Notes under the pieces: generated by a model
Told to the model about the DNA's origin: nothing
Database searches by the model: none
The model's input: the letters and a program-made list of their open reading frames with translations, nothing else
Translations under genes and position numbers: made by a program
Part shown: in pieces, positions 1 through 64,000 of the stretch
Numbering within the stretch: position 1 is the stretch's first letter
Layout of the letters: each line of letters starts with the position of its first letter
From: Deltaproteobacteria bacterium
GTDB taxonomy: Bacteria; Desulfobacterota; Binatia; Binatales; Binataceae
Direction: 5' to 3'
NCBI GenBank assembly: GCA_021780755.1
Contig: JAJXYF010000005.1
Span: forward strand, 105,031-169,030
DNA length: 64,000 nt

Positions 1-1
1 A

Positions 2-1105
2 CAGGAGGTCGCGCCGGTCACGGCGGTGCGCGCGATTTACGGTGGCGGCGTGAACGGGCGAATCGTCGTCGAGGTCAAGGGCCGGATCGATTACGTCGTC
101 GGGCAGTTGCCGCACCAACTTATTCTGCGGGTGGCGCCGGCGGGCGAGGTGACCAATCTGGCGGCGCCGATTCTGACGCGAATGGAGCGTCGCCGATACG
201 CGCCGCCGCTCTCGTCGCCGTCGCGAGTTCACACTTCGACGGGCCCGGTCCTCGCGCGCGACGGCAACGGTACGCGTACGCAGCCGGCGGCGCCAATTGA
301 AGAAGTGGAATCAACGGCGGAGCGCGCGACGCACGAACCCAGTGTCGTGCCGCCGACGCGGATAGCATCGCGGGCCGCGGCGGGAATGCCGCCGGCGCAC
401 GCGGCGGGTCATCAGTTGGTAGTAATCGATGCGGGCCATGGCGGGCATGATCCGGGGACCGAGGCGGCCGGCGACGCCGCCGAGAAGGATATCGCGCTGC
501 AAATCGCGATGCGCTTGCGCGACGCGCTTGCGGCCCGGGGTATCGACGCGCGGTTGACCCGCGACAGCGATACGTTCCTGACGCTGGCCGAACGTACGCA
601 ATTGGCCAACGTCAATCGCGCCGATCTCTTCGTATCGATTCACCTGAATTCGAGCCCCGATGCCGAGACCGCCGGGATCGAGACCTACTACCTGAACAAT
701 ACGACCGACCGCGCGACGATTCGGCTGGCGCATATGGAAAACGACGTCGCGGGTGGCTATGGCGCGCCGGGTGAGCCCAACCTAAACTACATCCTGACCG
801 ATCTGCGGCAGCAGGATAAGGCGAACGAATCGGCCTCGCTGGCGCGGATGATCGAAGCGGAGACGGTCGCGGATATCGGCGCCTCGATGGGGATTAGAGT
901 GAACGAGTTGGGGGCAAAGCAGGGTCCATTTTATGTGTTGGTCGGCGCGCTGATGCCATCAGTGCTGGTGGAATGCGGGTTTCTCTCGAATCCGGAAGAG
1001 GCGCACTTGCTGGAATCGCCGCGGTATCAGCAGGGCCTGGCGGACGGAATCGCGCGCGCCGTAGTGCATTACTTCAACGCCGACGCGGCGGTAGGCAACC
1101 TGTGA
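2..1105 (+). CDS. N-acetylmuramoyl-L-alanine amidase (AmiC-like, Amidase_3 domain); the frame stays open to the left edge, so it is probably 5' partial
   Basis: The translation contains VVIDAGHGGHDPG, LFVSIHLNS and ECGFLSNPEE, typical of Amidase_3. There is no stop codon between position 2 and the first listed start at 26. Confidence 0.8.
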   Translation, partial: QEVAPVTAVRAIYGGGVNGRIVVEVKGRIDYVVGQLPHQLILRVAPAGEVTNLAAPILTRMERRRYAPPLSSPSRVHTSTGPVLARDGNGTRTQPAAPIEEVESTAERATHEPSVVPPTRIASRAAAGMPPAHAAGHQLVVIDAGHGGHDPGTEAAGDAAEKDIALQIAMRLRDALAARGIDARLTRDSDTFLTLAERTQLANVNRADLFVSIHLNSSPDAETAGIETYYLNNTTDRATIRLAHMENDVAGGYGAPGEPNLNYILTDLRQQDKANESASLARMIEAETVADIGASMGIRVNELGAKQGPFYVLVGALMPSVLVECGFLSNPEEAHLLESPRYQQGLADGIARAVVHYFNADAAVGNL

Positions 1106-1110
1106 GCGAG

Positions 1111-3858
1111 ATGTCTGAAGCGCTTCAGCCGGTCAGCGCAACGGCGCCGGTGCCGGCGATTCGCGACGAAGCGGCGCTGGCGGCGGAGTTCGAGCGCACG
1201 CGCACGCCCGGCGTGGTGGCGCGGGCGCATCTCGATGCGGTGCGCAACGCGCTCTTCGAGCGCCATCGCGCGGGCGCCAGCGGAACCGAAATCGTGCGGG
1301 CACTGACTGCGGCGGTGGACGATCTGATGCGCGCGCTCTTTCACTACGCCGACGCGACGCACGGGCAGCGCTTCTCGCGCCTGAATCAACGGTTGGTGAT
1401 TACGGCGCGCGGCGGCTACGGACGCCGGGAACTCAATCCCTATTCGGACATCGATCTGTTGTTTCTGCACGACTACAAGCCGGGGCCGTACACCGAAATC
1501 GTGACCGAGATCATCCTGCACGCTTTGTGGGACGCGGGTCTGACGGTTGGATACTCGGTGCGCAACTCCGCCGAATGCATCAAGATGGCGGCGGAGGATC
1601 TGAAGGAAAAAACCGCAATCCTCGATGCACGCTACCTGGCGGGCGATGAAAAGCTGTACGCGCAGTTCGACAAGGCGCTCATCGCCGACGTGCTCAATCG
1701 CAATCAGCAGGGTTTCTTCAAGGCCAAGCTGGACGAGAGCCGCAAGCGGCACAAGCAGTACGGCGAATCGATCTACCTGCTGGAACCGCAAGTGAAAGAG
1801 GGCGAAGGCGGCCTGCGCGATCTGCATACGGCGCTGTGGCTCGCGAAGGTGAAGTACAAGGTTCATGCACTGGAAGAGCTGGTGCAGAAGGCGGTCATCA
1901 CCGAGCCCGAATTGAACGAGGTGAATGCGGCGGAGGATTTTCTGTTTCGCGTGCGCAACTCACTGCACTTCCTGAGCCGGCGGCATTTCGATCAGCTCAC
2001 GTTCGAGTACCAGGAACAGATCGCGCCAATGATCGGCTTTACCGCGAGCGACGGGGCCGCCGCGAGCGCCAACCTGATGCGGACCTACTATCAGCAGGCG
2101 AGCACGATTCTGCGCTTCTCCGAGGGGCTGACCGCGCGGGTGACCGAGGACACCGAGCCGGCGCGTTTCCTGCGCCGCAGCGCCGCGCGGCAGATTCGCC
2201 CGGGAGTGTTGATCCAGGGCAACGTGCTGGGAATCGCGAGCAACGATTTCTTCAAGCGGTCGCCGCTCAACCTGATAACGATTTTCGCCGACTGCCAGAC
2301 CCACGGGGTCGAGCTCTCCGGCAGCGCCTACCAACTCGTGCGCGACAACGTCGGACTGATCGACGAGGCGATGCGCCGCGACCCGCAGACCGGCATGGCG
2401 CTGATGGGAATCTTGAGCGGGCGCGAGCGCGTGGCCGAAACGCTCGAGGCGATGCATCGGGCGGGCGTGCTCGGCGCCCTCATCCCGGAGTTCGGCAAAC
2501 TCTACGCACGCGTGCTGCACGACCTCTATCATATTTATACGGTTGACCGGCATTCGCTGGCCGCCGTGCGCGAGTTGGAGCGGCTGCGCGCGGGCGAATT
2601 CAAAACCACCAACGCACTGTTGACCGAAGTCGCGCGCGAATACACTTCGCTGCCGATCGTTTTTCTGGCGCTGGTGCTGCACGATATCGGCAAGGGCCAC
2701 GGCCATGACCATCACGAGCTGGGCGCGCAGCTCACGGTCGCGGTGTGCGAGCGGATGGGACTCGACGCCGAGGAGATGGACTTGGTGGTGTTTCTGGTGC
2801 GTGAACATTTGAAGATGTCGCAGGTGGCACAGAAGGGCGACGTCGATAATCCGAATACGGTCGAGGAGTTCGCGCGCGAGACTGGTTCGATCGATCGCTT
2901 GAAGGCGCTGTACCTGCTGACGTTCGCGGACATGCGCGCGGTCGCGCCGAAGGTTTACAACAACTGGCGCGACATGCTGCTGAGCGAGCTGTACATGCGC
3001 TCGCTCAAGATGCTCGAACATGGCGGGCGCGAGGCGGCCGATCCGGCGCGGCGGCTGGCGGTGGTCAAGGCTGCGGTGCAGGCGGAATTGACGGCGGCCA
3101 AGGCGCCCGAGAATTCCGTCAGCGAATTTCTGCGGCGGATGCCCGACCGCTATTTCCTGACCGTGCCCGAAGGCGACATCAAATTACATTTCGACATGAT
3201 GCGGGCGATCGAGGAGGGGCCGCTGGTCTGCCGCCATCGCCATTTCCCGGAGCTGGAATTCAGTGAGTTCATTGTGGTGACGCACGACCAGCCGGGACTG
3301 TTCTCAAAGATTGCGGGCGCGCTGACCGCGAACAATCTCAACATCCTGTCGGCGCGGATTACGACGCGCGACGACGGGATCGCGCTCGACGTCTTTCGCG
3401 TGTCGCATCTGGGCAGCGCGGGCGCGATCGCGATGGACGAAGATCGCTGGCCGCGGATTGAGCACGATCTCGAGCGGGTGCTCTCGGGTGAGCAGGACAT
3501 CGCGGCGTTGGTGGCGCGATCGCATCGGTCGCGATTTGGCGCACGCAAGTTCGTGCGGCGGGTGGAGACCGAAGTCACGGTCGATAATCGCAGTTCCGAG
3601 GAATTCACCGTGATAGACGTCTTCACTCAAGACCGCGTGGGGCTGCTATTTGCGATTACGAACACGCTGTTCGAGCTCGGAATGAAGATTCACGTGGCGC
3701 GCATCTCGACCAACGCGGATCAGGCGCTCGACGTTTTTTACATCAGCGATCGCGAGGGCAACAAAGTCACCGACCTCGAGCGCATGCGCTCGATCAGAGC
3801 GGCGCTGGTCGAACGGCTCGCGGAGGACCCGGGCGCGGTGGCCGCGAGTAGCGGATGA
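1111..3858 (+). CDS. glnD: Bifunctional [protein-PII] uridylyltransferase / uridylyl-removing enzyme GlnD
   Basis: Nucleotidyltransferase motif GGYGRRELNPYSDIDLLFL, HD motif VLHDIGKGHGHDH, and two C-terminal ACT-like segments. The ATG at 1111 (or the GTG at 1102, which overlaps the amidase stop as GTGA) is more plausible than the track start at 973, which lies inside the amidase gene. Confidence 0.9.
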   Translation: MSEALQPVSATAPVPAIRDEAALAAEFERTRTPGVVARAHLDAVRNALFERHRAGASGTEIVRALTAAVDDLMRALFHYADATHGQRFSRLNQRLVITARGGYGRRELNPYSDIDLLFLHDYKPGPYTEIVTEIILHALWDAGLTVGYSVRNSAECIKMAAEDLKEKTAILDARYLAGDEKLYAQFDKALIADVLNRNQQGFFKAKLDESRKRHKQYGESIYLLEPQVKEGEGGLRDLHTALWLAKVKYKVHALEELVQKAVITEPELNEVNAAEDFLFRVRNSLHFLSRRHFDQLTFEYQEQIAPMIGFTASDGAAASANLMRTYYQQASTILRFSEGLTARVTEDTEPARFLRRSAARQIRPGVLIQGNVLGIASNDFFKRSPLNLITIFADCQTHGVELSGSAYQLVRDNVGLIDEAMRRDPQTGMALMGILSGRERVAETLEAMHRAGVLGALIPEFGKLYARVLHDLYHIYTVDRHSLAAVRELERLRAGEFKTTNALLTEVAREYTSLPIVFLALVLHDIGKGHGHDHHELGAQLTVAVCERMGLDAEEMDLVVFLVREHLKMSQVAQKGDVDNPNTVEEFARETGSIDRLKALYLLTFADMRAVAPKVYNNWRDMLLSELYMRSLKMLEHGGREAADPARRLAVVKAAVQAELTAAKAPENSVSEFLRRMPDRYFLTVPEGDIKLHFDMMRAIEEGPLVCRHRHFPELEFSEFIVVTHDQPGLFSKIAGALTANNLNILSARITTRDDGIALDVFRVSHLGSAGAIAMDEDRWPRIEHDLERVLSGEQDIAALVARSHRSRFGARKFVRRVETEVTVDNRSSEEFTVIDVFTQDRVGLLFAITNTLFELGMKIHVARISTNADQALDVFYISDREGNKVTDLERMRSIRAALVERLAEDPGAVAASSG

Positions 3859-4907
3859 GCCAGCCGGTCCTGGCCAGGCGGCGGAATGCCCGGAGGGGCG
3901 CGGTGGAGGAAGTGGAAAACGCGGGCAAAATCGATTGGGACGAGCTGATCGAGCTGCACCTGGCGCGCCAGGCAGTCGAGCGCGGGCTCAGCCGCAATTC
4001 GCTCGAGGCCTATGGCGGCGACCTGCGCGACTTTCAGAACTTCTGCCGCGACCGCGGGGTTGAGCCACGGGCCCTGGACGTCGCGGCGATCACGGCTTAC
4101 CTCGAAGACCTGGCGACGCGTGAGTATCGCGTCACCAGCCAGCGGCGACATCTGGCGGCGGTGCGCGGGCTGATCCGGGAAATGATCGAGCGCAAGATTC
4201 TTGATCGCGATCCGGCGAGCGCGCTCAAGCTGCGGCCGCATCCGCGACCGCTGCCGCGAACGCTGGGACGCGCCGATACGGCGGCGCTGATCGAGGTGAT
4301 CGATACCGGCACGCTGCGCGGCAAGCGCGATCGCGCGATGCTTGAGTTGGCCTATGGGTGCGGCTTGCGGGTGTCGGAACTGGTCGGGCTCAAGCGCAAC
4401 CAGGTGAATCTCGAGGCGCGCGTGTTGATCGTGATTGGCAAAGGCGACAAGGAGCGTATCGTGCCAGTGGGCGGTGCGGCGCTGCGCGCCTTGAAGGCGT
4501 ATCTCCTCGCGCGCCAGAAGGCTACGTTGGAGCAAACTGCTGCCGATGGCCGCGGACGCCGGCGTGCCGACGCTCCCGCGATGCGGCCGAGCGCGGCGGT
4601 CTTTATCACCCGGCTGGGCCGTGCGATGACGCGGCAAGGTTTTTTCAAGGCGCTCAAGGGCTGGGCCGCGGACGATCCGCGGCTCGCATGGATCAGTCCG
4701 CATACGCTGCGCCATTGCTTTGCGACCCATCTGCTGGAGGGCGGCGCCGATTTGCGTGCGGTGCAGGAGATGCTCGGCCATAGCGACATTTCGACCACGC
4801 AAATCTATACCCATCTGTCGCGCGGCCATTTGCGCAAGGTTCATCGCACGTTCCATCCACGGGCCACGCGTGCCGCGATTTTCGTGGCCCAAAAGACGGA
4901 AGACTGA
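3855..4907 (+). CDS. xerD: Tyrosine site-specific recombinase XerD
   Basis: C-terminal catalytic region HTLRHCFATHLLEGGADLRAVQEMLGHSDISTTQIYTH and N-terminal ERGLSRNSLEAYGGDL (XerD-like). The start overlaps the glnD stop (ATGA). Confidence 0.8.
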   Translation: MSQPVLARRRNARRGAVEEVENAGKIDWDELIELHLARQAVERGLSRNSLEAYGGDLRDFQNFCRDRGVEPRALDVAAITAYLEDLATREYRVTSQRRHLAAVRGLIREMIERKILDRDPASALKLRPHPRPLPRTLGRADTAALIEVIDTGTLRGKRDRAMLELAYGCGLRVSELVGLKRNQVNLEARVLIVIGKGDKERIVPVGGAALRALKAYLLARQKATLEQTAADGRGRRRADAPAMRPSAAVFITRLGRAMTRQGFFKALKGWAADDPRLAWISPHTLRHCFATHLLEGGADLRAVQEMLGHSDISTTQIYTHLSRGHLRKVHRTFHPRATRAAIFVAQKTED

Positions 4908-5555
4908 ATGGACGGGTCGCATGGATTTGCCGGGGAGCTACTGCTCTGGGCGGTGCCGATCGTTGTCGCGATCATTCTGCACGAGGTGATGCACGGCGTG
5001 GTCGCGCGAATGCTCGGTGACGACACCGCGTCGCGCGCCGGCCGCCTCACGCTCAATCCGCTCGCGCATATCGATCCATTCGGCACAATTATCCTGCCCG
5101 CGATCCTGCTCTTCGCGCACGCGCCGGTGTTTGGTTACGCGAAGCCGGTGCCGGTCGATTTCAGCCGGTTGCATCCACGCCGCGCCGGTATGATCGCGGT
5201 TGCCGCCGCCGGTCCGTTGACGAATCTGACTCTCGCGGTGTTGAGTGCCGAGGCCTTTCGCCGGTTGATTGCCGGGCTCGATCCGTCGGCGGGCTTCACG
5301 TCGCATCGACTGTTGAGCCAGATGGCGCTAGCGTCGTGCATCATCAATATCGAGTTGGCCGTCTTCAATCTTCTTCCGCTGCTGCCGCTCGACGGTGGCC
5401 GCGTCCTCGCGGGGCTCCTGCCGCTGCGCCTCGCGCGCCCCTTCGCGAGGCTGGAGCGCTTCGGATTTCTGATATTGTTGTTGCTGCTGTACACGAACAC
5501 GGTGAATGCGGTGATCAATCCAATCATCAACGCAATCGCGCGGGCGCTGCTGTGA
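4908..5555 (+). CDS. Site-2 protease family (peptidase M50) membrane metalloprotease
   Basis: HEVMHG zinc motif and NLLPLLPLDGG motif, with a multi-pass hydrophobic profile. The ATG immediately follows the xerD stop. Confidence 0.8.
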   Translation: MDGSHGFAGELLLWAVPIVVAIILHEVMHGVVARMLGDDTASRAGRLTLNPLAHIDPFGTIILPAILLFAHAPVFGYAKPVPVDFSRLHPRRAGMIAVAAAGPLTNLTLAVLSAEAFRRLIAGLDPSAGFTSHRLLSQMALASCIINIELAVFNLLPLLPLDGGRVLAGLLPLRLARPFARLERFGFLILLLLLYTNTVNAVINPIINAIARALL

Positions 5556-6418
5556 ACGACGAAGGGACTCCACTCAAATTCGAAGGCGATAGTGGTGGCA
5601 TGCGCTTTCGCCTGCCGATCTACGAGGGACCGCTCGACCTGTTGCTGCATCTGATCAAGCGCGCTGAGCTCGATCCCCAGGCCGTCACCACCAGCATCAT
5701 CACGGAGCAGTATCTCGAACAGTTGAACCTGATGGAGCAGCTCAATCTCGACGTCGCCGGCGAGTACCTGGTGATGGCGGCGACGCTGCTCCTGATCAAA
5801 TCGTTCGCGTTGCTGCCGCATCCGGAACTGGCCGACACCGAGGAGGCCGAGGATCTCAAGCGCGACCTGGTCGAGCGGCTGCTCGAGTACCAGCGCTATC
5901 GCGAGGCCGCCGCCAAGCTCGGCGATCGCGCGTTGCTCGGGCGCGACGTTTTTGCCGCCGCGGGCGAGCCGGTGCCCGAAGAGCAGGAGCCCACCGCGCC
6001 GTTCGAGGTGTCGATCTTCGACCTGGTGAGCGCGATGGCCGCGGTGCTGAAGCGCCTTGGCGATCGCACTCCGCGCCGCATCGAGCTGCGCGATATCCCG
6101 GTCGCCCAATGCATCCCGCGCATTCTCGCCGCTCTCGGCGAAGGCGAACGCGTCGAGTTCACGACGCTGTTCGACGACCTGGCCGACCGTCCGCTGATGA
6201 TCGCGACCTTCATGGCGCTGCTCGAACTCATCCGGCGCGGCGCCGTGCGCGTATGGCAGGACGAGCGGCACGGTCCGATTCTGCTCGGCCGCGGCGATCG
6301 CTTCGGCGTCCAGGAACCCAATTCGGCCGGCGCCGACGGCGGCGAAAATATTCAGGACAATGGCGGCGCCGACAGCGTGGCCGACGAAATCAGCGAGGCA
6401 GGAGAGCGCGGCAAATAG
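5552..6418 (+). CDS. scpA: Segregation and condensation protein A (kleisin ScpA)
   Basis: N-terminus LPIYEGPLDLLLHLIKRAELDPQAVTTSIITEQYLEQL is a classic ScpA sequence. The GTG at 5552 overlaps the M50 stop (GTGA), and an alternative ATG lies at 5600. The track start at 5336 is inside the M50 gene. Confidence 0.85.
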   Translation: MNDEGTPLKFEGDSGGMRFRLPIYEGPLDLLLHLIKRAELDPQAVTTSIITEQYLEQLNLMEQLNLDVAGEYLVMAATLLLIKSFALLPHPELADTEEAEDLKRDLVERLLEYQRYREAAAKLGDRALLGRDVFAAAGEPVPEEQEPTAPFEVSIFDLVSAMAAVLKRLGDRTPRRIELRDIPVAQCIPRILAALGEGERVEFTTLFDDLADRPLMIATFMALLELIRRGAVRVWQDERHGPILLGRGDRFGVQEPNSAGADGGENIQDNGGADSVADEISEAGERGK

Positions 6419-6434
6419 CTCCGCGCGCGAAGCG

Positions 6435-7226
6435 GTGGAAGAAGAACGTCTCAAGGCGATCCTGGAAAGCCTGCTGTTCGCGGCGGCGGAACCGGTGGCG
6501 TTGTCGCAACTCGTCACGGTGCTCGAGAGCGTCGCGCGCGACGACATCAAAAAGGCCCTCGGCGAGATGGCGGTAGCTTACGCCTCGGGCGGTCGCGGCA
6601 TCGTGCTCGAGGAAGTGGCCAACGGCTATCAACTGCGCACGCCCAGGGAACACGCGCTCTACGTGCGCAAATTGCTGGCGGCCAAGCCGCCGCGGCTCAG
6701 CCGTCCACTGCTCGAGACGGTCGCGATCGTCGCCTATCGCCAGCCGATCACGCGGCCCGAAATCGAGCAACTGCGCGGCGTCGATTGCGGCGGAGTGCTC
6801 GATACGCTGATCGAGCGGCGGCTGATCCACATCGCGGGACGCAAAGAGGCGCCCGGCCGTCCGATCATGTACACCACCACGCGCGAATTTCTCGAACTGT
6901 TCGGCCTCAAGGACTTGAGCGGCCTGCCCGACCTCGAGGAACTGCGGCTGATCGAGACGCCGCGCGAGCAGCCGCTTTTCGCCAACCCCGACAGCTCCGA
7001 TTTAGCGGGCGCGTCCGACGGCGCGCAGCCCGCGGAAGATTTGGCTGTCCCGGAGTTTGCCGAAACTGATCCAGCTATCGAGACTGCTACTGCTGATTTC
7101 GAGGCGGCGCAACCGGAGCATCCCCTTGAGCCCGACGCGCGCACGGAAGCCATCGCCGCTTCAGCCGACGAAGCGGCGGATGGTGAGTCGGAATCACCTC
7201 CCGCCGATACCGAGGATCACGATTAG
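6435..7226 (+). CDS. scpB: Segregation and condensation protein B (ScpB) with an acidic C-terminal tail
   Basis: LKAILESLLFAAAEPVALSQL ... GYQLRT ... RLSRPLLETVAIVAYRQPITRPEIEQLRGV matches the ScpB winged-helix repeats. The start is uncertain: GTG at 6435 just after the scpA stop, or the track start at 6360. Confidence 0.8.
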   Translation: MEEERLKAILESLLFAAAEPVALSQLVTVLESVARDDIKKALGEMAVAYASGGRGIVLEEVANGYQLRTPREHALYVRKLLAAKPPRLSRPLLETVAIVAYRQPITRPEIEQLRGVDCGGVLDTLIERRLIHIAGRKEAPGRPIMYTTTREFLELFGLKDLSGLPDLEELRLIETPREQPLFANPDSSDLAGASDGAQPAEDLAVPEFAETDPAIETATADFEAAQPEHPLEPDARTEAIAASADEAADGESESPPADTEDHD

Positions 7227-7308
7227 ACGCGGACGCGCGTCGCCTCGCGGCAAAATCGGCATCAAGCGGTGACGGTGCGTTGGGCCTACCGTCCCAGCGG
7301 CGCCGAAA

Positions 7309-8754
7309 CTAGCCTTCGCTTTCCTCGAAGTAGCCGCCCTGCGCCGCGTAGTTCTCGAAGCGCGTGAACTGGCTCAGGTAGGTCAGCTTCGCGGTGTCGG
7401 TGGGTCCGTTACGCTGTTTGGCCACGATGATCTCGGCGACCCCAGGCTCCTTGGTGTCGCGATGATAAACTTCGTCGCGATAGATGAACGCGATAACGTC
7501 GGCGTCCTGCTCAATCGCGCCTGATTCGCGCAGATCGGCGAGCAACGGGCGGCGCTCAGGCCGCGTCTCGACCTGTCGATTCAACTGCGACAGCGCGATC
7601 ACCGGCACACGCAGTTCCTTGGCCAATGCCTTGAGCGACCGTGACACTTCGGCGATTTCCTTTTCGCGCGACTCGCCCGGCCGCGATGAACGCATTAACT
7701 GAAGATAATCGACGATTACCAGTCCGAGGCGGGAGTCCCGCTCCCGCATCAGCCGGCGGCATTTCGCCTTGAGCACGATCGGCGACATGTCCGAGCTGTC
7801 ATCGATAAAGATCGGCGCCTCGGAAAGTCGCGCCGCCGCCTGCGCCAGCTTGGGAAAGTCGCGTTCGCTGAGGAAGCCCGCGCGCGCCTTCGAGCTGTCA
7901 ACTCGCGCCTCCGAGCAGAGCAGGCGCAGGACGAGTTGTTCCTTCGACATTTCGAGCGAAAAGAACGCGACGCCCACGCGCGGGTCGGCGTCCATCGCGG
8001 CGTAGGCGCAGAGATTCAGCGCCAGCGCGGTTTTGCCCATGCTCGGGCGCGCCGCGATGATCACCAGGTCCGACGGCTGCAAGCCCGCCGTGATCCGATC
8101 GAGATCGATAAAGCCGGTCGGCACCCCGGTGACAAGTTCCTTGTTCTCATAGAGCCGCTCGATCATTTTGAGCGAGTCGCGCGTGAGCACGCTCATCGAG
8201 GGGAACGACTGCCGGATGCGGCGCTCGGAAATCTCGAAGATGCGATGCTCGGCGGTGTCGAGGAACTCTTCGACGTTGGCGGGCGCGTCGAAGGCGCCCG
8301 ACGCAATCTCGGTGGCGGTCGAAGCCAGCGCGCGCAGGACGGCCTTCTCGCGTACGATGCGCGCGTAGTGCGCGACATTGGCGGCAGTCGGCACGCAAGC
8401 CGCCAGCTCGGCGATATATCCCGCTCCGCCAATCGCTTCGAGCGCGCCCTTGGTGCGCAGCAATTCGCTCAGCGTGATCGCGTCAACCGGCTTGTTGTGC
8501 TCGGTCAGATCGACCATCGCGCGGAAGATTTCGCGATGGGTCTCGCGATAGAAATCCTCCGCGCTCACGATTTCGAGCGCCTGATTTATAGCGTCGTTGT
8601 CGAGCAGAATTGCCCCAAGCACCGATTGCTCGGCGTCAAGGTTCTGTGGAGGAACACGCTTGAGAATATCGTCCGCCGCTGCCGCCGCCACCTGCAACCC
8701 CCGCCGCCACTCAATCAAACCGTGAGTCGAACCGCCGAACGAAGAGCAAACCAA
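7309..8754 (-). CDS. dnaB: Replicative DNA helicase DnaB
   Basis: VPPQNLDAEQSVLGAILLDN, Walker A ARPSMGKTALALN, and IVDYLQLM ... SQLNR motifs. The true start may be internal (TTG/GTG near 8694-8700, after a G-rich stretch). Confidence 0.9.
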   Translation of the reverse strand: MVCSSFGGSTHGLIEWRRGLQVAAAAADDILKRVPPQNLDAEQSVLGAILLDNDAINQALEIVSAEDFYRETHREIFRAMVDLTEHNKPVDAITLSELLRTKGALEAIGGAGYIAELAACVPTAANVAHYARIVREKAVLRALASTATEIASGAFDAPANVEEFLDTAEHRIFEISERRIRQSFPSMSVLTRDSLKMIERLYENKELVTGVPTGFIDLDRITAGLQPSDLVIIAARPSMGKTALALNLCAYAAMDADPRVGVAFFSLEMSKEQLVLRLLCSEARVDSSKARAGFLSERDFPKLAQAAARLSEAPIFIDDSSDMSPIVLKAKCRRLMRERDSRLGLVIVDYLQLMRSSRPGESREKEIAEVSRSLKALAKELRVPVIALSQLNRQVETRPERRPLLADLRESGAIEQDADVIAFIYRDEVYHRDTKEPGVAEIIVAKQRNGPTDTAKLTYLSQFTRFENYAAQGGYFEESEG

Positions 8755-8851
8755 CCTGCCCGAGACAACAACAGTATCCGCATCCGCAAATGCGCCAGCA
8801 AGTATGCTCGCGCTGCGTGCACTTCATCTATGCACACCGTCCACAGCTCGA

Positions 8852-9553
8852 TCATGCGCGGCGTGCGCGGCGCGGTGGCGCCGGGTGATGGTGTGCCAGT
8901 AACGGGGCGGCGGCGATCCCGAACAGGAATCCTCCCACGTGCGCCCACCACGCTACTCCGCCCATCAGCGGACCCGCCGCGCCGGAAGCGATTCCCGCGT
9001 AAAGCTGGGCGACGAACCAGACCAGCAGGTAGAAGTAGGCGCGAATCTCGACCACCGGCCAGAAGATCACCAACGGCACGATTGTGGTGATCCGTCCGCG
9101 CGGATAAAGCACGAAATACGCGCCGAGTACGCCGGCGATCGCGCCGCTCGCGCCGATCACCGGCACGCGCGAGTCCGGCCCCATCGCGATCATCGCAAGT
9201 CCGGCCGCCGCTGCCGCCCACAGGTAGAACAGCAGATAGCGCGGCGTGCCCATGCGTTCCTCCACCGCTGGCCCGAAGATGAACAGGTAAAGCATGTTGC
9301 CCGCGATGTGGAAAAATCCGGCGTGCAGAAACGTTGCCGTGAAGATCGTCGCGATCGCATGCAGCGCAAGTTCCGGGTGGGCGAGGTGCTCATGCGTCAC
9401 GCGCGCCGGCACCATCGCATAGCGCGCGAGCATCGCATTGGCGCGATGGCCGAGCTTCACCTCGAGCGCGAACACCGCGATATTCGCCAGAATCAGGATC
9501 GTGTTCGCCGGCGCCAGCCGATGCGTCGCCTCGCTGTCGCGCAGCGGAATCAT
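8852..9553 (-). CDS. Rhomboid family intramembrane serine protease
   Basis: GASGAIAGVLGAY catalytic serine motif, HxxGNMLYLF and WAHVGGFLFG, with a six-TM-like hydrophobicity profile. Confidence 0.8.
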   Translation of the reverse strand: MIPLRDSEATHRLAPANTILILANIAVFALEVKLGHRANAMLARYAMVPARVTHEHLAHPELALHAIATIFTATFLHAGFFHIAGNMLYLFIFGPAVEERMGTPRYLLFYLWAAAAAGLAMIAMGPDSRVPVIGASGAIAGVLGAYFVLYPRGRITTIVPLVIFWPVVEIRAYFYLLVWFVAQLYAGIASGAAGPLMGGVAWWAHVGGFLFGIAAAPLLAHHHPAPPRRARRA

Positions 9554-9802
9554 TGCTTAACCCTCACGCACGCGTCATCGTCGCGGCCGCATCCCGAAAG
9601 CGTCGCGCCCGGTATGTTACCAGACCGCGCCGCCGGCGCGAGCGTCGCCGCTTGAGCGCGATGGCATTGTGTGCGAAAGAAAGTTCGTGCGCCGGCATCC
9701 GCCGCCTGTCCGCGGTTGCGCGGCCGTTCAATCAGTCTCACTGCTCGAATTTCGCAACACCCGCCCGCAGGCGGAGCGCAAAGCAAACACCCGGAGGTAA
9801 AT

Positions 9803-10528
9803 ATGGAGATCGTCACCCAGGAACTGACGGTGAAGACCGGCAACGAAAGCATGCCCTGCCATCTGGCGCGTCCGGCCAGCGGCGGTCCCTATCCCGCGAT
9901 CGTGGTCGTGATGGAAGCGTTCGGCCTCAACGGCAACATCAAGAAGATCACCGATCGCTTTGCGGCCGAAGGCTTCGTCGCGATCTCGCCCAATCTATAT
10001 TTTCGCCAATCCAACAATGTCGTCGGCTACGACAACCTGCCCGGCGCGATCAAGTTGATGGGCAGCCTCACCGACGATCAGATCGTGGCCGATATGACGG
10101 CGGCGATCGATTACGTCAAGACACTCAAGGAAGCCAAGCCGAAATTTGGTACCACCGGCTTCTGCATGGGCGGTCGGGTCGCGTTCCTGACGGCGGTGCG
10201 CAATGGCGACGTGTATGCCACCGCGCCATTTTACGGCGGTGGCATGACGCGCGCGGGACAGCCCGGCGGCAAGGCGCCGGTTGACGATGCCGCTCGGCTC
10301 AAGGGTCCCGTGCTCGCGTTCTTCGGTGGCAAGGACGCGTTTATTCCGGTGACCGAAGTCGATAAATTCCGCGACGCCCTCTCGAAGGTCGGCAAGTCGC
10401 CCGAGGTCGTGCTCTATGGCGATGCGGACCACGGCTTTATGTGCGAGGAGCGTCCCTCGTATCACCCTGAGCATGCGAAAGAGGCCTGGGCGAAGACTGT
10501 CGCCTTCTTCAAAAACAGTCTCGTCTAG
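9803..10528 (+). CDS. Dienelactone hydrolase family protein
   Basis: YPAIVVVMEAFGLN, GFCMGG nucleophile elbow, and a C-terminal DHGF motif. The ATG at 9803 is preceded by GGAGG (9793-9797). The track start at 9671 has no such support. Confidence 0.8.
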   Translation: MEIVTQELTVKTGNESMPCHLARPASGGPYPAIVVVMEAFGLNGNIKKITDRFAAEGFVAISPNLYFRQSNNVVGYDNLPGAIKLMGSLTDDQIVADMTAAIDYVKTLKEAKPKFGTTGFCMGGRVAFLTAVRNGDVYATAPFYGGGMTRAGQPGGKAPVDDAARLKGPVLAFFGGKDAFIPVTEVDKFRDALSKVGKSPEVVLYGDADHGFMCEERPSYHPEHAKEAWAKTVAFFKNSLV

Positions 10529-10564
10529 GCTCGGAGTCTCGCGAACTCTGCTTCCAAGAAAGCG

Positions 10565-10598
10565 GCGAGGGCGAACCGGCCAGTGGGTTCGCCCTCGC
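10565..10598. terminator. GC-rich 13-bp hairpin between convergent genes (candidate bidirectional intrinsic terminator)
   Basis: GCGAGGGCGAACC (10565-10577) pairs perfectly with GGTTCGCCCTCGC (10586-10598), with an 8-nt loop, and is followed by TATATTTAT. It lies between the stop codons of the dienelactone hydrolase and nitroreductase genes. Confidence 0.6.
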
Positions 10599-10673
10599 TA
10601 TATTTATGGCGTCGCACCAAGGATAGATCGATGCGCCGATTCGCGATGCGGCTATTTCATCGCGGCCATCCGC

Positions 10674-11351
10674 TCATCCCGGCCACGGCTTGCCGTAGCT
10701 GTCCAGGCACGCGACCTCGCTGACCGGCTTGCGGCTGATCGGCCCGTGCTTGCCCTTCGGATAACCGACCGGCATCAGCGCATATGATTGTACGTCCGGC
10801 GGCAGGTTCAGGATTTGGCGCACCTCCTCCTCGTAAAACGCATGAATCGTCGTCAGCACCGTGCCGAGTCCGAACGCACGGCATGCGAGGATGATGTTCT
10901 GCACGGCCGGATAGATGCTCGATCCGGCCAGGCGCGCCGCCCCCGCCATCCGCGCCTTGATGTCGTCGGGAAGGCTCGCCGCGCCGCTGAAGGTGGTGGC
11001 CTTCAGGCACGGCACGATCAGCACCGGGGCCTCGCCCATGTGATCGAAAAGGTACAGCACGGAACGCCACCAGCGCTCGTATTTCGCTGGGTCCATATGC
11101 GGCGGTGGCTTGGCGCCTTCGTAGAGCTTCAGCAGGATACCCGAGGTCTTCTGGTACAACGCGCCCAGTTGTTTGCGCTTCTCGGCATCCTTGACCACGA
11201 TAAAAACCCACGACTGCGCGTTGCTCCCCGACGGCGCGCGAATCGCCGCGTCCAGCACCTTGCTGATTATCTCATCGGGCACCGGGTCGGTCTTGATCCG
11301 CCGGATCGCCCGCGCCGTGTACATCGCTTCGAACAAACCAATTTCCGCCAT
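10674..11351 (-). CDS. Nitroreductase family protein
   Basis: N-terminus LFEAMYTARAIRRIKTDPVPDEIISKVLDAAIRAPSGSNAQSWVFIVV is typical of the nitroreductase fold. Confidence 0.8.
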   Translation of the reverse strand: MAEIGLFEAMYTARAIRRIKTDPVPDEIISKVLDAAIRAPSGSNAQSWVFIVVKDAEKRKQLGALYQKTSGILLKLYEGAKPPPHMDPAKYERWWRSVLYLFDHMGEAPVLIVPCLKATTFSGAASLPDDIKARMAGAARLAGSSIYPAVQNIILACRAFGLGTVLTTIHAFYEEEVRQILNLPPDVQSYALMPVGYPKGKHGPISRKPVSEVACLDSYGKPWPG

Positions 11352-11474
11352 CGCAATCTCCTGTTTTTTGGTGGACGTCCGCGATCGTTAATGCGCTCCG
11401 GTGGAGCGCGACTAAACCGCGAATGCCGTCATCCCGTTCGTGCCGTTGCGCCCGTTCTCCGCCGACCCGCGAGA

Positions 11475-12035
11475 CTATACCGCTTCGGTTTTCGGCGCTG
11501 TGCGACCGATGAGTTTTTCCCTCACCCGCCTGGCTTCCTCCGGATCTTTGACCATCGGGCCCGGCTGCACGCGATGCTTCATGATTTTGTCGTCGTCATT
11601 AAACTCGCGCACCGTCGTGCAGTACTCCAGCAGCAGGCCGTTGGGATCATTGAAATAGATCGATCGGCACCACTCGTGATCGACCACCGGAGTTACGTCG
11701 ATTCCATGGCCGGCCAGTTCCTCACGCTTGTGCTCCAGCGCTTCGACCGAGGGGCAATCGAACGCGAAGTGATAGAAGGCCGGCGGCAGATTCTGCGCGC
11801 TGTTGATATCGGTTTTGAACTCGCTGGGAATTCCGGGCACGCGCTCCGGGCACATGAAAGCGACCAGCGTGCCGTCGCCGGTATCGAGGAAGGCATGTCT
11901 GATCCGTCCACCCTGAGGTGGTTCAAGAACATCGCACCAGGCCACCGACCAGCCTAATTTAGTCGTGTAAAAATCGATCGTCGCATCGATATCGAGCGTG
12001 GCCAGACCTACATGATGGACACCTTTGCGTTCCAT
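11475..12035 (-). CDS. VOC (glyoxalase/bleomycin-resistance/dioxygenase) family protein
   Basis: GVHHVGLATLDIDATIDFY ... HFAFD pattern. The ATG at 12035 is preceded by GGGAGGAA on the coding strand. The longer track start at 12092 is unsupported. Confidence 0.7.
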   Translation of the reverse strand: MERKGVHHVGLATLDIDATIDFYTTKLGWSVAWCDVLEPPQGGRIRHAFLDTGDGTLVAFMCPERVPGIPSEFKTDINSAQNLPPAFYHFAFDCPSVEALEHKREELAGHGIDVTPVVDHEWCRSIYFNDPNGLLLEYCTTVREFNDDDKIMKHRVQPGPMVKDPEEARRVREKLIGRTAPKTEAV

Positions 12036-12161
12036 GGTTCCTCCCTCAGGGAAAATTGATTCGCGCGAGCCGATTCCAATCCTGAATACCACTGCGCGGC
12101 GCCAAACAAAATCATTATTTGGCGAACCGTCCGCGAACCGCGCGGCAGTCCTCTATTCCAT

Positions 12162-12824
12162 TTATTCCATTTTGACGATCTTGTGCTGGATCGCGTAACG
12201 CACCATTTCCGCCGTCGTGCGCAAACTTAACTTGTCCTTCAGGTTCTCCCGATGAGCCTGGGCGGTCTTGGGGCTGATGCCGAGCTTGCGCGCGATGTCT
12301 TTGCTGGTCGCGCCCTCGCTCAGCAACCGCAACACCTCGCGCTCGCGCAACGTGATCGGACTCGCGCCGGCGCTGCCACGCGGCCGCGGATTCCTGAGTC
12401 GGTTCAGCAAAATCGGGGCGACCGACGGGCTTAGATAGCGCTTGCCGTCCGCGACCGCCCGCACGGCGCTGACCAGCTCCTCCGGCGCGTCGCGCTTGAC
12501 CAGATAGCCCGCCGCCCCGGCCTCGTTGAGCGCCTCCAACACGTCGGATTCGTCCTCGTGCGCACTCAGAATCAGCACCTTCGCGGCCGGCGCCGCCTGC
12601 TTCATCCGATGCGCCGCGGCCAGTCCACCCGTCCCCGGCATCTCCAGGTCCATCACGATCACCTGCGGGCGAACCTTCGCCGCAAGCGCCAACGCCGCTT
12701 CGCCGGTGGTCGCCTCGCCCACGACCTCGCAGCCGTGACGCTCGAGCAGCATTTTCAACGAGCCGAGCAACACGCGATGATCGTCGGCCAGCATCACGCG
12801 GATCACCGCGTCTGTTTTGATCAT
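12162..12824 (-). CDS. LuxR/NarL-family response regulator
   Basis: Receiver domain (VMLADDH ... VIVMDLEMPG) plus a C-terminal LuxR HTH (LTLREREVLRLLSEGATSKDIARKLGISPKTAQAHRENL). Confidence 0.9.
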   Translation of the reverse strand: MIKTDAVIRVMLADDHRVLLGSLKMLLERHGCEVVGEATTGEAALALAAKVRPQVIVMDLEMPGTGGLAAAHRMKQAAPAAKVLILSAHEDESDVLEALNEAGAAGYLVKRDAPEELVSAVRAVADGKRYLSPSVAPILLNRLRNPRPRGSAGASPITLREREVLRLLSEGATSKDIARKLGISPKTAQAHRENLKDKLSLRTTAEMVRYAIQHKIVKME

Positions 12825-14569
12825 GCCGGCTCCGGAATTTCAGCCACCAGCCGCGTCGATCCCGCTCTGGATTCGACCCGCAGACGCCCGCCCATCAGTT
12901 CGAGCCGTTCATTCAGCCCGGAGAGTCCGATACCGCCGCGGCCGGTGGCGACGCCGATACCCTTGCCGTTATCGAAAATCGATAGCCGCACCCGGTCCCC
13001 GCGTTTTTCGATCGCGATTTCGACCTGGCTCGCGCCCGCATGGCGCATCACGTTGGCCAGCGCCTCGCGCGCGACCTGGTAGCAGAGCTGCTGGATGGGC
13101 CGCGTCAGCGCTTTCATTTTATCCGCGTGGGTGAGCCGGCCCTTGATGCCCGCCTCCGCCAGCCTCCGCAATTCATTGCGCAGACCCTCGGCGAGCGTTG
13201 AGCGCCCGAGCGTCGGCGGCTTGAGTTCGCGCACCCGCAGCCGCAGCGCCTCTTCGAGTTGCTTGAAGATGCCGCGCGCCTCGTCGGGCCCCGCCTCGAT
13301 TCCGATCCGCGCCGCGGCGAGCAGTTGCGCCTGATGGTCGTGCAGGTCGCGTGCGATGCGCGCGCGCTCCGAGTCGATCGCCCCATACATCCGCAGCCCC
13401 AAACTGCTCACGAGCCGCCGTAAGCGATCGGCCTCGGCCTCCAGCAGCCATTTCGCGATGAGCGGATTCAGGCGCGCCGCGAGTGCTTCGACTCGCGCGA
13501 TGGCGGTGCTATCCGGCGTCCTGTGCGCTGCCAAGGCGATCGCACCGTCCGCGAAAGGTACGCATACATAGCTGCCGAAGCGGGCGAACGAGCGGTCTTC
13601 GTCATAGACCACGGACTTGGCAGCCCGGGTCACGCACGCGATCGTCGTCTGCCGCGAGTAACAGTCGGTGAGCGCGCTTGCCCCCGGCCGCTGCGCGGCG
13701 ACCGGCGCTGCGGGCGCGAGGACGCCCGAGGCGGCGGACACGCGAAGCGTCGCGCCATCGCTCATAGTTGCGATAATCCAGGCGTCGAACGGACCGATTT
13801 TCGCAAATAGCTTTCCTAAACTGTCGAACCGGGTGCGCGCGCGGAGCCGTTGCGCGGCGGCGACGCTGCGATCGATTCGGCTGCGTTCCGACGACACGCC
13901 CGCGACCTCGGTCCGCGAGCGGGCGAACCGCTCCGCCGAGTCGATCGAGCGTTTACGCCAGAAGTCACGCGAGGCGTTGGCCACGCCGATGCGAATGACA
14001 GCGATCGCGGCGGTCGCCGCCAGTTCAGCCGCGACCGCGAGGTTGTGCGTATCCGGTGTGCGAGGCGTGATCAGGACGACGGTCGCGCGCAACCCGGCAT
14101 CGCTGTCGGTCGGGCAGGTGACGGTGACGGCGGCGCAGATCATGGCGTGTGCATGCGGCCGGCATGCCGACGCCATCTCGCGATGGCTGAACCGCAGCAG
14201 GCGGCCGCTTCGATGCGCAGCGTAACGCGGGTCGCGCTGGACCGCGGCGAAGAGGGAATCGAGCAGGGACTCGGCACGCGAATCGGTCGCCGCACGAATT
14301 GTCGCCGCATCGGTGGCCCCCTGCCATGCGATCAGGCAGCTAGCGCCTTCGTAGAGGCGCGAGCTCAAATCCGCCAAGGTCTGGAGCTGAGCGGTTACGC
14401 CATCGCCGGTATCGAACAGGACGGCGGAGGTTCCATCATCGAGCCGGGAACGCTGCGGAGTGCCGTTGGATCCGGCCGGCGATGGAACCCAGCGGTTCAC
14501 GGTTGCAATCGCAGCGTAGCGCGCGCCGTCAGCGATGCCCAGGTTCGGCGGGCTGGCCAAGTTCGTCAC
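12821..14569 (-). CDS. Sensor histidine kinase (HisKA_3 / HATPase_c) with a long cytoplasmic N-terminal sensor region
   Basis: ERARIARDLHDHQAQLLAA (the H-box of NarX/DesK-type kinases) and C-terminal NVMRHAGAS ... DNGKGIG ... GIGLSGLNERLELMGG. The stop overlaps the regulator start by 4 nt. Confidence 0.85.
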   Translation of the reverse strand: MTNLASPPNLGIADGARYAAIATVNRWVPSPAGSNGTPQRSRLDDGTSAVLFDTGDGVTAQLQTLADLSSRLYEGASCLIAWQGATDAATIRAATDSRAESLLDSLFAAVQRDPRYAAHRSGRLLRFSHREMASACRPHAHAMICAAVTVTCPTDSDAGLRATVVLITPRTPDTHNLAVAAELAATAAIAVIRIGVANASRDFWRKRSIDSAERFARSRTEVAGVSSERSRIDRSVAAAQRLRARTRFDSLGKLFAKIGPFDAWIIATMSDGATLRVSAASGVLAPAAPVAAQRPGASALTDCYSRQTTIACVTRAAKSVVYDEDRSFARFGSYVCVPFADGAIALAAHRTPDSTAIARVEALAARLNPLIAKWLLEAEADRLRRLVSSLGLRMYGAIDSERARIARDLHDHQAQLLAAARIGIEAGPDEARGIFKQLEEALRLRVRELKPPTLGRSTLAEGLRNELRRLAEAGIKGRLTHADKMKALTRPIQQLCYQVAREALANVMRHAGASQVEIAIEKRGDRVRLSIFDNGKGIGVATGRGGIGLSGLNERLELMGGRLRVESRAGSTRLVAEIPEPA

Positions 14570-17318
14570 CGAGTTGGCGCATTTCCTCGCCGAAGGCGGT
14601 CCAGTCGCCCTGCTTCAGCGCGGCGATGGCGCGGCTGTAATGGGTCGCGGCGGCCTGAAGTTCGGGCGGCGTACGGGCCGCCGCGGCCGGCGACGTGGCG
14701 AGCGGCGCAGAAATGGCCCCAGCCGGCGGATTCATCCCGGACGGCGGGACGGCCGCCGCGATCACGGGTGCCGCGCTTTCGCCGGTTTTGAAGAGCGCGG
14801 CGAGGGTGGCGTCGATACTGGTGCCCATCACGGTGCGATCGCCATAGGACGCGAGCACACGTTTGAGTTCCGGCAATTGGCCATTTTCCGCGCGGATATA
14901 GAGCGGCTCAACGTAGAGCAGCGAGTCCTCGACCGGGATTACCAACAGGTTGCCAAGAATCACCTTCGAGCCCATCTGGTTCCACAGTGAGTATTGCTGC
15001 GAGATGTCGGGATTCTGGTTGATGCGCGCCTGGATTTGATAAGGGCCGTAGAACAGCCGGTCTTTTGAAAACTCAAACTCGAACAGATGGCCATAGTCAG
15101 TGCCGTCGCAGCGCGCGGCCAGCCACGCGATCATATTATCGCGCCCCTGCGGCACCATCGGGAGCATCAATACATACTCGGCGCGGGTTTCTCCGGGCAG
15201 CCGCATGATTACGTAGTAGGGTGACATCGGTACGGTCTGGTCGGAGTAATTCTCGCGGGGGAAAGTCCACAAGTCCTCGCGATTGTAAAACGTCGCGGGG
15301 TCTTTCATGTGATAGGTGCCGTACATCTCGGCCTGGGTCAGAAAGAAATCCTCTGGATAGCGGATGTGCGCGCGCAACTCGGCGGGCATTTCGGACATCG
15401 CCTTGAACATGCCGGGATAGATTCTCTGCCAGGTGCGAATCAGCGGATCGTCGGGGTCGGCGACATAAAAATCGGTGCGGCCACTGTAAGCATTGACTAC
15501 CACTTTCACCGAATTGCGGATGTAGTTAATGCCGTCGCCGTTGATTTGCGAGTATGGATAGTGATCGCTGTAGGTATAGCCGTCAACGATCCAGTCGAGC
15601 TGGCCGTCGTGCAATACCATGTACGGATCGGTGTCCTGGTTGATAAACGGCGCGATGTATTTGATGCGATCGACGATGTTGCGGCGAAAGAGAATCCGGC
15701 TCCCCGGAATTATATTCTCAGTCACGAGCAGATTGACGTCGCGATAGTAGAAACTGAAGAGCAGCCGGCGCCAGAAGCCGCTGATCTGCACGCCGCTCTC
15801 GGCCTTGTAGAAATCGGAGACGTTGTCGTTGCCGCGCGGATAGTCAAATTCCGGCGTCTGCGCGTTGACCACCGCGTAAACGTCCGGCTCTTCGCCAAAG
15901 TAGATTCCCGGTTGCGTGACCTTCAGGCTGGGATCGGTCGACTCCGGCGGAATATTCTTGACCGACAGGATCGGCAAGCCTTCCTGGTCCTTGGTGTTCA
16001 CCGGGCTCATGACGAGCCCGTAGCCGTGGGTGAACTTGAGATGTCGATTGACCCAGGTCTGCGCGTTTTCGGGCAGCAGATCGACGTTGAGTTCGCGCGC
16101 CGACAGCATCACCTGGGTGTAGTCGCCGCCGATCCAGTAGCGATCGATATCGACGTCGAGAAAGTCGTAATAGAGCCGGATGTTCTGGAGTTGCTGATAG
16201 GTCGCCTTGAGCGGTCGCGGGTCCCACAGCCGAATGTTCTTGATCGTGGTCGCGTCCTGGTCGAGCGAGGCCTGGGTGAGCTTGCCGAGGCCGGCGAAGG
16301 GCCGCACGTCAACCCCGTCGAGATCGAAGGCGCGCCGCGTCATCGCGATGTTGCGCTCGATGTAAGGCTGTTCGATGCGCAGCTCATCGGGCTTTACGCG
16401 GAGCCTTTCGATTATCGGCTGGAGCAGGGTGAGGAGCACAGCGGGGCCGAAGACGATGACGGCGGCAGTGATGGGGAGGCGCAGGCCGCGGTCGCGTAAA
16501 TTGGCGAAGCAAATCGCCGCGGCCATCAGGGCCAGCGCGATCAGCAGCCACAGCCCCGGCTGCCACAGCACATGATCGACATAGCGCAGTCCGAAGACGA
16601 TGCCATTGGTGTGCAGCGTCAGTTCATAGCGCTCGATCCAGTAATTCAGCGCGCGCTCGATAAAGAAGACTCCGGCCAGCACCGAGAGATGCGCCGCGCA
16701 TTGAGGAGAAACATTGGGCGGCGATTCGCGAAAGTCGAGCGCGCCCCGCGCCCAGTAAACCGCCCCCGTCAGCGCTGCCGTGAAGAACAGGATCAGCATG
16801 AAGAGATCGCGCAGCTCTTCCAGCAGGGGGAGCGTGAAGACGAAAAAGCCGACGTCACGGCCGAAAGCCGGCTCCTTCAATCCGAACGGCACACCTTCGA
16901 GCGCCTTTAGGTAAACGTCCCAGCTCCCGGCCTCGCCCTGCGCCGCAAACAGCGCGAGCAAGGCAGCGCCGCCGATCACGATCAGCCGCCACGGCACGCG
17001 ATCGCCGAGCGAGCGGATGAGCTCGGGCAGATTGACCTCGACGACGTCATCGGTCCGCCGCACCACGCGCAGCCGCTCGCGCTCGAGGCTGAGCCGCAGC
17101 GCCATCAAGCCGCTCAAGGCGATCGCGGTGAATGCGACGAGCCAGACGATGCCGAAGATCGAGAGTTCGGCGAACAAGGTGGTGGTGAAGACCTGGCGCA
17201 AGCCCAGCGCGTCGAACCACAGCAGATCGATCGCCAGGCCGTCGGCCAGACTGAGCACAGCGAACGCGACGAGCAGCGCCGCAATCAGGCCAAACAAGAG
17301 GTATCGTGGACGCATCAT
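14529..17318 (-). CDS. UPF0182 family large membrane protein
   Basis: About 930 aa with an N-terminal multi-TM region. Conserved segments include IRLWDPRPL, YYDFLDVDIDRY and LGNLLVIPVEDSLLYVEPLYIRAE, characteristic of UPF0182. Confidence 0.75.
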   Translation of the reverse strand: MMRPRYLLFGLIAALLVAFAVLSLADGLAIDLLWFDALGLRQVFTTTLFAELSIFGIVWLVAFTAIALSGLMALRLSLERERLRVVRRTDDVVEVNLPELIRSLGDRVPWRLIVIGGAALLALFAAQGEAGSWDVYLKALEGVPFGLKEPAFGRDVGFFVFTLPLLEELRDLFMLILFFTAALTGAVYWARGALDFRESPPNVSPQCAAHLSVLAGVFFIERALNYWIERYELTLHTNGIVFGLRYVDHVLWQPGLWLLIALALMAAAICFANLRDRGLRLPITAAVIVFGPAVLLTLLQPIIERLRVKPDELRIEQPYIERNIAMTRRAFDLDGVDVRPFAGLGKLTQASLDQDATTIKNIRLWDPRPLKATYQQLQNIRLYYDFLDVDIDRYWIGGDYTQVMLSARELNVDLLPENAQTWVNRHLKFTHGYGLVMSPVNTKDQEGLPILSVKNIPPESTDPSLKVTQPGIYFGEEPDVYAVVNAQTPEFDYPRGNDNVSDFYKAESGVQISGFWRRLLFSFYYRDVNLLVTENIIPGSRILFRRNIVDRIKYIAPFINQDTDPYMVLHDGQLDWIVDGYTYSDHYPYSQINGDGINYIRNSVKVVVNAYSGRTDFYVADPDDPLIRTWQRIYPGMFKAMSEMPAELRAHIRYPEDFFLTQAEMYGTYHMKDPATFYNREDLWTFPRENYSDQTVPMSPYYVIMRLPGETRAEYVLMLPMVPQGRDNMIAWLAARCDGTDYGHLFEFEFSKDRLFYGPYQIQARINQNPDISQQYSLWNQMGSKVILGNLLVIPVEDSLLYVEPLYIRAENGQLPELKRVLASYGDRTVMGTSIDATLAALFKTGESAAPVIAAAVPPSGMNPPAGAISAPLATSPAAAARTPPELQAAATHYSRAIAALKQGDWTAFGEEMRQLGDELGQPAEPGHR

Positions 17319-17322
17319 TTAC

Positions 17323-17700
17323 TCAGACGCCACGCGCGACCTGGGCCACGTGTTCGCGGACCACCTCGGGCGGGCACATCCAGATGAAGAGTTTGAGGGA
17401 CAGGTAGCCGACCAGGAGCCAGTCCAGTTCTCCGATAATCGGGACGAGGTCGAGTTCGAGCGCGGGCGGAGTAATCAAAATCAGCAAGCCCAGGGGCGGG
17501 ACTACTTTGGCCAAAAACGAGACGCGGGGATCGCCCATCAAGCGCCAGAAGACGCGAAAGAACTGAGGCAGATACGCGAGCATTCCGCGCACTCGCAGCG
17601 GATTCAGCAATTGCATCCTGAGAAAGGAACGAAACACAAGTCCAAATTCTAGCACACACGTTTGCCGGCGCGTGCAATCCGCGAGTGCCCGGGATAACAC
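17323..17700 (-). CDS. DUF1232 (YkvA-like) small membrane protein
   Basis: The segment DPRVSFLAKVVPPLGLLILITPPALELDLVPIIGELDWLLVGYLSLKLF matches the DUF1232 pattern. Confidence 0.65.
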   Translation of the reverse strand: MLSRALADCTRRQTCVLEFGLVFRSFLRMQLLNPLRVRGMLAYLPQFFRVFWRLMGDPRVSFLAKVVPPLGLLILITPPALELDLVPIIGELDWLLVGYLSLKLFIWMCPPEVVREHVAQVARGV

Positions 17701-17772
17701 GAGGGCCGGCGGCGGTCAGCGGACGCATCGCGCGAATTCGGGTAAAATTATCCGCGGCGGAGGGAGGAATCG

Positions 17773-19461
17773 GTGAAGAAGCGAATGACGCTGGGCAGCT
17801 TCCTGGTCGCGTATCTGCGCAAAATCGGTGTTCGTCACGTCTTCGGCATTCCGGGCGATCTCGCGCTCAAACTGTTTTTCGCGCTCGGCCGCAAGCACGA
17901 CCTCGAAATCCTGACGTTGTCGCATGAGCCTGGCGTCGGCTTCGCGGCCGACGGCTACGCGCGCGCCACCGGCAAAATCGGCGTCATCTGCGTGACCTAC
18001 GGCGCGGGTGGCCACAACATGGTGAACCCGGTCGCCGGGTCATTTTCCGAGCGGGTGCCGCTGCTGATATTTTCGGGTGGTCCCGGCGAGGAAGAGCGCA
18101 AGCTTGGCACGCTGATTCATCATCAGGCGCGCGAGATCGAATCGCAGCATCGCATCTACCAGGAGGTGACCTGTGCCGCGCGGGTGCTGACCGACCCGCT
18201 GAGCGCGGCCCGCCAACTGCACGAGGTGGTGCGCGCGGTATGGGCCGAGCAGCGCCCCGGCTATATCGAAATCCATCGCGACATGGTTGACCGCGAGATC
18301 GAGGTGCCCGACGATCTGCTCGAGTGGGACGGGCGTCTGAATTTTTACGAATCCGATGCGCGCCGGGTGGCGGAAGCGGCGCGCGAGACCGCCGCGATGC
18401 TGAACAAGAGTCGCAAGCCGGTGCTGATCGCGGGCATCGAGATCCATCGCTACAAGGCGTCGCGCGAGCTGGTGGAACTGGCGGAAAAAATTGGCGCGCC
18501 GGTATTTACCACGGTGCTCGGCAAGGGCGCCTTTCCGATGGACCATCCCTTATATATGGGTGTTCACGTCGGCCCGATCAGTCCGCCGCCGATCGTCGCG
18601 CGGATGGACGAAGCCGATTTCGTGCTGAATCTCGGCTGCCTTAAGACCGACATGAATTTCGGCAACCGGCCGCCGCACATCATCCAGGGGCGGAGCGTGT
18701 GGGCCGTCGATCGGCGGGTCGACGTCAAGTATCACAGCTATATCGACGTCGGCGTGCGTGATTTCGTGCGCGCGCTGCGCCGGCAGAAGCTGCGCGACCA
18801 TCGCGAGACCGTGACCTACGCGAGCAACCTGACCGGCGGTGTCACTGGCAAGCTGCATCACGCGCCGATCAAGGTCAGCCAGATACTGGCGACGGTCAAC
18901 GACTTTCTGGCCGAACATCGGCGCTACATGGTGGTCGCCGAATCGGGCGATATGCTGTTCGGGGGGCTGGATATCCGCGTGCCGCATCACGGCACTTATC
19001 TGGCGCAGGGGTTTTACGCATCAATGGGGTTCGCGGTTCCAGCGGCGCTCGGGGCGCAAGTCGGATGCGGCCTCCGGCCGGTCGTGCTGTCGGGCGACGG
19101 CGGCTTTCAGATGACGGGGCCGGAAATATCGCATGCGTCTCGCTTCGGCGCCAATCCGATCGTAATCGTGGTGAACAACGGCGGCTGGGGCATTTTTCGC
19201 CCGGTCGCCTCCGACCGCCGCGACCTGCTGGAAATCCCGGCGTGGCCGTATGCGAAACTCGGACAGGACTGGGGCGGGGCGGGTTTTCAAGCCGCTACCG
19301 CGGCCGAATTGCGCGACGCGTTGGCCGCGGCGCACCAATGCAAAAGCTTTGCGATAATCAACGTGGATGTCGGCCGCGACGATCTTTCGCCGGTGACCAT
19401 CAAGTACATCAAGGCGGCGGCCCGCCGCTCGCAGCCGGCGATCGCGCGCAAGTTGCGCTAG
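17773..19461 (+). CDS. Thiamine-pyrophosphate-dependent alpha-keto acid decarboxylase (indolepyruvate/phenylpyruvate decarboxylase-like)
   Basis: N-terminal TPP pyrimidine-binding domain (VFGIPGDLALKLF ... YGAGGHNMVNP) and TPP motif GDGGFQMTGPEIS ... VVNNGGWG. Confidence 0.8.
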   Translation: MKKRMTLGSFLVAYLRKIGVRHVFGIPGDLALKLFFALGRKHDLEILTLSHEPGVGFAADGYARATGKIGVICVTYGAGGHNMVNPVAGSFSERVPLLIFSGGPGEEERKLGTLIHHQAREIESQHRIYQEVTCAARVLTDPLSAARQLHEVVRAVWAEQRPGYIEIHRDMVDREIEVPDDLLEWDGRLNFYESDARRVAEAARETAAMLNKSRKPVLIAGIEIHRYKASRELVELAEKIGAPVFTTVLGKGAFPMDHPLYMGVHVGPISPPPIVARMDEADFVLNLGCLKTDMNFGNRPPHIIQGRSVWAVDRRVDVKYHSYIDVGVRDFVRALRRQKLRDHRETVTYASNLTGGVTGKLHHAPIKVSQILATVNDFLAEHRRYMVVAESGDMLFGGLDIRVPHHGTYLAQGFYASMGFAVPAALGAQVGCGLRPVVLSGDGGFQMTGPEISHASRFGANPIVIVVNNGGWGIFRPVASDRRDLLEIPAWPYAKLGQDWGGAGFQAATAAELRDALAAAHQCKSFAIINVDVGRDDLSPVTIKYIKAAARRSQPAIARKLR

Positions 19462-19500
19462 TAAATCGAATAGTCTGTTGGGAATGTTGGTATCACGATC

Positions 19501-21120
19501 ATGAACGATAATTACGAGCAGCTTCGCCGCGACTTCAAATGGAACACGCCCGCGCGATTTAACTTCGGTGCGGCGATCGATGCCTTCGCCGCCGATCCGG
19601 GTCGCGTCGCGCTGCTGTGGGAAGACCAGGCCGGTAATCGCGCCCGACTGACCTTCGCCGACCTTCGCGAACAGTCCAACCGCGTCGCCAACGTGCTGAC
19701 CGCGTTGGGGATCAAGCGCGGCGACGCCGTGATGATCGTGCTGCCGCGGATTACCCTGTGGCAATGCGTTTACATCGGCGCGCTCAAGGCGGGCGCGATG
19801 GTCGTGCCGTGCGTTTCGATGCTGCGCGAGAAGGACCTGGTGTACCGCGCCAACCATTCTGGGGCGCGCGCGATCATCGCGGGATTCGATAGCGTCGATC
19901 TGGTCGGCGACCTCCGCGGTCAATGCCCCGAACTCAAGCATTACCTGCTGGCGGGGGCTTCGCGCAGCGGATGGGCGTCGATTCAGGAAGCAATGCAGGC
20001 GGCGGCGCCGGACTACCAGCCGGCGGACACCCGCGGCGACGAGCCGGCGATTTGCTACTACACCTCGGGCACGACGAAGGAGCCGAAGGCGGTCCTGCAC
20101 GGCCACGCGTACACCTGGGCGCATCAGTTTACCGGCTCCGCGTGGCTGGGTTTGAAGGCGGGCGATCGTCATTGGACGACCTCGGATACGGGTTGGGCAA
20201 AGGCCGCGTACGGCGTGCTGTTCGGGCCGTGGATGAACGGCATCACGACCTTCATGTATAATGGGCGGTTCGACCCGAAGAAGCAGTTCGAGCTTTTGCG
20301 GCGTTATCGAATTACTACTTTTTGCGCGCCGCCGACTGAGTATCGGATGCTGGTAAAGGAGGACCTCGCGAGTCAACCGCTGCCGGCGCTGCGTCATTGC
20401 GCCGGTGCGGGCGAGCCGCTCAATCCGGAAGTGATCGAGGTCTGGCGCCAGCATTTCAACCTGCTGATTCACGACGGGTACGGGCAGACTGAGACCGCGC
20501 TGGTCGTGGCCAACCTGCCCGGCACACCGATCAAGCCGGGCTCGATGGGGCGCCCGTTTCTCGGCCTCGACGTGCGGGTACTGGACGACCAATTGAAGGA
20601 AGCGGCGACGGGCGAGACCGGACAGATCGCGGTGCGGGTCAAGCCGGATAAGCCGCCTTCGATTATGCTCGAATACTGGAAGAATCCCGGCGAGAACGCG
20701 GCGGTATTTCGCGGTGACTATTATCTAACGGGCGACAATGCGTATCGCGACGCCGACGGCTACCTATGGTTCGTCGGGCGCGCTGATGACCTTATCTCCT
20801 CGGCGGGCTATCGCATCGGGCCGTTCGAGGTTGAGAGCGCCTTGCTCGAACATCCGGCGGTGATGGAATCGGCGGTGGTCGCAAGTCCCGACCCGGATCG
20901 CGGATCAATCGTGAAGGCGTTCGTGCGGCTCAAGGATGGCACCGAGCGGAGCGAAGCGCTCGCGACCGAACTGCAGGAGCATGTCAAGCGGATTACGGCT
21001 CCCTACAAGTATCCGCGCGAGATCGAGTTTGTTGACGATCTGCCGAAAACGGTCAGCGGCAAGATTCGCCGGGTCGAACTGCGCATGCGCGAAGAAGAGC
21101 GCAAACGCCGCACGCCCTGA
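19501..21120 (+). CDS. AMP-forming acyl-CoA synthetase (medium-chain / ACSM-like)
   Basis: AMP-binding motifs YYTSGTTKEPKAV, GYGQTE, YLTGDNAYRDADGYLWFVGRADD, and a C-terminal SGKIRR. Confidence 0.85.
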   Translation: MNDNYEQLRRDFKWNTPARFNFGAAIDAFAADPGRVALLWEDQAGNRARLTFADLREQSNRVANVLTALGIKRGDAVMIVLPRITLWQCVYIGALKAGAMVVPCVSMLREKDLVYRANHSGARAIIAGFDSVDLVGDLRGQCPELKHYLLAGASRSGWASIQEAMQAAAPDYQPADTRGDEPAICYYTSGTTKEPKAVLHGHAYTWAHQFTGSAWLGLKAGDRHWTTSDTGWAKAAYGVLFGPWMNGITTFMYNGRFDPKKQFELLRRYRITTFCAPPTEYRMLVKEDLASQPLPALRHCAGAGEPLNPEVIEVWRQHFNLLIHDGYGQTETALVVANLPGTPIKPGSMGRPFLGLDVRVLDDQLKEAATGETGQIAVRVKPDKPPSIMLEYWKNPGENAAVFRGDYYLTGDNAYRDADGYLWFVGRADDLISSAGYRIGPFEVESALLEHPAVMESAVVASPDPDRGSIVKAFVRLKDGTERSEALATELQEHVKRITAPYKYPREIEFVDDLPKTVSGKIRRVELRMREEERKRRTP

Positions 21121-21130
21121 GCGCCTGGCA

Positions 21131-21703
21131 CTATTTCTTGGTGCGCGCGAGCAGGTTCACCTTGCCGGCGAAATCCTCGAGATCGACCTCGGTGGTTTCC
21201 AGCACTCGCGCGACCATGCCCCAGAATCCAATCGACATGATCAACTCGACGATTTCGCCCTGTCCCAGATGCTTTTGCAGCGCGGCGAGCGTTTCCTTTT
21301 TACCCTTCACGCCCCGCGCGACCTCGTCGGTGAAGCGCAGGACGAGCCGCTCGAGATCGTTGAAGCAGGTCGCGGATTCCCACTTGTCGATCGCGGCAAG
21401 CTGATCGTCGCTGACGCCGACGGCGATCGCGATCGGCACGTGCTGCGTCCATTCGTACACCGAACTGCTGACCTTGGCGGTGCGCAGGATCGCGATTTCG
21501 CGCAGCTTGGAATCGAGCTTGCCCTTGGTCAGCAGGGCGTTGCCAAGCCGCGAGAAATTATGAAAAACGGCCTCCGACGCGTTCGCCATCATGCGCGCGA
21601 CGTTCAGCTTGCGCGGCGTGTTGCCGAGGATTTCGCGGGTCTTCTCGGGTGCCGTGGATTCATCGACATAGGGTAGCAGTGCCATCGCTCCACTCCATTT
21701 CAA
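21131..21703 (-). CDS. Carboxymuconolactone decarboxylase (AhpD-like) family protein
   Basis: Size and sequence pattern (NVARMMANASEAVFHNFSRLGNALL ... REIAILRTA ... YEWTQH) are typical of the CMD family. Confidence 0.7.
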   Translation of the reverse strand: MKWSGAMALLPYVDESTAPEKTREILGNTPRKLNVARMMANASEAVFHNFSRLGNALLTKGKLDSKLREIAILRTAKVSSSVYEWTQHVPIAIAVGVSDDQLAAIDKWESATCFNDLERLVLRFTDEVARGVKGKKETLAALQKHLGQGEIVELIMSIGFWGMVARVLETTEVDLEDFAGKVNLLARTKK

Positions 21704-21819
21704 TAGTCAGTCGCCAGTCGAATAGTCCGTCGTTATTCAGCTCAAAGCGGAGGCGCCCGCTTCACCCGCTCGCAGACTAATACTGAAAATAAGATTTGTG
21801 CAAACGCGCCGACCGCCAA

Positions 21820-22446
21820 CTAGGGCGGCGAGGGCGCGGACGGCGTTCGCTCGCGCCGCCAGAAAAACCAGGCCGCGACGAGCGACAGCACAATCGCGAT
21901 CCCGATCCACAGCAACGCGCGATGGGTTTCTTTCGCGACCCATTCGAGCTCGTCGCCAACCAGGTAGCCAATCGTAATGACGAGGCTGCACCAGACTATC
22001 GCGCCGAGCAGGTTCCATCCGAGAAAGCGCCAGAAACCCATGCCGGCCGCACCCGCCATCGGCCCCGCCATAAAGCGCGCGCCCGCGACGAAGCGCGCCA
22101 TGAAGACCGCCTTACTGCCATGGGTACGAAAAAATGCTTCGAGGCGTTCCTGGCCGGGGCGCATAAAGGCAAAGGTGCGCGCGAGCCACGCCAGCAGTCG
22201 CGAGCCACCCGTGCGGCCGAGCATAAAGCCGGTGCAATCCCCAATCACGGCGCTCACGATACCGACGACGTACAGCGTCTTCAGATCGAGGATATTGCGC
22301 CCGGCGAGAAAGCCGGCGGCGATCAGCACGGTTTCCTCGGGCATCGGAATCCCGAGGTTGCCGACGAACACGCAAATGAAAAGGCCCAGGTAACCCCAGT
22401 TCGCGAGCCAATCGGCCATTCCGGCCGGACTTATCGCATGATGCAT
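21820..22446 (-). CDS. DedA family membrane protein
   Basis: GIPMPEETVLIAAGFLAG ... RFVAGARFMAGPMAGAAGM is typical of DedA/SNARE-associated proteins. Confidence 0.8.
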   Translation of the reverse strand: MHHAISPAGMADWLANWGYLGLFICVFVGNLGIPMPEETVLIAAGFLAGRNILDLKTLYVVGIVSAVIGDCTGFMLGRTGGSRLLAWLARTFAFMRPGQERLEAFFRTHGSKAVFMARFVAGARFMAGPMAGAAGMGFWRFLGWNLLGAIVWCSLVITIGYLVGDELEWVAKETHRALLWIGIAIVLSLVAAWFFWRRERTPSAPSPP

Positions 22447-22659
22447 CAGCGGTTGGCCCCGCGCCGCTTACCTTCACGGTGTCGCTCTCAGTGGTGGCCG
22501 GCGGACGCAGGTTCGATCTAAGCTTGCCGTATCGTCCGCGCAAAAGTAAGAGACCCCGCGCTGGCCCGACCCGCTCGGCTTGCCCACGCCTTTTGAGCGC
22601 GGCGCCGGAAATGCGCTATTGAGATTGCGGCGGGGTCAGTTGTTGCGGCGATCTCAATC

Positions 22660-23136
22660 ATGGCGAGGTGCAATTCGATGAAAACGATCGAGGAACGGCT
22701 GCGCACGCTCGAAGACCTCGAGGAAATTCGCAAACTCAAGGCCCGCTATGCGGCGGCCTGCGACGACAATTACAACGCCGACGCGATCGCGGCGCTCTTC
22801 ACCGAGGATGCCGTGTGGGACGGGGGCGCCCTCGGCAAGGCCGACGGCCGTGCGGCCATCCAGAAGTTCTTCAGCCGCGCGACCGAGTTCTTCCCGTTCG
22901 CGATCCACAACGTAATGAACCCGATTATCGAGGTTGATGGCGATCGGGCGACCGCGCAATGGTATTTGTTGCAGCCGGCGACCATGGCCAAGGACAACCA
23001 GGCCGTATGGCTCGCGGCGGTCTATCACGACGAATACGTCCGTCTCGACGGCCGCTGGATGTTCAAGCGGCTGAAGGTAACGTCGCATTTTCTGACGCCC
23101 TATGAAGAGGGCTGGGCCAAAAAACGCTTCGTGTGA
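22660..23136 (+). CDS. SnoaL-like / NTF2 family protein
   Basis: EEIRKLKARYAAACDDNYNADAIAALFTEDAVWDGG ... DEYVRLDGRWMFKRLKV pattern (SnoaL_4-like). Confidence 0.7.
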   Translation: MARCNSMKTIEERLRTLEDLEEIRKLKARYAAACDDNYNADAIAALFTEDAVWDGGALGKADGRAAIQKFFSRATEFFPFAIHNVMNPIIEVDGDRATAQWYLLQPATMAKDNQAVWLAAVYHDEYVRLDGRWMFKRLKVTSHFLTPYEEGWAKKRFV

Positions 23137-23207
23137 CGATCGCGGCCGCAAGCTGGTAACGGCGCATTCAACTCGACGCAACGATCAACCCTTGAGGTAA
23201 AATTACT

Positions 23208-23978
23208 ATGTCTTTGGCCGGAGAAGTGACCAATCTCGCCACCCTCGAAGCCCGCGACGTTACCTTCCAGAGCGATGGCGCCGCGATGCGCGCATATCTC
23301 GCGCGGCCCAAGGCGCCGGGTACCTATCCCGCCGTGATCGTGCTGCATGAGGCGTTCGGCCTCGTCGAACACGAGCGCGACGTCGCCCGCCGCTTCGCCA
23401 ACGCCGGCTTCATCGCGCTCGCCCCCGACGTCTATTCGCGCATCGGTGCACCGCAAAACGCGTCCGATATGACCGAGGTGCGCGCCAAGATGTTCGGCCT
23501 CACCGATGCCCAACTGGTGCGCGATTTCGAGGCGGCGGCGGCCTTCGTCCGCGCGCAACCCGGCGCCAGCGGAAAGCTCGGATGCGTTGGCTTCTGCGTC
23601 GGCGGACGCTGGACGCTGCTCTTCGCGTGCTCCAGCGGCAAGCTCGACGCGGCCATCGATTGTTGGGGCGGATTCATCACACGCGCCACTCCCGATGCCG
23701 CGACCACGCCCGCGCGGCCGACGCCGGTGATCGATCTCGCCGCAAATCTCCATTGCCCGCTCTATATCGTTTGCGGCGAGGAGGACCAGAATCCGACGCC
23801 GGCCGATGCCGCCGAGTTGGGTAAACGGCTTGAGCGGGCGGGCAAGCAATTTCAGCTCGAAGTTTTCAAAAATGCGGGCCACGCCTTCTTCGCCGATTAT
23901 CGTCCGAGCTATCGCGAGACGCCGGCCTTCGACCTGTGGCCCAAAATGGTCGCGTTTTTCAGGGCGCATCTGGGCTGA
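23208..23978 (+). CDS. Dienelactone hydrolase family protein (second paralog in the window)
   Basis: YPAVIVLHEAFGL, GFCVGG nucleophile motif, and GHAFF near the C-terminus. Confidence 0.8.
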   Translation: MSLAGEVTNLATLEARDVTFQSDGAAMRAYLARPKAPGTYPAVIVLHEAFGLVEHERDVARRFANAGFIALAPDVYSRIGAPQNASDMTEVRAKMFGLTDAQLVRDFEAAAAFVRAQPGASGKLGCVGFCVGGRWTLLFACSSGKLDAAIDCWGGFITRATPDAATTPARPTPVIDLAANLHCPLYIVCGEEDQNPTPADAAELGKRLERAGKQFQLEVFKNAGHAFFADYRPSYRETPAFDLWPKMVAFFRAHLG

Positions 23979-24029
23979 GACAATGCGCCAGCCATTGCGA
24001 ATCGTCAGCGCATAAGGAAATCGCGGATT

Positions 24030-25142
24030 ATGGCCGATCGAATCTGGACCGACGCGATCGTGCGGATGCGCACGCGAATCGATCGCACCGCGGCGACGGC
24101 GCACGACGGCTTCCCCCATTTCGCCGATCCCACGACGGGGGAGTGGACGCTTACGCCCGCGGGCGATTGGACCGGGGGCTACTGGAACGCGATGCTCTGG
24201 CTGACCGCCGCGGCGAGCGGCGACGATCGCTATGCGCGTCTCGCCGAAGGATGGACGGCGCGTCTGCGCTCGCGCATTGATTCGCAAACCTCCGCGCGCG
24301 GCCTGCTCTTCTATTACGGCGCCGCGGTGGGTGCGATTCTCACCAACAATGCGCTCGCCCGCGAACTCGCGATCGCGGCCGCCCGCTCGCTCGCCGCGTC
24401 ATACAATCCGCATGCCGAGGTCATCCCGCTGGGCGCCGAGTTCGAGGAGGTCCACAGCGTCGGTCTGGGTGAATCCGAAATCGATGTCGTGCAGATAGCG
24501 GCACTGTTGTCATGGGCGGCGCGCGAGACCGGCAATCCGAAGCTGCGCGAAATAGCGGTGCGCCATGCTCATCGCCATATCGAATTCTGTCTGCGCGCCG
24601 ACGGCTCGATCTGCCAATCCGCTTCGTTCGAACCAGGCACCGGCCAGATGACGCGGCGCTATACGCACAAGGGCGTCACCGACGACAGCACGTGGGCCCG
24701 CGCGCAGGCGTGGGGGATCCTGGGATGGGCGCTCGCCGCCCATTGGACCGGTGACGCCGCGCTGATCGATCCGGCGGAGCGCGCCGCCGACTGGTGGCTG
24801 AGGCACGTACCAGCCGATCGCGTGGCCTTCTGGGACTTCGACGATCCCGCAATTCCGCACACCAACCGCGACACCTCCGCGACCGCGATCGCCGCTGCCG
24901 CGATGCTCAAGCTTGCGCAACTCTCGCACTCCGACGCGAAGCGCCACGAATATCGCGAAGCCGCCGCGGCGACCGTCCGCGCACTCGTCGAGAATTATCT
25001 TGGACCCGAGGGCGGGCTTTGGCAGGGCTGCTACAACAAACGGATCGATCTGGCGACGAAGCACGAACTCATCTGGGGCTCGTATTATCTGTACGAATCA
25101 CTCCAGGTCCTCGCCCGCCTGCTCGACCCCACTCGCATCTAA
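24030..25142 (+). CDS. Glycoside hydrolase family 88-like protein (unsaturated glucuronyl hydrolase-like)
   Basis: WTGGYWNAMLWL, FWDFDDP, and RDTSATAIAAAAMLKL motifs resemble GH88/GH105 enzymes. Confidence 0.55.
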   Translation: MADRIWTDAIVRMRTRIDRTAATAHDGFPHFADPTTGEWTLTPAGDWTGGYWNAMLWLTAAASGDDRYARLAEGWTARLRSRIDSQTSARGLLFYYGAAVGAILTNNALARELAIAAARSLAASYNPHAEVIPLGAEFEEVHSVGLGESEIDVVQIAALLSWAARETGNPKLREIAVRHAHRHIEFCLRADGSICQSASFEPGTGQMTRRYTHKGVTDDSTWARAQAWGILGWALAAHWTGDAALIDPAERAADWWLRHVPADRVAFWDFDDPAIPHTNRDTSATAIAAAAMLKLAQLSHSDAKRHEYREAAAATVRALVENYLGPEGGLWQGCYNKRIDLATKHELIWGSYYLYESLQVLARLLDPTRI

Positions 25143-25174
25143 CTGTCCTGATAACATTCAGAATTCCGCCGCAG

Positions 25175-26605
25175 CTACTTCAGGGCGCGAACCGAAAAGC
25201 CGCGATCATTGAAGCACAGCAGCGATCGTTTGCCTTGCAACGAGGTCTCCAGCACGCATTCGCGTCCCCATAGACGGTAGACGTACGATATCGTCTTCTC
25301 CGCGTATTCGAGTTGCAGGTCGCGCCCGTCGTGATAATGCTTCAGATACAGCGTGCGATTGTGGCCGAAGTCCGCGTCCTCGACCTTGATCACCGGGATC
25401 GAGCCGGCGCCGACGTTCTTGATCAACGTCTCCTTGACGGTCTTCCAACCCGCCTGGTCCGAGACCTTGTCGATTACCAGTTCGTCGCCGCGCGCTTCGT
25501 ACTGGAACATGTCCATCTCGCGCATCAATTCCTCGGTCAGGTACCGCCGCAAGAAAGATGAATCGCGCTCGACTTCGCGCGCCTCGAAGATTTTCTCGGT
25601 GCCGTTCTTGGTCGGTGCGCCGTACTTCTTGATCTCCTCGGGGGTCGGCTCGGTATGGCGGCGGTAGATGTCTTCCCAGATTTTGAAGCCGAGGTGATAC
25701 GGATTGATTTGTCCCGGACTCGGCCGCAGTACCTGGTTGTGCCGCACGATGAACTCCAGGTGCAGCCCCTGTTCCAGTTCGAGTGACTCCACGATCTTCT
25801 TGTGCCAGTAGCTCGCCCAGCCCTCGTTCATAATTTTGGTTTCCATCATCGGGAGAAAATACTTGGTCTCCTCATCGACGATGGTCAGCAGATCTTTTTC
25901 CCATTCTTGCAGGAACGGATTGTGATCCCGGATGAACAGCAGTACGTCCTCGTCGGGCTCGAGCGGCACCTTGTTGGTTTCCGGCGGATGATATTCCGGG
26001 CGCGCGTGGAGGCGCGAAAACGGATCGGTACGCGGCTGCGCGGCCTCGACGGCGCGCTCGATCTGCTCGCCGCGATCGAGCTTGCGGATCGCGAGATTGC
26101 GCCGGCATTGGAAGTTGAGCGCGTGGGCGCCGTCGAGAATCCGTTCGACCTTTTCGATCCCGATCGACGGATCCTCCATATAGCGCCGCACCCGCAGCGC
26201 ATGCGCCTTGAAGCGCTCGATCGTCAGCTCCGCGCGGTTCGACTTGAAAGTGAAATTATTTTTAAAAAAATCGTTATGACCATAGACGTGCGCAATGGTC
26301 AGAATCTGCAGCAGCAGAGAGTTGTCGCGCATCAGGTAGGCGATCGCCGGGTTCGACGCGATCACCATCTCGTACGGCAGCCCGCTGACCCCGTAATCGT
26401 AAAGCGTCTTGAGCTTCTCGTACGATTTGCCGTATGACCAGTGCGGGTAATGCGACGGCATCCCGGAGTACGCCATGTACCCGAGCATTCCGACGTGGTC
26501 GCAAATCTCAAATTCCTGCGGAAACCAGGTCAGCCCGAATTCCTCCGCCTTTGCGCGGATGCGGTTGTCCCACTCGACCAGGTCCTGGATTTCGTAGTTC
26601 GCCAT
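25175..26605 (-). CDS. SpoVR family protein
   Basis: MLGYMAYSGMPSHYPHWSYGKSYEKL ... IAHVYGHNDFFKNN ... NEGWASYWH are classic SpoVR/YcgB motifs. It is the third gene of the prkA operon. Confidence 0.9.
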   Translation of the reverse strand: MANYEIQDLVEWDNRIRAKAEEFGLTWFPQEFEICDHVGMLGYMAYSGMPSHYPHWSYGKSYEKLKTLYDYGVSGLPYEMVIASNPAIAYLMRDNSLLLQILTIAHVYGHNDFFKNNFTFKSNRAELTIERFKAHALRVRRYMEDPSIGIEKVERILDGAHALNFQCRRNLAIRKLDRGEQIERAVEAAQPRTDPFSRLHARPEYHPPETNKVPLEPDEDVLLFIRDHNPFLQEWEKDLLTIVDEETKYFLPMMETKIMNEGWASYWHKKIVESLELEQGLHLEFIVRHNQVLRPSPGQINPYHLGFKIWEDIYRRHTEPTPEEIKKYGAPTKNGTEKIFEAREVERDSSFLRRYLTEELMREMDMFQYEARGDELVIDKVSDQAGWKTVKETLIKNVGAGSIPVIKVEDADFGHNRTLYLKHYHDGRDLQLEYAEKTISYVYRLWGRECVLETSLQGKRSLLCFNDRGFSVRALK

Positions 26606-26668
26606 TTCACTCCGCGAAGTTCCGCCGCGTTGGGCGCTTGTAGTAAATGAACCGGCTGGCGCGCGCGC

Positions 26669-27886
26669 CTATTCCTTGACCCGATCCTTCGACAGAAATG
26701 CCTTGAACGACGGCCAGATGTCCTCCTTGCGTTCGATCAGCACGGCCTGAAAATTCGGTGCATCGAGCCGCCGGAACACGTTGAGCATCGAGGATTCGTA
26801 GTAGCGCGAGCCGAGCGGCTTGATCTCCCCGTAGCCGAACAGATTGCAGATCTCGCTCAACTCTTTGGCCGCCCGCAGCGCCGCCGGATTGTCCGAGTCG
26901 AAATTGTCGCCGTCCGAACAATGGAACGCGTAGAGGTTCCACAGCGACGGATGATAACGCTCCGCGATGATATCGAGCGCCTTCTGATAGCCCGACGAAA
27001 TGAACGTGCCGCCCGCCTCGCCTTTGTGGAAGAACTCGTCCTCGGTGACCTCGCTCGCCTCCGTATGATGCGCGACGAATACGATCTCGACGTTGCGATA
27101 GCGGGTCGAGATGAACTGGTAGAGCAGGAAAAAGAAGCTGCGCGCGAGATACTTCTTCATCGTATCCATCGAGCCCGAGGTGTCCATGATGCAGACCACC
27201 GCCGCGTTCGATTCCTCGCGGACATCGGTCTCCAGATGCTTGTAGCGCAGGTCATCCTGATGGAACGGGAAGCGACGCTCGTTGCCCTCCGCGTCCTTGG
27301 GACTTCCATATCCCTGCACGGTCTGGTTGTGCCGCGTCGCCAGCACCCGCTTCACGCGCTGACGCGCCGTGCGCCGCTTGTCCAGGCGAATCCGGATGCC
27401 GACGTGGCGATAGCCCTTGCGCTTGGCAAAACGATCAGTCGGTATTTCGCGCAGCGCGCGCCGCTCAAGATTCGGCAGTTCGAGATCCTCGAACATGATC
27501 TCGATTAGCTCGTCGAGCGTGACGTCGGTCTCGTAATAGTCCACACCGGGGCGATCGCCGGCCTTGCCGTCGCCTTGCCCCTGGCCGTCCTTGCCGGCCT
27601 TGCCGACCACCTGCCCGGGCTGTGAGTTGCCGTCGCCTTCTCCAACGCCCGGCGCGTTGTCGCCGTAAATAAACCGGTATTCTTTGATCCCGCGCAGCGG
27701 GACCTTGATGATGCGGTCCTTGTTTTTGCCGATGATCGATTCTTCGGCGATGATGTCGGCGATGTTCTCGCGAATCGACTCGCGCACTTTTTCGCGATGC
27801 CGCAGGCGGTCGCCCGCCGATCGATCCGATCGCTCGGCATCGGAGATCCGGTACTCGCGAAAGATGGTCTCGCTCGTCATAAGCAA
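26669..27886 (-). CDS. YeaH/YhbH family protein (DUF444, vWA-like)
   Basis: IIKVPLRGIKEYRFIYGDN ... VVCIMDTSGSMD ... AFHCSDGDNF pattern, located between prkA and spoVR. Confidence 0.9.
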   Translation of the reverse strand: MLMTSETIFREYRISDAERSDRSAGDRLRHREKVRESIRENIADIIAEESIIGKNKDRIIKVPLRGIKEYRFIYGDNAPGVGEGDGNSQPGQVVGKAGKDGQGQGDGKAGDRPGVDYYETDVTLDELIEIMFEDLELPNLERRALREIPTDRFAKRKGYRHVGIRIRLDKRRTARQRVKRVLATRHNQTVQGYGSPKDAEGNERRFPFHQDDLRYKHLETDVREESNAAVVCIMDTSGSMDTMKKYLARSFFFLLYQFISTRYRNVEIVFVAHHTEASEVTEDEFFHKGEAGGTFISSGYQKALDIIAERYHPSLWNLYAFHCSDGDNFDSDNPAALRAAKELSEICNLFGYGEIKPLGSRYYESSMLNVFRRLDAPNFQAVLIERKEDIWPSFKAFLSKDRVKE

Positions 27887-28051
27887 CGTCCTCCGCCGCC
27901 CACTGGACCCTGTCTAATTATACCCCGGCGCCGCTCGATGCACGAAGCGAATTCTCCTCCGGCGCGTGCGATGAGGGCCCCCGTGCACACCGCCGCCACC
28001 CCTCCCCATGCGGGAAAGGGTGGCGGCAGGCGGTGATGGCCGGATGTCCGA

Positions 28052-29986
28052 TCAGTCCTTCCAGAGATTGTTGGCTGCGTACTTCAACACCACGTCCACG
28101 CACGATTCGCAGTAGCCATGTTCGAGCAGGTTCTTGACCATCGAGCCGTACTTTTCGGTCTGCTCCTCGTCGCGCGTGCGCGCCTTGGTGATGATCCGCG
28201 AGATGTCGCGCACCGAGGTCATGAGCTTTTTCTCGATCGCTTCCTTGAGCGGTTCGTAGCTGCGATAGCTGACCTTCTCGCCGCGCCGCGAGGTCGCCCA
28301 CAGGTACGCGATGACCTCCTGCCGAAAGCCCTCGGCGGCCGATCCGATGATCGCGATTTGCTCCTCGATTGACTTCAGGAAGCCCTCGTCGGGCGGCAGC
28401 TCTTCCTTCGTGTTGCGATCGCGCACCTTGGTCTTGTTGACGTATGATTCCGCGTGGTCGAGGTAGTTCTGGAACAACGCCTCGGCCTGCTCCTGATACG
28501 AGTAAACGAACGCGCGCGTGATCTCCTTTTCTAGCAGGTCGAGATATTCCTTGTGCAGCGTGTCCTGCAGGAACTCCAGGTACTGCTTGCGCGTGTCGTC
28601 GGGCAGGTCGGCCTCCTTGGTCATCGAGATCAGCGCCTCGCGCACGTTGATCGGATTGATGCAGTTGCCCGACACGTTGTCCGACAGCGCGTTGTCCAGC
28701 GCCTTCATGATGAAGCGCGTCGAAATGCCGTTCATGCCCTCGCGCTTGGTGTCTTCCTTGAGTTCTTGCACGTCGATCTTTTTGGTGCGTCCCTTCTCGA
28801 CCACTTCCTCGCCGTTGTACAGGCGCAGCTTGGTCATCAGGTCGCATTTCGAGGTCGGCTCGAGGCGCGACAGAATCGCGAACATCGACGCCAGCTCCAG
28901 CGTATGCGGCGCTACGTGGGCGCGGAAATCCGAGTGACGGATGATCTTCTGATAGATCTTGACCTCTTCCGACAACCGCAGATTGTACGGCACCTTGACC
29001 ACCACGATACGATCCAGGATCGCCTCGTTGGTGTGATCGGCCTTGAACTTCTGCCATTCGGCTTCGTTCGAATGCGCCAGGATGCAGGTGTCAACGTAAA
29101 CCATGCCGTGGCGGCCCGGCGCCGGAATCACCTTCTCCTGCGTCGCCGTGATCATCGCGTGCAGGTACTCGGTCTCGTTCTTGAACACCTCGATAAATTC
29201 CACGATGCCGCGATTGCCGACGTTCAGCGCGCCGTTGAGCTCGAGTACCCGCGGGTCGCCCTCCGAATATTGATCAAGCTTCGAGATGTCTTCCGAACCG
29301 ATCAGCACCGAGGTGTCCTGGTTGTTCGGATCGACCGGCGGCACCACGCCCACGCCCACGCGATTGCGCTTCGAGAGGCTGCGCGTCTCGATGGGGAACT
29401 CTTCGTAACGCTGGCTGAATTCCTCTTTGAGGCGATAGCGGCATACCGGGCAGAGATCGCCCTCGACATGCACGCCGAGCATCTTCTCGAACTCGCGGCG
29501 CAGATGGCGCGGTATCAGATGCAGCGGCTCCTCATGCATCGGGCAGCCCTCGATCACGTGGACCGCATCGACCTGTTCGAGCCCGCGCTGAATCCGCTCG
29601 ACCAGCGAGCTTTTGCCCGAGCCGACCGGGCCCATCAGGTAGAGCACCTGCCGGCTCTCTTCACCCTTCAGCGACGCCGAATGGAAATAGCGCACGATCT
29701 GCGAGATCGTCCGCTCGATACCGAAAAACTCGTCGGCGAAAAAGTTGTAAACCTTTATCGGTTCATCCTTGTACAGACGCTTGGTGCGCGGATCGTCCGT
29801 GTCGTGGATGTTGCGCGTGCCCTGCGTGATGATCATGTCGTAGATGCGCGCGTGCGAGAGCTTCGTCATCAAGGGATTCGTCTTGACGATTTCCAGATAC
29901 TCGAGCAACGTGCCGCGCCATTGCTTCGATTCGCGGGCCGCGCGATCGCGTTTGATCACCTGCTCAAAACTGCTCGTTTCAGCCAT
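28052..29986 (-). CDS. prkA: PrkA family serine protein kinase (YeaG-like)
   Basis: 644 aa with Walker A LMGPVGSGKSSLVE and the conserved PrkA AAA and C-terminal domains (GIVEFIEVFKNETEYLHAMITATQEK). Confidence 0.9.
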   Translation of the reverse strand: MAETSSFEQVIKRDRAARESKQWRGTLLEYLEIVKTNPLMTKLSHARIYDMIITQGTRNIHDTDDPRTKRLYKDEPIKVYNFFADEFFGIERTISQIVRYFHSASLKGEESRQVLYLMGPVGSGKSSLVERIQRGLEQVDAVHVIEGCPMHEEPLHLIPRHLRREFEKMLGVHVEGDLCPVCRYRLKEEFSQRYEEFPIETRSLSKRNRVGVGVVPPVDPNNQDTSVLIGSEDISKLDQYSEGDPRVLELNGALNVGNRGIVEFIEVFKNETEYLHAMITATQEKVIPAPGRHGMVYVDTCILAHSNEAEWQKFKADHTNEAILDRIVVVKVPYNLRLSEEVKIYQKIIRHSDFRAHVAPHTLELASMFAILSRLEPTSKCDLMTKLRLYNGEEVVEKGRTKKIDVQELKEDTKREGMNGISTRFIMKALDNALSDNVSGNCINPINVREALISMTKEADLPDDTRKQYLEFLQDTLHKEYLDLLEKEITRAFVYSYQEQAEALFQNYLDHAESYVNKTKVRDRNTKEELPPDEGFLKSIEEQIAIIGSAAEGFRQEVIAYLWATSRRGEKVSYRSYEPLKEAIEKKLMTSVRDISRIITKARTRDEEQTEKYGSMVKNLLEHGYCESCVDVVLKYAANNLWKD

Positions 29987-30257
29987 CAGCTAACTCCTTG
30001 GTTGGGCCTGGTTTGCGCGAGCCTTCGACCATTGAGGGGACTGCCAGGAGATGGGAAATGAAGACCGGGTTGTGCTATTTTGTGGCGCATCCCTAGCCGC
30101 AGTATAACTCGCTACGGGAGCCAAGCAAGCAACGATTTCGTTGCCCGCTGCCATTGTCCACAACTTCGTCGCCCGCGCGACCATTCGCGCTTCGATCAAC
30201 GCCGCACGTCGCGCTGATTTTTGCACTACTAATCTGACGCGCGCGCCAGCAGATTAT

Positions 30258-31139
30258 TCATAATCCGTCGAGCCCCGGCGGCACCTCGACCGTAGTCCCC
30301 AATACCAGTCGTCCACGATCGTTAGTTACCTGCGCCGCGAATACGCGCTCGTCATGCGCGAACGACACCCACCAGCGCTCCGCGACCGCGCGCCTCAGGT
30401 AGTCCGCCTTCTGTTCCATCGTGCGGATCGCGTCGAGGTCGTAAGCCTGGTTCCACGGCCCCCGCATATGCGATCGCGTCGGTACGATGTCCGCGAGATG
30501 CACAAAACTCTCGCCGCCCGATCGCACCACTGCCACCTGATGGTCCGCGGTATGTCCGCCCGAGACGATCGCCGACACTCCCGGCACCACCTCCGCGTCG
30601 CCCTCGATCGCCTCGATCATCGCGCGCACCGGTTCCAGGCAATCCGCGATATGGCGATAGGCGGCGCGCAGCCGTTCGTTGCGTGACTCGCGCGCGACTT
30701 CGATCTCGCCCCGCTGCACGATTATCCGTGCGCGCGGAAACGCCGCCTCCAACGCGCCCGACTCGCGCCGCCGCACGATTCCACCGCAATGGTCGAAATG
30801 GAGATGCGACAGAATTACGTGCGTGATGTCTCCCGGTTCCATCCCCAGCGCCCTAAGCCCGTCGATCAGCCACCCCTCCCCGTGATCGAATATTTTGCGC
30901 TCGACCGCGCTCAGCCGGTTGCCGATCCCGGTATCGACCACGATCGCGTCGCTGCCGCGCATGATCAGCGGACAGGTCAGGTTCAGCCGGATGCGGTTCT
31001 GGTCGTCCGCCGGATGTTCGCGCTGCCACAATTCGCGCGGTACCACGCCGAACATGCAGCCGCCGTCATTGCGCCAGATGCCGTCGCTCAGAAACGCGAT
31101 CGTGAAGTCGCCGATTCGAAGTTGCCGCGCTGCTTCCAT
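30258..31139 (-). CDS. MBL-fold metallo-hydrolase
   Basis: HLHFDHCGG zinc-binding motif and overall beta-lactamase-fold pattern. Confidence 0.8.
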   Translation of the reverse strand: MEAARQLRIGDFTIAFLSDGIWRNDGGCMFGVVPRELWQREHPADDQNRIRLNLTCPLIMRGSDAIVVDTGIGNRLSAVERKIFDHGEGWLIDGLRALGMEPGDITHVILSHLHFDHCGGIVRRRESGALEAAFPRARIIVQRGEIEVARESRNERLRAAYRHIADCLEPVRAMIEAIEGDAEVVPGVSAIVSGGHTADHQVAVVRSGGESFVHLADIVPTRSHMRGPWNQAYDLDAIRTMEQKADYLRRAVAERWWVSFAHDERVFAAQVTNDRGRLVLGTTVEVPPGLDGL

Positions 31140-31142
31140 CGC

Positions 31143-31607
31143 TCATGTCCCCGCGAGCCACAGACCCAGGCCCAGTGCGATCGTGCCCAAGGTCGCAATC
31201 GTCCCATAGAGCCGCACCAATCGCCGCGCTGCCGCCGTGCCGCCTTCGGCGCTCTCCGCAAAACTCTCCCGCATCGAGCGCTCGGCCGCGAACGACGCCG
31301 CCAGCATCACGCCCATGAAGAAGAACAGCACCACCTTGAGCGCGACGATTCCCATAAAGGCGGGCGGAAACGGCGTCCGGCGCATCAGCGCGGCCGAAAA
31401 CAGATTGCCCGCCCCGGTCATCGGCACCACCAGCGCCGGCACTACATTGATCCGGTTGATACGCGGGGCCGCGCGCAGCGCGAACTCGCGCCACTCGTCG
31501 GATTCCGCCGTCATCGCGGACGCCGCGAGCAGAAAACTCGCGCAGGTCCCGACCCACATCACGCCGCACAGCACGTGGACCCACAACACTACCGACCTGA
31601 TCACCAT
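31143..31607 (-). CDS. Hypothetical integral membrane protein (about 4 TM, CopD-like topology)
   Basis: Four hydrophobic segments. It lies 3 nt upstream of the MBL hydrolase gene on the same strand. No diagnostic motif was recognised. Confidence 0.45.
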   Translation of the reverse strand: MVIRSVVLWVHVLCGVMWVGTCASFLLAASAMTAESDEWREFALRAAPRINRINVVPALVVPMTGAGNLFSAALMRRTPFPPAFMGIVALKVVLFFFMGVMLAASFAAERSMRESFAESAEGGTAAARRLVRLYGTIATLGTIALGLGLWLAGT

Positions 31608-31738
31608 CGCCTTTCTGACCGTTCTCCTTTCGCGCGCCCCGCCGCGCCGTTTCGCCCGTCGAGACTAGCACGCTCCGGCTGGAACAACGCGCCGAACTCG
31701 GCTAACACACAACCCATCTGCCGCCGAGGAGGCCCGCC

Positions 31739-33133
31739 ATGCTCGACCCTTATCTCAGTGCGTCCGAACTGCGCGAAATGGTCTTGCGCAAGCAAGTCCG
31801 TCCGCGCGAAGTCGCGGAGTTCTTTCTTGCCCGCGTCGAGCGGCTCAATCCCCGCCTCGGCGCCTTCATGACGGTCACCGCCGACCGTGCGCTCGAAGAT
31901 GCCGCGCGCCTCGAGCGGATCGCCGACTCCGATCGCGCCGCGATGCCGCTGTTCGGCGTTGCCTACTCGCTCAAGGACCTCACCTGGACCAAGGGCATCC
32001 GCACCACGCTCGGCTCAAAGAACTACGAGAACTACGTCCCGCGCGCCGACCAGGAATACGCCGCGCGCCTCGCCGCCGCCGGCGGTATCTTGCTGGGCAA
32101 GACCACCACGCCCGAATTCGGCGGCCGTCCGACCACCGAGGGCGGCTTATGTCCGGCGGCGCACAACCCCTGGAACCTTGAATTCACCGCCGGCGGATCG
32201 AGCGGCGGTGCGGCGAGCGCGGTCGCCGCGGGGCTTGGTCCGATCGCCGAGGGCAGCGACGGCGGCGGCTCCATCCGCATCCCGGCCGCATGTTGCGGAT
32301 TGGTCGGCATCAAGCCCGCGCGCGGTCGCGTCTCCAACGCGCCGGTGATGGGCGAAGGGTGGGGCGGTTTCGCCACCAACGGCCCCCTCGCTCGTTGCGT
32401 GCGCGACGCCGCCATGATGCTCGACGTGATGGCGGGGGCTGCCGACGGTGACCCTTACTGGGCGCCGCCTCCCGCCGCTCCCTTCGCCTCGGCCGTCAAC
32501 CAGCGTCCGCGCAAGCTCCGACTCGCCGCGATCTCAGCGAGCTCGCTCGCCCCGGTTGACACCGAAGTGCTCGACGCCTTCGAAACCGCCTGCGCCGCCT
32601 TCCGTGCGATGGGTCACACCGTCGAGCCCATCGCACTCGACCCGGCCGCCTCGCTGCTCGACGTCGCGCGCAATCTCATTTGCGCCGGCATCAGCTCGAT
32701 TCCGCTGAAAGATCTGTCGGTAGTCGATCCGGTCGTGCGTTCCTTCTGGGAGCGTGGCCGCGCGCTCTCCGCCGCCGAGTACATCGGCACCGTCGCGCGC
32801 ATGCACAATACCTCGCGCGAGATCGTGCGCGCGCTGCTGCCCTACGACGCGCTGCTCTCGCCCACCCTGACGCGTCCCCCGATGCGCCTCGGCACCATGT
32901 TCGCCGACGCCGCGAAGTACGCCGACGACCTCTTCGGATGGATCGCGTTCACCTTCCCCTTCAACGCGACCGGCCAGCCCGCCATCGCGCTGCCCAACGG
33001 CTTCACCAAGAGCGGTTTGCCGATCGGCTTGCAGATCGTCGGACGGCCCGCCGACGAGAGCGGCATCATCGCGATCGCCGCCGCTTTCGAAGAAGCCCGC
33101 CCTTGGTCGAACCAGTACCCGCCCCTCAATTGA
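31739..33133 (+). CDS. Amidase (amidase-signature family, GatA-like)
   Basis: AS-family core GGSSGGAASAVAAG ... GSDGGGSIRIPAACCGLVGIKP. Confidence 0.85.
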   Translation: MLDPYLSASELREMVLRKQVRPREVAEFFLARVERLNPRLGAFMTVTADRALEDAARLERIADSDRAAMPLFGVAYSLKDLTWTKGIRTTLGSKNYENYVPRADQEYAARLAAAGGILLGKTTTPEFGGRPTTEGGLCPAAHNPWNLEFTAGGSSGGAASAVAAGLGPIAEGSDGGGSIRIPAACCGLVGIKPARGRVSNAPVMGEGWGGFATNGPLARCVRDAAMMLDVMAGAADGDPYWAPPPAAPFASAVNQRPRKLRLAAISASSLAPVDTEVLDAFETACAAFRAMGHTVEPIALDPAASLLDVARNLICAGISSIPLKDLSVVDPVVRSFWERGRALSAAEYIGTVARMHNTSREIVRALLPYDALLSPTLTRPPMRLGTMFADAAKYADDLFGWIAFTFPFNATGQPAIALPNGFTKSGLPIGLQIVGRPADESGIIAIAAAFEEARPWSNQYPPLN

Positions 33134-33197
33134 CGAGGAGGATCACGACGGCCGCAACTTACCTGCATGACTCGGCATCTACCCGAGCATCGCGAGC

Positions 33198-33310
33198 GCG
33201 TATGAGGTCTTTTGCAAACGCCTCATACGCGCCCACGAAAGGTCTCGACGACGCCATCCGCATGACCGATTTACGCTTATTCATCGTGGGAAGCCTGAAA
33301 CTATAGTTCC
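33198..33310 (+). repeat. TGAAACC-hairpin repeat family, copy A (long form; the central hairpin is deleted, leaving GGGAAGCCTGAAAC fused to TATAGTTCC)
   Basis: It shares the modules CCCACGAAAGGTCTC, CCATCCGCATGACC and TTATTCATCGTGGGAAG with copies B, C, D and l. It is preceded by a perfect 10-bp hairpin GCGTATGAGG (33198-33207) / CCTCATACGC (33221-33230). Confidence 0.75.
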
Positions 33311-33349
33311 GCGCTCCCCGACAACCCTCTCGTGCGCTTCCCCCGCGTC

Positions 33350-34405
33350 CTACGCGCGCGCTTCCAGCACCATGTTGAACGGTGTCTCGGCCGCGCGCCG
33401 TATCCGCGTGAAGCCGCCGGCTCCAATCACCTCGCGCAGTTTCTTCTCGCCCGCCTGTGCACCCAGCGCCGCCTGCCCCTCCTGCGCCAATGAGGCCGGC
33501 GTGCAGATCATCGTCGAAGCCGCATAGATGAACCGCCCGATCGGATTCATATTCTCCGCGACTGAGTCGCCCGCCATCGGCTCCACGATCATCCAGGTGC
33601 CGTCGGGCGTCAGGCTCTCGCGCACATGCGCGGCGGCGCCCGTCGGGTCACCCATGTCGTGCAGGCAGTCGAAAAACGCCACCAGGTCGTAGGTGCCCGG
33701 ATAGTCCTTGGCGACGGCGCGCGCGAAACGCGTATTGCCGCTGACGCCCGCCTCATGCGCCTCCGCGATCGCGTGATCGAGCGACGGCTGATGATAATCG
33801 AAGCCAACGAACTGCGACTTCGGAAAGGCCTTCGCCATCAGAATCGTGGACGCGCCGCGGCCGCAGCCGACGTCGGCGACCCGCGCGCCGCGTTCGAGCT
33901 TTTCGCGCACGCCCTCGAGCGCCGGCAGCCATTCGTTGACCAGATGGGCCGCGTAGCCCGGCCGGAAAAACCGCTCGGTGCCGCGAAACAGCGCCATGTC
34001 ATGTTCGTGCCAGCCGACCCCCGTGCCGCTCCGAAACGCGTCGGTGATCTTGTGTTCATCGCGATGGATCGCGCCGACGATTTCAAACGCTCCCAACACG
34101 CACGCCGGGCTGCCCTCGACCGCCAGCGCCATCCGCTGTTCGGGCGTCATCGAGTAGCGCCCCGCCGCCGCGTCGTATTCGACGTAGCCGGCGGCTGCCT
34201 GCTGCGCCAGCCATTCGCGCACATAGCGTTCCGCGGTTGCCGTCCGCTTTGCGAGTTCCACCGGCGTGACCGGCCCGGCCTCGGCGATCGCGCGATACAA
34301 TCCAAGTTTGTCGCCAACCATCACGAGCGCTGCGCCCGCCGCCGCGCCCAAGTCCCCAACCAGCTTTCCAACCAATGCGTTCAGCTTTGCTTCATCGATT
34401 TCCAT
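33350..34405 (-). CDS. Class I SAM-dependent methyltransferase with an N-terminal winged-helix-like domain
   Basis: Motif I VADVGCGRGAST and DLVAFFDCLHDMGDP. The ATG at 34405 is preceded by GGAGGA. The track extension to 34507 runs into repeat copy B. Confidence 0.8.
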   Translation of the reverse strand: MEIDEAKLNALVGKLVGDLGAAAGAALVMVGDKLGLYRAIAEAGPVTPVELAKRTATAERYVREWLAQQAAAGYVEYDAAAGRYSMTPEQRMALAVEGSPACVLGAFEIVGAIHRDEHKITDAFRSGTGVGWHEHDMALFRGTERFFRPGYAAHLVNEWLPALEGVREKLERGARVADVGCGRGASTILMAKAFPKSQFVGFDYHQPSLDHAIAEAHEAGVSGNTRFARAVAKDYPGTYDLVAFFDCLHDMGDPTGAAAHVRESLTPDGTWMIVEPMAGDSVAENMNPIGRFIYAASTMICTPASLAQEGQAALGAQAGEKKLREVIGAGGFTRIRRAAETPFNMVLEARA

Positions 34406-34459
34406 TTGTGAAATCCTCCGTATCTGAAATCGCGTCCGGCTCCTGCTGCGAGCTCGTTC

Positions 34460-34612
34460 CGGATGCGCCGAACCACCTCTCGCGTAGGCGTCCGCGAAAG
34501 GTCTCACCGACGTGATCCGTATGATCTACCTACCTCTATTCATTGTGGGAAGTTAAGTCCTATAATTGAGGTCAAGACCGTTGGGCTGCTTGAAACCTTT
34601 CAATGGTTTCAC
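34460..34612 (+). repeat. TGAAACC-hairpin repeat family, copy B (long form with about 37-nt insertion between GGGAAG and the hairpin)
   Basis: Modules CCGCGAAAGGTCTC, GTGATCCGTATGATC, CTCTATTCATTGTGGGAAG, then TGAAACC (34591-34597) / GGTTTCA (34605-34611). The HxlR stop codon (34609-34611) lies inside the hairpin. Confidence 0.8.
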
Positions 34613-35136
34613 CCCTCTTTTTGCTCAACGCCCGCTGCGCTCTCTTCCTGTTTCCCGCGCGTGCTCAGGCGTGCCCGCGTCGCGGCTCCGGCGCCCGGCC
34701 CCGGCACCATCATCACATCCGACGGCCCCAACGGCCGGCCGTCGCCGCTGACCACGCTGATCTCCGCGATTTCGCGGCCCGACTCGCGATCGACCACCCG
34801 CACCGGCTCGCGATCGGAACCCGCCACCCAACGGTCGCCCCATTGCATCAGCGCCATCAACACCGGGAAGAAGTCGCGGCCCTTGTCGGTGAGCCGGTAC
34901 TCCAGGCGCCGGCCGCCGTCGGGCGCCGCGATGCGCTCCAGGATGCCGCGGGCGACCAGCTTCTTGAGCCGTGCCGACAGGATGTTGCGCGCGATCCCCA
35001 GATTCTGCTGGAAGTCGTGAAAGCGCCGCGTGCCGAGAAACGCTTCGCGCATAATCAGCATCGTCCACCATTCGCCGACCAGGTCGAGTGCCCGCGCGAT
35101 CGAGCAGTTCATCCGTGCGAAGGTCTTGCGCCGCAT
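34609..35136 (-). CDS. HxlR family transcriptional regulator
   Basis: CSIARALDLVGEWWTMLIMREAFLGTRRFHDFQQNLGIARNILSARLKKLV is the canonical HxlR winged helix. Confidence 0.85.
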   Translation of the reverse strand: MRRKTFARMNCSIARALDLVGEWWTMLIMREAFLGTRRFHDFQQNLGIARNILSARLKKLVARGILERIAAPDGGRRLEYRLTDKGRDFFPVLMALMQWGDRWVAGSDREPVRVVDRESGREIAEISVVSGDGRPLGPSDVMMVPGPGAGAATRARLSTRGKQEESAAGVEQKEG

Positions 35137-35213
35137 ACGATCACGCTATTGCAAAGCGGTTGCATTGGGCAACTCAAGCGCTCCGCCCGGTGACGCCGAT
35201 CTGGTGATTGGGG

Positions 35214-35328
35214 CCACCTTGCGTACGCGGCCACGAAAGCTCTCATCATCGCGATCCGTATGACCTATCTGGGTCTATTTCATTGTGGGAAGGTTGAAAC
35301 CTCTCAAAGGTTTCAATGACCCTTCCCC
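35214..35328 (+). repeat. TGAAACC-hairpin repeat family, copy C (long form, complete extended hairpin)
   Basis: Modules CCACGAAAGCTCTC, GCGATCCGTATGACC and TCTATTTCATTGTGGGAAGG. TTGAAACCT (35294-35302) pairs with AGGTTTCAA (35308-35316). Outer GGGAAGG (35287-35293) pairs with CCTTCCC (35321-35327) across a TGAC bulge. Confidence 0.85.
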
Positions 35329-35499
35329 TTCTCCGGCGCCGCTCTTCCGCGGATGCGGTTGCCACCCGCCCGCGAACCGCCAGTTGCATCAAGAAACCAT
35401 TTTCGCTATTGCTCGATCGATGGCGAGTTGCATCATGAAACTACGATATTGGCGGCCCGCTCGCGCCCGCTATTGGGCGATGCGGGCGTCTTTGCGCTA

Positions 35500-35712
35500 A
35501 CCTGTCGCGCAATCGCCGCCGAACTCGCCCGTGGCGCGACCCACGCGCGCGCGGGGGCCCAGCGCCTGATGTACGGCGGGATGACCGAGTCGCTCGAAAC
35601 CCAAAACGAAAACGAAATCCGCAACATCTACAAGATGGCCGCGACCGACGACACCCGCGAAGCGATCAATGCCTTCAACGAAAAGCGCGCACCCGTCTTC
35701 AAGGGCCGCTGA
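35500..35712 (+). pseudogene. C-terminal remnant of an enoyl-CoA hydratase/crotonase gene
   Basis: The frame ending at 35712 encodes ...AIAAELARGATHARAGAQRLMYGGMTESLETQNENEIRNIYKMAATDDTREAINAFNEKRAPVFKGR. This is the typical last ~70 residues of crotonases (compare the full-length paralog ending EGVRAFLEKRKPLFKGA at 39702). No N-terminal catalytic part is present, and repeat copy C lies directly upstream. Confidence 0.6.
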
Positions 35713-35735
35713 CGCGCGACCCGGAGCCGCAACCC

Positions 35736-36332
35736 ATGGCGAAACAAATCGAGTTCCTCTTCGACTACGGCAGCCCCTTCAGCTACCTCGCGAACATCCA
35801 GTTGCCGGGCTTTGCCAAACGCAACGGCGCCGCCGTCATCTATCGTCCGATCCTGCTCGGCGCCGTGCTCAAGGCGACCGGCAACTCCTCCCCGATGGCG
35901 GTGCCGGCCAAGGCCCGCTATTTCGCCGTCGATATGCGCCGATGGGCCGCGCGCTATGGCGTGATGCTCAAGCTTAATCCGCATCCGTTCATGGCCAACA
36001 CGCTCTCCCTCATGCGCGGGGCCGTTGCGGCGCAGCGCCTCGGCGTCTTCGGCGCCTACCACGACGCCATCTATCGCGCCGCCTGGGCCGAGGGCCTCGA
36101 CTTAGGTGAAAAGGCGGTGCTCGCCGGCGTCCTCCAACGCGCGGGCGTCAACGTCACCGATCTGATCCCCGCTCGCGAACGCCAGGACGTCAAGGACGAG
36201 TTGCGCCGCAATACGGAAGACGCGGTCGCGCGCGGGGCATTCGGCGCACCGACCTTTTTCGTTGGCGACGAGATGTTCTGGGGCAACGACCGCTTTGACT
36301 TCGTCGAGGAGGCGCTGCGCCGCCAGCCCTGA
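35736..36332 (+). CDS. 2-hydroxychromene-2-carboxylate isomerase family protein (DsbA-like fold)
   Basis: IEFLFDYGSPFSYLA ... GAFGAPTFFVGDEMFWGNDRFDFVEEAL is typical of the HCCA isomerase family. Confidence 0.8.
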   Translation: MAKQIEFLFDYGSPFSYLANIQLPGFAKRNGAAVIYRPILLGAVLKATGNSSPMAVPAKARYFAVDMRRWAARYGVMLKLNPHPFMANTLSLMRGAVAAQRLGVFGAYHDAIYRAAWAEGLDLGEKAVLAGVLQRAGVNVTDLIPARERQDVKDELRRNTEDAVARGAFGAPTFFVGDEMFWGNDRFDFVEEALRRQP

Positions 36333-36354
36333 CTGATAGGCAGTACGGAGGATT

Positions 36355-36505
36355 CGTGAAACCTTTGCAAGGTTCGCTGATTCATTCCTTCTCTTCCGAC
36401 ACCTTGCGACGCGCCCACCAAAGGTCTCATGTACGCGATCTGTATGACCCACGTATGTCTAATCACTGTAGAAGTTTTAAAACCTTTCAAAGGTTTCAAG
36501 AATCT
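36355..36505 (+). repeat. TGAAACC-hairpin repeat family, copy D (long form with an extra upstream partial hairpin)
   Basis: Upstream hairpin GTGAAACCTT (36356-36365) / AAGGTTC. Modules CCCACCAAAGGTCTC, GCGATCTGTATGACC and TCTAATCACTGTAGAAG. Terminal hairpin AAACCTTTCAAAGGTTTCAAG (about 36478-36500). Confidence 0.8.
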
Positions 36506-36545
36506 CCCTCTTCAGCCTTATTGAATCTTTAAAGGAGCATCTCCC

Positions 36546-37265
36546 ATGTCCACCACGCAGAAGCCCGTCGCGGTAGTCGTCGGCGTAGGCCCCGGACTCG
36601 GCACCGCGTTGGTCCGCCGCTTTGCCGCCGAGTACACGGTCGCGATCGTCGCCCGCAACGCTGACTACCTGGCCAAGGTCGCCGGCGAAATCGCCGCGAG
36701 CGGCGGACGCGCCCATCCGGTGCCCGCCAACACCGCCGACGAGAGCGCGATCGTCACCGCCTTCGAGACCGTCCGCCACGATCTCGGCGATCCCGAGGTA
36801 CTGATCTACAACGCCGCGATGCGCCCCTTTGGCCGTCTGATGGAGACCAAGCCGAGCACCTTCGAGAACACCTGGCGCGTCAATGCGTTCGGCGCGTTCC
36901 TATGCTCGCAACAGGTGGTGCCCGCGATGGTCACGGCGGGGCGCGGCACGATCCTTTTTACCGGCGCCACCGCGGGCATCAAACCCTACCCGACCTCGGC
37001 CGCGTTCGGCCCGGCCAAGTTCGCGATGCGCGGGTTGGCGCAGGTCATGGCGCGCGACCTCCAGCCGCAGGGAATCCACGTCGCCTACATCAACGTTGAC
37101 GGCGCGATCGACATGCCTTTTATCCGCCAACGTTTCCCCGAGTTGAAGGCGGAGGACATGCTCAAACCCGCCGCGATCGCCGACGCCTACTGGTTCGTCG
37201 CGCATCAGGATCGCAGCGCCTGGACGCACGAACTCGACGTGCGCCCCTTCAAGGAAAAGTTTTAG
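36546..37265 (+). CDS. SDR family oxidoreductase
   Basis: N-terminal dinucleotide-binding VVGVGPGLGTALVRRFA and a Y-x3-K region (AAFGPAKFAMRGL). AAAGGAG lies 8 nt upstream of the ATG. Confidence 0.8.
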   Translation: MSTTQKPVAVVVGVGPGLGTALVRRFAAEYTVAIVARNADYLAKVAGEIAASGGRAHPVPANTADESAIVTAFETVRHDLGDPEVLIYNAAMRPFGRLMETKPSTFENTWRVNAFGAFLCSQQVVPAMVTAGRGTILFTGATAGIKPYPTSAAFGPAKFAMRGLAQVMARDLQPQGIHVAYINVDGAIDMPFIRQRFPELKAEDMLKPAAIADAYWFVAHQDRSAWTHELDVRPFKEKF

Positions 37266-37334
37266 CGTGCGATTCGTTCGACCCTCTTGTCATTCTTGTA
37301 TGTAGAATCTGGCAGATCGACGAGATTATCGCGT

Positions 37335-37478
37335 GGGGCGAAGGGCGCTCTGCGCGAGCGATTGAAGGCCCATCGCAAGGCCGGCGCGAACCACTTCTTC
37401 ATCACGCCGCTCAACCCGGGTAATGGACTCACGCCGGGGATGGGCGCGGTGGAAGCGCTCGCGCCCGCACGCGGCTGA
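37335..37478 (+). pseudogene. Possible C-terminal remnant of a luciferase-like (LLM) oxidoreductase gene
   Basis: The frame encodes ...GALRERLKAHRKAGANHFFITPLNPGNG..., resembling the C-terminal 'xxRLxAyxxAGvdHlil.P' end of LLM/F420-dependent oxidoreductases. There is no upstream LLM barrel sequence. Confidence 0.35.
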
Positions 37479-37520
37479 CGGCGACGCGTTAGTCGAATTT
37501 GCACGAAGCGTGCGCGCGGG

Positions 37521-38339
37521 TCAGTTGCGCAGCCAACTCGTGATGCGCTGGTGGATACCAATGGGATCGGCGGCGGGATAGTTGTGGCCGGCCTCCGGAA
37601 TCATGAAAAGTTCCGCGTTGCGAACGCGCTCCTTGATCAACGCGGCGTTGCCTGGCGGCACGATGATGTCCTTGCCGCCGTGCACCACCATCACCGGACA
37701 TTCGATCTGATGCAGACGATCCAGGGTGTCGAATTCCGCCAGGCCCGCGGCAAGTTTGTCCGGGGTCTCCGGTGGAGTCGGCGGCGCCAGTGTCATCCCG
37801 AGGCGCATGAACTGCTTGAGTTCGGGATGCGCCGCGATGAATTCCGGCGGATAGAGCAGCGGCAGTACCATCTCGATGCCCGCGTCGGGATCCTGCGACA
37901 TCAGCTTGGAGCCGGCGACCAGCGCATGCAGAACCTCGTCGGCGGGCCGCACCGCATCGGCGCCGCCCGGCGTGGTGCATCCGAGCACCATCATCGCGAC
38001 CTGTTCGGGATGCCTCAGGGCGAGTTCCTGCGCGATCATCCCGCCCATCGAGATGCCGTACACGCGGACGCGTCGGAGGCCGAGTGCGCGGATCAGGTTC
38101 GAGGCATCCTCGGCCATGGTGGCGACGGTGTAGGCGCCGGCCGGCTTATCGGACAGGCCGGTACCGCGATTATCGAAGTAGATGCTTTGGAAGCCGGAGA
38201 GCAGAGGGAGCATCGGGAGCCACGCGGCACCGGGCATCGCAAAGCCCATGATCAGCAGCAGCGGATCGCCTTGGCCGGCTATCTCGTAGTTTATGTTGAC
38301 GCCGTTGGAACTGAATTGAGGCATTGCCGCTGCACCCAT
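37521..38339 (-). CDS. Alpha/beta hydrolase
   Basis: Nucleophile elbow GISMGGMIAQELAL, HGGKD and a C-terminal GHNY catalytic His region. Confidence 0.8.
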   Translation of the reverse strand: MGAAAMPQFSSNGVNINYEIAGQGDPLLLIMGFAMPGAAWLPMLPLLSGFQSIYFDNRGTGLSDKPAGAYTVATMAEDASNLIRALGLRRVRVYGISMGGMIAQELALRHPEQVAMMVLGCTTPGGADAVRPADEVLHALVAGSKLMSQDPDAGIEMVLPLLYPPEFIAAHPELKQFMRLGMTLAPPTPPETPDKLAAGLAEFDTLDRLHQIECPVMVVHGGKDIIVPPGNAALIKERVRNAELFMIPEAGHNYPAADPIGIHQRITSWLRN

Positions 38340-38496
38340 TCACTCGCGAATTGTTACGGGAATATTACACGGGCACGCGCCCGGAATCATCCATCCGGCC
38401 GCAACGGAAACGGAGCGCGCAGTTCGGGACGACCTGCGCCCGCGCACTGCGCGAACTCACCCGTATGGACAGCAGGGGGGCTAAGCGCGGGGCGAG

Positions 38497-38979
38497 TCAG
38501 CGGAGCGCGGGTTGGCCGCCGGGCGGATTTGACGGCTGCGTGCGGTAGCTTCGGTATTTAGGGACGGGCGGCAGAGCGTTGCTCGGGGCCCGGTAGGCGG
38601 TCGAGGCGGCGTCGGACTCCATCGCGTTCGGATTCGCCGGCAGGCTGAAGGGCATGAAGGTGTTGGGCGGCAGCAGGTCGGCGTTGGCGGTCTCGCCGAA
38701 ATACCGGATGTCGGTGTCGCCGCTCAGCATTGGGGCGAGTGGCGTGTCGGTCGCTGCGTGATGGAGCGGACGCGTGAGGCCCCATTCGAGGGCGTACCCG
38801 AAAGGCGCAAGGATATATGCGGCGATGCGCAGCGCCTGCCCATCCTCGACGTCGTTATAGGGCGGCGGCCCGTACTCGTCGTCGTAGCCGTACTCGAAGG
38901 AGTACTCGCTCTGCGCGTGCGCGAGACACGGCACCGTCAACGCGAGAAAGGTCAAGAGAAGGATCGCACCCCGGCTCAT
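38497..38979 (-). CDS. Hypothetical secreted protein
   Basis: The ATG at 38979 gives MSRGAILLLTFLALTVPCLAHA, a signal-peptide-like N-terminus with an AHA cleavage motif. The remainder is Pro/Tyr/Asp-rich with no recognised domain. Confidence 0.5.
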   Translation of the reverse strand: MSRGAILLLTFLALTVPCLAHAQSEYSFEYGYDDEYGPPPYNDVEDGQALRIAAYILAPFGYALEWGLTRPLHHAATDTPLAPMLSGDTDIRYFGETANADLLPPNTFMPFSLPANPNAMESDAASTAYRAPSNALPPVPKYRSYRTQPSNPPGGQPALR

Positions 38980-39158
38980 ATCGAAACTTTGTCCGCATCG
39001 CCGGGCGGTTGTCAATGGTTCGGGGCATCGAAGGGCGGCAAGTCACGCGCGGACGGGCGATTTGCACGCGCCGCTTTGATCGAACGGTGGGGGCGGGCGG
39101 ACGGCGTTGAGACGGCGCGCCCGCGGAAGGTGGCGGGCGCGCGGCATTGAGGTGCGCG

Positions 39159-39410
39159 TCAGAGCGAGGGGATGCGGTCGCCGCGAATGAGATGGATGGC
39201 GCCGACCAGGATGACCGCGCCCACTACCGCCATCGCGATAAAGCCGATGCTGCCGTGGGCTTGTACGCCCAGTTCGCCAAAGAGCCAATTGCCGATGACG
39301 GCGCCGATGAGGCCGAGCAGGATGTCGGCGAAGACGCCGTAGCCTTGGCCGTGCATGAGCTTGCCGGTCAGCCATCCGGCGATGAGTCCGGCAATCAGGA
39401 TTCGAAGCAC
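39159..39410 (-). CDS. GlsB/YeaQ/YmgE family (transglycosylase-associated) small membrane protein
   Basis: IIAGLIAGWLTGKLMHGQGYGVFADILLGLIGAVIGNWLFG is the canonical family sequence. Confidence 0.85.
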   Translation of the reverse strand: MLRILIAGLIAGWLTGKLMHGQGYGVFADILLGLIGAVIGNWLFGELGVQAHGSIGFIAMAVVGAVILVGAIHLIRGDRIPSL

Positions 39411-39494
39411 GCGGCCCTCCTTGGGATAATCGCGGGCAGATCAGGTGGCCGGGCGGCCAGAGCAACACATTTCACCGCAAATGAAGGGCGAAAA

Positions 39495-39510
39495 TGTTTC
39501 ACGTGAAACA
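39495..39510. promoter_or_regulatory. parS: parS centromere-like site (ParB binding site), perfect consensus
   Basis: TGTTTCACGTGAAACA is a perfect 16-bp palindrome identical to the conserved chromosomal parS consensus TGTTNCACGTGAAACA. It is embedded in a 30-nt near-perfect palindrome (39488-39517). Confidence 0.8.
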
Positions 39511-39539
39511 TCTTCGCCGAAATTTTGCGCTGAGAGAGG

Positions 39540-39659
39540 TTATTTCTTTTGTTCCATCGGCCCGCCGCAACACTTCAAGCCGCCGGCGCCGCCTTTGGTG
39601 ACGATCACCTGCGAACCGCATTTGCCGCAGATGTAAACTTTTCCGAGCTGGTTAGCCAT
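39540..39659 (-). CDS. Desulforedoxin-like mini-protein (Desulfoferrodoxin N-terminal FeS4-type domain), 39 aa; absent from the ORF track because of its size
   Basis: My manual reverse translation gives MANQLGKVYICGKCGSQVIVTKGGAGGLKCCGGPMEQKK. This has the C-x2-C ... CC spacing and the Y-x-C-x2-CG-x-x-V ... CCG-x-x-M pattern of desulforedoxin. AGGAG lies about 13 nt upstream of the ATG. Confidence 0.7.
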   Translation of the reverse strand: MANQLGKVYICGKCGSQVIVTKGGAGGLKCCGGPMEQKK

Positions 39660-39701
39660 TTTTGTCAGTGCTCCTAATCGCGTGCCTGGATTGAAGTCGG
39701 A

Positions 39702-40544
39702 CTATGCACCCTTGAAGAGCGGCTTGCGCTTTTCGAGGAAGGCGCGCACGCCTTCGGCACGGTCGGACGTGGTTTGTAGCAGGGCATACAAGTCCTCTTC
39801 AAGTCTAATACCCTGCTCGATGGTCATATCGTAGCCTTTGCGGACAGCCTCTTTGGCCATCCGGAGGCCCACGGGGCCACGGCTGGTGACGGTATCCAGC
39901 AGTTCGCGGGCGACGCGGTCGAGGTCGTCGCGGCCGTTGGCGAGATAGGTGACTAGCCCGAGGCGCATCGCGTCGCCGGCATTTAGCGGCGCGCCGGTCA
40001 GAATCATGCGCAGCGCGTGGGCGGGGCCGGCGAGGCGCGGCAGGCGCTGAGTGCCGCCGAAGCGCGGCAACTGGCCGCGGACGAGCTGGGTGAGGGCGAG
40101 GCGCGCCTCGACGGTGGCGGCGCGCAAATCGAGGCCCATCGCGAGTTCGAGGCCCTCGTCGGTAGCGTCGCCGTTGATGATGGCGACGGTCGGTTTCGAG
40201 AGCGTCGCCAGCGTTTCGACCAGGCGCGGATCGACGCCGTCATCGAAGCCGGCGCAGAAGACGGGACCGGCGCCGGTCAGCGCCAGGGCAAGGATGGAGT
40301 CATCGTCCTCGACGGTTTCCGCGAGGTCGATAAGCTCGCGGGCCATCGCATGAGTGACGCGATTATGCGCCTGCGGGCGTTGGAGCGTGGCGATCAGCGC
40401 GCCGCCGGCGAGTTCGATTTCGATCGCGCCGGTATCGGCGTGGGCGGGCCTGACCCCGGCCCCCTTCCCTTGCAGGGAAGGGGGGTTGCGGGAAAGCTCG
40501 CCGCGGGGGCGGCGCGGCTTAGGCGTCGCCTTTGTTTTGCGCAT
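39702..40544 (-). CDS. Enoyl-CoA hydratase/isomerase family protein
   Basis: LTGAGPVFCAGFD ... INGDATDEGLELAM ... EGVRAFLEKRKPLFKGA. The ATG at 40544 overlaps the fadD-like stop by about 26 nt. The track start at 40679 lies deep inside the upstream gene. No start codon exists between 40460 and the conserved core. Confidence 0.75.
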   Translation of the reverse strand: MRKTKATPKPRRPRGELSRNPPSLQGKGAGVRPAHADTGAIEIELAGGALIATLQRPQAHNRVTHAMARELIDLAETVEDDDSILALALTGAGPVFCAGFDDGVDPRLVETLATLSKPTVAIINGDATDEGLELAMGLDLRAATVEARLALTQLVRGQLPRFGGTQRLPRLAGPAHALRMILTGAPLNAGDAMRLGLVTYLANGRDDLDRVARELLDTVTSRGPVGLRMAKEAVRKGYDMTIEQGIRLEEDLYALLQTTSDRAEGVRAFLEKRKPLFKGA

Positions 40545-42069
40545 GCAACTCCTTGCGCAGGATTTTCCCGAGCGCGTTTTTGGGCAGCGCGTCGAGGAAC
40601 TCGATCTGCTCCGGCCGCTTGAAGCTGGCGAGGCGGGTCCGGCAGAACTCCTGGATATCTTTCGCATCGGCCTTTTCACCCGGACGCAGCACGACGTAAC
40701 CCTTAATCGTCTGACCCCATTCGACAGACGGCACGCCGATCACGGCGGCTTCGTCCACCGCCGGATGGCTCATCAGGACGGTTTCGATTTCGGCCGGCGC
40801 GATATTCTCACCGCCGCGAATAATCATGTCGTCCTTGCGGCCCGCAAAGAAAACATAACCCTCTTCGTCAACCCATCCGAGGTCGCCGGTCGCGCGCCAT
40901 CCGTCGGGCAGGGCGGAGTCGTCCTTGCGGCCGGCGTAGCCCTTCATGATGCGCGGGGTGCGGATGATGATCTCGCCGACTTCGCTGTGGGTGAGGAACT
41001 TGCCGTCGTCGTCACGCACCTTGATTTCGACGTCGGGCAGCGGTTTGCCGATCGAGTTGAGGCGTTTGAGCTTTTGTTCGATCTCGGCGGGGGTGCCGCC
41101 GATGCGATGGTCGTCGGGGCCGAGGATAGTCAGCGACGAGGTGGTTTCGGTCTGGCCGTAAGCGTTGACGAAGCCAATCGTTTTGGGGAAAGCCTCGATC
41201 GCGCGGCGGATGACCGCAATCGGCATCGCGGCGCCGCCGTAAGCGAGGTTGGTCATTTTGGAGAAATCGGTCTTGGCGAAATTGGGGTCGTCGAGCACCT
41301 GCTTCATCATGGTGGGCACGATGAAGGCGTGAGTGACGCTCTCTTTGACGACGAGATCGAGCCAGGTTTTGGGGTCGAACTGCGGCATCACGACCATTTT
41401 GCGGCCGGTCCACAGGTTGGTCATCATCGCGGTGGTACCGGCGATGTGGTAGAACGGCGCGCACACCAGGAAAGTGCCGCGTTCGGTGCCGTCGGCCATC
41501 TCGATGTTGGCGGTAACGTAGGCGGTGAAGTCGCGAAAGGAGAGCATCACGCCCTTGGGCAGCGAGGTGGTGCCGCTGGTGTACATCAACACCGAAACGT
41601 CTTCATCCTCGACTTCAGCCTCCTCCTCGTCGGGGTCGGCCTGCTTGACGAGATCGCTCAGGCGAGCCATCGAGCCGTCGCCCTCGCCGACGGCGATGCA
41701 GGGGACGTTGTTGAGCTGAGCGTGAATGCGCTTGACGAGATCGAGGTAACGATCGCCGACCAGCAGCAGCTTGGTCTCGGCGGTATTGATCATGTACTCG
41801 AGTTCGCCTTCCTTGGCGCGGTAGTTGAGCGGCAGGAAGGTGAGGCCGGCCTTGGCGGCGGCGTAGTAGGCGGCGACGTAGAGGTGCGAGTTGGTATCGA
41901 GGACGGCCACGACGTCGCGCTGTTTGAGGCCGAGCTTTTTGTACACGGTCGCGATGCGCGCGACCAGATCATTCAGTTCGGCGTAGGTCAGGCGATTTTG
42001 CCCGAAGACCAGCACTTCCTGATCGGGAACGATGGAACCGGGGATCGAGATGAAATTAACGGTGTTCAC
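40519..42069 (-). CDS. Long-chain fatty acid-CoA ligase (AMP-binding, FadD-like)
   Basis: MYTSGTTSLPKGV, YGQTETT, GDLGWVDEEGYVFFAGRKDDMI, and a C-terminal LGKILRKEL. Confidence 0.85.
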   Translation of the reverse strand: MNTVNFISIPGSIVPDQEVLVFGQNRLTYAELNDLVARIATVYKKLGLKQRDVVAVLDTNSHLYVAAYYAAAKAGLTFLPLNYRAKEGELEYMINTAETKLLLVGDRYLDLVKRIHAQLNNVPCIAVGEGDGSMARLSDLVKQADPDEEEAEVEDEDVSVLMYTSGTTSLPKGVMLSFRDFTAYVTANIEMADGTERGTFLVCAPFYHIAGTTAMMTNLWTGRKMVVMPQFDPKTWLDLVVKESVTHAFIVPTMMKQVLDDPNFAKTDFSKMTNLAYGGAAMPIAVIRRAIEAFPKTIGFVNAYGQTETTSSLTILGPDDHRIGGTPAEIEQKLKRLNSIGKPLPDVEIKVRDDDGKFLTHSEVGEIIIRTPRIMKGYAGRKDDSALPDGWRATGDLGWVDEEGYVFFAGRKDDMIIRGGENIAPAEIETVLMSHPAVDEAAVIGVPSVEWGQTIKGYVVLRPGEKADAKDIQEFCRTRLASFKRPEQIEFLDALPKNALGKILRKELHAQNKGDA

Positions 42070-42926
42070 GAAACTCTCCTCCTGCGCGGCCGTGGCCGAT
42101 CGGCGTCCGGGTTAAAGCCCGCCGCCGCAGAAATACGACTAAGGCGCATCGCCAGACGCTGCTCGAGTTCGAGGCCGTCGGCGAGCGACGAATTCAATCC
42201 ATCCCAGACCGCCAGCTTGGCGATCGCCGCATGCTCGCGCGGAAGGCGTCCGAGCCCGCAGGCCATCGCATGAGCGGTGCGGTTGAGTGCCTTGAGCGGC
42301 ACAACTTCGGCGACCAAACCTATAAACAAAGCCTGATCGGCGTCAATCCATCGGCCCGTCAAATTGAGATCAAGCGCCCATCCGAGGCCCAGGCGGCGCG
42401 GTGCGGTCTGGGTGCCGGCGACGCCCGGAATCATCCCGAGGCTGGTTTCGGGCAGGCACAGACGGGTGTTGTCGGCGGCAATTGCCACGTCGCACAACAG
42501 GGCCATCTCCAGACCGCCGCCGACGGTAAAGCCGTGGATGGCGGCGACCGACGGTATCGGCATCGCACGCAGCCGGCCCCATACGTCGCGCCGAAAGCGA
42601 ATCCATCGCGCGGCGACCGGCGATGGGGCCTGGCCAAATTCGCTGACGTCGCCGCCGGTCGAAAAGGAATCGCCGGCGCCCGCCAGAACGATCGCGCGGA
42701 TTTCGGAGTCGGCGTGCGCGGTATTGAGGGCGGCGAAGAGATCGTCGCGCATCGCGACGTTGTACGCGTTGAGGCGCTCGGGGCGATTGAGCGTGATCCA
42801 GGCTATGGCGTTGCGTTTTTCATAGATGACCGTGCCCTCACCCGCGCTCGCGGTGTGCGCGCGACCTGGCCCTGGACCAGGAGGGGTCTTGGAGGAGGAT
42901 CGCGCCGCCTTGGGACGCTTATTCAT
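42066..42926 (-). CDS. Enoyl-CoA hydratase/isomerase family protein
   Basis: ITLNRPERLNAY ... LAGAGDSFSTGGD ... IHGFTVGGGLEMAL. The stop overlaps the fadD-like start (ATGA). The start is either the ATG at 42926 or the track start at 42953. Confidence 0.8.
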   Translation of the reverse strand: MNKRPKAARSSSKTPPGPGPGRAHTASAGEGTVIYEKRNAIAWITLNRPERLNAYNVAMRDDLFAALNTAHADSEIRAIVLAGAGDSFSTGGDVSEFGQAPSPVAARWIRFRRDVWGRLRAMPIPSVAAIHGFTVGGGLEMALLCDVAIAADNTRLCLPETSLGMIPGVAGTQTAPRRLGLGWALDLNLTGRWIDADQALFIGLVAEVVPLKALNRTAHAMACGLGRLPREHAAIAKLAVWDGLNSSLADGLELEQRLAMRLSRISAAAGFNPDADRPRPRRRRVS

Positions 42927-43025
42927 CGGAGTCAAAAAGGTAAAAATCGTCAAGCTGAAAAGGAATCTAATCCGAATCGGGGAGAATACAAGTTGGCGGG
43001 GTCGCGGGGTATGGGAGATGAGGAA

Positions 43026-43115
43026 GTTGTCAAGGAACTTAGAGGATTTTGGTTTTCAGGAAACTGAAACCTTGTGAGGTTTCAGAAGGCTATAAGTTTT
43101 GAGCTCCTGGATAAC
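43026..43115 (+). repeat. TGAAACC-hairpin repeat family, copy f (short form)
   Basis: GTTGTCAAGGAACTTAG ... TTTTCAGGAAACTGAAACCTTGTGAGGTTTCAGAAGGCTATAAGTTTTGAGCTCC ... ATAAC, in the intergenic region downstream of the amidohydrolase gene. Confidence 0.8.
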
Positions 43116-43139
43116 TGGATTGTTCGCGGAGCGTTATCG

Positions 43140-44696
43140 TCACGGGGAGTTCAGGTTGGCGAGGTCGCTCTGCGCGATCCCGGGGCGGCCGCGTTCGTAG
43201 ATAGGGTGGCCGGCGACGATCGTGAGATCGACGGCGAGGTTCAGGATTTCGGCGGGCGTGAGGGTGAGTGGGTCGGCGGCGAGGACGATGAGGTCTGCCA
43301 GGCGGCCGGGCAGAATTTCGCCGGCGGCGAGGCGGCTTAAGCGCGCGGCGGAGCGCGTGAAGAGCTCAAAGGCCGTGGCGAGTGGGATTTTCTCAGTGGG
43401 TGCGAGTTCGTCGCCGTCGATCGACCGGCGCGACGCGGCGGCGGCGATGGCTATCAGGGGGCGGGCGGGTGTGACCGGAGCGTCGGTCGCGCCGGCGATC
43501 GGAATGCCGGCGTCGAGCAGGCTGCGCACGCGATAGAGCAAGGGTATCAGTCCGGGGTCGGCCGCGTATTTCGGGCCGCGGTAATGGATGAAGCCCGGAT
43601 TCGTGACGACCCATGCGCCGAGCGCCGCGATGCGTTCGGGGTAGCCGTCGGCGATCAGGCCGCCGTGCTCTATACGGCATACGGTGGCTTCGAGCGTGCG
43701 CGGATTGACGTTGCGGCGGGCGGACTGGATCGCGGCCAGGGCGGCGTCGAGTTCGTCGATTTCGGTCGCGTGGAAGGCGACGTCCAGACCCTGCGACAGC
43801 GCGCGGGCGACGCGGCGCGCGAGCGGCGCGGGCTCCTGTCGCGCGACGTCCATGAACTTGACTCCGGCGAGCCGCAGCCGGCCGGTATCGGCGGCCTTGC
43901 GGGCGGTCTCGATGAAGTCGAGATGCCCTTGCCCGATCATCACGGCGGCGCGCTGGCCAATAGCGCCGCTCGCGCTGAGGCGGGCGAAGGTCGCGAGGTC
44001 GTCAGCGCTGTTGCGCACCGTCGCGTCGGTGAACGCGGTGATGCCGCCGGCGGCCAGGTCGCGGCTGAAGGTGCGGGCGCGCGATTCGAGTTCGGCGGCG
44101 GTGACGCGCGGTAATCGCTCGGAGAGCCATTGGTCCATCCCGGCGACGAAACCGGTGAGGCGGCCGGCCGGGTCGCGCTCGAGCCATGCGCCGTCGGGCG
44201 GTTTGAAGTCGGGGGCCTCGAGTCCGAAGGCCGCTATTGCGCGTGAATTGAGCCATGAGGCGTGGAGCGTCTGATGGCGCAGGCGCAGCGGGTTGCGCGG
44301 GACCGAGCCGTCGAGTTCGGCGCGGGTGGGGCCGCGACGCTCACGGATGAGCGCCTCGTCGCAGCCGAAGGCCCGCAGCCAGTTGCCGGGTGGAGTCTTG
44401 CCGGCGGCCAGGCGCAAGTCGGCCAGCAGATCGCTGATGGCGCGGCAGCGCACCACGCTGAGGCCGGTCGCGACCGCAGCACCCTCCATGAAATGGAGGT
44501 GACAATCGATGAAACCGGGGGCGACGGTGCGCCCGGCGAGGCGAATCAGATGGGTCCGCGGACCGACCATCGCCTTCAAGTCGGCATAGGTGCCGTGGGC
44601 GAGGATGAGACCGTCGGCGACGGCGAGCGAGTCGCTGCCCGGATGGCCGGCGATGACGCCCTCGTGCAAGACCAGGTCGGCTTTTTCGACGGCCAT
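43140..44696 (-). CDS. Amidohydrolase family protein (YtcJ-like, Amidohydro_3)
   Basis: GFIDCHLHFMEG metal-binding motif near the N-terminus and a C-terminal GATDAPV region; about 518 aa. Confidence 0.8.
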   Translation of the reverse strand: MAVEKADLVLHEGVIAGHPGSDSLAVADGLILAHGTYADLKAMVGPRTHLIRLAGRTVAPGFIDCHLHFMEGAAVATGLSVVRCRAISDLLADLRLAAGKTPPGNWLRAFGCDEALIRERRGPTRAELDGSVPRNPLRLRHQTLHASWLNSRAIAAFGLEAPDFKPPDGAWLERDPAGRLTGFVAGMDQWLSERLPRVTAAELESRARTFSRDLAAGGITAFTDATVRNSADDLATFARLSASGAIGQRAAVMIGQGHLDFIETARKAADTGRLRLAGVKFMDVARQEPAPLARRVARALSQGLDVAFHATEIDELDAALAAIQSARRNVNPRTLEATVCRIEHGGLIADGYPERIAALGAWVVTNPGFIHYRGPKYAADPGLIPLLYRVRSLLDAGIPIAGATDAPVTPARPLIAIAAAASRRSIDGDELAPTEKIPLATAFELFTRSAARLSRLAAGEILPGRLADLIVLAADPLTLTPAEILNLAVDLTIVAGHPIYERGRPGIAQSDLANLNSP

Positions 44697-44729
44697 CGGC
44701 GCGGTATCCGTTGGAGAGAAAAGAAAGGC

Positions 44730-44806
44730 GTTGAGGAACTAGCTTTTCGGGGAACTGAAACCTCGATGAGGTGTTTCAGAAAATTACAGTTTTGAGTTCC
44801 CTTAAC
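44730..44806 (+). mobile_element. TGAAACC-hairpin repeat family, copy g: 77-bp MITE-like unit with terminal inverted repeats and a 5-bp direct flanking repeat
   Basis: Left end GTTGAGGAACT versus the reverse complement of the right end GTTAAGGGAACT (1 mismatch, 1 indel). Central hairpin CTGAAACCTC-GAT-GAGGTGTTTCAG. AAGGC occurs immediately before (44725-44729) and immediately after (44807-44811). Confidence 0.7.
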
Positions 44807-44832
44807 AAGGCTCCCCCGCTCCCGTCGATTGG

Positions 44833-44976
44833 CTAATCGGATGACGGGAGGGCTTTGGCCTCCTTGAGTTTCATATCGTGGTCGCAACATTCGAAGGTGC
44901 CCGTGCCGGCCTTGTTGCAGAGCACTTCGGTGCCGCAGGTATCGCACATGTAGCGTTTGCCCAAAACGTTAGCCAT
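44833..44976 (-). CDS. Desulforedoxin-like mini-protein, 47 aa (second paralog)
   Basis: MANVLGKRYMCDTCGTEVLCNKAGTGTFECCDHDMKLKEAKALPSSD has the same Cys pattern as the 39540..39659 product. GAGGAG lies upstream of the ATG at 44976. The longer track start at 45051 is unsupported. Confidence 0.7.
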   Translation of the reverse strand: MANVLGKRYMCDTCGTEVLCNKAGTGTFECCDHDMKLKEAKALPSSD

Positions 44977-45144
44977 TTTAAAAACTCCTCGGGAAGGCCT
45001 GTCTCTCGTGCCTTCTCCGCTAATCTTAGGAACGGTCGGCATCATTATCAATCTGGACGCAAGATGAAAGAGGGGGTGGGCGCGAATTGGTCGCGAAGTG
45101 CGGCGGAAATTTCGCGCGGGGTGACGCGAGCGTACAGCGGATGG

Positions 45145-46260
45145 TCACGCGAAGGGAAGGTCGCTGACGATCGCGATGAGGTTGCCGGCGGCCTCGGGGT
45201 TGGCGGCGGCGAGGATGACGGGGGTGCCGGCCGGCCATGCGCTGTGATGGAGAATCGAGAGGCCGATGACGCCGAAGCGCGGCGAATCGACGACGCTGGT
45301 CAGGCGGCCGACTTCTTTGCTGTCGAGGATCAGCGCGGCGCTAGCGGTGGGCATGCGATTGCCGGTGATGCGCAGGCCGTACAGTTTTTTCTTGAGGCCG
45401 CCGCGCGCGGTCGCCCGCTCGATGGTCTCCTGGCCGAGGTAGCATCCCTTGTTGTAGGAAATCGCGGATTCCAAGCGCGCCTCCAGCGCGATGGTCTTGT
45501 CGCCGGTGTCCAGGCCGATGCGGGCGATGCCGTGTTCGACGCGGACGATTTCGAGCGCGTCGGGACCGACGGGGGCGACGGTAGCTAGGCCGGCGCCGGC
45601 GGCGCGGTCGCGCAAGGAATCGATCATCATGGGAATACGGTCACGCTCGACGATTAGCGTGAAGGCGGATGCGCCGAAGCGCGGAAGATTGGCGACGCGG
45701 ACACCGGCGGCGTCGAGATGACGCCAGGGTGCGAGCGCCAGCGGCGCGTCGCCGACGACGGTCGCGATGACGCGGGCCGCCATCGGGCCTTCGACGTCGA
45801 TTACGCCAAGGGCGTCAAGTTCCTCGAACTCGACATCGTCGGCGACGAGGAATTTTTCGAGGTGCGCGCGGGTCTTCGGCCAGAGCGCGCGATCGATTTC
45901 GAGCATCAGCGAATCGGCGTCGGCATAAACGAAGAAGCCGGCGATGAGGTGGGCGTGCTCGGTCAGGATGAGGGCGGAGGAGACCGCGCCGGTGGCGAGG
46001 CCCTTGATGTCGTTGGTGCACATCCCGTGCATGAAGGGGATGCGGTCGTCGCCGGAGACGCGCACGAGCATACGGTCGGCGGGGATGGCGATGCCCGCCC
46101 CGGTCGCGATGGCGGCGTAATCGCGCGCGAGGTCGGCGCCGGAGTCGCGCGGCGTCGTGGCGGCGGCGTCTGCGGTGGAATTCGGGAGGCTCACGATAAC
46201 GCTAACACTTTTTTCGATTGCGAAGATGCGGATGTCGAAAAGATCAAAATACCGCTTCAA
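45145..46260 (-). CDS. ygfZ: Folate-binding protein YgfZ (GcvT-like aminomethyltransferase fold)
   Basis: VSGDDRIPFMHGMCTNDIKGL and the signature NKGCYLGQETIERA. The first ~22 codons are AT-rich and intergenic-looking, so an alternative GTG start at 46194 is possible. Confidence 0.75.
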   Translation of the reverse strand: MKRYFDLFDIRIFAIEKSVSVIVSLPNSTADAAATTPRDSGADLARDYAAIATGAGIAIPADRMLVRVSGDDRIPFMHGMCTNDIKGLATGAVSSALILTEHAHLIAGFFVYADADSLMLEIDRALWPKTRAHLEKFLVADDVEFEELDALGVIDVEGPMAARVIATVVGDAPLALAPWRHLDAAGVRVANLPRFGASAFTLIVERDRIPMMIDSLRDRAAGAGLATVAPVGPDALEIVRVEHGIARIGLDTGDKTIALEARLESAISYNKGCYLGQETIERATARGGLKKKLYGLRITGNRMPTASAALILDSKEVGRLTSVVDSPRFGVIGLSILHHSAWPAGTPVILAAANPEAAGNLIAIVSDLPFA

Positions 46261-46366
46261 AGGCTAACAGATGAAGAAGAGGCGCGACAACCACGGTCGT
46301 GCGGCGGTGGGAATCGCGCGTTCCAGTGGGCGGCGGGTTTGGGTTATACTTTTGGCCGGGATAACG

Positions 46367-48346
46367 ATGCGAGTGCATTTCGTGATGGGCGCGCGGAGTA
46401 GATTTGCGGCGAGCTCACGGCGTCGGCCGAGGGGAATCGCATGCGCGGCGTTCGCGTCCGCGATGCTGCTCGCGATAACGCTCGCGACGACTCCATTCGC
46501 CGGTGTGGCGCGCGCGGAGGACGCGGCGGCGATCGCGTCCCGAATCAGCGACGGCGCGTTCGCGATGCTCAACGGCCTGCATGGGCATGACGGGGCCGCG
46601 TCCAATGCGGCGATGGGCGCGGTGGCGATTTTCGCGGGCGACGCCCAGGCGCTCAGCCGCACCCTGGCGGCCGGCGATCGCGACGGCGCGCCGAGTGCGA
46701 TGGCCACGCTCGAATCCGATCGCGGCGCGGTGGATGGCGCGGTGGCGGCGACCCCGGCGCTGTTCAACGCGGCCGACTGGAACCGGATCAAGGCCGAGAT
46801 GACGACGCTGGCGAAGCAGATCGGGCCGGCGAGTCGGGCGCCGCGCGCACGTGCCGCCACGGCAGCATCGACGACGGCAGCCTCATCGGCGGCGCGGCCG
46901 GACACGGCCGCGCCAACTACTACGACGGCCGTATCGATGATGGCGGCGACCAGCGCCGCACCGCCGCGGGTGGTGGTCGAATCGCGCACGGCGGAAGGCG
47001 CGGGGGTCCATCTCAAGGGCTATATCGAGGGGAGCGATCTGAAGCGCGGCGGAATTTACGCGGGTGCGCGTGAAGTGCGCGCGTTCCAGATCAGTCGGGT
47101 CGTGGGAGAGCAGCGAATCAATTTCGATATCGGGGTCGAGCGTCCCGCGCCCGGCGCGACGCTGCGGATCTATGACGGTCACGGGCGGATGGCGCAGGCG
47201 CCGGTCGCCGATGCGACCGTGATGGCCGCGGCGGCGCCGGCGATTGACGCTGGACCGGGCGGATCGGAGCCGTCGGACGCCCCCGCAATACCCCAACTGC
47301 CCCGGTCCGCATCCGCGCCCGCAGCGCCTTCGGTCGAGAGCGGAGTGGAAGTGTTCCGCAGCAACCCGGACGGCGATAGCGGCGGCGTCAACACGGCCGA
47401 GATCCCGAGTCACGGGAAGCCGCTTAAGTCGCCCAGCAAACGCCATACGATGAGCAGTCATCTCGGCAACGTGCAGATCACGATCACGGCGGAGAACTTG
47501 ATCGATCCGGTGTCGTCAACCTACCAGTTGGCCGGTCAGATTCAGGGACACGGACTTTCGCGGGCGGGAATTTACGACGGCCGCCGGCTGGTGAGCCCGA
47601 TCGCGATCGAATTCGGTTCGGACGTGACGAGGTTCGATAAGCAATTCTCGGCGGCCGATGGCGGCGCGATCACGATTCGCGCGTATGGAGTCGGCGACCA
47701 ATACGTCGAGAGTTCGGTCGATTTATCGAATGCCGCGGTGGCGTCGGCGGGCGGCGCGGCCGGAACGTCGATGATGCCGGGCGCGGTGCTGGGCGCGCCG
47801 ATGGGCGGCGCGATCGCGGGCGGCGATTCGGGAATCCTGGTCCAGATCCAGGCGGTGGGGCCGGTCACACGCAACTTGTATATCGTTTCCGGCGTGATTT
47901 CGGGCGCCCATCTGTCGGGTGCCGGCCTTTATCAGAATGGGATGCTGGTGCAGCGAATCGCCGTGAATGGCGGCGGCATCGGCGCCATGATCGGCGCGTT
48001 GATACCGGGCGCGTCGCACAACGTGAATTTCAATGTGCGGTTTAATCCGCAGGCGGGGCCGGCCACGATTCGCGCGTTCGATGCGAGCGGCGGCTATAAC
48101 GAGCAGCCGATCGTGATCGCGGGGACGAGCCCGTACGGCGCCGGCACCAATCCCTTTACGATGAATCCCTACGGCGCGAGCCCCTACGGTTACAATCCGT
48201 ACGGGAATCCCTATGGTTCAGATGGTTCGGGAATGTCGCCCTATCGCACTAATCCATACGCGGGCGGCACGCTCGGCGCGCCCCCGATAAATCCCTACGT
48301 CGCGCCCACCAATCCGTTCGGCTCACCGCCCGCGTCCTCGTGGTGA
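46367..48346 (+). CDS. Hypothetical secreted protein: signal peptide, Ala-rich region, three internal ~110-aa repeats, NPYG-rich tail
   Basis: The ATG at 46367 gives MRVHFVMGARSRF...AMLLAITLATTPFAGVARA. Internal repeats are anchored by GYIEGSDLKRGGIYAGAREV, GQIQGHGLSRAGIYDGRRLV and GVISGAHLSGAGLYQNGMLV, each ending with (T)(I/L)R(I/A)(Y/F)D/G. The C-terminus is SPYGAGTNPFTMNPYGASPYGYNPYGNPYG... Confidence 0.6.
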   Translation: MRVHFVMGARSRFAASSRRRPRGIACAAFASAMLLAITLATTPFAGVARAEDAAAIASRISDGAFAMLNGLHGHDGAASNAAMGAVAIFAGDAQALSRTLAAGDRDGAPSAMATLESDRGAVDGAVAATPALFNAADWNRIKAEMTTLAKQIGPASRAPRARAATAASTTAASSAARPDTAAPTTTTAVSMMAATSAAPPRVVVESRTAEGAGVHLKGYIEGSDLKRGGIYAGAREVRAFQISRVVGEQRINFDIGVERPAPGATLRIYDGHGRMAQAPVADATVMAAAAPAIDAGPGGSEPSDAPAIPQLPRSASAPAAPSVESGVEVFRSNPDGDSGGVNTAEIPSHGKPLKSPSKRHTMSSHLGNVQITITAENLIDPVSSTYQLAGQIQGHGLSRAGIYDGRRLVSPIAIEFGSDVTRFDKQFSAADGGAITIRAYGVGDQYVESSVDLSNAAVASAGGAAGTSMMPGAVLGAPMGGAIAGGDSGILVQIQAVGPVTRNLYIVSGVISGAHLSGAGLYQNGMLVQRIAVNGGGIGAMIGALIPGASHNVNFNVRFNPQAGPATIRAFDASGGYNEQPIVIAGTSPYGAGTNPFTMNPYGASPYGYNPYGNPYGSDGSGMSPYRTNPYAGGTLGAPPINPYVAPTNPFGSPPASSW

Positions 48347-48361
48347 GGGGCCGCGCGGGCT

Positions 48362-48563
48362 CCGTCATCATGATCGGCGTTCGCGACGCTCCGATAGCTG
48401 GTAGAGTCCTTCGCGAACGCGGGAGCGAGCAATCTAAAAAGGGAGAGGCAAGCTACCGCGAGAACCGCGAAGGTCTTCGCCTGCCCACTCCTCTCTTAGT
48501 CAAAAGGGAAGCCTGAAACCTCAATGAGGTTTCAGAAAGATATTCAGTCCGGATTCCTCAACA
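48362..48563 (+). repeat. TGAAACC-hairpin repeat family, copy h (about 200-bp long form)
   Basis: It aligns by eye over its full length with the reverse complement of 50623..50857. Identical blocks are CATGATCGG, AATCTAAAAAGGG, GAGGCAA, GAACCGCGAAGGTCTTCGC and CAAAAGGGAAG. The hairpin CTGAAACCTC-AAT-GAGGTTTCAG (48513-48535) is followed by ...TTCCTCAAC. Confidence 0.85.
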
Positions 48564-48684
48564 GATGTCCCCTGTATTCCGCTATCCCCACGTATTCCGC
48601 GCGGGGGCGCTAGGTGGCTTTCAAGATCTGAAGGCATAGGTTACACTTTAGTGTTTACGTTATTACGATGAGAGTGAATGGAAG

Positions 48685-49248
48685 ATGCTGATTCAGGCGA
48701 CGCAGCTACGGCCCGGAATGATCCTCGAATACAACGGCGGCCTCTGGCGCGTGATGACGATCAACCACATCACGCCGGGCAACTGGCGCGGCATGGTGCA
48801 GACCAAGCTGCGCAATATCAAGACCGGATCGCAGACCGAAAACCGCTTCCGCTCCGAAGATCGCGTCGAGCGCGTGATTCTTGACCAGATGGAGATGGAG
48901 TTCCTCTACCAGGAGGGCGACGATTTCCATTTCATGAACACGCAGACCTACGACCAGATCACGCTGCCGAAAGATTTGATCGCGGATGTCGCCGGCTACC
49001 TGACGCCGAACCTGAAGGTCGAAGTCGAGTACCACGAATCCACGCCGCTCAACGTGACGCTGCCCAAGACGGTCTCGATGAAGGTGGTGCAGACCGACCC
49101 GGGAATCCGGACGGCGGCGGTGACGAATACGCTGAAGCCGGCGACGCTCGAGACCGGGCTGGTGATCCAGGTGCCGCATTTCGTGGTGGAGGGCGACGTG
49201 ATCACGATCAATACGGAGAACAACGAGTACCTCTCGCGCACCAAGTGA
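48685..49248 (+). CDS. efp: Elongation factor P
   Basis: MLIQATQLRPGMILEYNGGLWRVMTINHITPGNWRGMVQTKLRNIKTGS... is canonical EF-P; 187 aa. Confidence 0.95.
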   Translation: MLIQATQLRPGMILEYNGGLWRVMTINHITPGNWRGMVQTKLRNIKTGSQTENRFRSEDRVERVILDQMEMEFLYQEGDDFHFMNTQTYDQITLPKDLIADVAGYLTPNLKVEVEYHESTPLNVTLPKTVSMKVVQTDPGIRTAAVTNTLKPATLETGLVIQVPHFVVEGDVITINTENNEYLSRTK

Positions 49249-49336
49249 GGGGTTTCGTCAATGCCCGCACGTCGCGTTCGATTTCGATCGCTTCGATCGC
49301 GGTGAACATGCCGCGCGTATCGGCGGCGGATCGCGG

Positions 49337-50614
49337 GTGCGTGCGATGACCCGCGACGCGCCGCATTCGCCGCAACCGCAGCGTTCACCACGTCCACCAC
49401 GCCCAGGACGACCGCCGATGCGGCCGCGCCGGGCAAATCCGGAGCCGCCGAAGCCGTTCAAATTCGGCCCGCATATCTATCTCGCACAGACCCAGCCCGG
49501 CTTCGAGCCGATCGCGTGGAACGAAATCGCGGCGCGCTACGGCCGCGGCAATACCGCTGAACTCGGGCGGCGGCTGGTGCCGGACCGCGTTGGCATGACG
49601 ATTTTCACGGCGCCGGGTATCGCCGGATTGAAGCAGGTGCGCACGGCCGAGGATTTTTTCGCGGTGGTCGCGTACCGGCGTTTTCCGGTGGCGCCGCCCG
49701 ATCCGGCCAAACGCTACGTGCCGAAGACTCCGGCGGAACATGACGAGGACGAGCGGCTGGGGCGCAAGACGCTCGAGCGCGTGCGCTCCGCGAGCCGCGA
49801 CGCCCGGTTTATCGAGGAGGCGCTCGCGGCGCACGTGAGCCTGGTGCCGGGCAGCCGCGCCGGGCGGCGGCTGTACTACCGCGTGGTCGCGCGGATGGCC
49901 GGGGAACATCCGTTTCGCCGCGTCGATTTGCAGCACGCGGTCGAACGCGGAATCGGCGAGCGCGACGACCACGTGTGGCATCCGGGCGGCGAGGACGCCG
50001 ACGTCGAATTCTGGGTGACGATGTTTCCGGGCGAGCTGTTGCTGACGATGCGCCTCAGCGACGAGCGCCTGCGCCATCGCGAGTACAAAGTGGCCCATCT
50101 GCCGGGCTCGCTCAGGCCGTCGGTGGCCGCGGCCCTCGGATGGCTCTCGGAGCCGGCGGACGACGATATCGTGCTCGATCCGATGTGCGGGGCGGGCACC
50201 GTGCTGATCGAGCGGGCGCACCTCGGGCGCTATGCGAAATTGATCGGCGGCGACAGTAATCCGGCGATGCTCGAGGCGGCGCGCGAGAACGTCGGCCCGC
50301 GCTACAAGCCGATCGAACTCAATTCGTGGGACGCCACCAAAATCGCGCTGGGCGACGCCAGCGTGACCAAAGTGATCACCAACCTGCCGTGGGGAATGCG
50401 CCACGGATCGCATGCGGAGAATCGGCGCCTGTATCCGTATCTGATCGAGGAATTCCGGCGCGTGATGAAGCCCGGCGGCCTGATCGTGATGTTGACGGCG
50501 GAGACGCGGCTGATGGCCGATCTGATGTCGCGCGGCGTGTTCCGCCCGCACAAGATTTTGCGCGTGTCGATTCTGGGAGCGCCGGCCGCGATTTACGTGA
50601 TGCGGGTGGGTTGA
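49337..50614 (+). CDS. THUMP-like / UPF0020 class I SAM-dependent methyltransferase (RNA m2G or N6-adenine type) with a Pro/Arg-rich N-terminal extension
   Basis: Motif I VLDPMCGAGTVLIE and catalytic ITNLPWG (NPPY-like). The start is uncertain within the low-complexity N-terminus. Confidence 0.7.
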   Translation: MRAMTRDAPHSPQPQRSPRPPRPGRPPMRPRRANPEPPKPFKFGPHIYLAQTQPGFEPIAWNEIAARYGRGNTAELGRRLVPDRVGMTIFTAPGIAGLKQVRTAEDFFAVVAYRRFPVAPPDPAKRYVPKTPAEHDEDERLGRKTLERVRSASRDARFIEEALAAHVSLVPGSRAGRRLYYRVVARMAGEHPFRRVDLQHAVERGIGERDDHVWHPGGEDADVEFWVTMFPGELLLTMRLSDERLRHREYKVAHLPGSLRPSVAAALGWLSEPADDDIVLDPMCGAGTVLIERAHLGRYAKLIGGDSNPAMLEAARENVGPRYKPIELNSWDATKIALGDASVTKVITNLPWGMRHGSHAENRRLYPYLIEEFRRVMKPGGLIVMLTAETRLMADLMSRGVFRPHKILRVSILGAPAAIYVMRVG

Positions 50615-50622
50615 GGGGAGTT

Positions 50623-50857
50623 GTTGAGGATCTCAAAAACTTATAGCTTCCTGAAACCTCACTCAGGTTTCAGACTTCCCTTTTGTAAAGCACGGATATA
50701 TTAGCTCGCTTTTTCGATTATCGCAGGTACTGGCACGCGAAGACCTTCGCGGTTCCCGAAGCCAGTTTGCCTCCCCCTTTTTAGATTACTGGCGCCCCTC
50801 GTTGCTCAGGACTTTGCTGCCTGGCGGAGCATCGCGAGCACCGATCATGTTGACGTT
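50623..50857 (-). repeat. TGAAACC-hairpin repeat family, copy i (about 235-bp long form, inverted relative to copy h)
   Basis: The plus strand reads GTTGAGGATCTCAAAAACTTATAGCTTCCTGAAACCTCACTCAGGTTTCAGACTTCCCTTTTG..., followed by the reverse complement of the h upstream modules. It starts 9 nt after the methyltransferase stop. Confidence 0.85.
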
Positions 50858-50919
50858 TTTACCTGGCGAAGCCCCGCGTCCCTGCCGGGAATCGAGCAAC
50901 GCGAGCGTAGCGCACCGTC

Positions 50920-50977
50920 GGCATGGAATGCCGTGAAACCTGAGTGAGGTTTCAGGAAACTAAAAGTTTTGTGTTCC
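50920..50977 (+). repeat. TGAAACC-hairpin repeat family, copy j (short form, GGCATG..ATGCC left-arm variant)
   Basis: GGCATGGAATGCC-GTGAAACCTGAGTGAGGTTTCAGGAAACTAAAAGTTTTGTGTTCC. Confidence 0.8.
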
Positions 50978-51025
50978 TTCGCCGCCGCATTACTGGCGGA
51001 GCCGCGCGCCCTCTGGTGCGCGCGG

Positions 51026-51802
51026 TCAGGCGCGCTCGATTACAAAAGTCATGCTCGTGCGGATCGTCCGGATGGTATCGCGGTCGCGGATCGCGCGCAG
51101 GCCGGCGAGGTCACCGTCAAGCGAGGATTCCATCAGAGCGCGGATACGGGCGGCGGCCTCGGGTGGGGTGTGATTGAACCCGATCCATTCGTCGAGCGTG
51201 GTGCGTGCGTCGCGCCCTATTTTCATCAGGGTGCGAAAGCCGTGCGCGGCGAACATCGTCTCGAATTCGGAGGCGGCGAGGGTGCGCGCGTGAGTAGGAT
51301 CGGCCAGCCGTTCGAGTTCGTTATGGAGCGCGGCCTTGGCGGGGTCTTCGGCGGCGGTCATGTCGGCGATGATCATCCATCCGTTCGCGGCGACCACCCG
51401 ACTCATCTCGGCGAACACACGGGCAGGATTGACGAAGTGATGAAAGGAGAAGCGGCAGGCCGCGCCGGTGAAGGCGTCGTCGTTGAACGGCATCCGCTCG
51501 AGTTCGCCGAGGGTGAACTCCACGTTGGCGAGGCCGCGGTCGCTGGCGTGGCTGCGCGCGCGGACGAGAGCCGGCCCCATGATATCGAGACCGACGGCGC
51601 TGCCTGAACGGTCGGCGAACGCGCAGGTGAGCGCCCCGGTACCGCAGGCGACGTCGAGCACGCGGTCGTCGCGCGCAGGGCCGGCCGTCGAGACCAGGTG
51701 CGCGATGAACTTGAGTTCGCCGGCGCCGGGATTGCCGTCATAGGCCTGCGGGCGCCGGCGGAACTGGCGATTCAGGGTGGCGAGGCGTTGCAAATCATTC
51801 AT
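51026..51802 (-). CDS. Class I SAM-dependent methyltransferase (Methyltransf_11-like)
   Basis: Motif I VLDVACGTGALTCAFA. The ATG at 51802 (MNDLQRLATLN...) is preferred. The track start at 51832 is a TTG inside repeat copy k. Confidence 0.8.
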   Translation of the reverse strand: MNDLQRLATLNRQFRRRPQAYDGNPGAGELKFIAHLVSTAGPARDDRVLDVACGTGALTCAFADRSGSAVGLDIMGPALVRARSHASDRGLANVEFTLGELERMPFNDDAFTGAACRFSFHHFVNPARVFAEMSRVVAANGWMIIADMTAAEDPAKAALHNELERLADPTHARTLAASEFETMFAAHGFRTLMKIGRDARTTLDEWIGFNHTPPEAAARIRALMESSLDGDLAGLRAIRDRDTIRTIRTSMTFVIERA

Positions 51803-51818
51803 TGGTATAGGATGCGAG

Positions 51819-51879
51819 GTTGAGGAACTCAAAATTGTTATTTAATGAAACCCTACAAGGTTTCAGGCATTTTCATGCC
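51819..51879 (-). repeat. TGAAACC-hairpin repeat family, copy k (short form, same left-arm variant as j, inverted)
   Basis: The plus strand reads GTTGAGGAACTCAAAATTGTTATTTAATGAAACCCTACAAGGTTTCAGGCATTTTCATGCC. The reverse complement aligns with copy j. Confidence 0.8.
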
Positions 51880-51923
51880 GCCGATGCGCTATGCTCGCGT
51901 TGCTCCGCCGGAGGCGGTCGAGG

Positions 51924-52184
51924 TCATGAGGCATGCTTTGCCCGCTCGAGCAGAAACAGCGTAATTGCGACTGAGGCGCTGGCGCTGACCGCGCCGACGA
52001 CCTGCAGATAAAGCACGTAATGCGGCGAGCCGACCAGGCGGGTGACGAAGGCGTAACGGACCCTGGAGGCCTCGCTTTTGCGGATGGCGAGCGCTTGCAG
52101 CCACTCGGGCCACATCAGGCATAGCGTTCCGATGATCGCGTAGATGAGCGCGATGGCGGCGAGGATTAGGGTATTTCCGACCAT
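51924..52184 (-). CDS. Hypothetical small membrane protein (86 aa)
   Basis: Three hydrophobic segments (LILAAIALIYAIIGTLCLMW, LVGSPHYVLYLQVVGAV, SVAITLFLL). No recognised family; the coding call is tentative. Confidence 0.4.
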   Translation of the reverse strand: MVGNTLILAAIALIYAIIGTLCLMWPEWLQALAIRKSEASRVRYAFVTRLVGSPHYVLYLQVVGAVSASASVAITLFLLERAKHAS

Positions 52185-52297
52185 CGGGCAGTGTCGCGTG
52201 CCGCTTGTTCGAGAGCGAGCGCGGTAGCGTAGGTGCGCTCGGAAATTGAGACCTTAGCGCCGGGGTCAGTTGCACCGTGGCGCTATAATTAGACCGA

Positions 52298-52687
52298 TTA
52301 GCCCAAGGCGCGCAAGGTAAGGTCGCGGGCCTGCGAGCGATAGGGCTCGGGCAGGACGACCTCGCGTCCATCGGTCCAATTATTTTCGAGGCGATAGAAC
52401 TCGCGGACCGGCTCGAAAAAAATGTGAACGACGACGTCGACGTAATCGAGCACGATCCAATGGCCGTGGTTGAAGCCCTCGATGGCGATGGGGCGTTCGT
52501 CCTCGCGATCCATCCGCTCGCCGATGCCGCGGGCGATCGCCTGCACCTGCACGTCGGAGCGGCCGGTGGCGATGAGGAAATAATCGGCGATCGAATGGAG
52601 GTGATCGACCTCGAGGACGACCAGGTCGTAGGCCTTTTTTTCGAGCGCGGCCTCGGCGGCGGCGAGCGCTTTTTTCAGCGAATCCAT
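52298..52687 (-). CDS. rsfS: Ribosome silencing factor RsfS
   Basis: KKAYDLVVLEVDHLHSIADYFLIATGRSDVQVQAIA ... WIVLDYVDVVVHIF is canonical RsfS/IojAP. Confidence 0.9.
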   Translation of the reverse strand: MDSLKKALAAAEAALEKKAYDLVVLEVDHLHSIADYFLIATGRSDVQVQAIARGIGERMDREDERPIAIEGFNHGHWIVLDYVDVVVHIFFEPVREFYRLENNWTDGREVVLPEPYRSQARDLTLRALG

Positions 52688-52747
52688 CAGCGGACGAGCG
52701 GCCTCAGAGCGTCGGCGGCGCGTCCGCGTGTCGGCATTCGGCGGGAA

Positions 52748-53395
52748 TCAGAGCGACGTGTATAGGGCATGCCGTTGGATATAGTCGGCGACATCATCGG
52801 GAACGAGATAACGGACAGATTCACGCGCGGCGATTTTGCGCCGGATGAGGGTGGCGGAAATCGGGAGAAAAGTGGTGCCGATAAAGGACAGCGTATGGCC
52901 GCTTGAATGCACGTAATAATCTTGATCCCGAGTGTAGCCAAAGTGCGCGATCGTCGCAAGGTAATTCGTGGGGGTCGAATCGGGGTCGGTGGGGGGCCGG
53001 GCGTGGACCGCGAGATTGGACAGGCGGACCAGTTCCTCGGCCTCCTTCCAGGTGGCGAGTTCGGCGAACTGGTCCGCGCCCATGATGAGATGGAGGTCGG
53101 GCTGTCCGCGCATTGTTGATAGAAAGTAGCGAATTGTATCGATCGTGTAGGATTGGCCGGAGCGGCGGACCTCGGCCTCGGAGACCATGAAGTAGCGATT
53201 GCCGCGAGTGGCCGCCCGGACCATCGCGAGTCGATGTTCGGCGGGGGCGAGGCCGCCGGACGGCTTGTGCGGCGGCGCGGCGGCGGGAATGAAATAGACC
53301 AGGTCGAGTTCGAGCGCCTCCCGGTCCTCCTCGGCGGCGCGCAGATGGCCGAGATGGATCGGATTGAAGCTGCCGCCGAACAGCCCTACGCGCAT
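52748..53395 (-). CDS. nadD: Nicotinate-nucleotide adenylyltransferase NadD
   Basis: GLFGGSFNPIHLGHL (HxGH motif) and ISATLIRR (ISSTxxR motif). Confidence 0.9.
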   Translation of the reverse strand: MRVGLFGGSFNPIHLGHLRAAEEDREALELDLVYFIPAAAPPHKPSGGLAPAEHRLAMVRAATRGNRYFMVSEAEVRRSGQSYTIDTIRYFLSTMRGQPDLHLIMGADQFAELATWKEAEELVRLSNLAVHARPPTDPDSTPTNYLATIAHFGYTRDQDYYVHSSGHTLSFIGTTFLPISATLIRRKIAARESVRYLVPDDVADYIQRHALYTSL

Positions 53396-53432
53396 CGCGG
53401 TAATGCTCCCGCGGTATGTGATTCAGCCCGCG

Positions 53433-54686
53433 TCATTTTCGGATTTGGCCGCTGCCGAGGACGACGTACTTGTAAGTGGTCAATTCCTTGAGGCCCATCG
53501 GGCCGCGCGCGTGCAGGCGATTGGTCGAGATGCCGGTTTCGGCGCCAAAGCCAAACTCGAAGCCGTCGGTGAAGCGAGTGGACGCATTGACATAAACGGT
53601 CGCGGAATCTACCTCGCGCTCGAAGCGGGCGGCGACGGCGGCGTCCTGAGTGACGATCGCGTCGGCGAGGCCCGAGCCGTGGCGCGCGATGAACTCGATG
53701 GCCTCCTCCACCGAATCGACGACCTTGATCGCGAGGATGAGGTCGAGGTACTCGGTGTCCCAATCGGCGTCGGCGGCGGGGCGGGCGTCGGGAATAAGGG
53801 CGCGCGCACGATCGTCGGCGCGCATCTGGACCCCGGCGGCGCGCAGGCGGTCGGCGATTCGCGGGAGGAATTTCGCGGCAACGTCGGCATGCACCAGCAT
53901 CGTCTCCATCGCATTGCAGACCGACGGGCGGCTGCATTTGGCGTTGAAGCAGATTTCCTCGGCCATCAGGAGATCGGCGCCGCGATCAACGTAGGTGTGA
54001 CAGATGCCATCGAAGTGCGGGAGGATCGGCACGGCGGAACCAGCGAGCGCGTCTTTCAACGCGTTGCCGCCGCGCGGGATGATGAGGTCGATGGCCTCGG
54101 GATGGCGCTTGAGAATTTGAATCGCCTCGCGATCGGGATTGTCGATGAACATGACGGCATTCGGATCGAGATCGCATTTCCTCAGCGAGTCGGAGATCAG
54201 TTGGGCGAGCCGCGCGTTGGTGGCGAGGGCTTCGCGACCGCCGCGCAGGACGACCGCGTTACCGGCCTTGAAGCCGAGCACGGCCGCATCGACGGTGACG
54301 TTGGGGCGCGATTCGTAGATGATCGCGACCACGCCGAGCGGCACGCGGACTTGCCGGATGTCGAGACCGTTGGGGCGCCGCCAGCGCGCGATGGTCTCGC
54401 CGACCGGGTCGGGCAGCGCGGCGACCTCTTCGACCCCGCGGGCGATTGCGGCGATGCGGTCGGGCGTGAGCGTCAGGCGTTCGACGAAGGCGGGCGCGTC
54501 GCCGTCAGCGCGTGCGCGATCGAGGTCGTCGCGATTGACGGCGAGGATGCGATCGGTCGAAGCGCGCAGGGCAGCGGCGAGGGCGGCGAGCGCGCGATTT
54601 TTGCGGTCGGTGCCTGCCAACGCTAGCCGGCGGGCGGCGACGCGGGCCTGCGCGAGGCCGGCAAGAATATCGGCTTCGAGACTCAT
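53433..54686 (-). CDS. proA: Glutamate-5-semialdehyde dehydrogenase ProA
   Basis: GVVAIIYESRPNVTVDAA ... CNAMETMLVH ... STRFTDGFEFGFGAE are classic ProA motifs. Confidence 0.95.
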   Translation of the reverse strand: MSLEADILAGLAQARVAARRLALAGTDRKNRALAALAAALRASTDRILAVNRDDLDRARADGDAPAFVERLTLTPDRIAAIARGVEEVAALPDPVGETIARWRRPNGLDIRQVRVPLGVVAIIYESRPNVTVDAAVLGFKAGNAVVLRGGREALATNARLAQLISDSLRKCDLDPNAVMFIDNPDREAIQILKRHPEAIDLIIPRGGNALKDALAGSAVPILPHFDGICHTYVDRGADLLMAEEICFNAKCSRPSVCNAMETMLVHADVAAKFLPRIADRLRAAGVQMRADDRARALIPDARPAADADWDTEYLDLILAIKVVDSVEEAIEFIARHGSGLADAIVTQDAAVAARFEREVDSATVYVNASTRFTDGFEFGFGAETGISTNRLHARGPMGLKELTTYKYVVLGSGQIRK

Positions 54687-55816
54687 GCGAGGTCTTCTAT
54701 GAGGACGAAGTTGTCTCGATGGACGATTTCGTCGGCGACCTTGTAGCCCAGCACGCGCGGGATTTCCTGCGATTTCATGCCTTTGACTTTTAGCACATCG
54801 GCGGCCGGGTAATTTACCAGGCCGCGGCCGAACTCGATGCCCTCGGGGTCGAGCAGGCTGACGCAGTCGCCGCTGGCGAACTCGCCGGTGACGTCGCGGA
54901 TGCCCGACGCCAGGAGGCTGCGGCCCTTGGAGCGCAGCGCCTCTGCCGCGCCGCGATCAAGCGCGAGTGCACCGCTCGGACGGAGCGCGAAGGCGATCCA
55001 GTGCTTGCGGCCGGGCAGGCGCCGGCGAGCGGGCAATACCAGGGTGCCGACTTCGCGCGCGGGGTCGAGCGCGGCGGCGAGCGTATCGGGCTCACGGCCG
55101 GGTCCAATGATGACGCAGATGCCGGCGCGCGCGGCCTGGCGCGCCGCCTTGAGCTTGGTCGCCATCCCGCCGCTGCCGAGCGGGCCCGCGCTTTCGGCGA
55201 CCAGCCCGCGCATCTCCGCCTCGGGGTCGGTGATCAACGGAATCAGGCGCGCGTCGGGGCGCGTGCGCGGGTCGCCGGTGAGGACGCCGGGAACGTCGCT
55301 CAGGATAACGAGCAGGCCCGCCTGCACCATCCCGGCGACCAGCGAGGAGAGCACGTCGTTGTCGCCCATGCGGATTTCCTCGACGGCCACGGTATCGTTT
55401 TCGTTGACGATCGGGATGACGCCGGCGGCAAACAGCGACTCGATGGTGCGGACGGCGTTGAGGCGGCGTTTACGTTCGGCGAGGTCCTGATGGGTGAGGA
55501 GGATTTGCGCCACGGTGCGGCCGTGGGCGTCGAAAGCCTTGGCCCATTGGCGCATCAGCTCGATTTGCCCGGTGGCGGCGGCGGCCTGGCGCTCGGCGAT
55601 GGTCGAGGCCCGGCGGCCGAGACGAGCGCGGCCCGCGGCGATCGCGCCGGAGGTGACGAGCACGACTTCGCGGCCGTCGCGCATGATGGTGTCGATCTGG
55701 CGCGCGAGATTGCCGATGACCTCGGTGCGCAGGCCGCCCGGATCCGAGAGCACGGCGCTGCCGACCTTGATCACGAGCCGGCGCAGCGGCCCAATAATCG
55801 CTTCCTTGTAGTTCAC
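54683..55816 (-). CDS. proB: Glutamate 5-kinase ProB (with PUA domain)
   Basis: LVIKVGSAVL ... VTSGAIAAG ... NENDTVAVEEIRMGDNDVLSSLVA, plus a C-terminal PUA-like region. The stop overlaps the proA start. Confidence 0.95.
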   Translation of the reverse strand: MNYKEAIIGPLRRLVIKVGSAVLSDPGGLRTEVIGNLARQIDTIMRDGREVVLVTSGAIAAGRARLGRRASTIAERQAAAATGQIELMRQWAKAFDAHGRTVAQILLTHQDLAERKRRLNAVRTIESLFAAGVIPIVNENDTVAVEEIRMGDNDVLSSLVAGMVQAGLLVILSDVPGVLTGDPRTRPDARLIPLITDPEAEMRGLVAESAGPLGSGGMATKLKAARQAARAGICVIIGPGREPDTLAAALDPAREVGTLVLPARRRLPGRKHWIAFALRPSGALALDRGAAEALRSKGRSLLASGIRDVTGEFASGDCVSLLDPEGIEFGRGLVNYPAADVLKVKGMKSQEIPRVLGYKVADEIVHRDNFVLIEDLA

Positions 55817-56838
55817 GAGGGGTGCGCGTCCGCTTTGGCCGGACCTTCGGTCGCGACGCGCAAGGACGCCGCGATCGCGGCGACCAGCGGATCGATCCCG
55901 GCGTGCTGCTCGGCCGAAATCACGTGCACATCGAGTCCGGTATGCGTCGCCAGTTCGCGCGCGATGTGCTGCGCGTCGTCGGCGGCGGCGAGGTCGGACT
56001 TGTTGAGCGCGATCAGGGCTGGCCGACCGACCATCGCGTCGTCGAAGGCCGCGACCTCGCGGCGCACGGTATCGAAATCAACGATGGGATCGGCGCTTAC
56101 GTCGAGCACATAGACCAGCACGCGGGTGCGCTTGAGATGACGCAGGAACTTGATGCCGAGGCCGTGGCCGAGGTGCGCGCCTTCGATCAGACCGGGGATA
56201 TCGGCGACCGTGAACGCCTCGTCGTCGGAGACCTGGACGTGGCCGAGATTGGGCGTGAGGGTCGTGAAGGGATACGGCGCGATCTTGGGGCGCGCGGCGC
56301 TGAGCGCGGCGAGCAGCGTCGATTTGCCGGCATTGGGCAGGCCGACCAGACCCGCTTCAGCGACCAGGCGCAGCTCGATTTTGACCCATCGCTGATCGCC
56401 CGGGGTGCCGGGCGTCGCGATGCGCGGGGCGCGCCGGGTCGAAGAGACGAAGTGCATATTGCCCAGCCCGCCCTTGCCCGCCTGCGCGATAATCGCCCGC
56501 TCGCCCGGAACCACCAGGTCGGCGATCAGCGCGCCAGTCTCTTCGTTGAAGACCATCGTACCGGGCGGGACGCGCACGACCAGGTCATCGCCCTGATGGC
56601 CGTACTGCTGCTTGCCGCGACCGGGTTCGCCGTCGCGCGCGACGAGGCGCGGCTGGTACTTGAAGTCGAGCAGGGTGGACATGCCCTCGTTGACTTCGAA
56701 GATGACGCTGCCGCCGCGTCCGCCGTCGCCGCCCGCGGGGCCGCCGAAGGGGCGGTATTTCTCGCGCAGGAACGCGATCGCGCCGTTGCCGCCCTTGCCG
56801 GCTTGAACATAGACCCTGGCTTCGTCGATAAAGCGCAT
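55813..56838 (-). CDS. obg: GTPase ObgE/CgtA
   Basis: MRFIDEARVYVQAGKGGNGAIAFLREKY..., an Obg fold with glycine-rich repeats, and G motifs GLPNAGKST, DIPGLIEGA and NKSD. Confidence 0.95.
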   Translation of the reverse strand: MRFIDEARVYVQAGKGGNGAIAFLREKYRPFGGPAGGDGGRGGSVIFEVNEGMSTLLDFKYQPRLVARDGEPGRGKQQYGHQGDDLVVRVPPGTMVFNEETGALIADLVVPGERAIIAQAGKGGLGNMHFVSSTRRAPRIATPGTPGDQRWVKIELRLVAEAGLVGLPNAGKSTLLAALSAARPKIAPYPFTTLTPNLGHVQVSDDEAFTVADIPGLIEGAHLGHGLGIKFLRHLKRTRVLVYVLDVSADPIVDFDTVRREVAAFDDAMVGRPALIALNKSDLAAADDAQHIARELATHTGLDVHVISAEQHAGIDPLVAAIAASLRVATEGPAKADAHPS

Positions 56839-57001
56839 AACTGACGGGAATTATAGCAGGCCCACCAGCCGAACTCGCGAGCCGCGTTAACGAGTCCCCC
56901 GGTTACGTCGAGATACCCAATTTGCGGCGGCGCGCGGATGGTGCGGCGAACGTAACGCAGGCGCCCCGTCTATTATCCCAGGCCGCCGGCGACCGCGATC
57001 C

Positions 57002-58033
57002 CTATAAGCACAACTCCGCCAGCGTGCGCAGCGCGTCGATCTGGGTGCTCGCGACGATCATCGTGCCGATCGGCGACGACTTCCATTCGGCGAGCTGATC
57101 CTTGATCCGTTCGCGCGGTCCGATCAGCGCCACCGAATCGACCAGCTTGTCGGGCACCGCGGCCGCTGCCTCTTCCTTGCGCCCGCTCAGGTACAGGTCC
57201 TGCAGTTGCGTGGCGAGGTCCTCGTAACCAAAGTTGCGGACGTAGCTGTTGTAGAAATTGCGATTGCGCGCGCCCATCCCGCCGATATACAGCGCGAGGC
57301 TTGCTCTCACCGGCGCGCGGCATTTGTCGAGGTCGCTGCCCATGTGCACCGGGACGTACGGGGCGAGGTCGAAGCTCGCCATGCTCTTGCCGCCGCCCGC
57401 CTTTTTGAAGCCCGCCTCGAGATGCGGCTGATAGAGCTGCGCGTACCACGCCGGGCTCATCCAGACCGGAATCACGCCGTCGGCCAGTTCCGCCGCAAGC
57501 TCGATTCCCTTGGGGCTGATCGACGCCGTGTAAATCTTCATGTCGGGGCGGCCGTGCAGGATGCTGCGCAACGGCTTGCCGAGACCCGACGCGCCCGGCC
57601 CGCGATAGGGTATCTGATATTCCTGGCCGTCGAACTGCAGCGGCTGCTCACGCTTGAGGATGATGCGCATGATCTCGATATATTCGCGGTAGCGCTGCAG
57701 CGGCTTGCCGTAGGGCATCCCGTGCCAGCCTTCGACGACCTGCGGATTCGATGGGCCCAGCCCGATGATGAAGCGGCCGTCGGAAAGGCCGTCGAGCGTC
57801 ATCGCGGTCATCGCGGCCATCGCCGGCGTGCGCGCATGCATCTGCATGATGCCGGCGCCGAGCTTGATCTTTGACGTGCGCGCGCCGATCCACGAAAGGA
57901 AAGTGATCACGTCGGAGCCGTAGGCTTCGCCCGACCATACCGAGTCGTAGCCGAGCCGTTCGGCCTCGAGGATCAAGTCCATGGTCTGGGCCATGCGCGG
58001 CCCGGAGTAGCCGGTGTTGAGTCCGAGTCTCAT
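57002..58033 (-). CDS. LLM class (luciferase-like) F420-dependent-type oxidoreductase
   Basis: [11 protein letters not shown] ... [36 protein letters not shown] ... [15 protein letters not shown]. The ATG at 58033 is preferred. The track start at 58117 would read through repeat copy l. Confidence 0.8.
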
Positions 58034-58060
58034 CGCGAATTCCTCAAATAGTCGAATAGC

Positions 58061-58195
58061 GCAAAACTTATAGTTTAGGAAAACTGAAACCGAGGTTTCA
58101 GACTTCCCATTGGTCACGGATGCGGGCTTAGCCCTGTGAAGAGCTCGTCATAATTAGCTGCGCACGTCGCTCGAGCCGACGGCGAGCATCGCACC
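58061..58195 (-). repeat. TGAAACC-hairpin repeat family, copy l (long form with internal deletions)
   Basis: The reverse complement reads GGTGCGATGCTCGCC ... GCATCCGTGACCAATGGGAAGTCTGAAACCTCGGTTTCAGTTTTCCTAAACTATAAGTTTTGC. It shares the GGTGC..GATGCTC.GCC module with copy i, the CATCCG.TGACC module with copies A-D, and the core with all copies. Confidence 0.75.
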
Positions 58196-58202
58196 GAGAC
58201 AA

Positions 58203-58231
58203 CAAAAAGCCCCACGGTTTCCCGTGAGGCT
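58203..58231 (-). terminator. Rho-independent terminator downstream of rpmA
   Basis: On the minus strand: AGCCTCACGG-GAAA-CCGTGGGGCT (10-bp stem with one G-U pair) followed by TTTTTGTTG, about 25 nt after the rpmA stop. Confidence 0.8.
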
Positions 58232-58255
58232 TGAAGATCATCAGAGGGCGAATCG

Positions 58256-58576
58256 TTAGGCCGAGGGTTGTTCGGCCGGAGCTTCGGCTTGCGGCGCGGC
58301 CTTCGCGGAGGTTTTCGCGCCAGCCGCCGCATCGACGCTGACTTGTCGCTTGTCGCCGCGATAGGACTCGTACTTCACGACGCCGTCGATGAGCGCGAAG
58401 ATCGTGAAGTCGCGGCCGAGGCCGACGTTGCGTCCGGGATGAATCCGCGTGCCGCACTGGCGCACCAGGATATTGCCGGCGCGGACGGTCTGCCCAGCGT
58501 AAATCTTGATCCCGCGATGCTGCCCCGGACTGTCACGTCCGTTGCGCGTCGAACCCTGTCCTTTCTTATGCGCCAT
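58256..58576 (-). CDS. rpmA: 50S ribosomal protein L27 (with an Ala/Pro/Gln-rich C-terminal extension)
   Basis: [48 protein letters not shown] is canonical L27. There are about 20 extra C-terminal residues. Confidence 0.95.
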
Positions 58577-58620
58577 AGCTCAAGTGTCTCCGATAAAAAT
58601 GGTAGGTGCGCGGTGGGGCG

Positions 58621-58938
58621 TCACGCGCCGCGGCTGATCTCTTCGATCCGCAGGACCGTGAGTTCCTGGCGATGACCGCGCTTGCGCCGATAGTTCTTGC
58701 GCCGCTTCTTCTTGAACACCAGCACCTTGGTGCCCCGCGGCTGCTGCACGATTTTCGCCCGCACCGAGGCGTTGGCGACGATCGGCGTGCCCAGCGCGTT
58801 GACTTCGCCGTCGCTGATAGCGAGCACCTGGTCCAGCGCCACTTCCGCACCGACGTCGCCCGCAATTCGCTCGACCACGATCTGGTCGCCGGGGCCGACG
58901 CGGTATTGCTTACCGCCTGTCTTTACTATTGCAAACAT
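58621..58938 (-). CDS. rplU: 50S ribosomal protein L21
   Basis: [25 protein letters not shown] ... [21 protein letters not shown] is canonical L21. Confidence 0.95.
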
Positions 58939-59135
58939 CTTAAAGTCCGAATCCCTTTAAGTATCGGACGGATCGGCGCATGTCAATCCGTGCTGGCCCG
59001 CTCAAGTATGGTATCGATCGCGTGGCGCGGGAGAAATATTCCGTCGGCCCGGTCCTTGGCCGGCTTGGTGAATTCGGTCCCGGCATGGCAAGATCACAAC
59101 GGTGGTCGCGCTCGATTTTCGCCTGAGGAGTTCTC

Positions 59136-60323
59136 GTGGAACCGGTAGATTTATCATATAGCGGCAGTTTTGCGGCGGGATTTCCGCACGAGTTTTTCAA
59201 CTGGCTCCGTCAAAACGAGCCGGTCTGGTGGCACCAGCCGACCGAACATACGCCTAACGGTATCGGCTTCTGGGTAGTGAGCCGGCACGCGGACGTCGTT
59301 GCGATTTTCAAGGACGCCGAGACCTATTCGTCGGAACTGGGCGGCACGCAAATCTACGACGGCAAGGGCATGGGCTACCAGTTGAACCAGACCGACGACC
59401 CGAAACATCGGCGGTTGCGGGCGCTGGTCAACAAGGGTTTCACCCCGCGGACGATCGGGCGGCTGGAGGACGATTTGCGGGCGCGCGCCAAACGGATCCT
59501 CGACGAGGTCCCCAGCGGCGAGACCTTCAACTTCGTGCCGGCGGTGGCGCGCGAACTGCCGCTGCAGGCTATCTGCGCGGTGCTCGGCGTGCCGCAGGAG
59601 GATCGCGCGGAGCTGGGCGATATCGTCGATCTCGCGATCGGCGCGGGCGGCGGCGCCACCATGTCGCCGCAGCACCTCAAGCGCCTCAGCGCTTATGCGG
59701 ACGCACTGGTCGAGCGCAAACGCCACCATCCGGCCGACGACATCTTGTCGATTATCGTCCACGCGCAACTCGACGACGGCTCGCCGCAGCTCAGCAACAT
59801 GGAGCTGCGGGCGTTCTTCAACCTGCTGTTCCCGGCCGGCGCCGAGACCACCCGCAGCGCGATCGCGGGCGGGATGCTGGCGCTGATCGAAAACCCCGGC
59901 GAGCTCGGGCGGCTGCGCGGAAATCCCGATCTGATGAAGACCGCCGGCGAAGAGATCGTCCGCTGGACTTCGCCGTCGGTTTACAAGCGGCGCACCACCA
60001 CGCGCGACGTCGAGTTGCGCGGGCGTGCGATCCGGCAGGGGCAGAAGGTGACGGTGTGGGAGATGTCGGCGAATCGCGACGAGGAGGTCTTCACCGATCC
60101 GTTTCGCTTCGATATCGCGCGCGACCCGAACTTCCACGTCGGCTTCGGGCTGGGCGCTCATTTCTGCCTCGGCGCGAACCTTGCCCGGCTGGAACTGAAA
60201 GTCATGTTCGAGGAGCTGCTCGGCCGCTTTGCGCGCTTCGAAGTCACCGGGCCGTTGGCGTGGACCAACAACAATCGTCTCTTGGGCCTGACCCATCTGC
60301 CGCTCAAGGCCTTCCCGAAGTAG
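59136..60323 (+). CDS. Cytochrome P450
   Basis: Heme-binding loop FGLGAHFCLGANLARLE, I-helix AGAETT, and EIVRW (ExxR). The GTG start is preceded by GAGGAG. Confidence 0.9.
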   Translation: MEPVDLSYSGSFAAGFPHEFFNWLRQNEPVWWHQPTEHTPNGIGFWVVSRHADVVAIFKDAETYSSELGGTQIYDGKGMGYQLNQTDDPKHRRLRALVNKGFTPRTIGRLEDDLRARAKRILDEVPSGETFNFVPAVARELPLQAICAVLGVPQEDRAELGDIVDLAIGAGGGATMSPQHLKRLSAYADALVERKRHHPADDILSIIVHAQLDDGSPQLSNMELRAFFNLLFPAGAETTRSAIAGGMLALIENPGELGRLRGNPDLMKTAGEEIVRWTSPSVYKRRTTTRDVELRGRAIRQGQKVTVWEMSANRDEEVFTDPFRFDIARDPNFHVGFGLGAHFCLGANLARLELKVMFEELLGRFARFEVTGPLAWTNNNRLLGLTHLPLKAFPK

Positions 60324-60339
60324 CGATCAAGGAAATGAA

Positions 60340-60373
60340 GAGGGGCGCAGCGGGATCGCCCGCTTCGCCCCTC
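60340..60373. terminator. GC-rich hairpin between convergent P450 and sufT-like genes (candidate bidirectional terminator)
   Basis: GAGGGGCGCAGCGGG (60340-60354) pairs with CCCGCTTCGCCCCTC (60359-60373) with one mismatch. Confidence 0.5.
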
Positions 60374-60405
60374 TCGATACGCAGTCGATTCGTCAGTCCA
60401 GACGC

Positions 60406-60942
60406 TTAGTCGATGCCGAGCTTTTCCCGCGCCTCGGGCGCGATCATCTGCGGATTCCACGGCGGATCCCACACCAGATCGACGTTCGCCTCCGACACGC
60501 CCGCCAGCGTCATCAGCTTGCTCTTGGCATCGAACGCGATCGACGCGCCCATCCCGCAGCCCTGCGCCGTCAACGTCATCTTGACGTCAACCTTGCTGGT
60601 GCCGTCGGACTGCGGCGTCACTTCCATCCCGTAAACCAGTCCGAGGTCAACGATATTAACCGGAATCTCGGGGTCATAGCAGGTCTTGAGCTGCTCCCAT
60701 ACCATCGCTTCCAGGTCGCCACTGGTGGCCGCGGTAGCGCCGGCCTCCGCCGCTGATTTGCCGATCGCGTCGGCGTCCTTGCCTGCGATGCGATAGAGGC
60801 CGCTATAGGCGGGCACTTGCAGGGTGAAGGTGCCGCCGAGCGATTGAGTAATGAAGGCCTCGATGCCTTTTTCGAGCGTTATCGGAGTGCCGGCCGGAAT
60901 TTGGACGGCTTCACATTCCCGTTGGAGTTCGACTCGTTCCAT
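60406..60942 (-). CDS. SufT-like Fe-S cluster assembly protein (DUF59/MIP18 domain with N-terminal extension)
   Basis: C-terminal DUF59 pattern VWEQLKTCYDPEIPVNIVDLGLVYGMEV ... LTAQGCGMG. The size (~178 aa) matches SufT. Confidence 0.6.
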   Translation of the reverse strand: MERVELQRECEAVQIPAGTPITLEKGIEAFITQSLGGTFTLQVPAYSGLYRIAGKDADAIGKSAAEAGATAATSGDLEAMVWEQLKTCYDPEIPVNIVDLGLVYGMEVTPQSDGTSKVDVKMTLTAQGCGMGASIAFDAKSKLMTLAGVSEANVDLVWDPPWNPQMIAPEAREKLGID

Positions 60943-61108
60943 CGTTGGGTTCCTCAGTTTCGATGGGTCAATTGTAAGTCGTCGAGAGCACCTGCGCCAG
61001 CGCAGGCCAGTTGGCGCTATGTTGCGGCGGCCCCATGCGGTCTGTTAGAGCGAAGAGAAGTCGAAAACGCGATACGGTCTCAGGAAACGCGAAGTTGAGG
61101 ATATCAAG

Positions 61109-63208
61109 ATGGGTGGCGGGGCGACGGGCGGGGAAATCGACGGCGGTCTCGGCGACGACGTTACGTATCGCGACGCGGCCGCCGCGGTAAGCGGCGAAAC
61201 GTCGAATATGGATGACGAGGCCGCCGCGCTCGCGAGCCCGTCCGCGTTCGCGTTCGACCGGATGCCGCGGGCGAGTGCGAAGGAAAAGCTCCACGCGTTT
61301 TTAGAAGAACGTCCGGCGGGGGCCGACGCCGCCGAACTGGTCGGACTGCTGTTCAAGGGCGCCGGTTCCGATCCCGAGTTGGGTGCGCGTCTGATTCACG
61401 GTCTGATCGGCGGCGATCCGAATTTCGTCCTCGATGAGGCGGCCGGGATGTGGTCGCTGCGCAAGAGCGTCGCCCTGCGGGTACCGCTCGATGAGGCGCG
61501 CTTCGTGGTGGTCGATCTGGAAACCACGGGCGGGCGCGCGGCGGCCGGGTCGATAATCGAGATCGGCGCGTGCCGGATGGAAGGCGGTCGAATCACGGCG
61601 ACGTTTGAAACGCTGGTGCGGCCGCGGATGGCGATTCCGCGGTTCATCACGGGGCTCACTTCGATCACCAACGAGATGGTGCGTGACGCGCCGCCGATCG
61701 AGCATGCGCTGCCGGCGTTTCGCGAATTTCTCGGCGACGCCGTGATGGTCGCGCATAACGCCCCGTTCGACCATTCGTTTCTCGACTTCGAGTTTCGGCG
61801 ACTGTTCGGAATCGGCATGCGGAATCCGGTGCTGTGTACGCTGCGGCTTTCGCGCCGTCTGCTGCCCTCGCTCAAGCGCCGCCGCCTCGACGCGCTGGCC
61901 GAACATTTCGGGCTGTCCACCGCGGGACGCCATCGCGGGCTGGGCGACGCGCGGATGGCCGCCGAGCTGCTTTCGATTTTTATCGAGATGGCGGCGAAGA
62001 TGGGTCTCAACCGGCTCGACCGGTTGATCGACTGGAATCATCGGGGCGCGGCGGGCCGGCGTCTCGAGCGGCACGTGCCGCCCGACGCGATCGCGGCGCT
62101 GCCGCGCACGCCCGGCGTGTATCTCTTGCGCAATGAGCGCGGCGACCTGCTCTATATCGGCAAGGCGGCGCGGCTGCGCGATCGCGTCGCCTCGTACTTC
62201 AACGGCGGCGCGGGGCGCAATGCGAAAACGGCGGAGCTGGTCGGCCACGTGCATGCGATCGAAACGCGGCCGGCGCGCTCGGCGCTCGACGCGGCGCTGC
62301 TCGAGGCGCGGATGATTCGCGAACTCAAGCCGCCATACAACCGGATGTTGAAATCGGCGGCGCCCGCATTTTTCGTCAAACTCGACCTCTCGGATCCGTT
62401 TCCGCGGCTGCGGATCGGTCAGAAGCTCAGCGCGCGCGTGGGCGTGATGAATCTGGGCCCGTTTATCGGACGGCACAACCTGGACCATGCGACGCGCGGG
62501 CTCGCGCGACTGTTGGGCTTGCGCACGTGCACGGGCAAGCTCGCGCCCGACGAGGATTTTTCGCCGTGCGTTTACGGGCAGATGGGCCATTGCGCGGCGC
62601 CGTGCAATTTTACCATCGACGAGGACGCGTACAACCAGCGGGTGGGGCGGGCGGTGTCTTTTTTGCGCGGCCGCGGCGGTCCGCTGATGGGTGAGCTGGC
62701 GCGGGCGCGCGAGCAGGCGGCCGCCGCGATGCGCTTCGAGGAGGCGCGCCGCTTCCATCGCGAACTCGAAGCGCTCGCCGCGTTCACCGAGCGCGTCAGC
62801 CGGCTGAGCCGCGTCGTGACCGAGAACAATCTCATCATTGTAATCGCGCCGCGGTCGGCGGGATCGGAAAGCGCGCCGGCGCCGCCGGCGAATCCGGTCG
62901 CGTACGTGATCCTGAGCGGGCGGCTCGCGCTCACGCGTGAGATCGATTCGCTCGGCGCGGCGCATGCGGTGAGCACATTCGTGGCGGAGAATTACGATCG
63001 CTATCGGATGCGCGCGGTCGCTCGCGGCGAACTCGAGGAGATGACGATCGTCGCTCGTTGGCTGCGCGAACGCGACACCGCCGACGGGCGGCTGATCTAT
63101 CTGAACGACGCGATCGTCGAGCCCGCCGCGATAGTCAGTGCGGCGGGAATCACGGCAGCGGAAGTCGGCGATGCCGTGCCGCTCGCGGTGGCGACCGCGA
63201 CCGATTAG
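61109..63208 (+). CDS. DEDD 3'-5' exonuclease (DnaQ/epsilon-like) fused to a GIY-YIG (UvrC/Cho-like) nuclease domain
   Basis: Exo motifs VVDLETTG, VAHNAPFDHSFL and HRGLGDARM, then GIY-YIG PGVYLLRNERGDLLYIGKAARLRDRVASY ... ALLEARMIRELKPPYN. The start is uncertain (ATG at 61109 or 61208). Confidence 0.8.
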   Translation: MGGGATGGEIDGGLGDDVTYRDAAAAVSGETSNMDDEAAALASPSAFAFDRMPRASAKEKLHAFLEERPAGADAAELVGLLFKGAGSDPELGARLIHGLIGGDPNFVLDEAAGMWSLRKSVALRVPLDEARFVVVDLETTGGRAAAGSIIEIGACRMEGGRITATFETLVRPRMAIPRFITGLTSITNEMVRDAPPIEHALPAFREFLGDAVMVAHNAPFDHSFLDFEFRRLFGIGMRNPVLCTLRLSRRLLPSLKRRRLDALAEHFGLSTAGRHRGLGDARMAAELLSIFIEMAAKMGLNRLDRLIDWNHRGAAGRRLERHVPPDAIAALPRTPGVYLLRNERGDLLYIGKAARLRDRVASYFNGGAGRNAKTAELVGHVHAIETRPARSALDAALLEARMIRELKPPYNRMLKSAAPAFFVKLDLSDPFPRLRIGQKLSARVGVMNLGPFIGRHNLDHATRGLARLLGLRTCTGKLAPDEDFSPCVYGQMGHCAAPCNFTIDEDAYNQRVGRAVSFLRGRGGPLMGELARAREQAAAAMRFEEARRFHRELEALAAFTERVSRLSRVVTENNLIIVIAPRSAGSESAPAPPANPVAYVILSGRLALTREIDSLGAAHAVSTFVAENYDRYRMRAVARGELEEMTIVARWLRERDTADGRLIYLNDAIVEPAAIVSAAGITAAEVGDAVPLAVATATD

Positions 63209-63245
63209 ATTAGTCAGTCACCCAAACGACCGGAGAAAACCGCCC

Positions 63246-63848
63246 ATGTACTTCGATCCGCGCGACAAGGAATACCCGCTCAAACATGACCCGCTGACCT
63301 CGCTGGTGGTGCCCCGACCGATCGGATGGATCTCGACGATCAACCGCGCCGGCGTGGTGAATCTCGCGCCGTACAGCTTTTTCAACGCGGTCGCGAGCCG
63401 CCCGCCGTTCGTAATGTTCTCGAGCGCGGGCCGCAAACATTCGCAGACCAACGCCGAGGAGAGCGGCGAATTCGTGCATAGCCTGACGGTCTGGGACCTG
63501 CGTGAAGAGATGAATATCACGTCCGCCGACGTCGGCCCGGACGTGAGCGAGCCGGAACTCGCGCACCTGGAAATGGCGCCGTCGGTCGCGGTGAAACCGC
63601 CGCGCGTTGCGCGCTCGCCGGTCGCGTTCGAATGCAAGTACGTCAAGACGGTCGATCTGCCGGGTGCCGGCGGCAAGCCCAATCCCTACTCGATCGTGAT
63701 CGGCGAAGTGGTCGGCATTTATATCTCCGACGAGGTCATCGTGGATGGCAAGGTCGATCTGTCGGTGCGGCGGCCGATCGCGCGCCTCGGCGGGCTGGAT
63801 CAGTACACCTCAGTCGATGAGATCTTCAAGCTGCGTCGCCCCGGCTGA
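63246..63848 (+). CDS. Flavin reductase family protein (FMN-binding split barrel)
   Basis: VVPRPIGWISTINRAGVVNLAPYSFFNAV is typical. The ATG at 63246 is preferred because the track start at 63138 overlaps the upstream gene. Confidence 0.8.
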   Translation: MYFDPRDKEYPLKHDPLTSLVVPRPIGWISTINRAGVVNLAPYSFFNAVASRPPFVMFSSAGRKHSQTNAEESGEFVHSLTVWDLREEMNITSADVGPDVSEPELAHLEMAPSVAVKPPRVARSPVAFECKYVKTVDLPGAGGKPNPYSIVIGEVVGIYISDEVIVDGKVDLSVRRPIARLGGLDQYTSVDEIFKLRRPG

Positions 63849-63915
63849 GGCGGCGAAGTCGGTCAAAGTCGTTAATGATGATGAGGCTTTCTCAGGGCGC
63901 GGCCCGCATCTGATT

Positions 63916-63975
63916 AAAAGGGAAGTCTGAAACCTTCATCAGGTTTCAGGAAACTAAGGTTTTGTGTTCCGCAAC
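63916..63975 (+). repeat. TGAAACC-hairpin repeat family, copy m (short form)
   Basis: AAAAGGGAAGTCTGAAACCTTCATCAGGTTTCAGGAAACTAAGGTTTTGTGTTCCGCAAC, near the right edge of the window. Confidence 0.8.
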
Positions 63976-64000
63976 CACTGCCCTGGCAGGACGGCGGCGG

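Follow-up and report, generated by a model that had tools for sequence, protein, structure and literature searches.

A candidate new family of mosaic palindromic intergenic repeats in a lineage of uncultured soil bacteria, probably Binataceae

REP/BIME, REPIN, NIME and MITE represent a familiar kind of element, the mosaic palindromic repeat that lies between genes in alternating orientation. The REP/BIMEs of Enterobacteria and the REPINs of Pseudomonas are mobilised by RAYT, which is an HUH Y1 transposase. The dRS3 repeat is known to be targeted by an IS110-type recombinase or phage, and the dRS3/NIME system of Neisseria, together with the pdif modules of Acinetobacter, exemplifies the shuffling of modules at recombinase sites. 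We found repeats of this well-known kind in a 64-kb stretch of DNA (the window, meaning the whole stretch that was analysed). As far as tested, sequence comparisons suggest that they form a new, previously undescribed family, specific to one lineage of uncultured soil bacteria, probably Binataceae.

Copies in the window and anatomy of a unit

The initial annotation had placed twelve copies with one common core between 33 and 64 kb of the window. All twelve were recovered at their places and in their orientations, which corresponds to 12 copies in 31 kb. The common core held for part of them: an nhmmer profile built from copies f–m revealed eight strong cores (f–m; E 1e-14 to 7e-21) in the 33.2-64 kb region, while copies A–D were partial relatives that matched the profile weakly and in part. 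The exact palindrome TGAAACCT-N2-9-AGGTTTCA occurred six times in the window versus zero times in 100 shuffles. Positions 1-33 kb contained no core, tail or head module, as the initial annotation had observed. As evident from a hand tally on the gene map, about one third of the DNA between genes in the second half of the window belongs to the family, which takes up most spacers longer than 150 nt there.

Each unit is approximately 90-250 nt long and consists of a head, a core and a tail. The core, GGGAAGT-CTGAAACCT-N4-5-AGGTTTCAG, has a near-invariant 9-bp stem; when the motif was taken as GGGAAGT plus a stem of 9-10 bp and a loop of 4-5 nt, >95% of 121 copies had an invariant stem, and the 10th pair was T·G 14 times and C·A once. 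The head is built of interchangeable short modules upstream of the core, e.g. CCCGAGCATCGCGAGCGTCAA, which occurs both plain and with a GC hairpin (CAGGGCGAAGCCCGCATC or GGCATGGAATGCC) inserted. The hairpin is followed by an AT-rich tail with a sharp end at …TTCCTCAACAAC or …GTTTTGAGTTCCTCAACAAC; in 94 aligned tails, conservation dropped sharply past …CAAC[A/C]A[C]T. The family consensus is GGGAAGTCTGAAACCTCGTGAGGTTTCAGAAAGAAACTATAAGTTTTGAGTTCCTCAACAACT. The variable parts of the unit are the loops, spacers and heads, the stem and GGGAAGT being near-invariant, and copies are about as similar within a genome (79% identity) as between genomes (77%), which fits recognition by a conserved protein.

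Common to the four partial relatives are GGGAAG, either the hairpin or just its left arm, and the blocks CGCGAAAGGTCTC and GATCCGTATGACC; these blocks also recur beside cores in other genomes. Judged by sequence, they can be regarded as true but partial relatives of f–m. All four lie on the + strand. Copy A (33172..33327) starts with the head module GAGCATCGCGAGC at 33185-33197, followed by the blocks CACGAAAGGTCTC and GCCATCCGCATGACC. Its GGGAAGCCTGAAAC is joined straight to the tail TATAGTTCCGCGCTCCCCGACAAC, and the right hairpin arm is deleted; the described fusion of left arm to tail was confirmed at the junction of CTGAAAC with TATAGTTCCGCGCTCC..CGACAAC. Copy B (34460..34612) has the blocks CGCGAAAGGTCTC and GTGATCCGTATGATC and GGGAAGT; a further module, AGGTCAAGACCGTTGGGCTGCT, is inserted, and the hairpin, TTGAAACCTTTCAATGGTTTCA, is weakened. 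As previously noted, this hairpin overlaps the stop codon of the HxlR gene, which lies at 34609-34611 (TCA on the + strand) in the right arm GGTTTCA. Copy C (35214..35328) combines the A–D blocks and GGGAAGG with the hairpin TTGAAACCT-CTCAA-AGGTTTCAA, in which the closing pair is T-A instead of C-G, and copy D (36355..36505) combines a small extra hairpin GTGAAACCTTTGCAAGGTTCGC and the A–D blocks with a degenerate hairpin TTAAAACCTTTCAAAGGTTTCAA; the tail is absent from both.

Copies f (43022..43121, +; profile core 43050-43121) and g (44744..44815, +; profile core 44740-44815) had been described as simple short forms, but they are two-tailed palindromes in which a hairpin is flanked by a tail on either side, i.e. 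a head-to-head pair minus its interior. In particular, copy f contains the reverse tail GTTGTCAAGGAACT.., a single shared hairpin CTGAAACCT-TGTG-AGGTTTCAG and a forward tail, and is read as a collapsed head-to-head pair. Copy g reads GTTGAGGAACT…hairpin…AGTTCCCTTAAC; at the same site, a full head-to-head pair was found in the relative L153 and a decayed unit in L154. In the long form h (48362..48572, +; profile core 48497-48572), the head module is inverted (GATCGGCGTTCGCGACGCTCCGAT) and is followed by an inner stretch that is specific to the species and contains CCGCGAAGGTCTTCGC, by GGGAAGC, the hairpin and the tail; the conserved efp leader lies downstream of it.

The long form i (50620..50857, −; profile core 50690-50613) and copy j (50894..50992, +; profile core 50915-50992) are arranged head-to-head. 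The tail of copy i directly adjoins the RMKL-like methyltransferase gene at its stop codon. The empty site of L154 and the window have the flank …GGGTTGAGGGGA in common, which sets the end of i at the junction with GTTGTTGAGGA and corrects its outer end from 50623 to 50620. Copy j comprises a head GAGCAACGCGAGC, the mini-hairpin GGCATGGAATGCC, the main hairpin and a degenerate tail. Copy k (51810..51905, −; profile core 51883-51810) is built like j and fills the spacer upstream of a 268-aa methyltransferase gene; the GGCATG-N-ATGCC module of j and k, first reported as a swapped arm, proved to be a recurrent module in other genomes. Copy l (58045..58195, −; profile core 58119-58045), located between rpmA and a luciferase-like monooxygenase gene, has a GC-hairpin head CAGGGCTAAGCCCGCATC, GGGAAGT and a tail, and the loop of its hairpin is shortened. 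Copy m (63893..63985, +; profile core 63911-63985) has a GC-hairpin head CAGGGCGCGGCCCGCATC, GGGAAGT, a hairpin and the tail GTTTTGTGTTCCGCAAC. A small ORF running through the reversed element was also considered and dropped, because its frame is broken by indels between copies.

Distribution, placement and turnover

The same element was present in many copies in at least 10 Binataceae/Binatus MAGs. Further copies in related genomes amounted to at least 116 strong copies in at least 66 loci, and the matches listed all belonged to Binataceae, Binatus or 'delta proteobacterium' MFD MAGs; with the window and metagenome loci added, the count was at least 141 copies in at least 73 loci. Pattern matches in other taxa had flanks without similarity. 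No orthologues were shared between the proteins of the window and the Binataceae loci, so the repeats in common are the basis for assigning the window to Binataceae. Anchored loci carried approximately one extra copy per 10 kb, and extrapolation from the loci sampled would give one copy per 5-10 kb. Rfam yielded no match at the gathering score over the whole window and none at E ≤ 1 over 33.1-36.6 kb and 48.3-52.0 kb. The element had no match in viral contigs or PLSDB plasmids, on which ground a phage or plasmid origin was dropped, and its 15-mer was not found in the searchable literature; the family that the initial annotation could not recognise is without a match in all these sources. Since no repeat family for Binatota is described in the open-access full text of PubMed Central or bioRxiv, this would be, within that literature, the first for a phylum known only from metagenomes. 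The repeats could serve as a lineage marker for binning, and they are a likely cause of assembly breaks and mis-called small ORFs.

All copies were found between genes, as originally stated, and are sited in short spacers beside ordinary core genes. The tail always points outward, to the stop or start codon of the next gene. Among the copies listed, the tail-side neighbour was the stop codon of a convergent gene in 64 (within 65 nt in 50) and a gene start in 51, and spacers between convergent genes were over-represented, holding 41%. Units less than 400 nt apart were head-to-head in 27 of 27 pairs; because units in one spacer always take this arrangement, the ends of a pair are approximately 80 nt long and inverted. 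The partners are mostly of two different subtypes. Identical loops were considered as a sign that a pair arose by one inverted duplication, and this idea was dropped, as loops were identical in 3 of 29 pairs versus 5% expected, which was not significant. Approximately 87 of the at least 141 copies are single units.

To follow the repeats at orthologous sites, we compared the conserved block Amidohydrolase-GcvT-X691-efp-RMKL-MT268-rsfS-nadD among relatives. Empty sites were found: the RMKL/MT268 spacer measured 45-65 nt and was empty in L113, L116-119, L142, L154, L155 and L159, whereas L123 had one unit there, L115 and L145 had a longer form, and the window had two units. The gene bracketed by j and k (MT268) lies at the same place in relatives without copies, so the notion of bracketed genes as cargo was dropped. 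The spacer upstream of efp contained a + unit in the window, a − unit in L112, L153 and L114, a pair in L115 and a decayed pair in L154, and had no unit in L116, L155 and L159; the efp leader was conserved in all relatives compared, with or without a unit. L113 retains only AGTTGTCGAGTTCTTCGACAACT, copies decay in L154, and same-site copies in five relatives have conserved stems and different loops and tails. Neither copies nor other dispersed repeats were found in L116 (19.9 kb), in L118 or in any relative with 68% identity or less. No filled/empty site pair examined was recent enough for a clean insertion, and in the sole alignable pair the far side also differed (~19 nt). These comparisons showed that the family expanded in one sub-clade and was gained, lost and rearranged at orthologous sites. 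A non-autonomous mobile element, one of the roles proposed by the initial annotation, is supported by this variation in presence, absence and orientation and by the copy-free syntenic regions of near relatives.

Candidate mechanisms of spread

The reading that we regard as fairly probable is that these are lineage-specific, non-coding, mosaic palindromic repeats that are functionally equivalent to REP/BIME (REPIN) or MITE and are spread in trans. An enzyme encoded elsewhere in the genome would copy units into new spacers, reading the invariant hairpin together with GGGAAGT; the likeliest candidate would be an HUH/RAYT-like single-strand transposase, or else another transposase or recombinase. 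Since the hairpin reads the same on both strands, a pair would lose its interior through recombination or slippage between its two hairpins, giving two-tailed forms like f and g and eventually the tail-tip scar alone. Once the copying activity was lost, copies would decay. Any host effect would be secondary, e.g. weak termination by the reverse-read hairpin followed by ACTTCCCTTTT.

No target-site duplication was found at a consistent offset (0-30) or length (3-8) in 17 pairs or at the alignable filled/empty site, which argues against classical DDE MITEs and is expected for HUH-type elements; AAGGC around g and CTCAAC around the L123 unit were considered as duplications and did not generalise. 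The initial annotation had reported no transposase, RAYT or integrase in the window. We likewise found no transposase or RAYT in the window, between or beside copies, in wide head-to-head pairs or in the low-GC3 ORFs of the sampled loci, but a XerC/XerD-type tyrosine recombinase is encoded in the window (3855-4907) and adjoins no copy. A tblastn search with E. coli RayT over ~1.4 Mb of sampled loci, which is a small sample and an insensitive search, returned spurious matches only, and no mobilising enzyme or autonomous IS with the same ends was seen in the sampled loci. Related lineages with intact, decaying or no copies offer a contrast that can be used to find the spreading enzyme.

A classical TIR-type MITE would account for several of these observations, the head-to-head pair being a deletion derivative of a DDE transposon, the ~80-nt inverted tail-plus-hairpin its ends and single units its broken halves. 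Pairs that always lie tails-out with long inverted ends, non-coding elements of <600 nt, the two-tailed forms f and g and the variation at orthologous sites all suit such a derivative. We nevertheless consider it unlikely, as duplications were absent at every offset, pair ends usually differ in subtype and loop, most copies are single and asymmetric, and the sampled loci contained no autonomous element with these ends. Selection for a host function is about as unlikely; the repeats would then terminate transcription in both directions, stabilise mRNA ends, serve as promoter-associated sites or bind an abundant DNA-binding protein, and would multiply and be lost by ordinary recombination. The strict tail-outward placement (0-65 nt from stop codons) and the conservation of same-site stems in several species could also reflect such a function, and the primary sequence of both arms is invariant. 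In a lenient scan, the reverse reading alone passed as a terminator (4-5 GC pairs of 9-11, then ACTTCCCTTT), and 56% of the copies listed are oriented to the adjacent gene accordingly; yet this orientation is near random (64 opposite versus 51 same), and the AT-rich stem and interrupted U-tract would make a poor terminator. A promoter reading was rejected, as the spacing from hairpin to TATAAG varies (3-15 nt), the TATAAG positions are weakly conserved and a scan for −35/−10 pairs in both orientations revealed no sigma-70-like promoter in any copy. Against a host function also speak the empty sites in close relatives, the decay in L154 and the efp gene, whose own leader is conserved with or without the element.

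We think it quite doubtful that the hairpin is more than a transposase handle, namely a genome-wide core site at which a dedicated recombinase, be it tyrosine/Xer-like, IS110-like or a new HUH enzyme, actively shuffles, inverts and deletes intergenic modules between hundreds of sites; if true, the lineage would have a built-in system to rewire gene ends and starts. Dispersed sites of a site-specific recombinase (tyrosine/Xer-like or IS110-like), a recombination-site family being another role that the initial annotation proposed, with two inverted 7-9 bp arms around a 6-7 bp centre driving module shuffling, are a little more doubtful again. The geometry TGAAACC-T(N4-5)A-GGTTTCA with its variable centre and invariant arms suits a core-type site, many rearrangements break at the hairpin (as in copy A, in f and g, and where a left arm is fused to an inverted head), adjacent copies alternate in orientation and a Xer-type gene lies in the window. 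That gene, however, resembles housekeeping XerC/D and lies 29 kb from the nearest copy, replication slippage equally predicts breakpoints at palindromes, the conserved tail is left unexplained and there is no likeness to dif; parS and LexA-box readings were likewise considered and set aside on the grounds of sequence and arrangement. A multicopy structured small RNA or cis-regulatory RNA is very improbable, and the structured small-RNA role proposed by the initial annotation was not supported. The local hairpin is stable, and the T·G bias of the 10th pair hints at folding of the forward strand, but covariation across the invariant stem did not exceed shuffles, a second helix was 77% paired, fold z-scores were -0.7 to -1.7 with whole-unit structure no better than shuffles, Rfam was silent in the two regions searched at E ≤ 1, no promoter/terminator frame exists, and copies take both orientations relative to genes and vary in presence among relatives. 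Words resembling DNA-uptake signals, such as the Neisseria DUS in inverted pairs downstream of genes, are scarcely credible: an invariant 9-mer does occur in inverted pairs near gene ends, but in the window it is never solitary or within genes, and it always sits inside a larger unit with tail and head modules.

Comparison with described repeat systems

We compared the Binataceae repeats with integron attC sites, which are likewise imperfect palindromes beside gene ends; the terminal GTTGAGG and CCTCAAC resemble GTTRRRY and RYYYAAC. The order is reversed, however, with GTTGAGG…CCTCAAC placing GTT… at the outer 5' end, unlike the 5'-RYYYAAC … GTTRRRY-3' of attC. Additionally, neither an integron integrase nor attI was found, the sole tyrosine recombinase of the window being of the XerC/D type, and the flanked core genes lie in both orientations, not as unidirectional cassettes, and persist without the element; membership in attC was rejected. 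Like MITEs, the repeats are small and non-coding, have inverted ends when paired and show insertion polymorphism and lineage-specific bursts, although they differ in the absent target-site duplication, heterotypic pair ends and prevalence of single asymmetric units, and no parent IS is known for them. NIMEs, in which dRS3 inverted repeats flank RS units, and Correia elements are similar in organisation, as these too are intergenic mosaics of swappable short modules punctuated by a conserved palindrome, often rearranged and variably present among strains. The sequences are unrelated, no duplication corresponds to the TA duplications of Correia elements, and no link such as that of dRS3 to an IS110-type recombinase or phage emerged for the Binataceae repeats.

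The architecture parallels REP/BIME/REPIN biology and introduces no new principle. The sequences lack similarity, and GGGAAGT stands where REP elements have GTAG; the genome has 63% GC and the hairpin is AT-rich, the asymmetric ~40-nt tail is long and has its own mini-palindrome, partners lie 80-430 nt apart instead of forming one tight hairpin, and no RAYT has been found so far in the window and sampled loci. In both systems, a short imperfect palindrome with a conserved 5' extension occurs in repeated extragenic copies, here counted in the window and the sampled loci, enriched at gene 3' ends and between convergent genes, and without target duplications. As in the BIMEs of E. coli, adjacent copies are inverted and of different subtypes, with mosaic linker motifs between them. 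Individual sites come and go, yet the family consensus persists from species to species, and, as with REP/BIME/REPIN, decaying copies are seen in a lineage whose copying activity appears to be lost.

Detection and architecture of the repeat units

The exact palindrome TGAAACCT-N2-9-AGGTTTCA was present six times in the window and was never found in 100 shuffled sequences. A profile trained on copies f–m, eight in all and either short or long in form, recovered every one of them with E-values of 1e-14 to 7e-21 and gave weak partial matches to the remaining copies A–D. No credible match to this profile was found before 33 kb of the window. When the modules were searched singly (core, tail, head motif GAGCATCGCGAGC, GC hairpin, GGCATG…ATGCC hairpin and two A–D blocks), the matches were confined to 33–64 kb. 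We found that A–D have in common GGGAAG and either a weakened version of the hairpin or the left arm of it, and that their blocks CGCGAAAGGTCTC and GATCCGTATGACC recurred beside cores in other genomes; they are partial relatives of f–m. These results bore out the 12-copy family of the initial annotation, its orientations and its absence from the first 33 kb. As had also been described, copy A was seen to be a left arm joined to the tail, and the stop codon of the HxlR gene was located within the copy B hairpin, in its right arm.

The aligned copies revealed four parts: head, core, spacer and tail, the tail being the outer end. The head was variable and assembled from interchangeable modules, the commonest of which was …GGACTTAGCCGNCTACCCGAGCATCGCGAGCGTCAATCNATGA; an insertion, TTTTNCAGGGCGAAGCCCGCATCTT, was present in about one third of the copies, GGCCCACCGTCGGCATGGAATGCCG replaced GGGAAGT in some (for example, j and k), and the long forms h and i started with an inverted head motif. 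The core was GGGAAGT-CTGAAACCT-loop-AGGTTTCAG, in which nine stem pairs did not differ in over 95% of 121 aligned copies, and the tenth pair was C-G in 74, T-A in 12, T·G in 14, G·G in 16 and C·A in one. The hairpin loops were variable, 4–5 nt long and usually ended in TG. A spacer of 3–15 nt, which was A-rich or carried an extra TTTCCTGAAAA, led to the tail, CTATAAGTTTTGAGTTCCTCAAC[A/C]AC(T), which contained a second small palindrome, TTGAG-N3-CTCAA. Beyond the tail, the information content fell to background within a few bases, except for a slight preference for C/T that persisted for about 12 nt. Copy i could be seen to end (GTTGTTGAGGA) at window position 50620 by comparison with the empty site of the related metagenome locus L154, which has the flank …GGGTTGAGGGGA in common with the window.

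The hairpin reads the same on both strands, so that in a head-to-head pair its two copies repeat each other in direct as well as in inverted orientation. A deletion between them would leave a reverse tail, one hairpin and a forward tail, precisely the build seen in f and g; at the g site, the related locus L153 has the full pair. A deletion between the small tail palindromes would leave two tail tips alone, and the 23-nt palindrome AGTTGTCGAGTTCTTCGACAACT at about 1100–1160 of L113, which consists of two tail tips only, looks like the scar of a fully collapsed head-to-head pair. Breakpoints at the hairpin were found in copy A and at junctions of a left arm with an inverted head. The origin of the short and odd forms by such deletions is a structural deduction, and slippage, homologous recombination or a site-specific enzyme are candidate mechanisms.

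Placement, pairing and genomic setting

All copies were intergenic, with the tail end against the adjoining gene. Among the matches listed, the tail faced a stop codon in 64 cases, since the adjoining gene lay on the opposite strand (at 65 nt or less in 50 of these), and a gene start in 51 cases, since the adjoining gene was co-oriented; 41% of the copies were in spacers between convergent genes, compared with about 25% expected. The 27 pairs less than 400 nt apart were all head-to-head, with none in tandem or tail-to-tail. The partners were usually of different subtypes, a …GGTTTCAATGAAATA… type with a …AGAAAGAAAC… or …AGTTTCCTGAAAAAC… type, and just 3 of 29 pairs had loops of the same sequence. 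By a hand count on the gene map, copies made up about 1.6 of the approximately 4.5 kb of intergenic DNA at 33–64 kb and were present in 11 of the roughly 17 spacers that exceed 150 nt. The genes on either side belong to the usual core set (efp, rsfS, nadD, proAB, obg, rplU-rpmA, methyltransferases and enoyl-CoA hydratases).

Overall, the window consists of core chromosome (dnaB, glnD, obg, proBA, rplU-rpmA). Its GC skew was strongly negative at 30–38 kb and positive at 38–56 kb, with a cumulative minimum at about 38 kb, near the repeat onset; this pattern may reflect either gene strand or a replication landmark. The initial annotation had reported no integrase, which proved incorrect: a 350-aa XerC/XerD-type tyrosine recombinase with a Phage_integrase and a SAM-like N-terminal domain, scoring above the NCBIfam XerC/D subfamily cut-off, is encoded at 3855–4907 (+), directly 3′ of glnD and distant from every copy. 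This enzyme probably serves as the housekeeping resolvase of chromosome dimers. The 691-aa protein X691 (46271–48346, +) had no match in Pfam or NCBIfam; it was syntenic upstream of efp in all relatives and evolved fast, with 31–77% identity where EF-P showed 77–100%. Two tiny ORFs of 39 and 47 aa (39540–39659 and 44833–44976, both −) matched the N-terminal rubredoxin-like domain of desulfoferrodoxin, and each heads a catabolic cluster (enoyl-CoA hydratase/acyl-CoA ligase and amidohydrolase). The window also encodes a 699-aa protein in which an RNase T/DnaQ-like exonuclease is fused to a GIY-YIG nuclease domain (61109–63208, +) and a prkA-DUF444-spoVR stress operon resembling yeaG-yeaH-ycgB (25175–29986, −).

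Gain, loss and probable decay among relatives

The window lies within a 68-kb contig from a soil metagenome, which also occurs in NCBI MAG GCA_027403475.1. Genomes were scanned, one per species, with the pattern TGAAACCT-N3-7-AGGTTTCAGRA, which matched at least 106 loci. On the matches listed, the profile found at least 116 strong copies in 66 loci from at least 10 MAGs, all of them Candidatus Binataceae, Binatus or 'uncultured delta proteobacterium' MFD MAGs. The pattern matches in Streptococcus, Bacteroidales and other taxa were due to chance and had no similarity beyond the pattern. The occurrence of the family in these MAGs makes Binataceae (Binatota) the most likely affiliation of the organism; when proteins were compared directly, no genes overlapped.

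Related loci were obtained from a metagenome scan with the RMKL-like methyltransferase (RMKL) and from contigs encoding an identical EF-P. They have in common the block Amidohydrolase-GcvT-X691-efp-RMKL-MT268-rsfS-nadD, where MT268 is a 268-aa methyltransferase. The convergent RMKL/MT268 spacer was empty and 45–65 nt long in L113, L116–L119, L142, L154, L155 and L159 (84–93.5% protein identity); it held one compact unit in L123, a longer form in L115 and L145, and the two units i and j (411 nt) in the window. The spacer upstream of efp contained a + unit in the window, a − unit in L112, L153 and L114, a head-to-head pair in L115, a pair with mutated stems in L154, and nothing in L116, L155 and L159. 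The efp leader …GAAGGCATAGGTTAAACTTT.GTGTTTAC…GAGAGTGAA.GGAAGATG was kept throughout the relatives, whatever the state of the spacer. The three closest relatives differed from one another in their configuration at the f and g sites. Many copies were present in the window, L114 and L115, and neither copies nor other dispersed repeats were found in L116, which covers 19.9 kb of this region, in L118 or in any relative of 68% identity or less. From these variable spacers and copy-free relatives, it follows that the family multiplied in one sub-clade, where rearrangement and loss are ongoing. The suggestion of a MITE-like mobile element was thus upheld in substance, as spacer occupancy and orientation differ among relatives.

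L154 is a close relative (RMKL 93.5%, EF-P 100%). At sites where the window copies are intact, this ERZ1761150 contig has degenerate copies only (353–600, 2147–2255, 5713–6001 and 8752–8817; stems mutated or tail alone), which suggests that the family is decaying in this lineage. Three of its four occupied sites were degenerate, which looks like decay following loss of copying activity.

A stretch of about 60 nt upstream of efp (window 48573–48684; L112–L159), …GAAGGCATAGGTTA.ACTTT.GTGTTTAC…CGATTGAGAGTGAA.GGAAGATG, was kept in every relative of 52% RMKL identity or more, with or without a repeat upstream, and probably represents the promoter or leader native to efp. Downstream of RMKL in L153, L156 and L158, a HAMP-guanylate cyclase gene and others replace MT268-rsfS-nadD directly after the repeat, so that the synteny break coincides with the element. 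L131 (6.5–8.8 kb) and L133 (8.3–8.7 kb), at about 59% RMKL identity, lack the family and contain, between gcvT and efp, a small number of local repeats unrelated to it, which may be a different repeat family.

Alternative readings and known systems

The rival readings are a TIR-type MITE, a selected host element, a recombinase site family, an sRNA and an uptake signal. Of the initial proposals, a recombination site stays a candidate, and the sRNA option was not sustained: nothing similar was present in Rfam even at E≤1, folds of whole units gave z-scores between −0.7 and −1.7, and no covariation measure rose above the shuffles. The main helix offers no covariation because it never varies, and the tail mini-helix was only 77% paired. 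Strand-specific folding is hinted at only by T·G outnumbering C·A at the tenth pair, a weak signal that may stem from common descent. The promoter reading was rejected, as no copy showed a sigma-70-like site, the spacing was variable and the orientation to genes was near random; a unit would be at best a weak terminator, in the reversed reading only. The attC reading was rejected on the wrong order of the terminal motifs and on the flanked genes, which are resident core genes, and that of a classical MITE on the absence of target-site duplication in 17 pairs.

The family had been called unrecognised, and this agreed with our searches: IMG/VR and PLSDB, like Rfam, contained nothing similar, the 15-mer GGGAAGTCTGAAACC was absent from the searchable literature, and the Binatota papers therein make no mention of repeats. 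Its sequence makes it a new family and, in the literature searched, the first repeat family reported for Binatota; the kind of element is already familiar.

The closest analogy is with REP/BIME/REPIN elements. By this analogy, a trans-acting enzyme would recognise the hairpin and GGGAAGT, the foremost candidate being an HUH/RAYT-like single-strand transposase. No such enzyme was encoded in the window or among the ORFs between or beside the sampled copies, and E. coli RayT had no true match in about 1.4 Mb of sampled loci, a small sample searched with an insensitive method. Copies were 79% identical within genomes versus 77% between them among the matches listed. As in REP/BIME/REPIN systems, a short palindrome carries a conserved 5′ extension, placement is strictly extragenic, adjoining copies are inverted and of differing types, linkers are mosaic, duplications are absent, and the consensus is constant across species while individual sites turn over.
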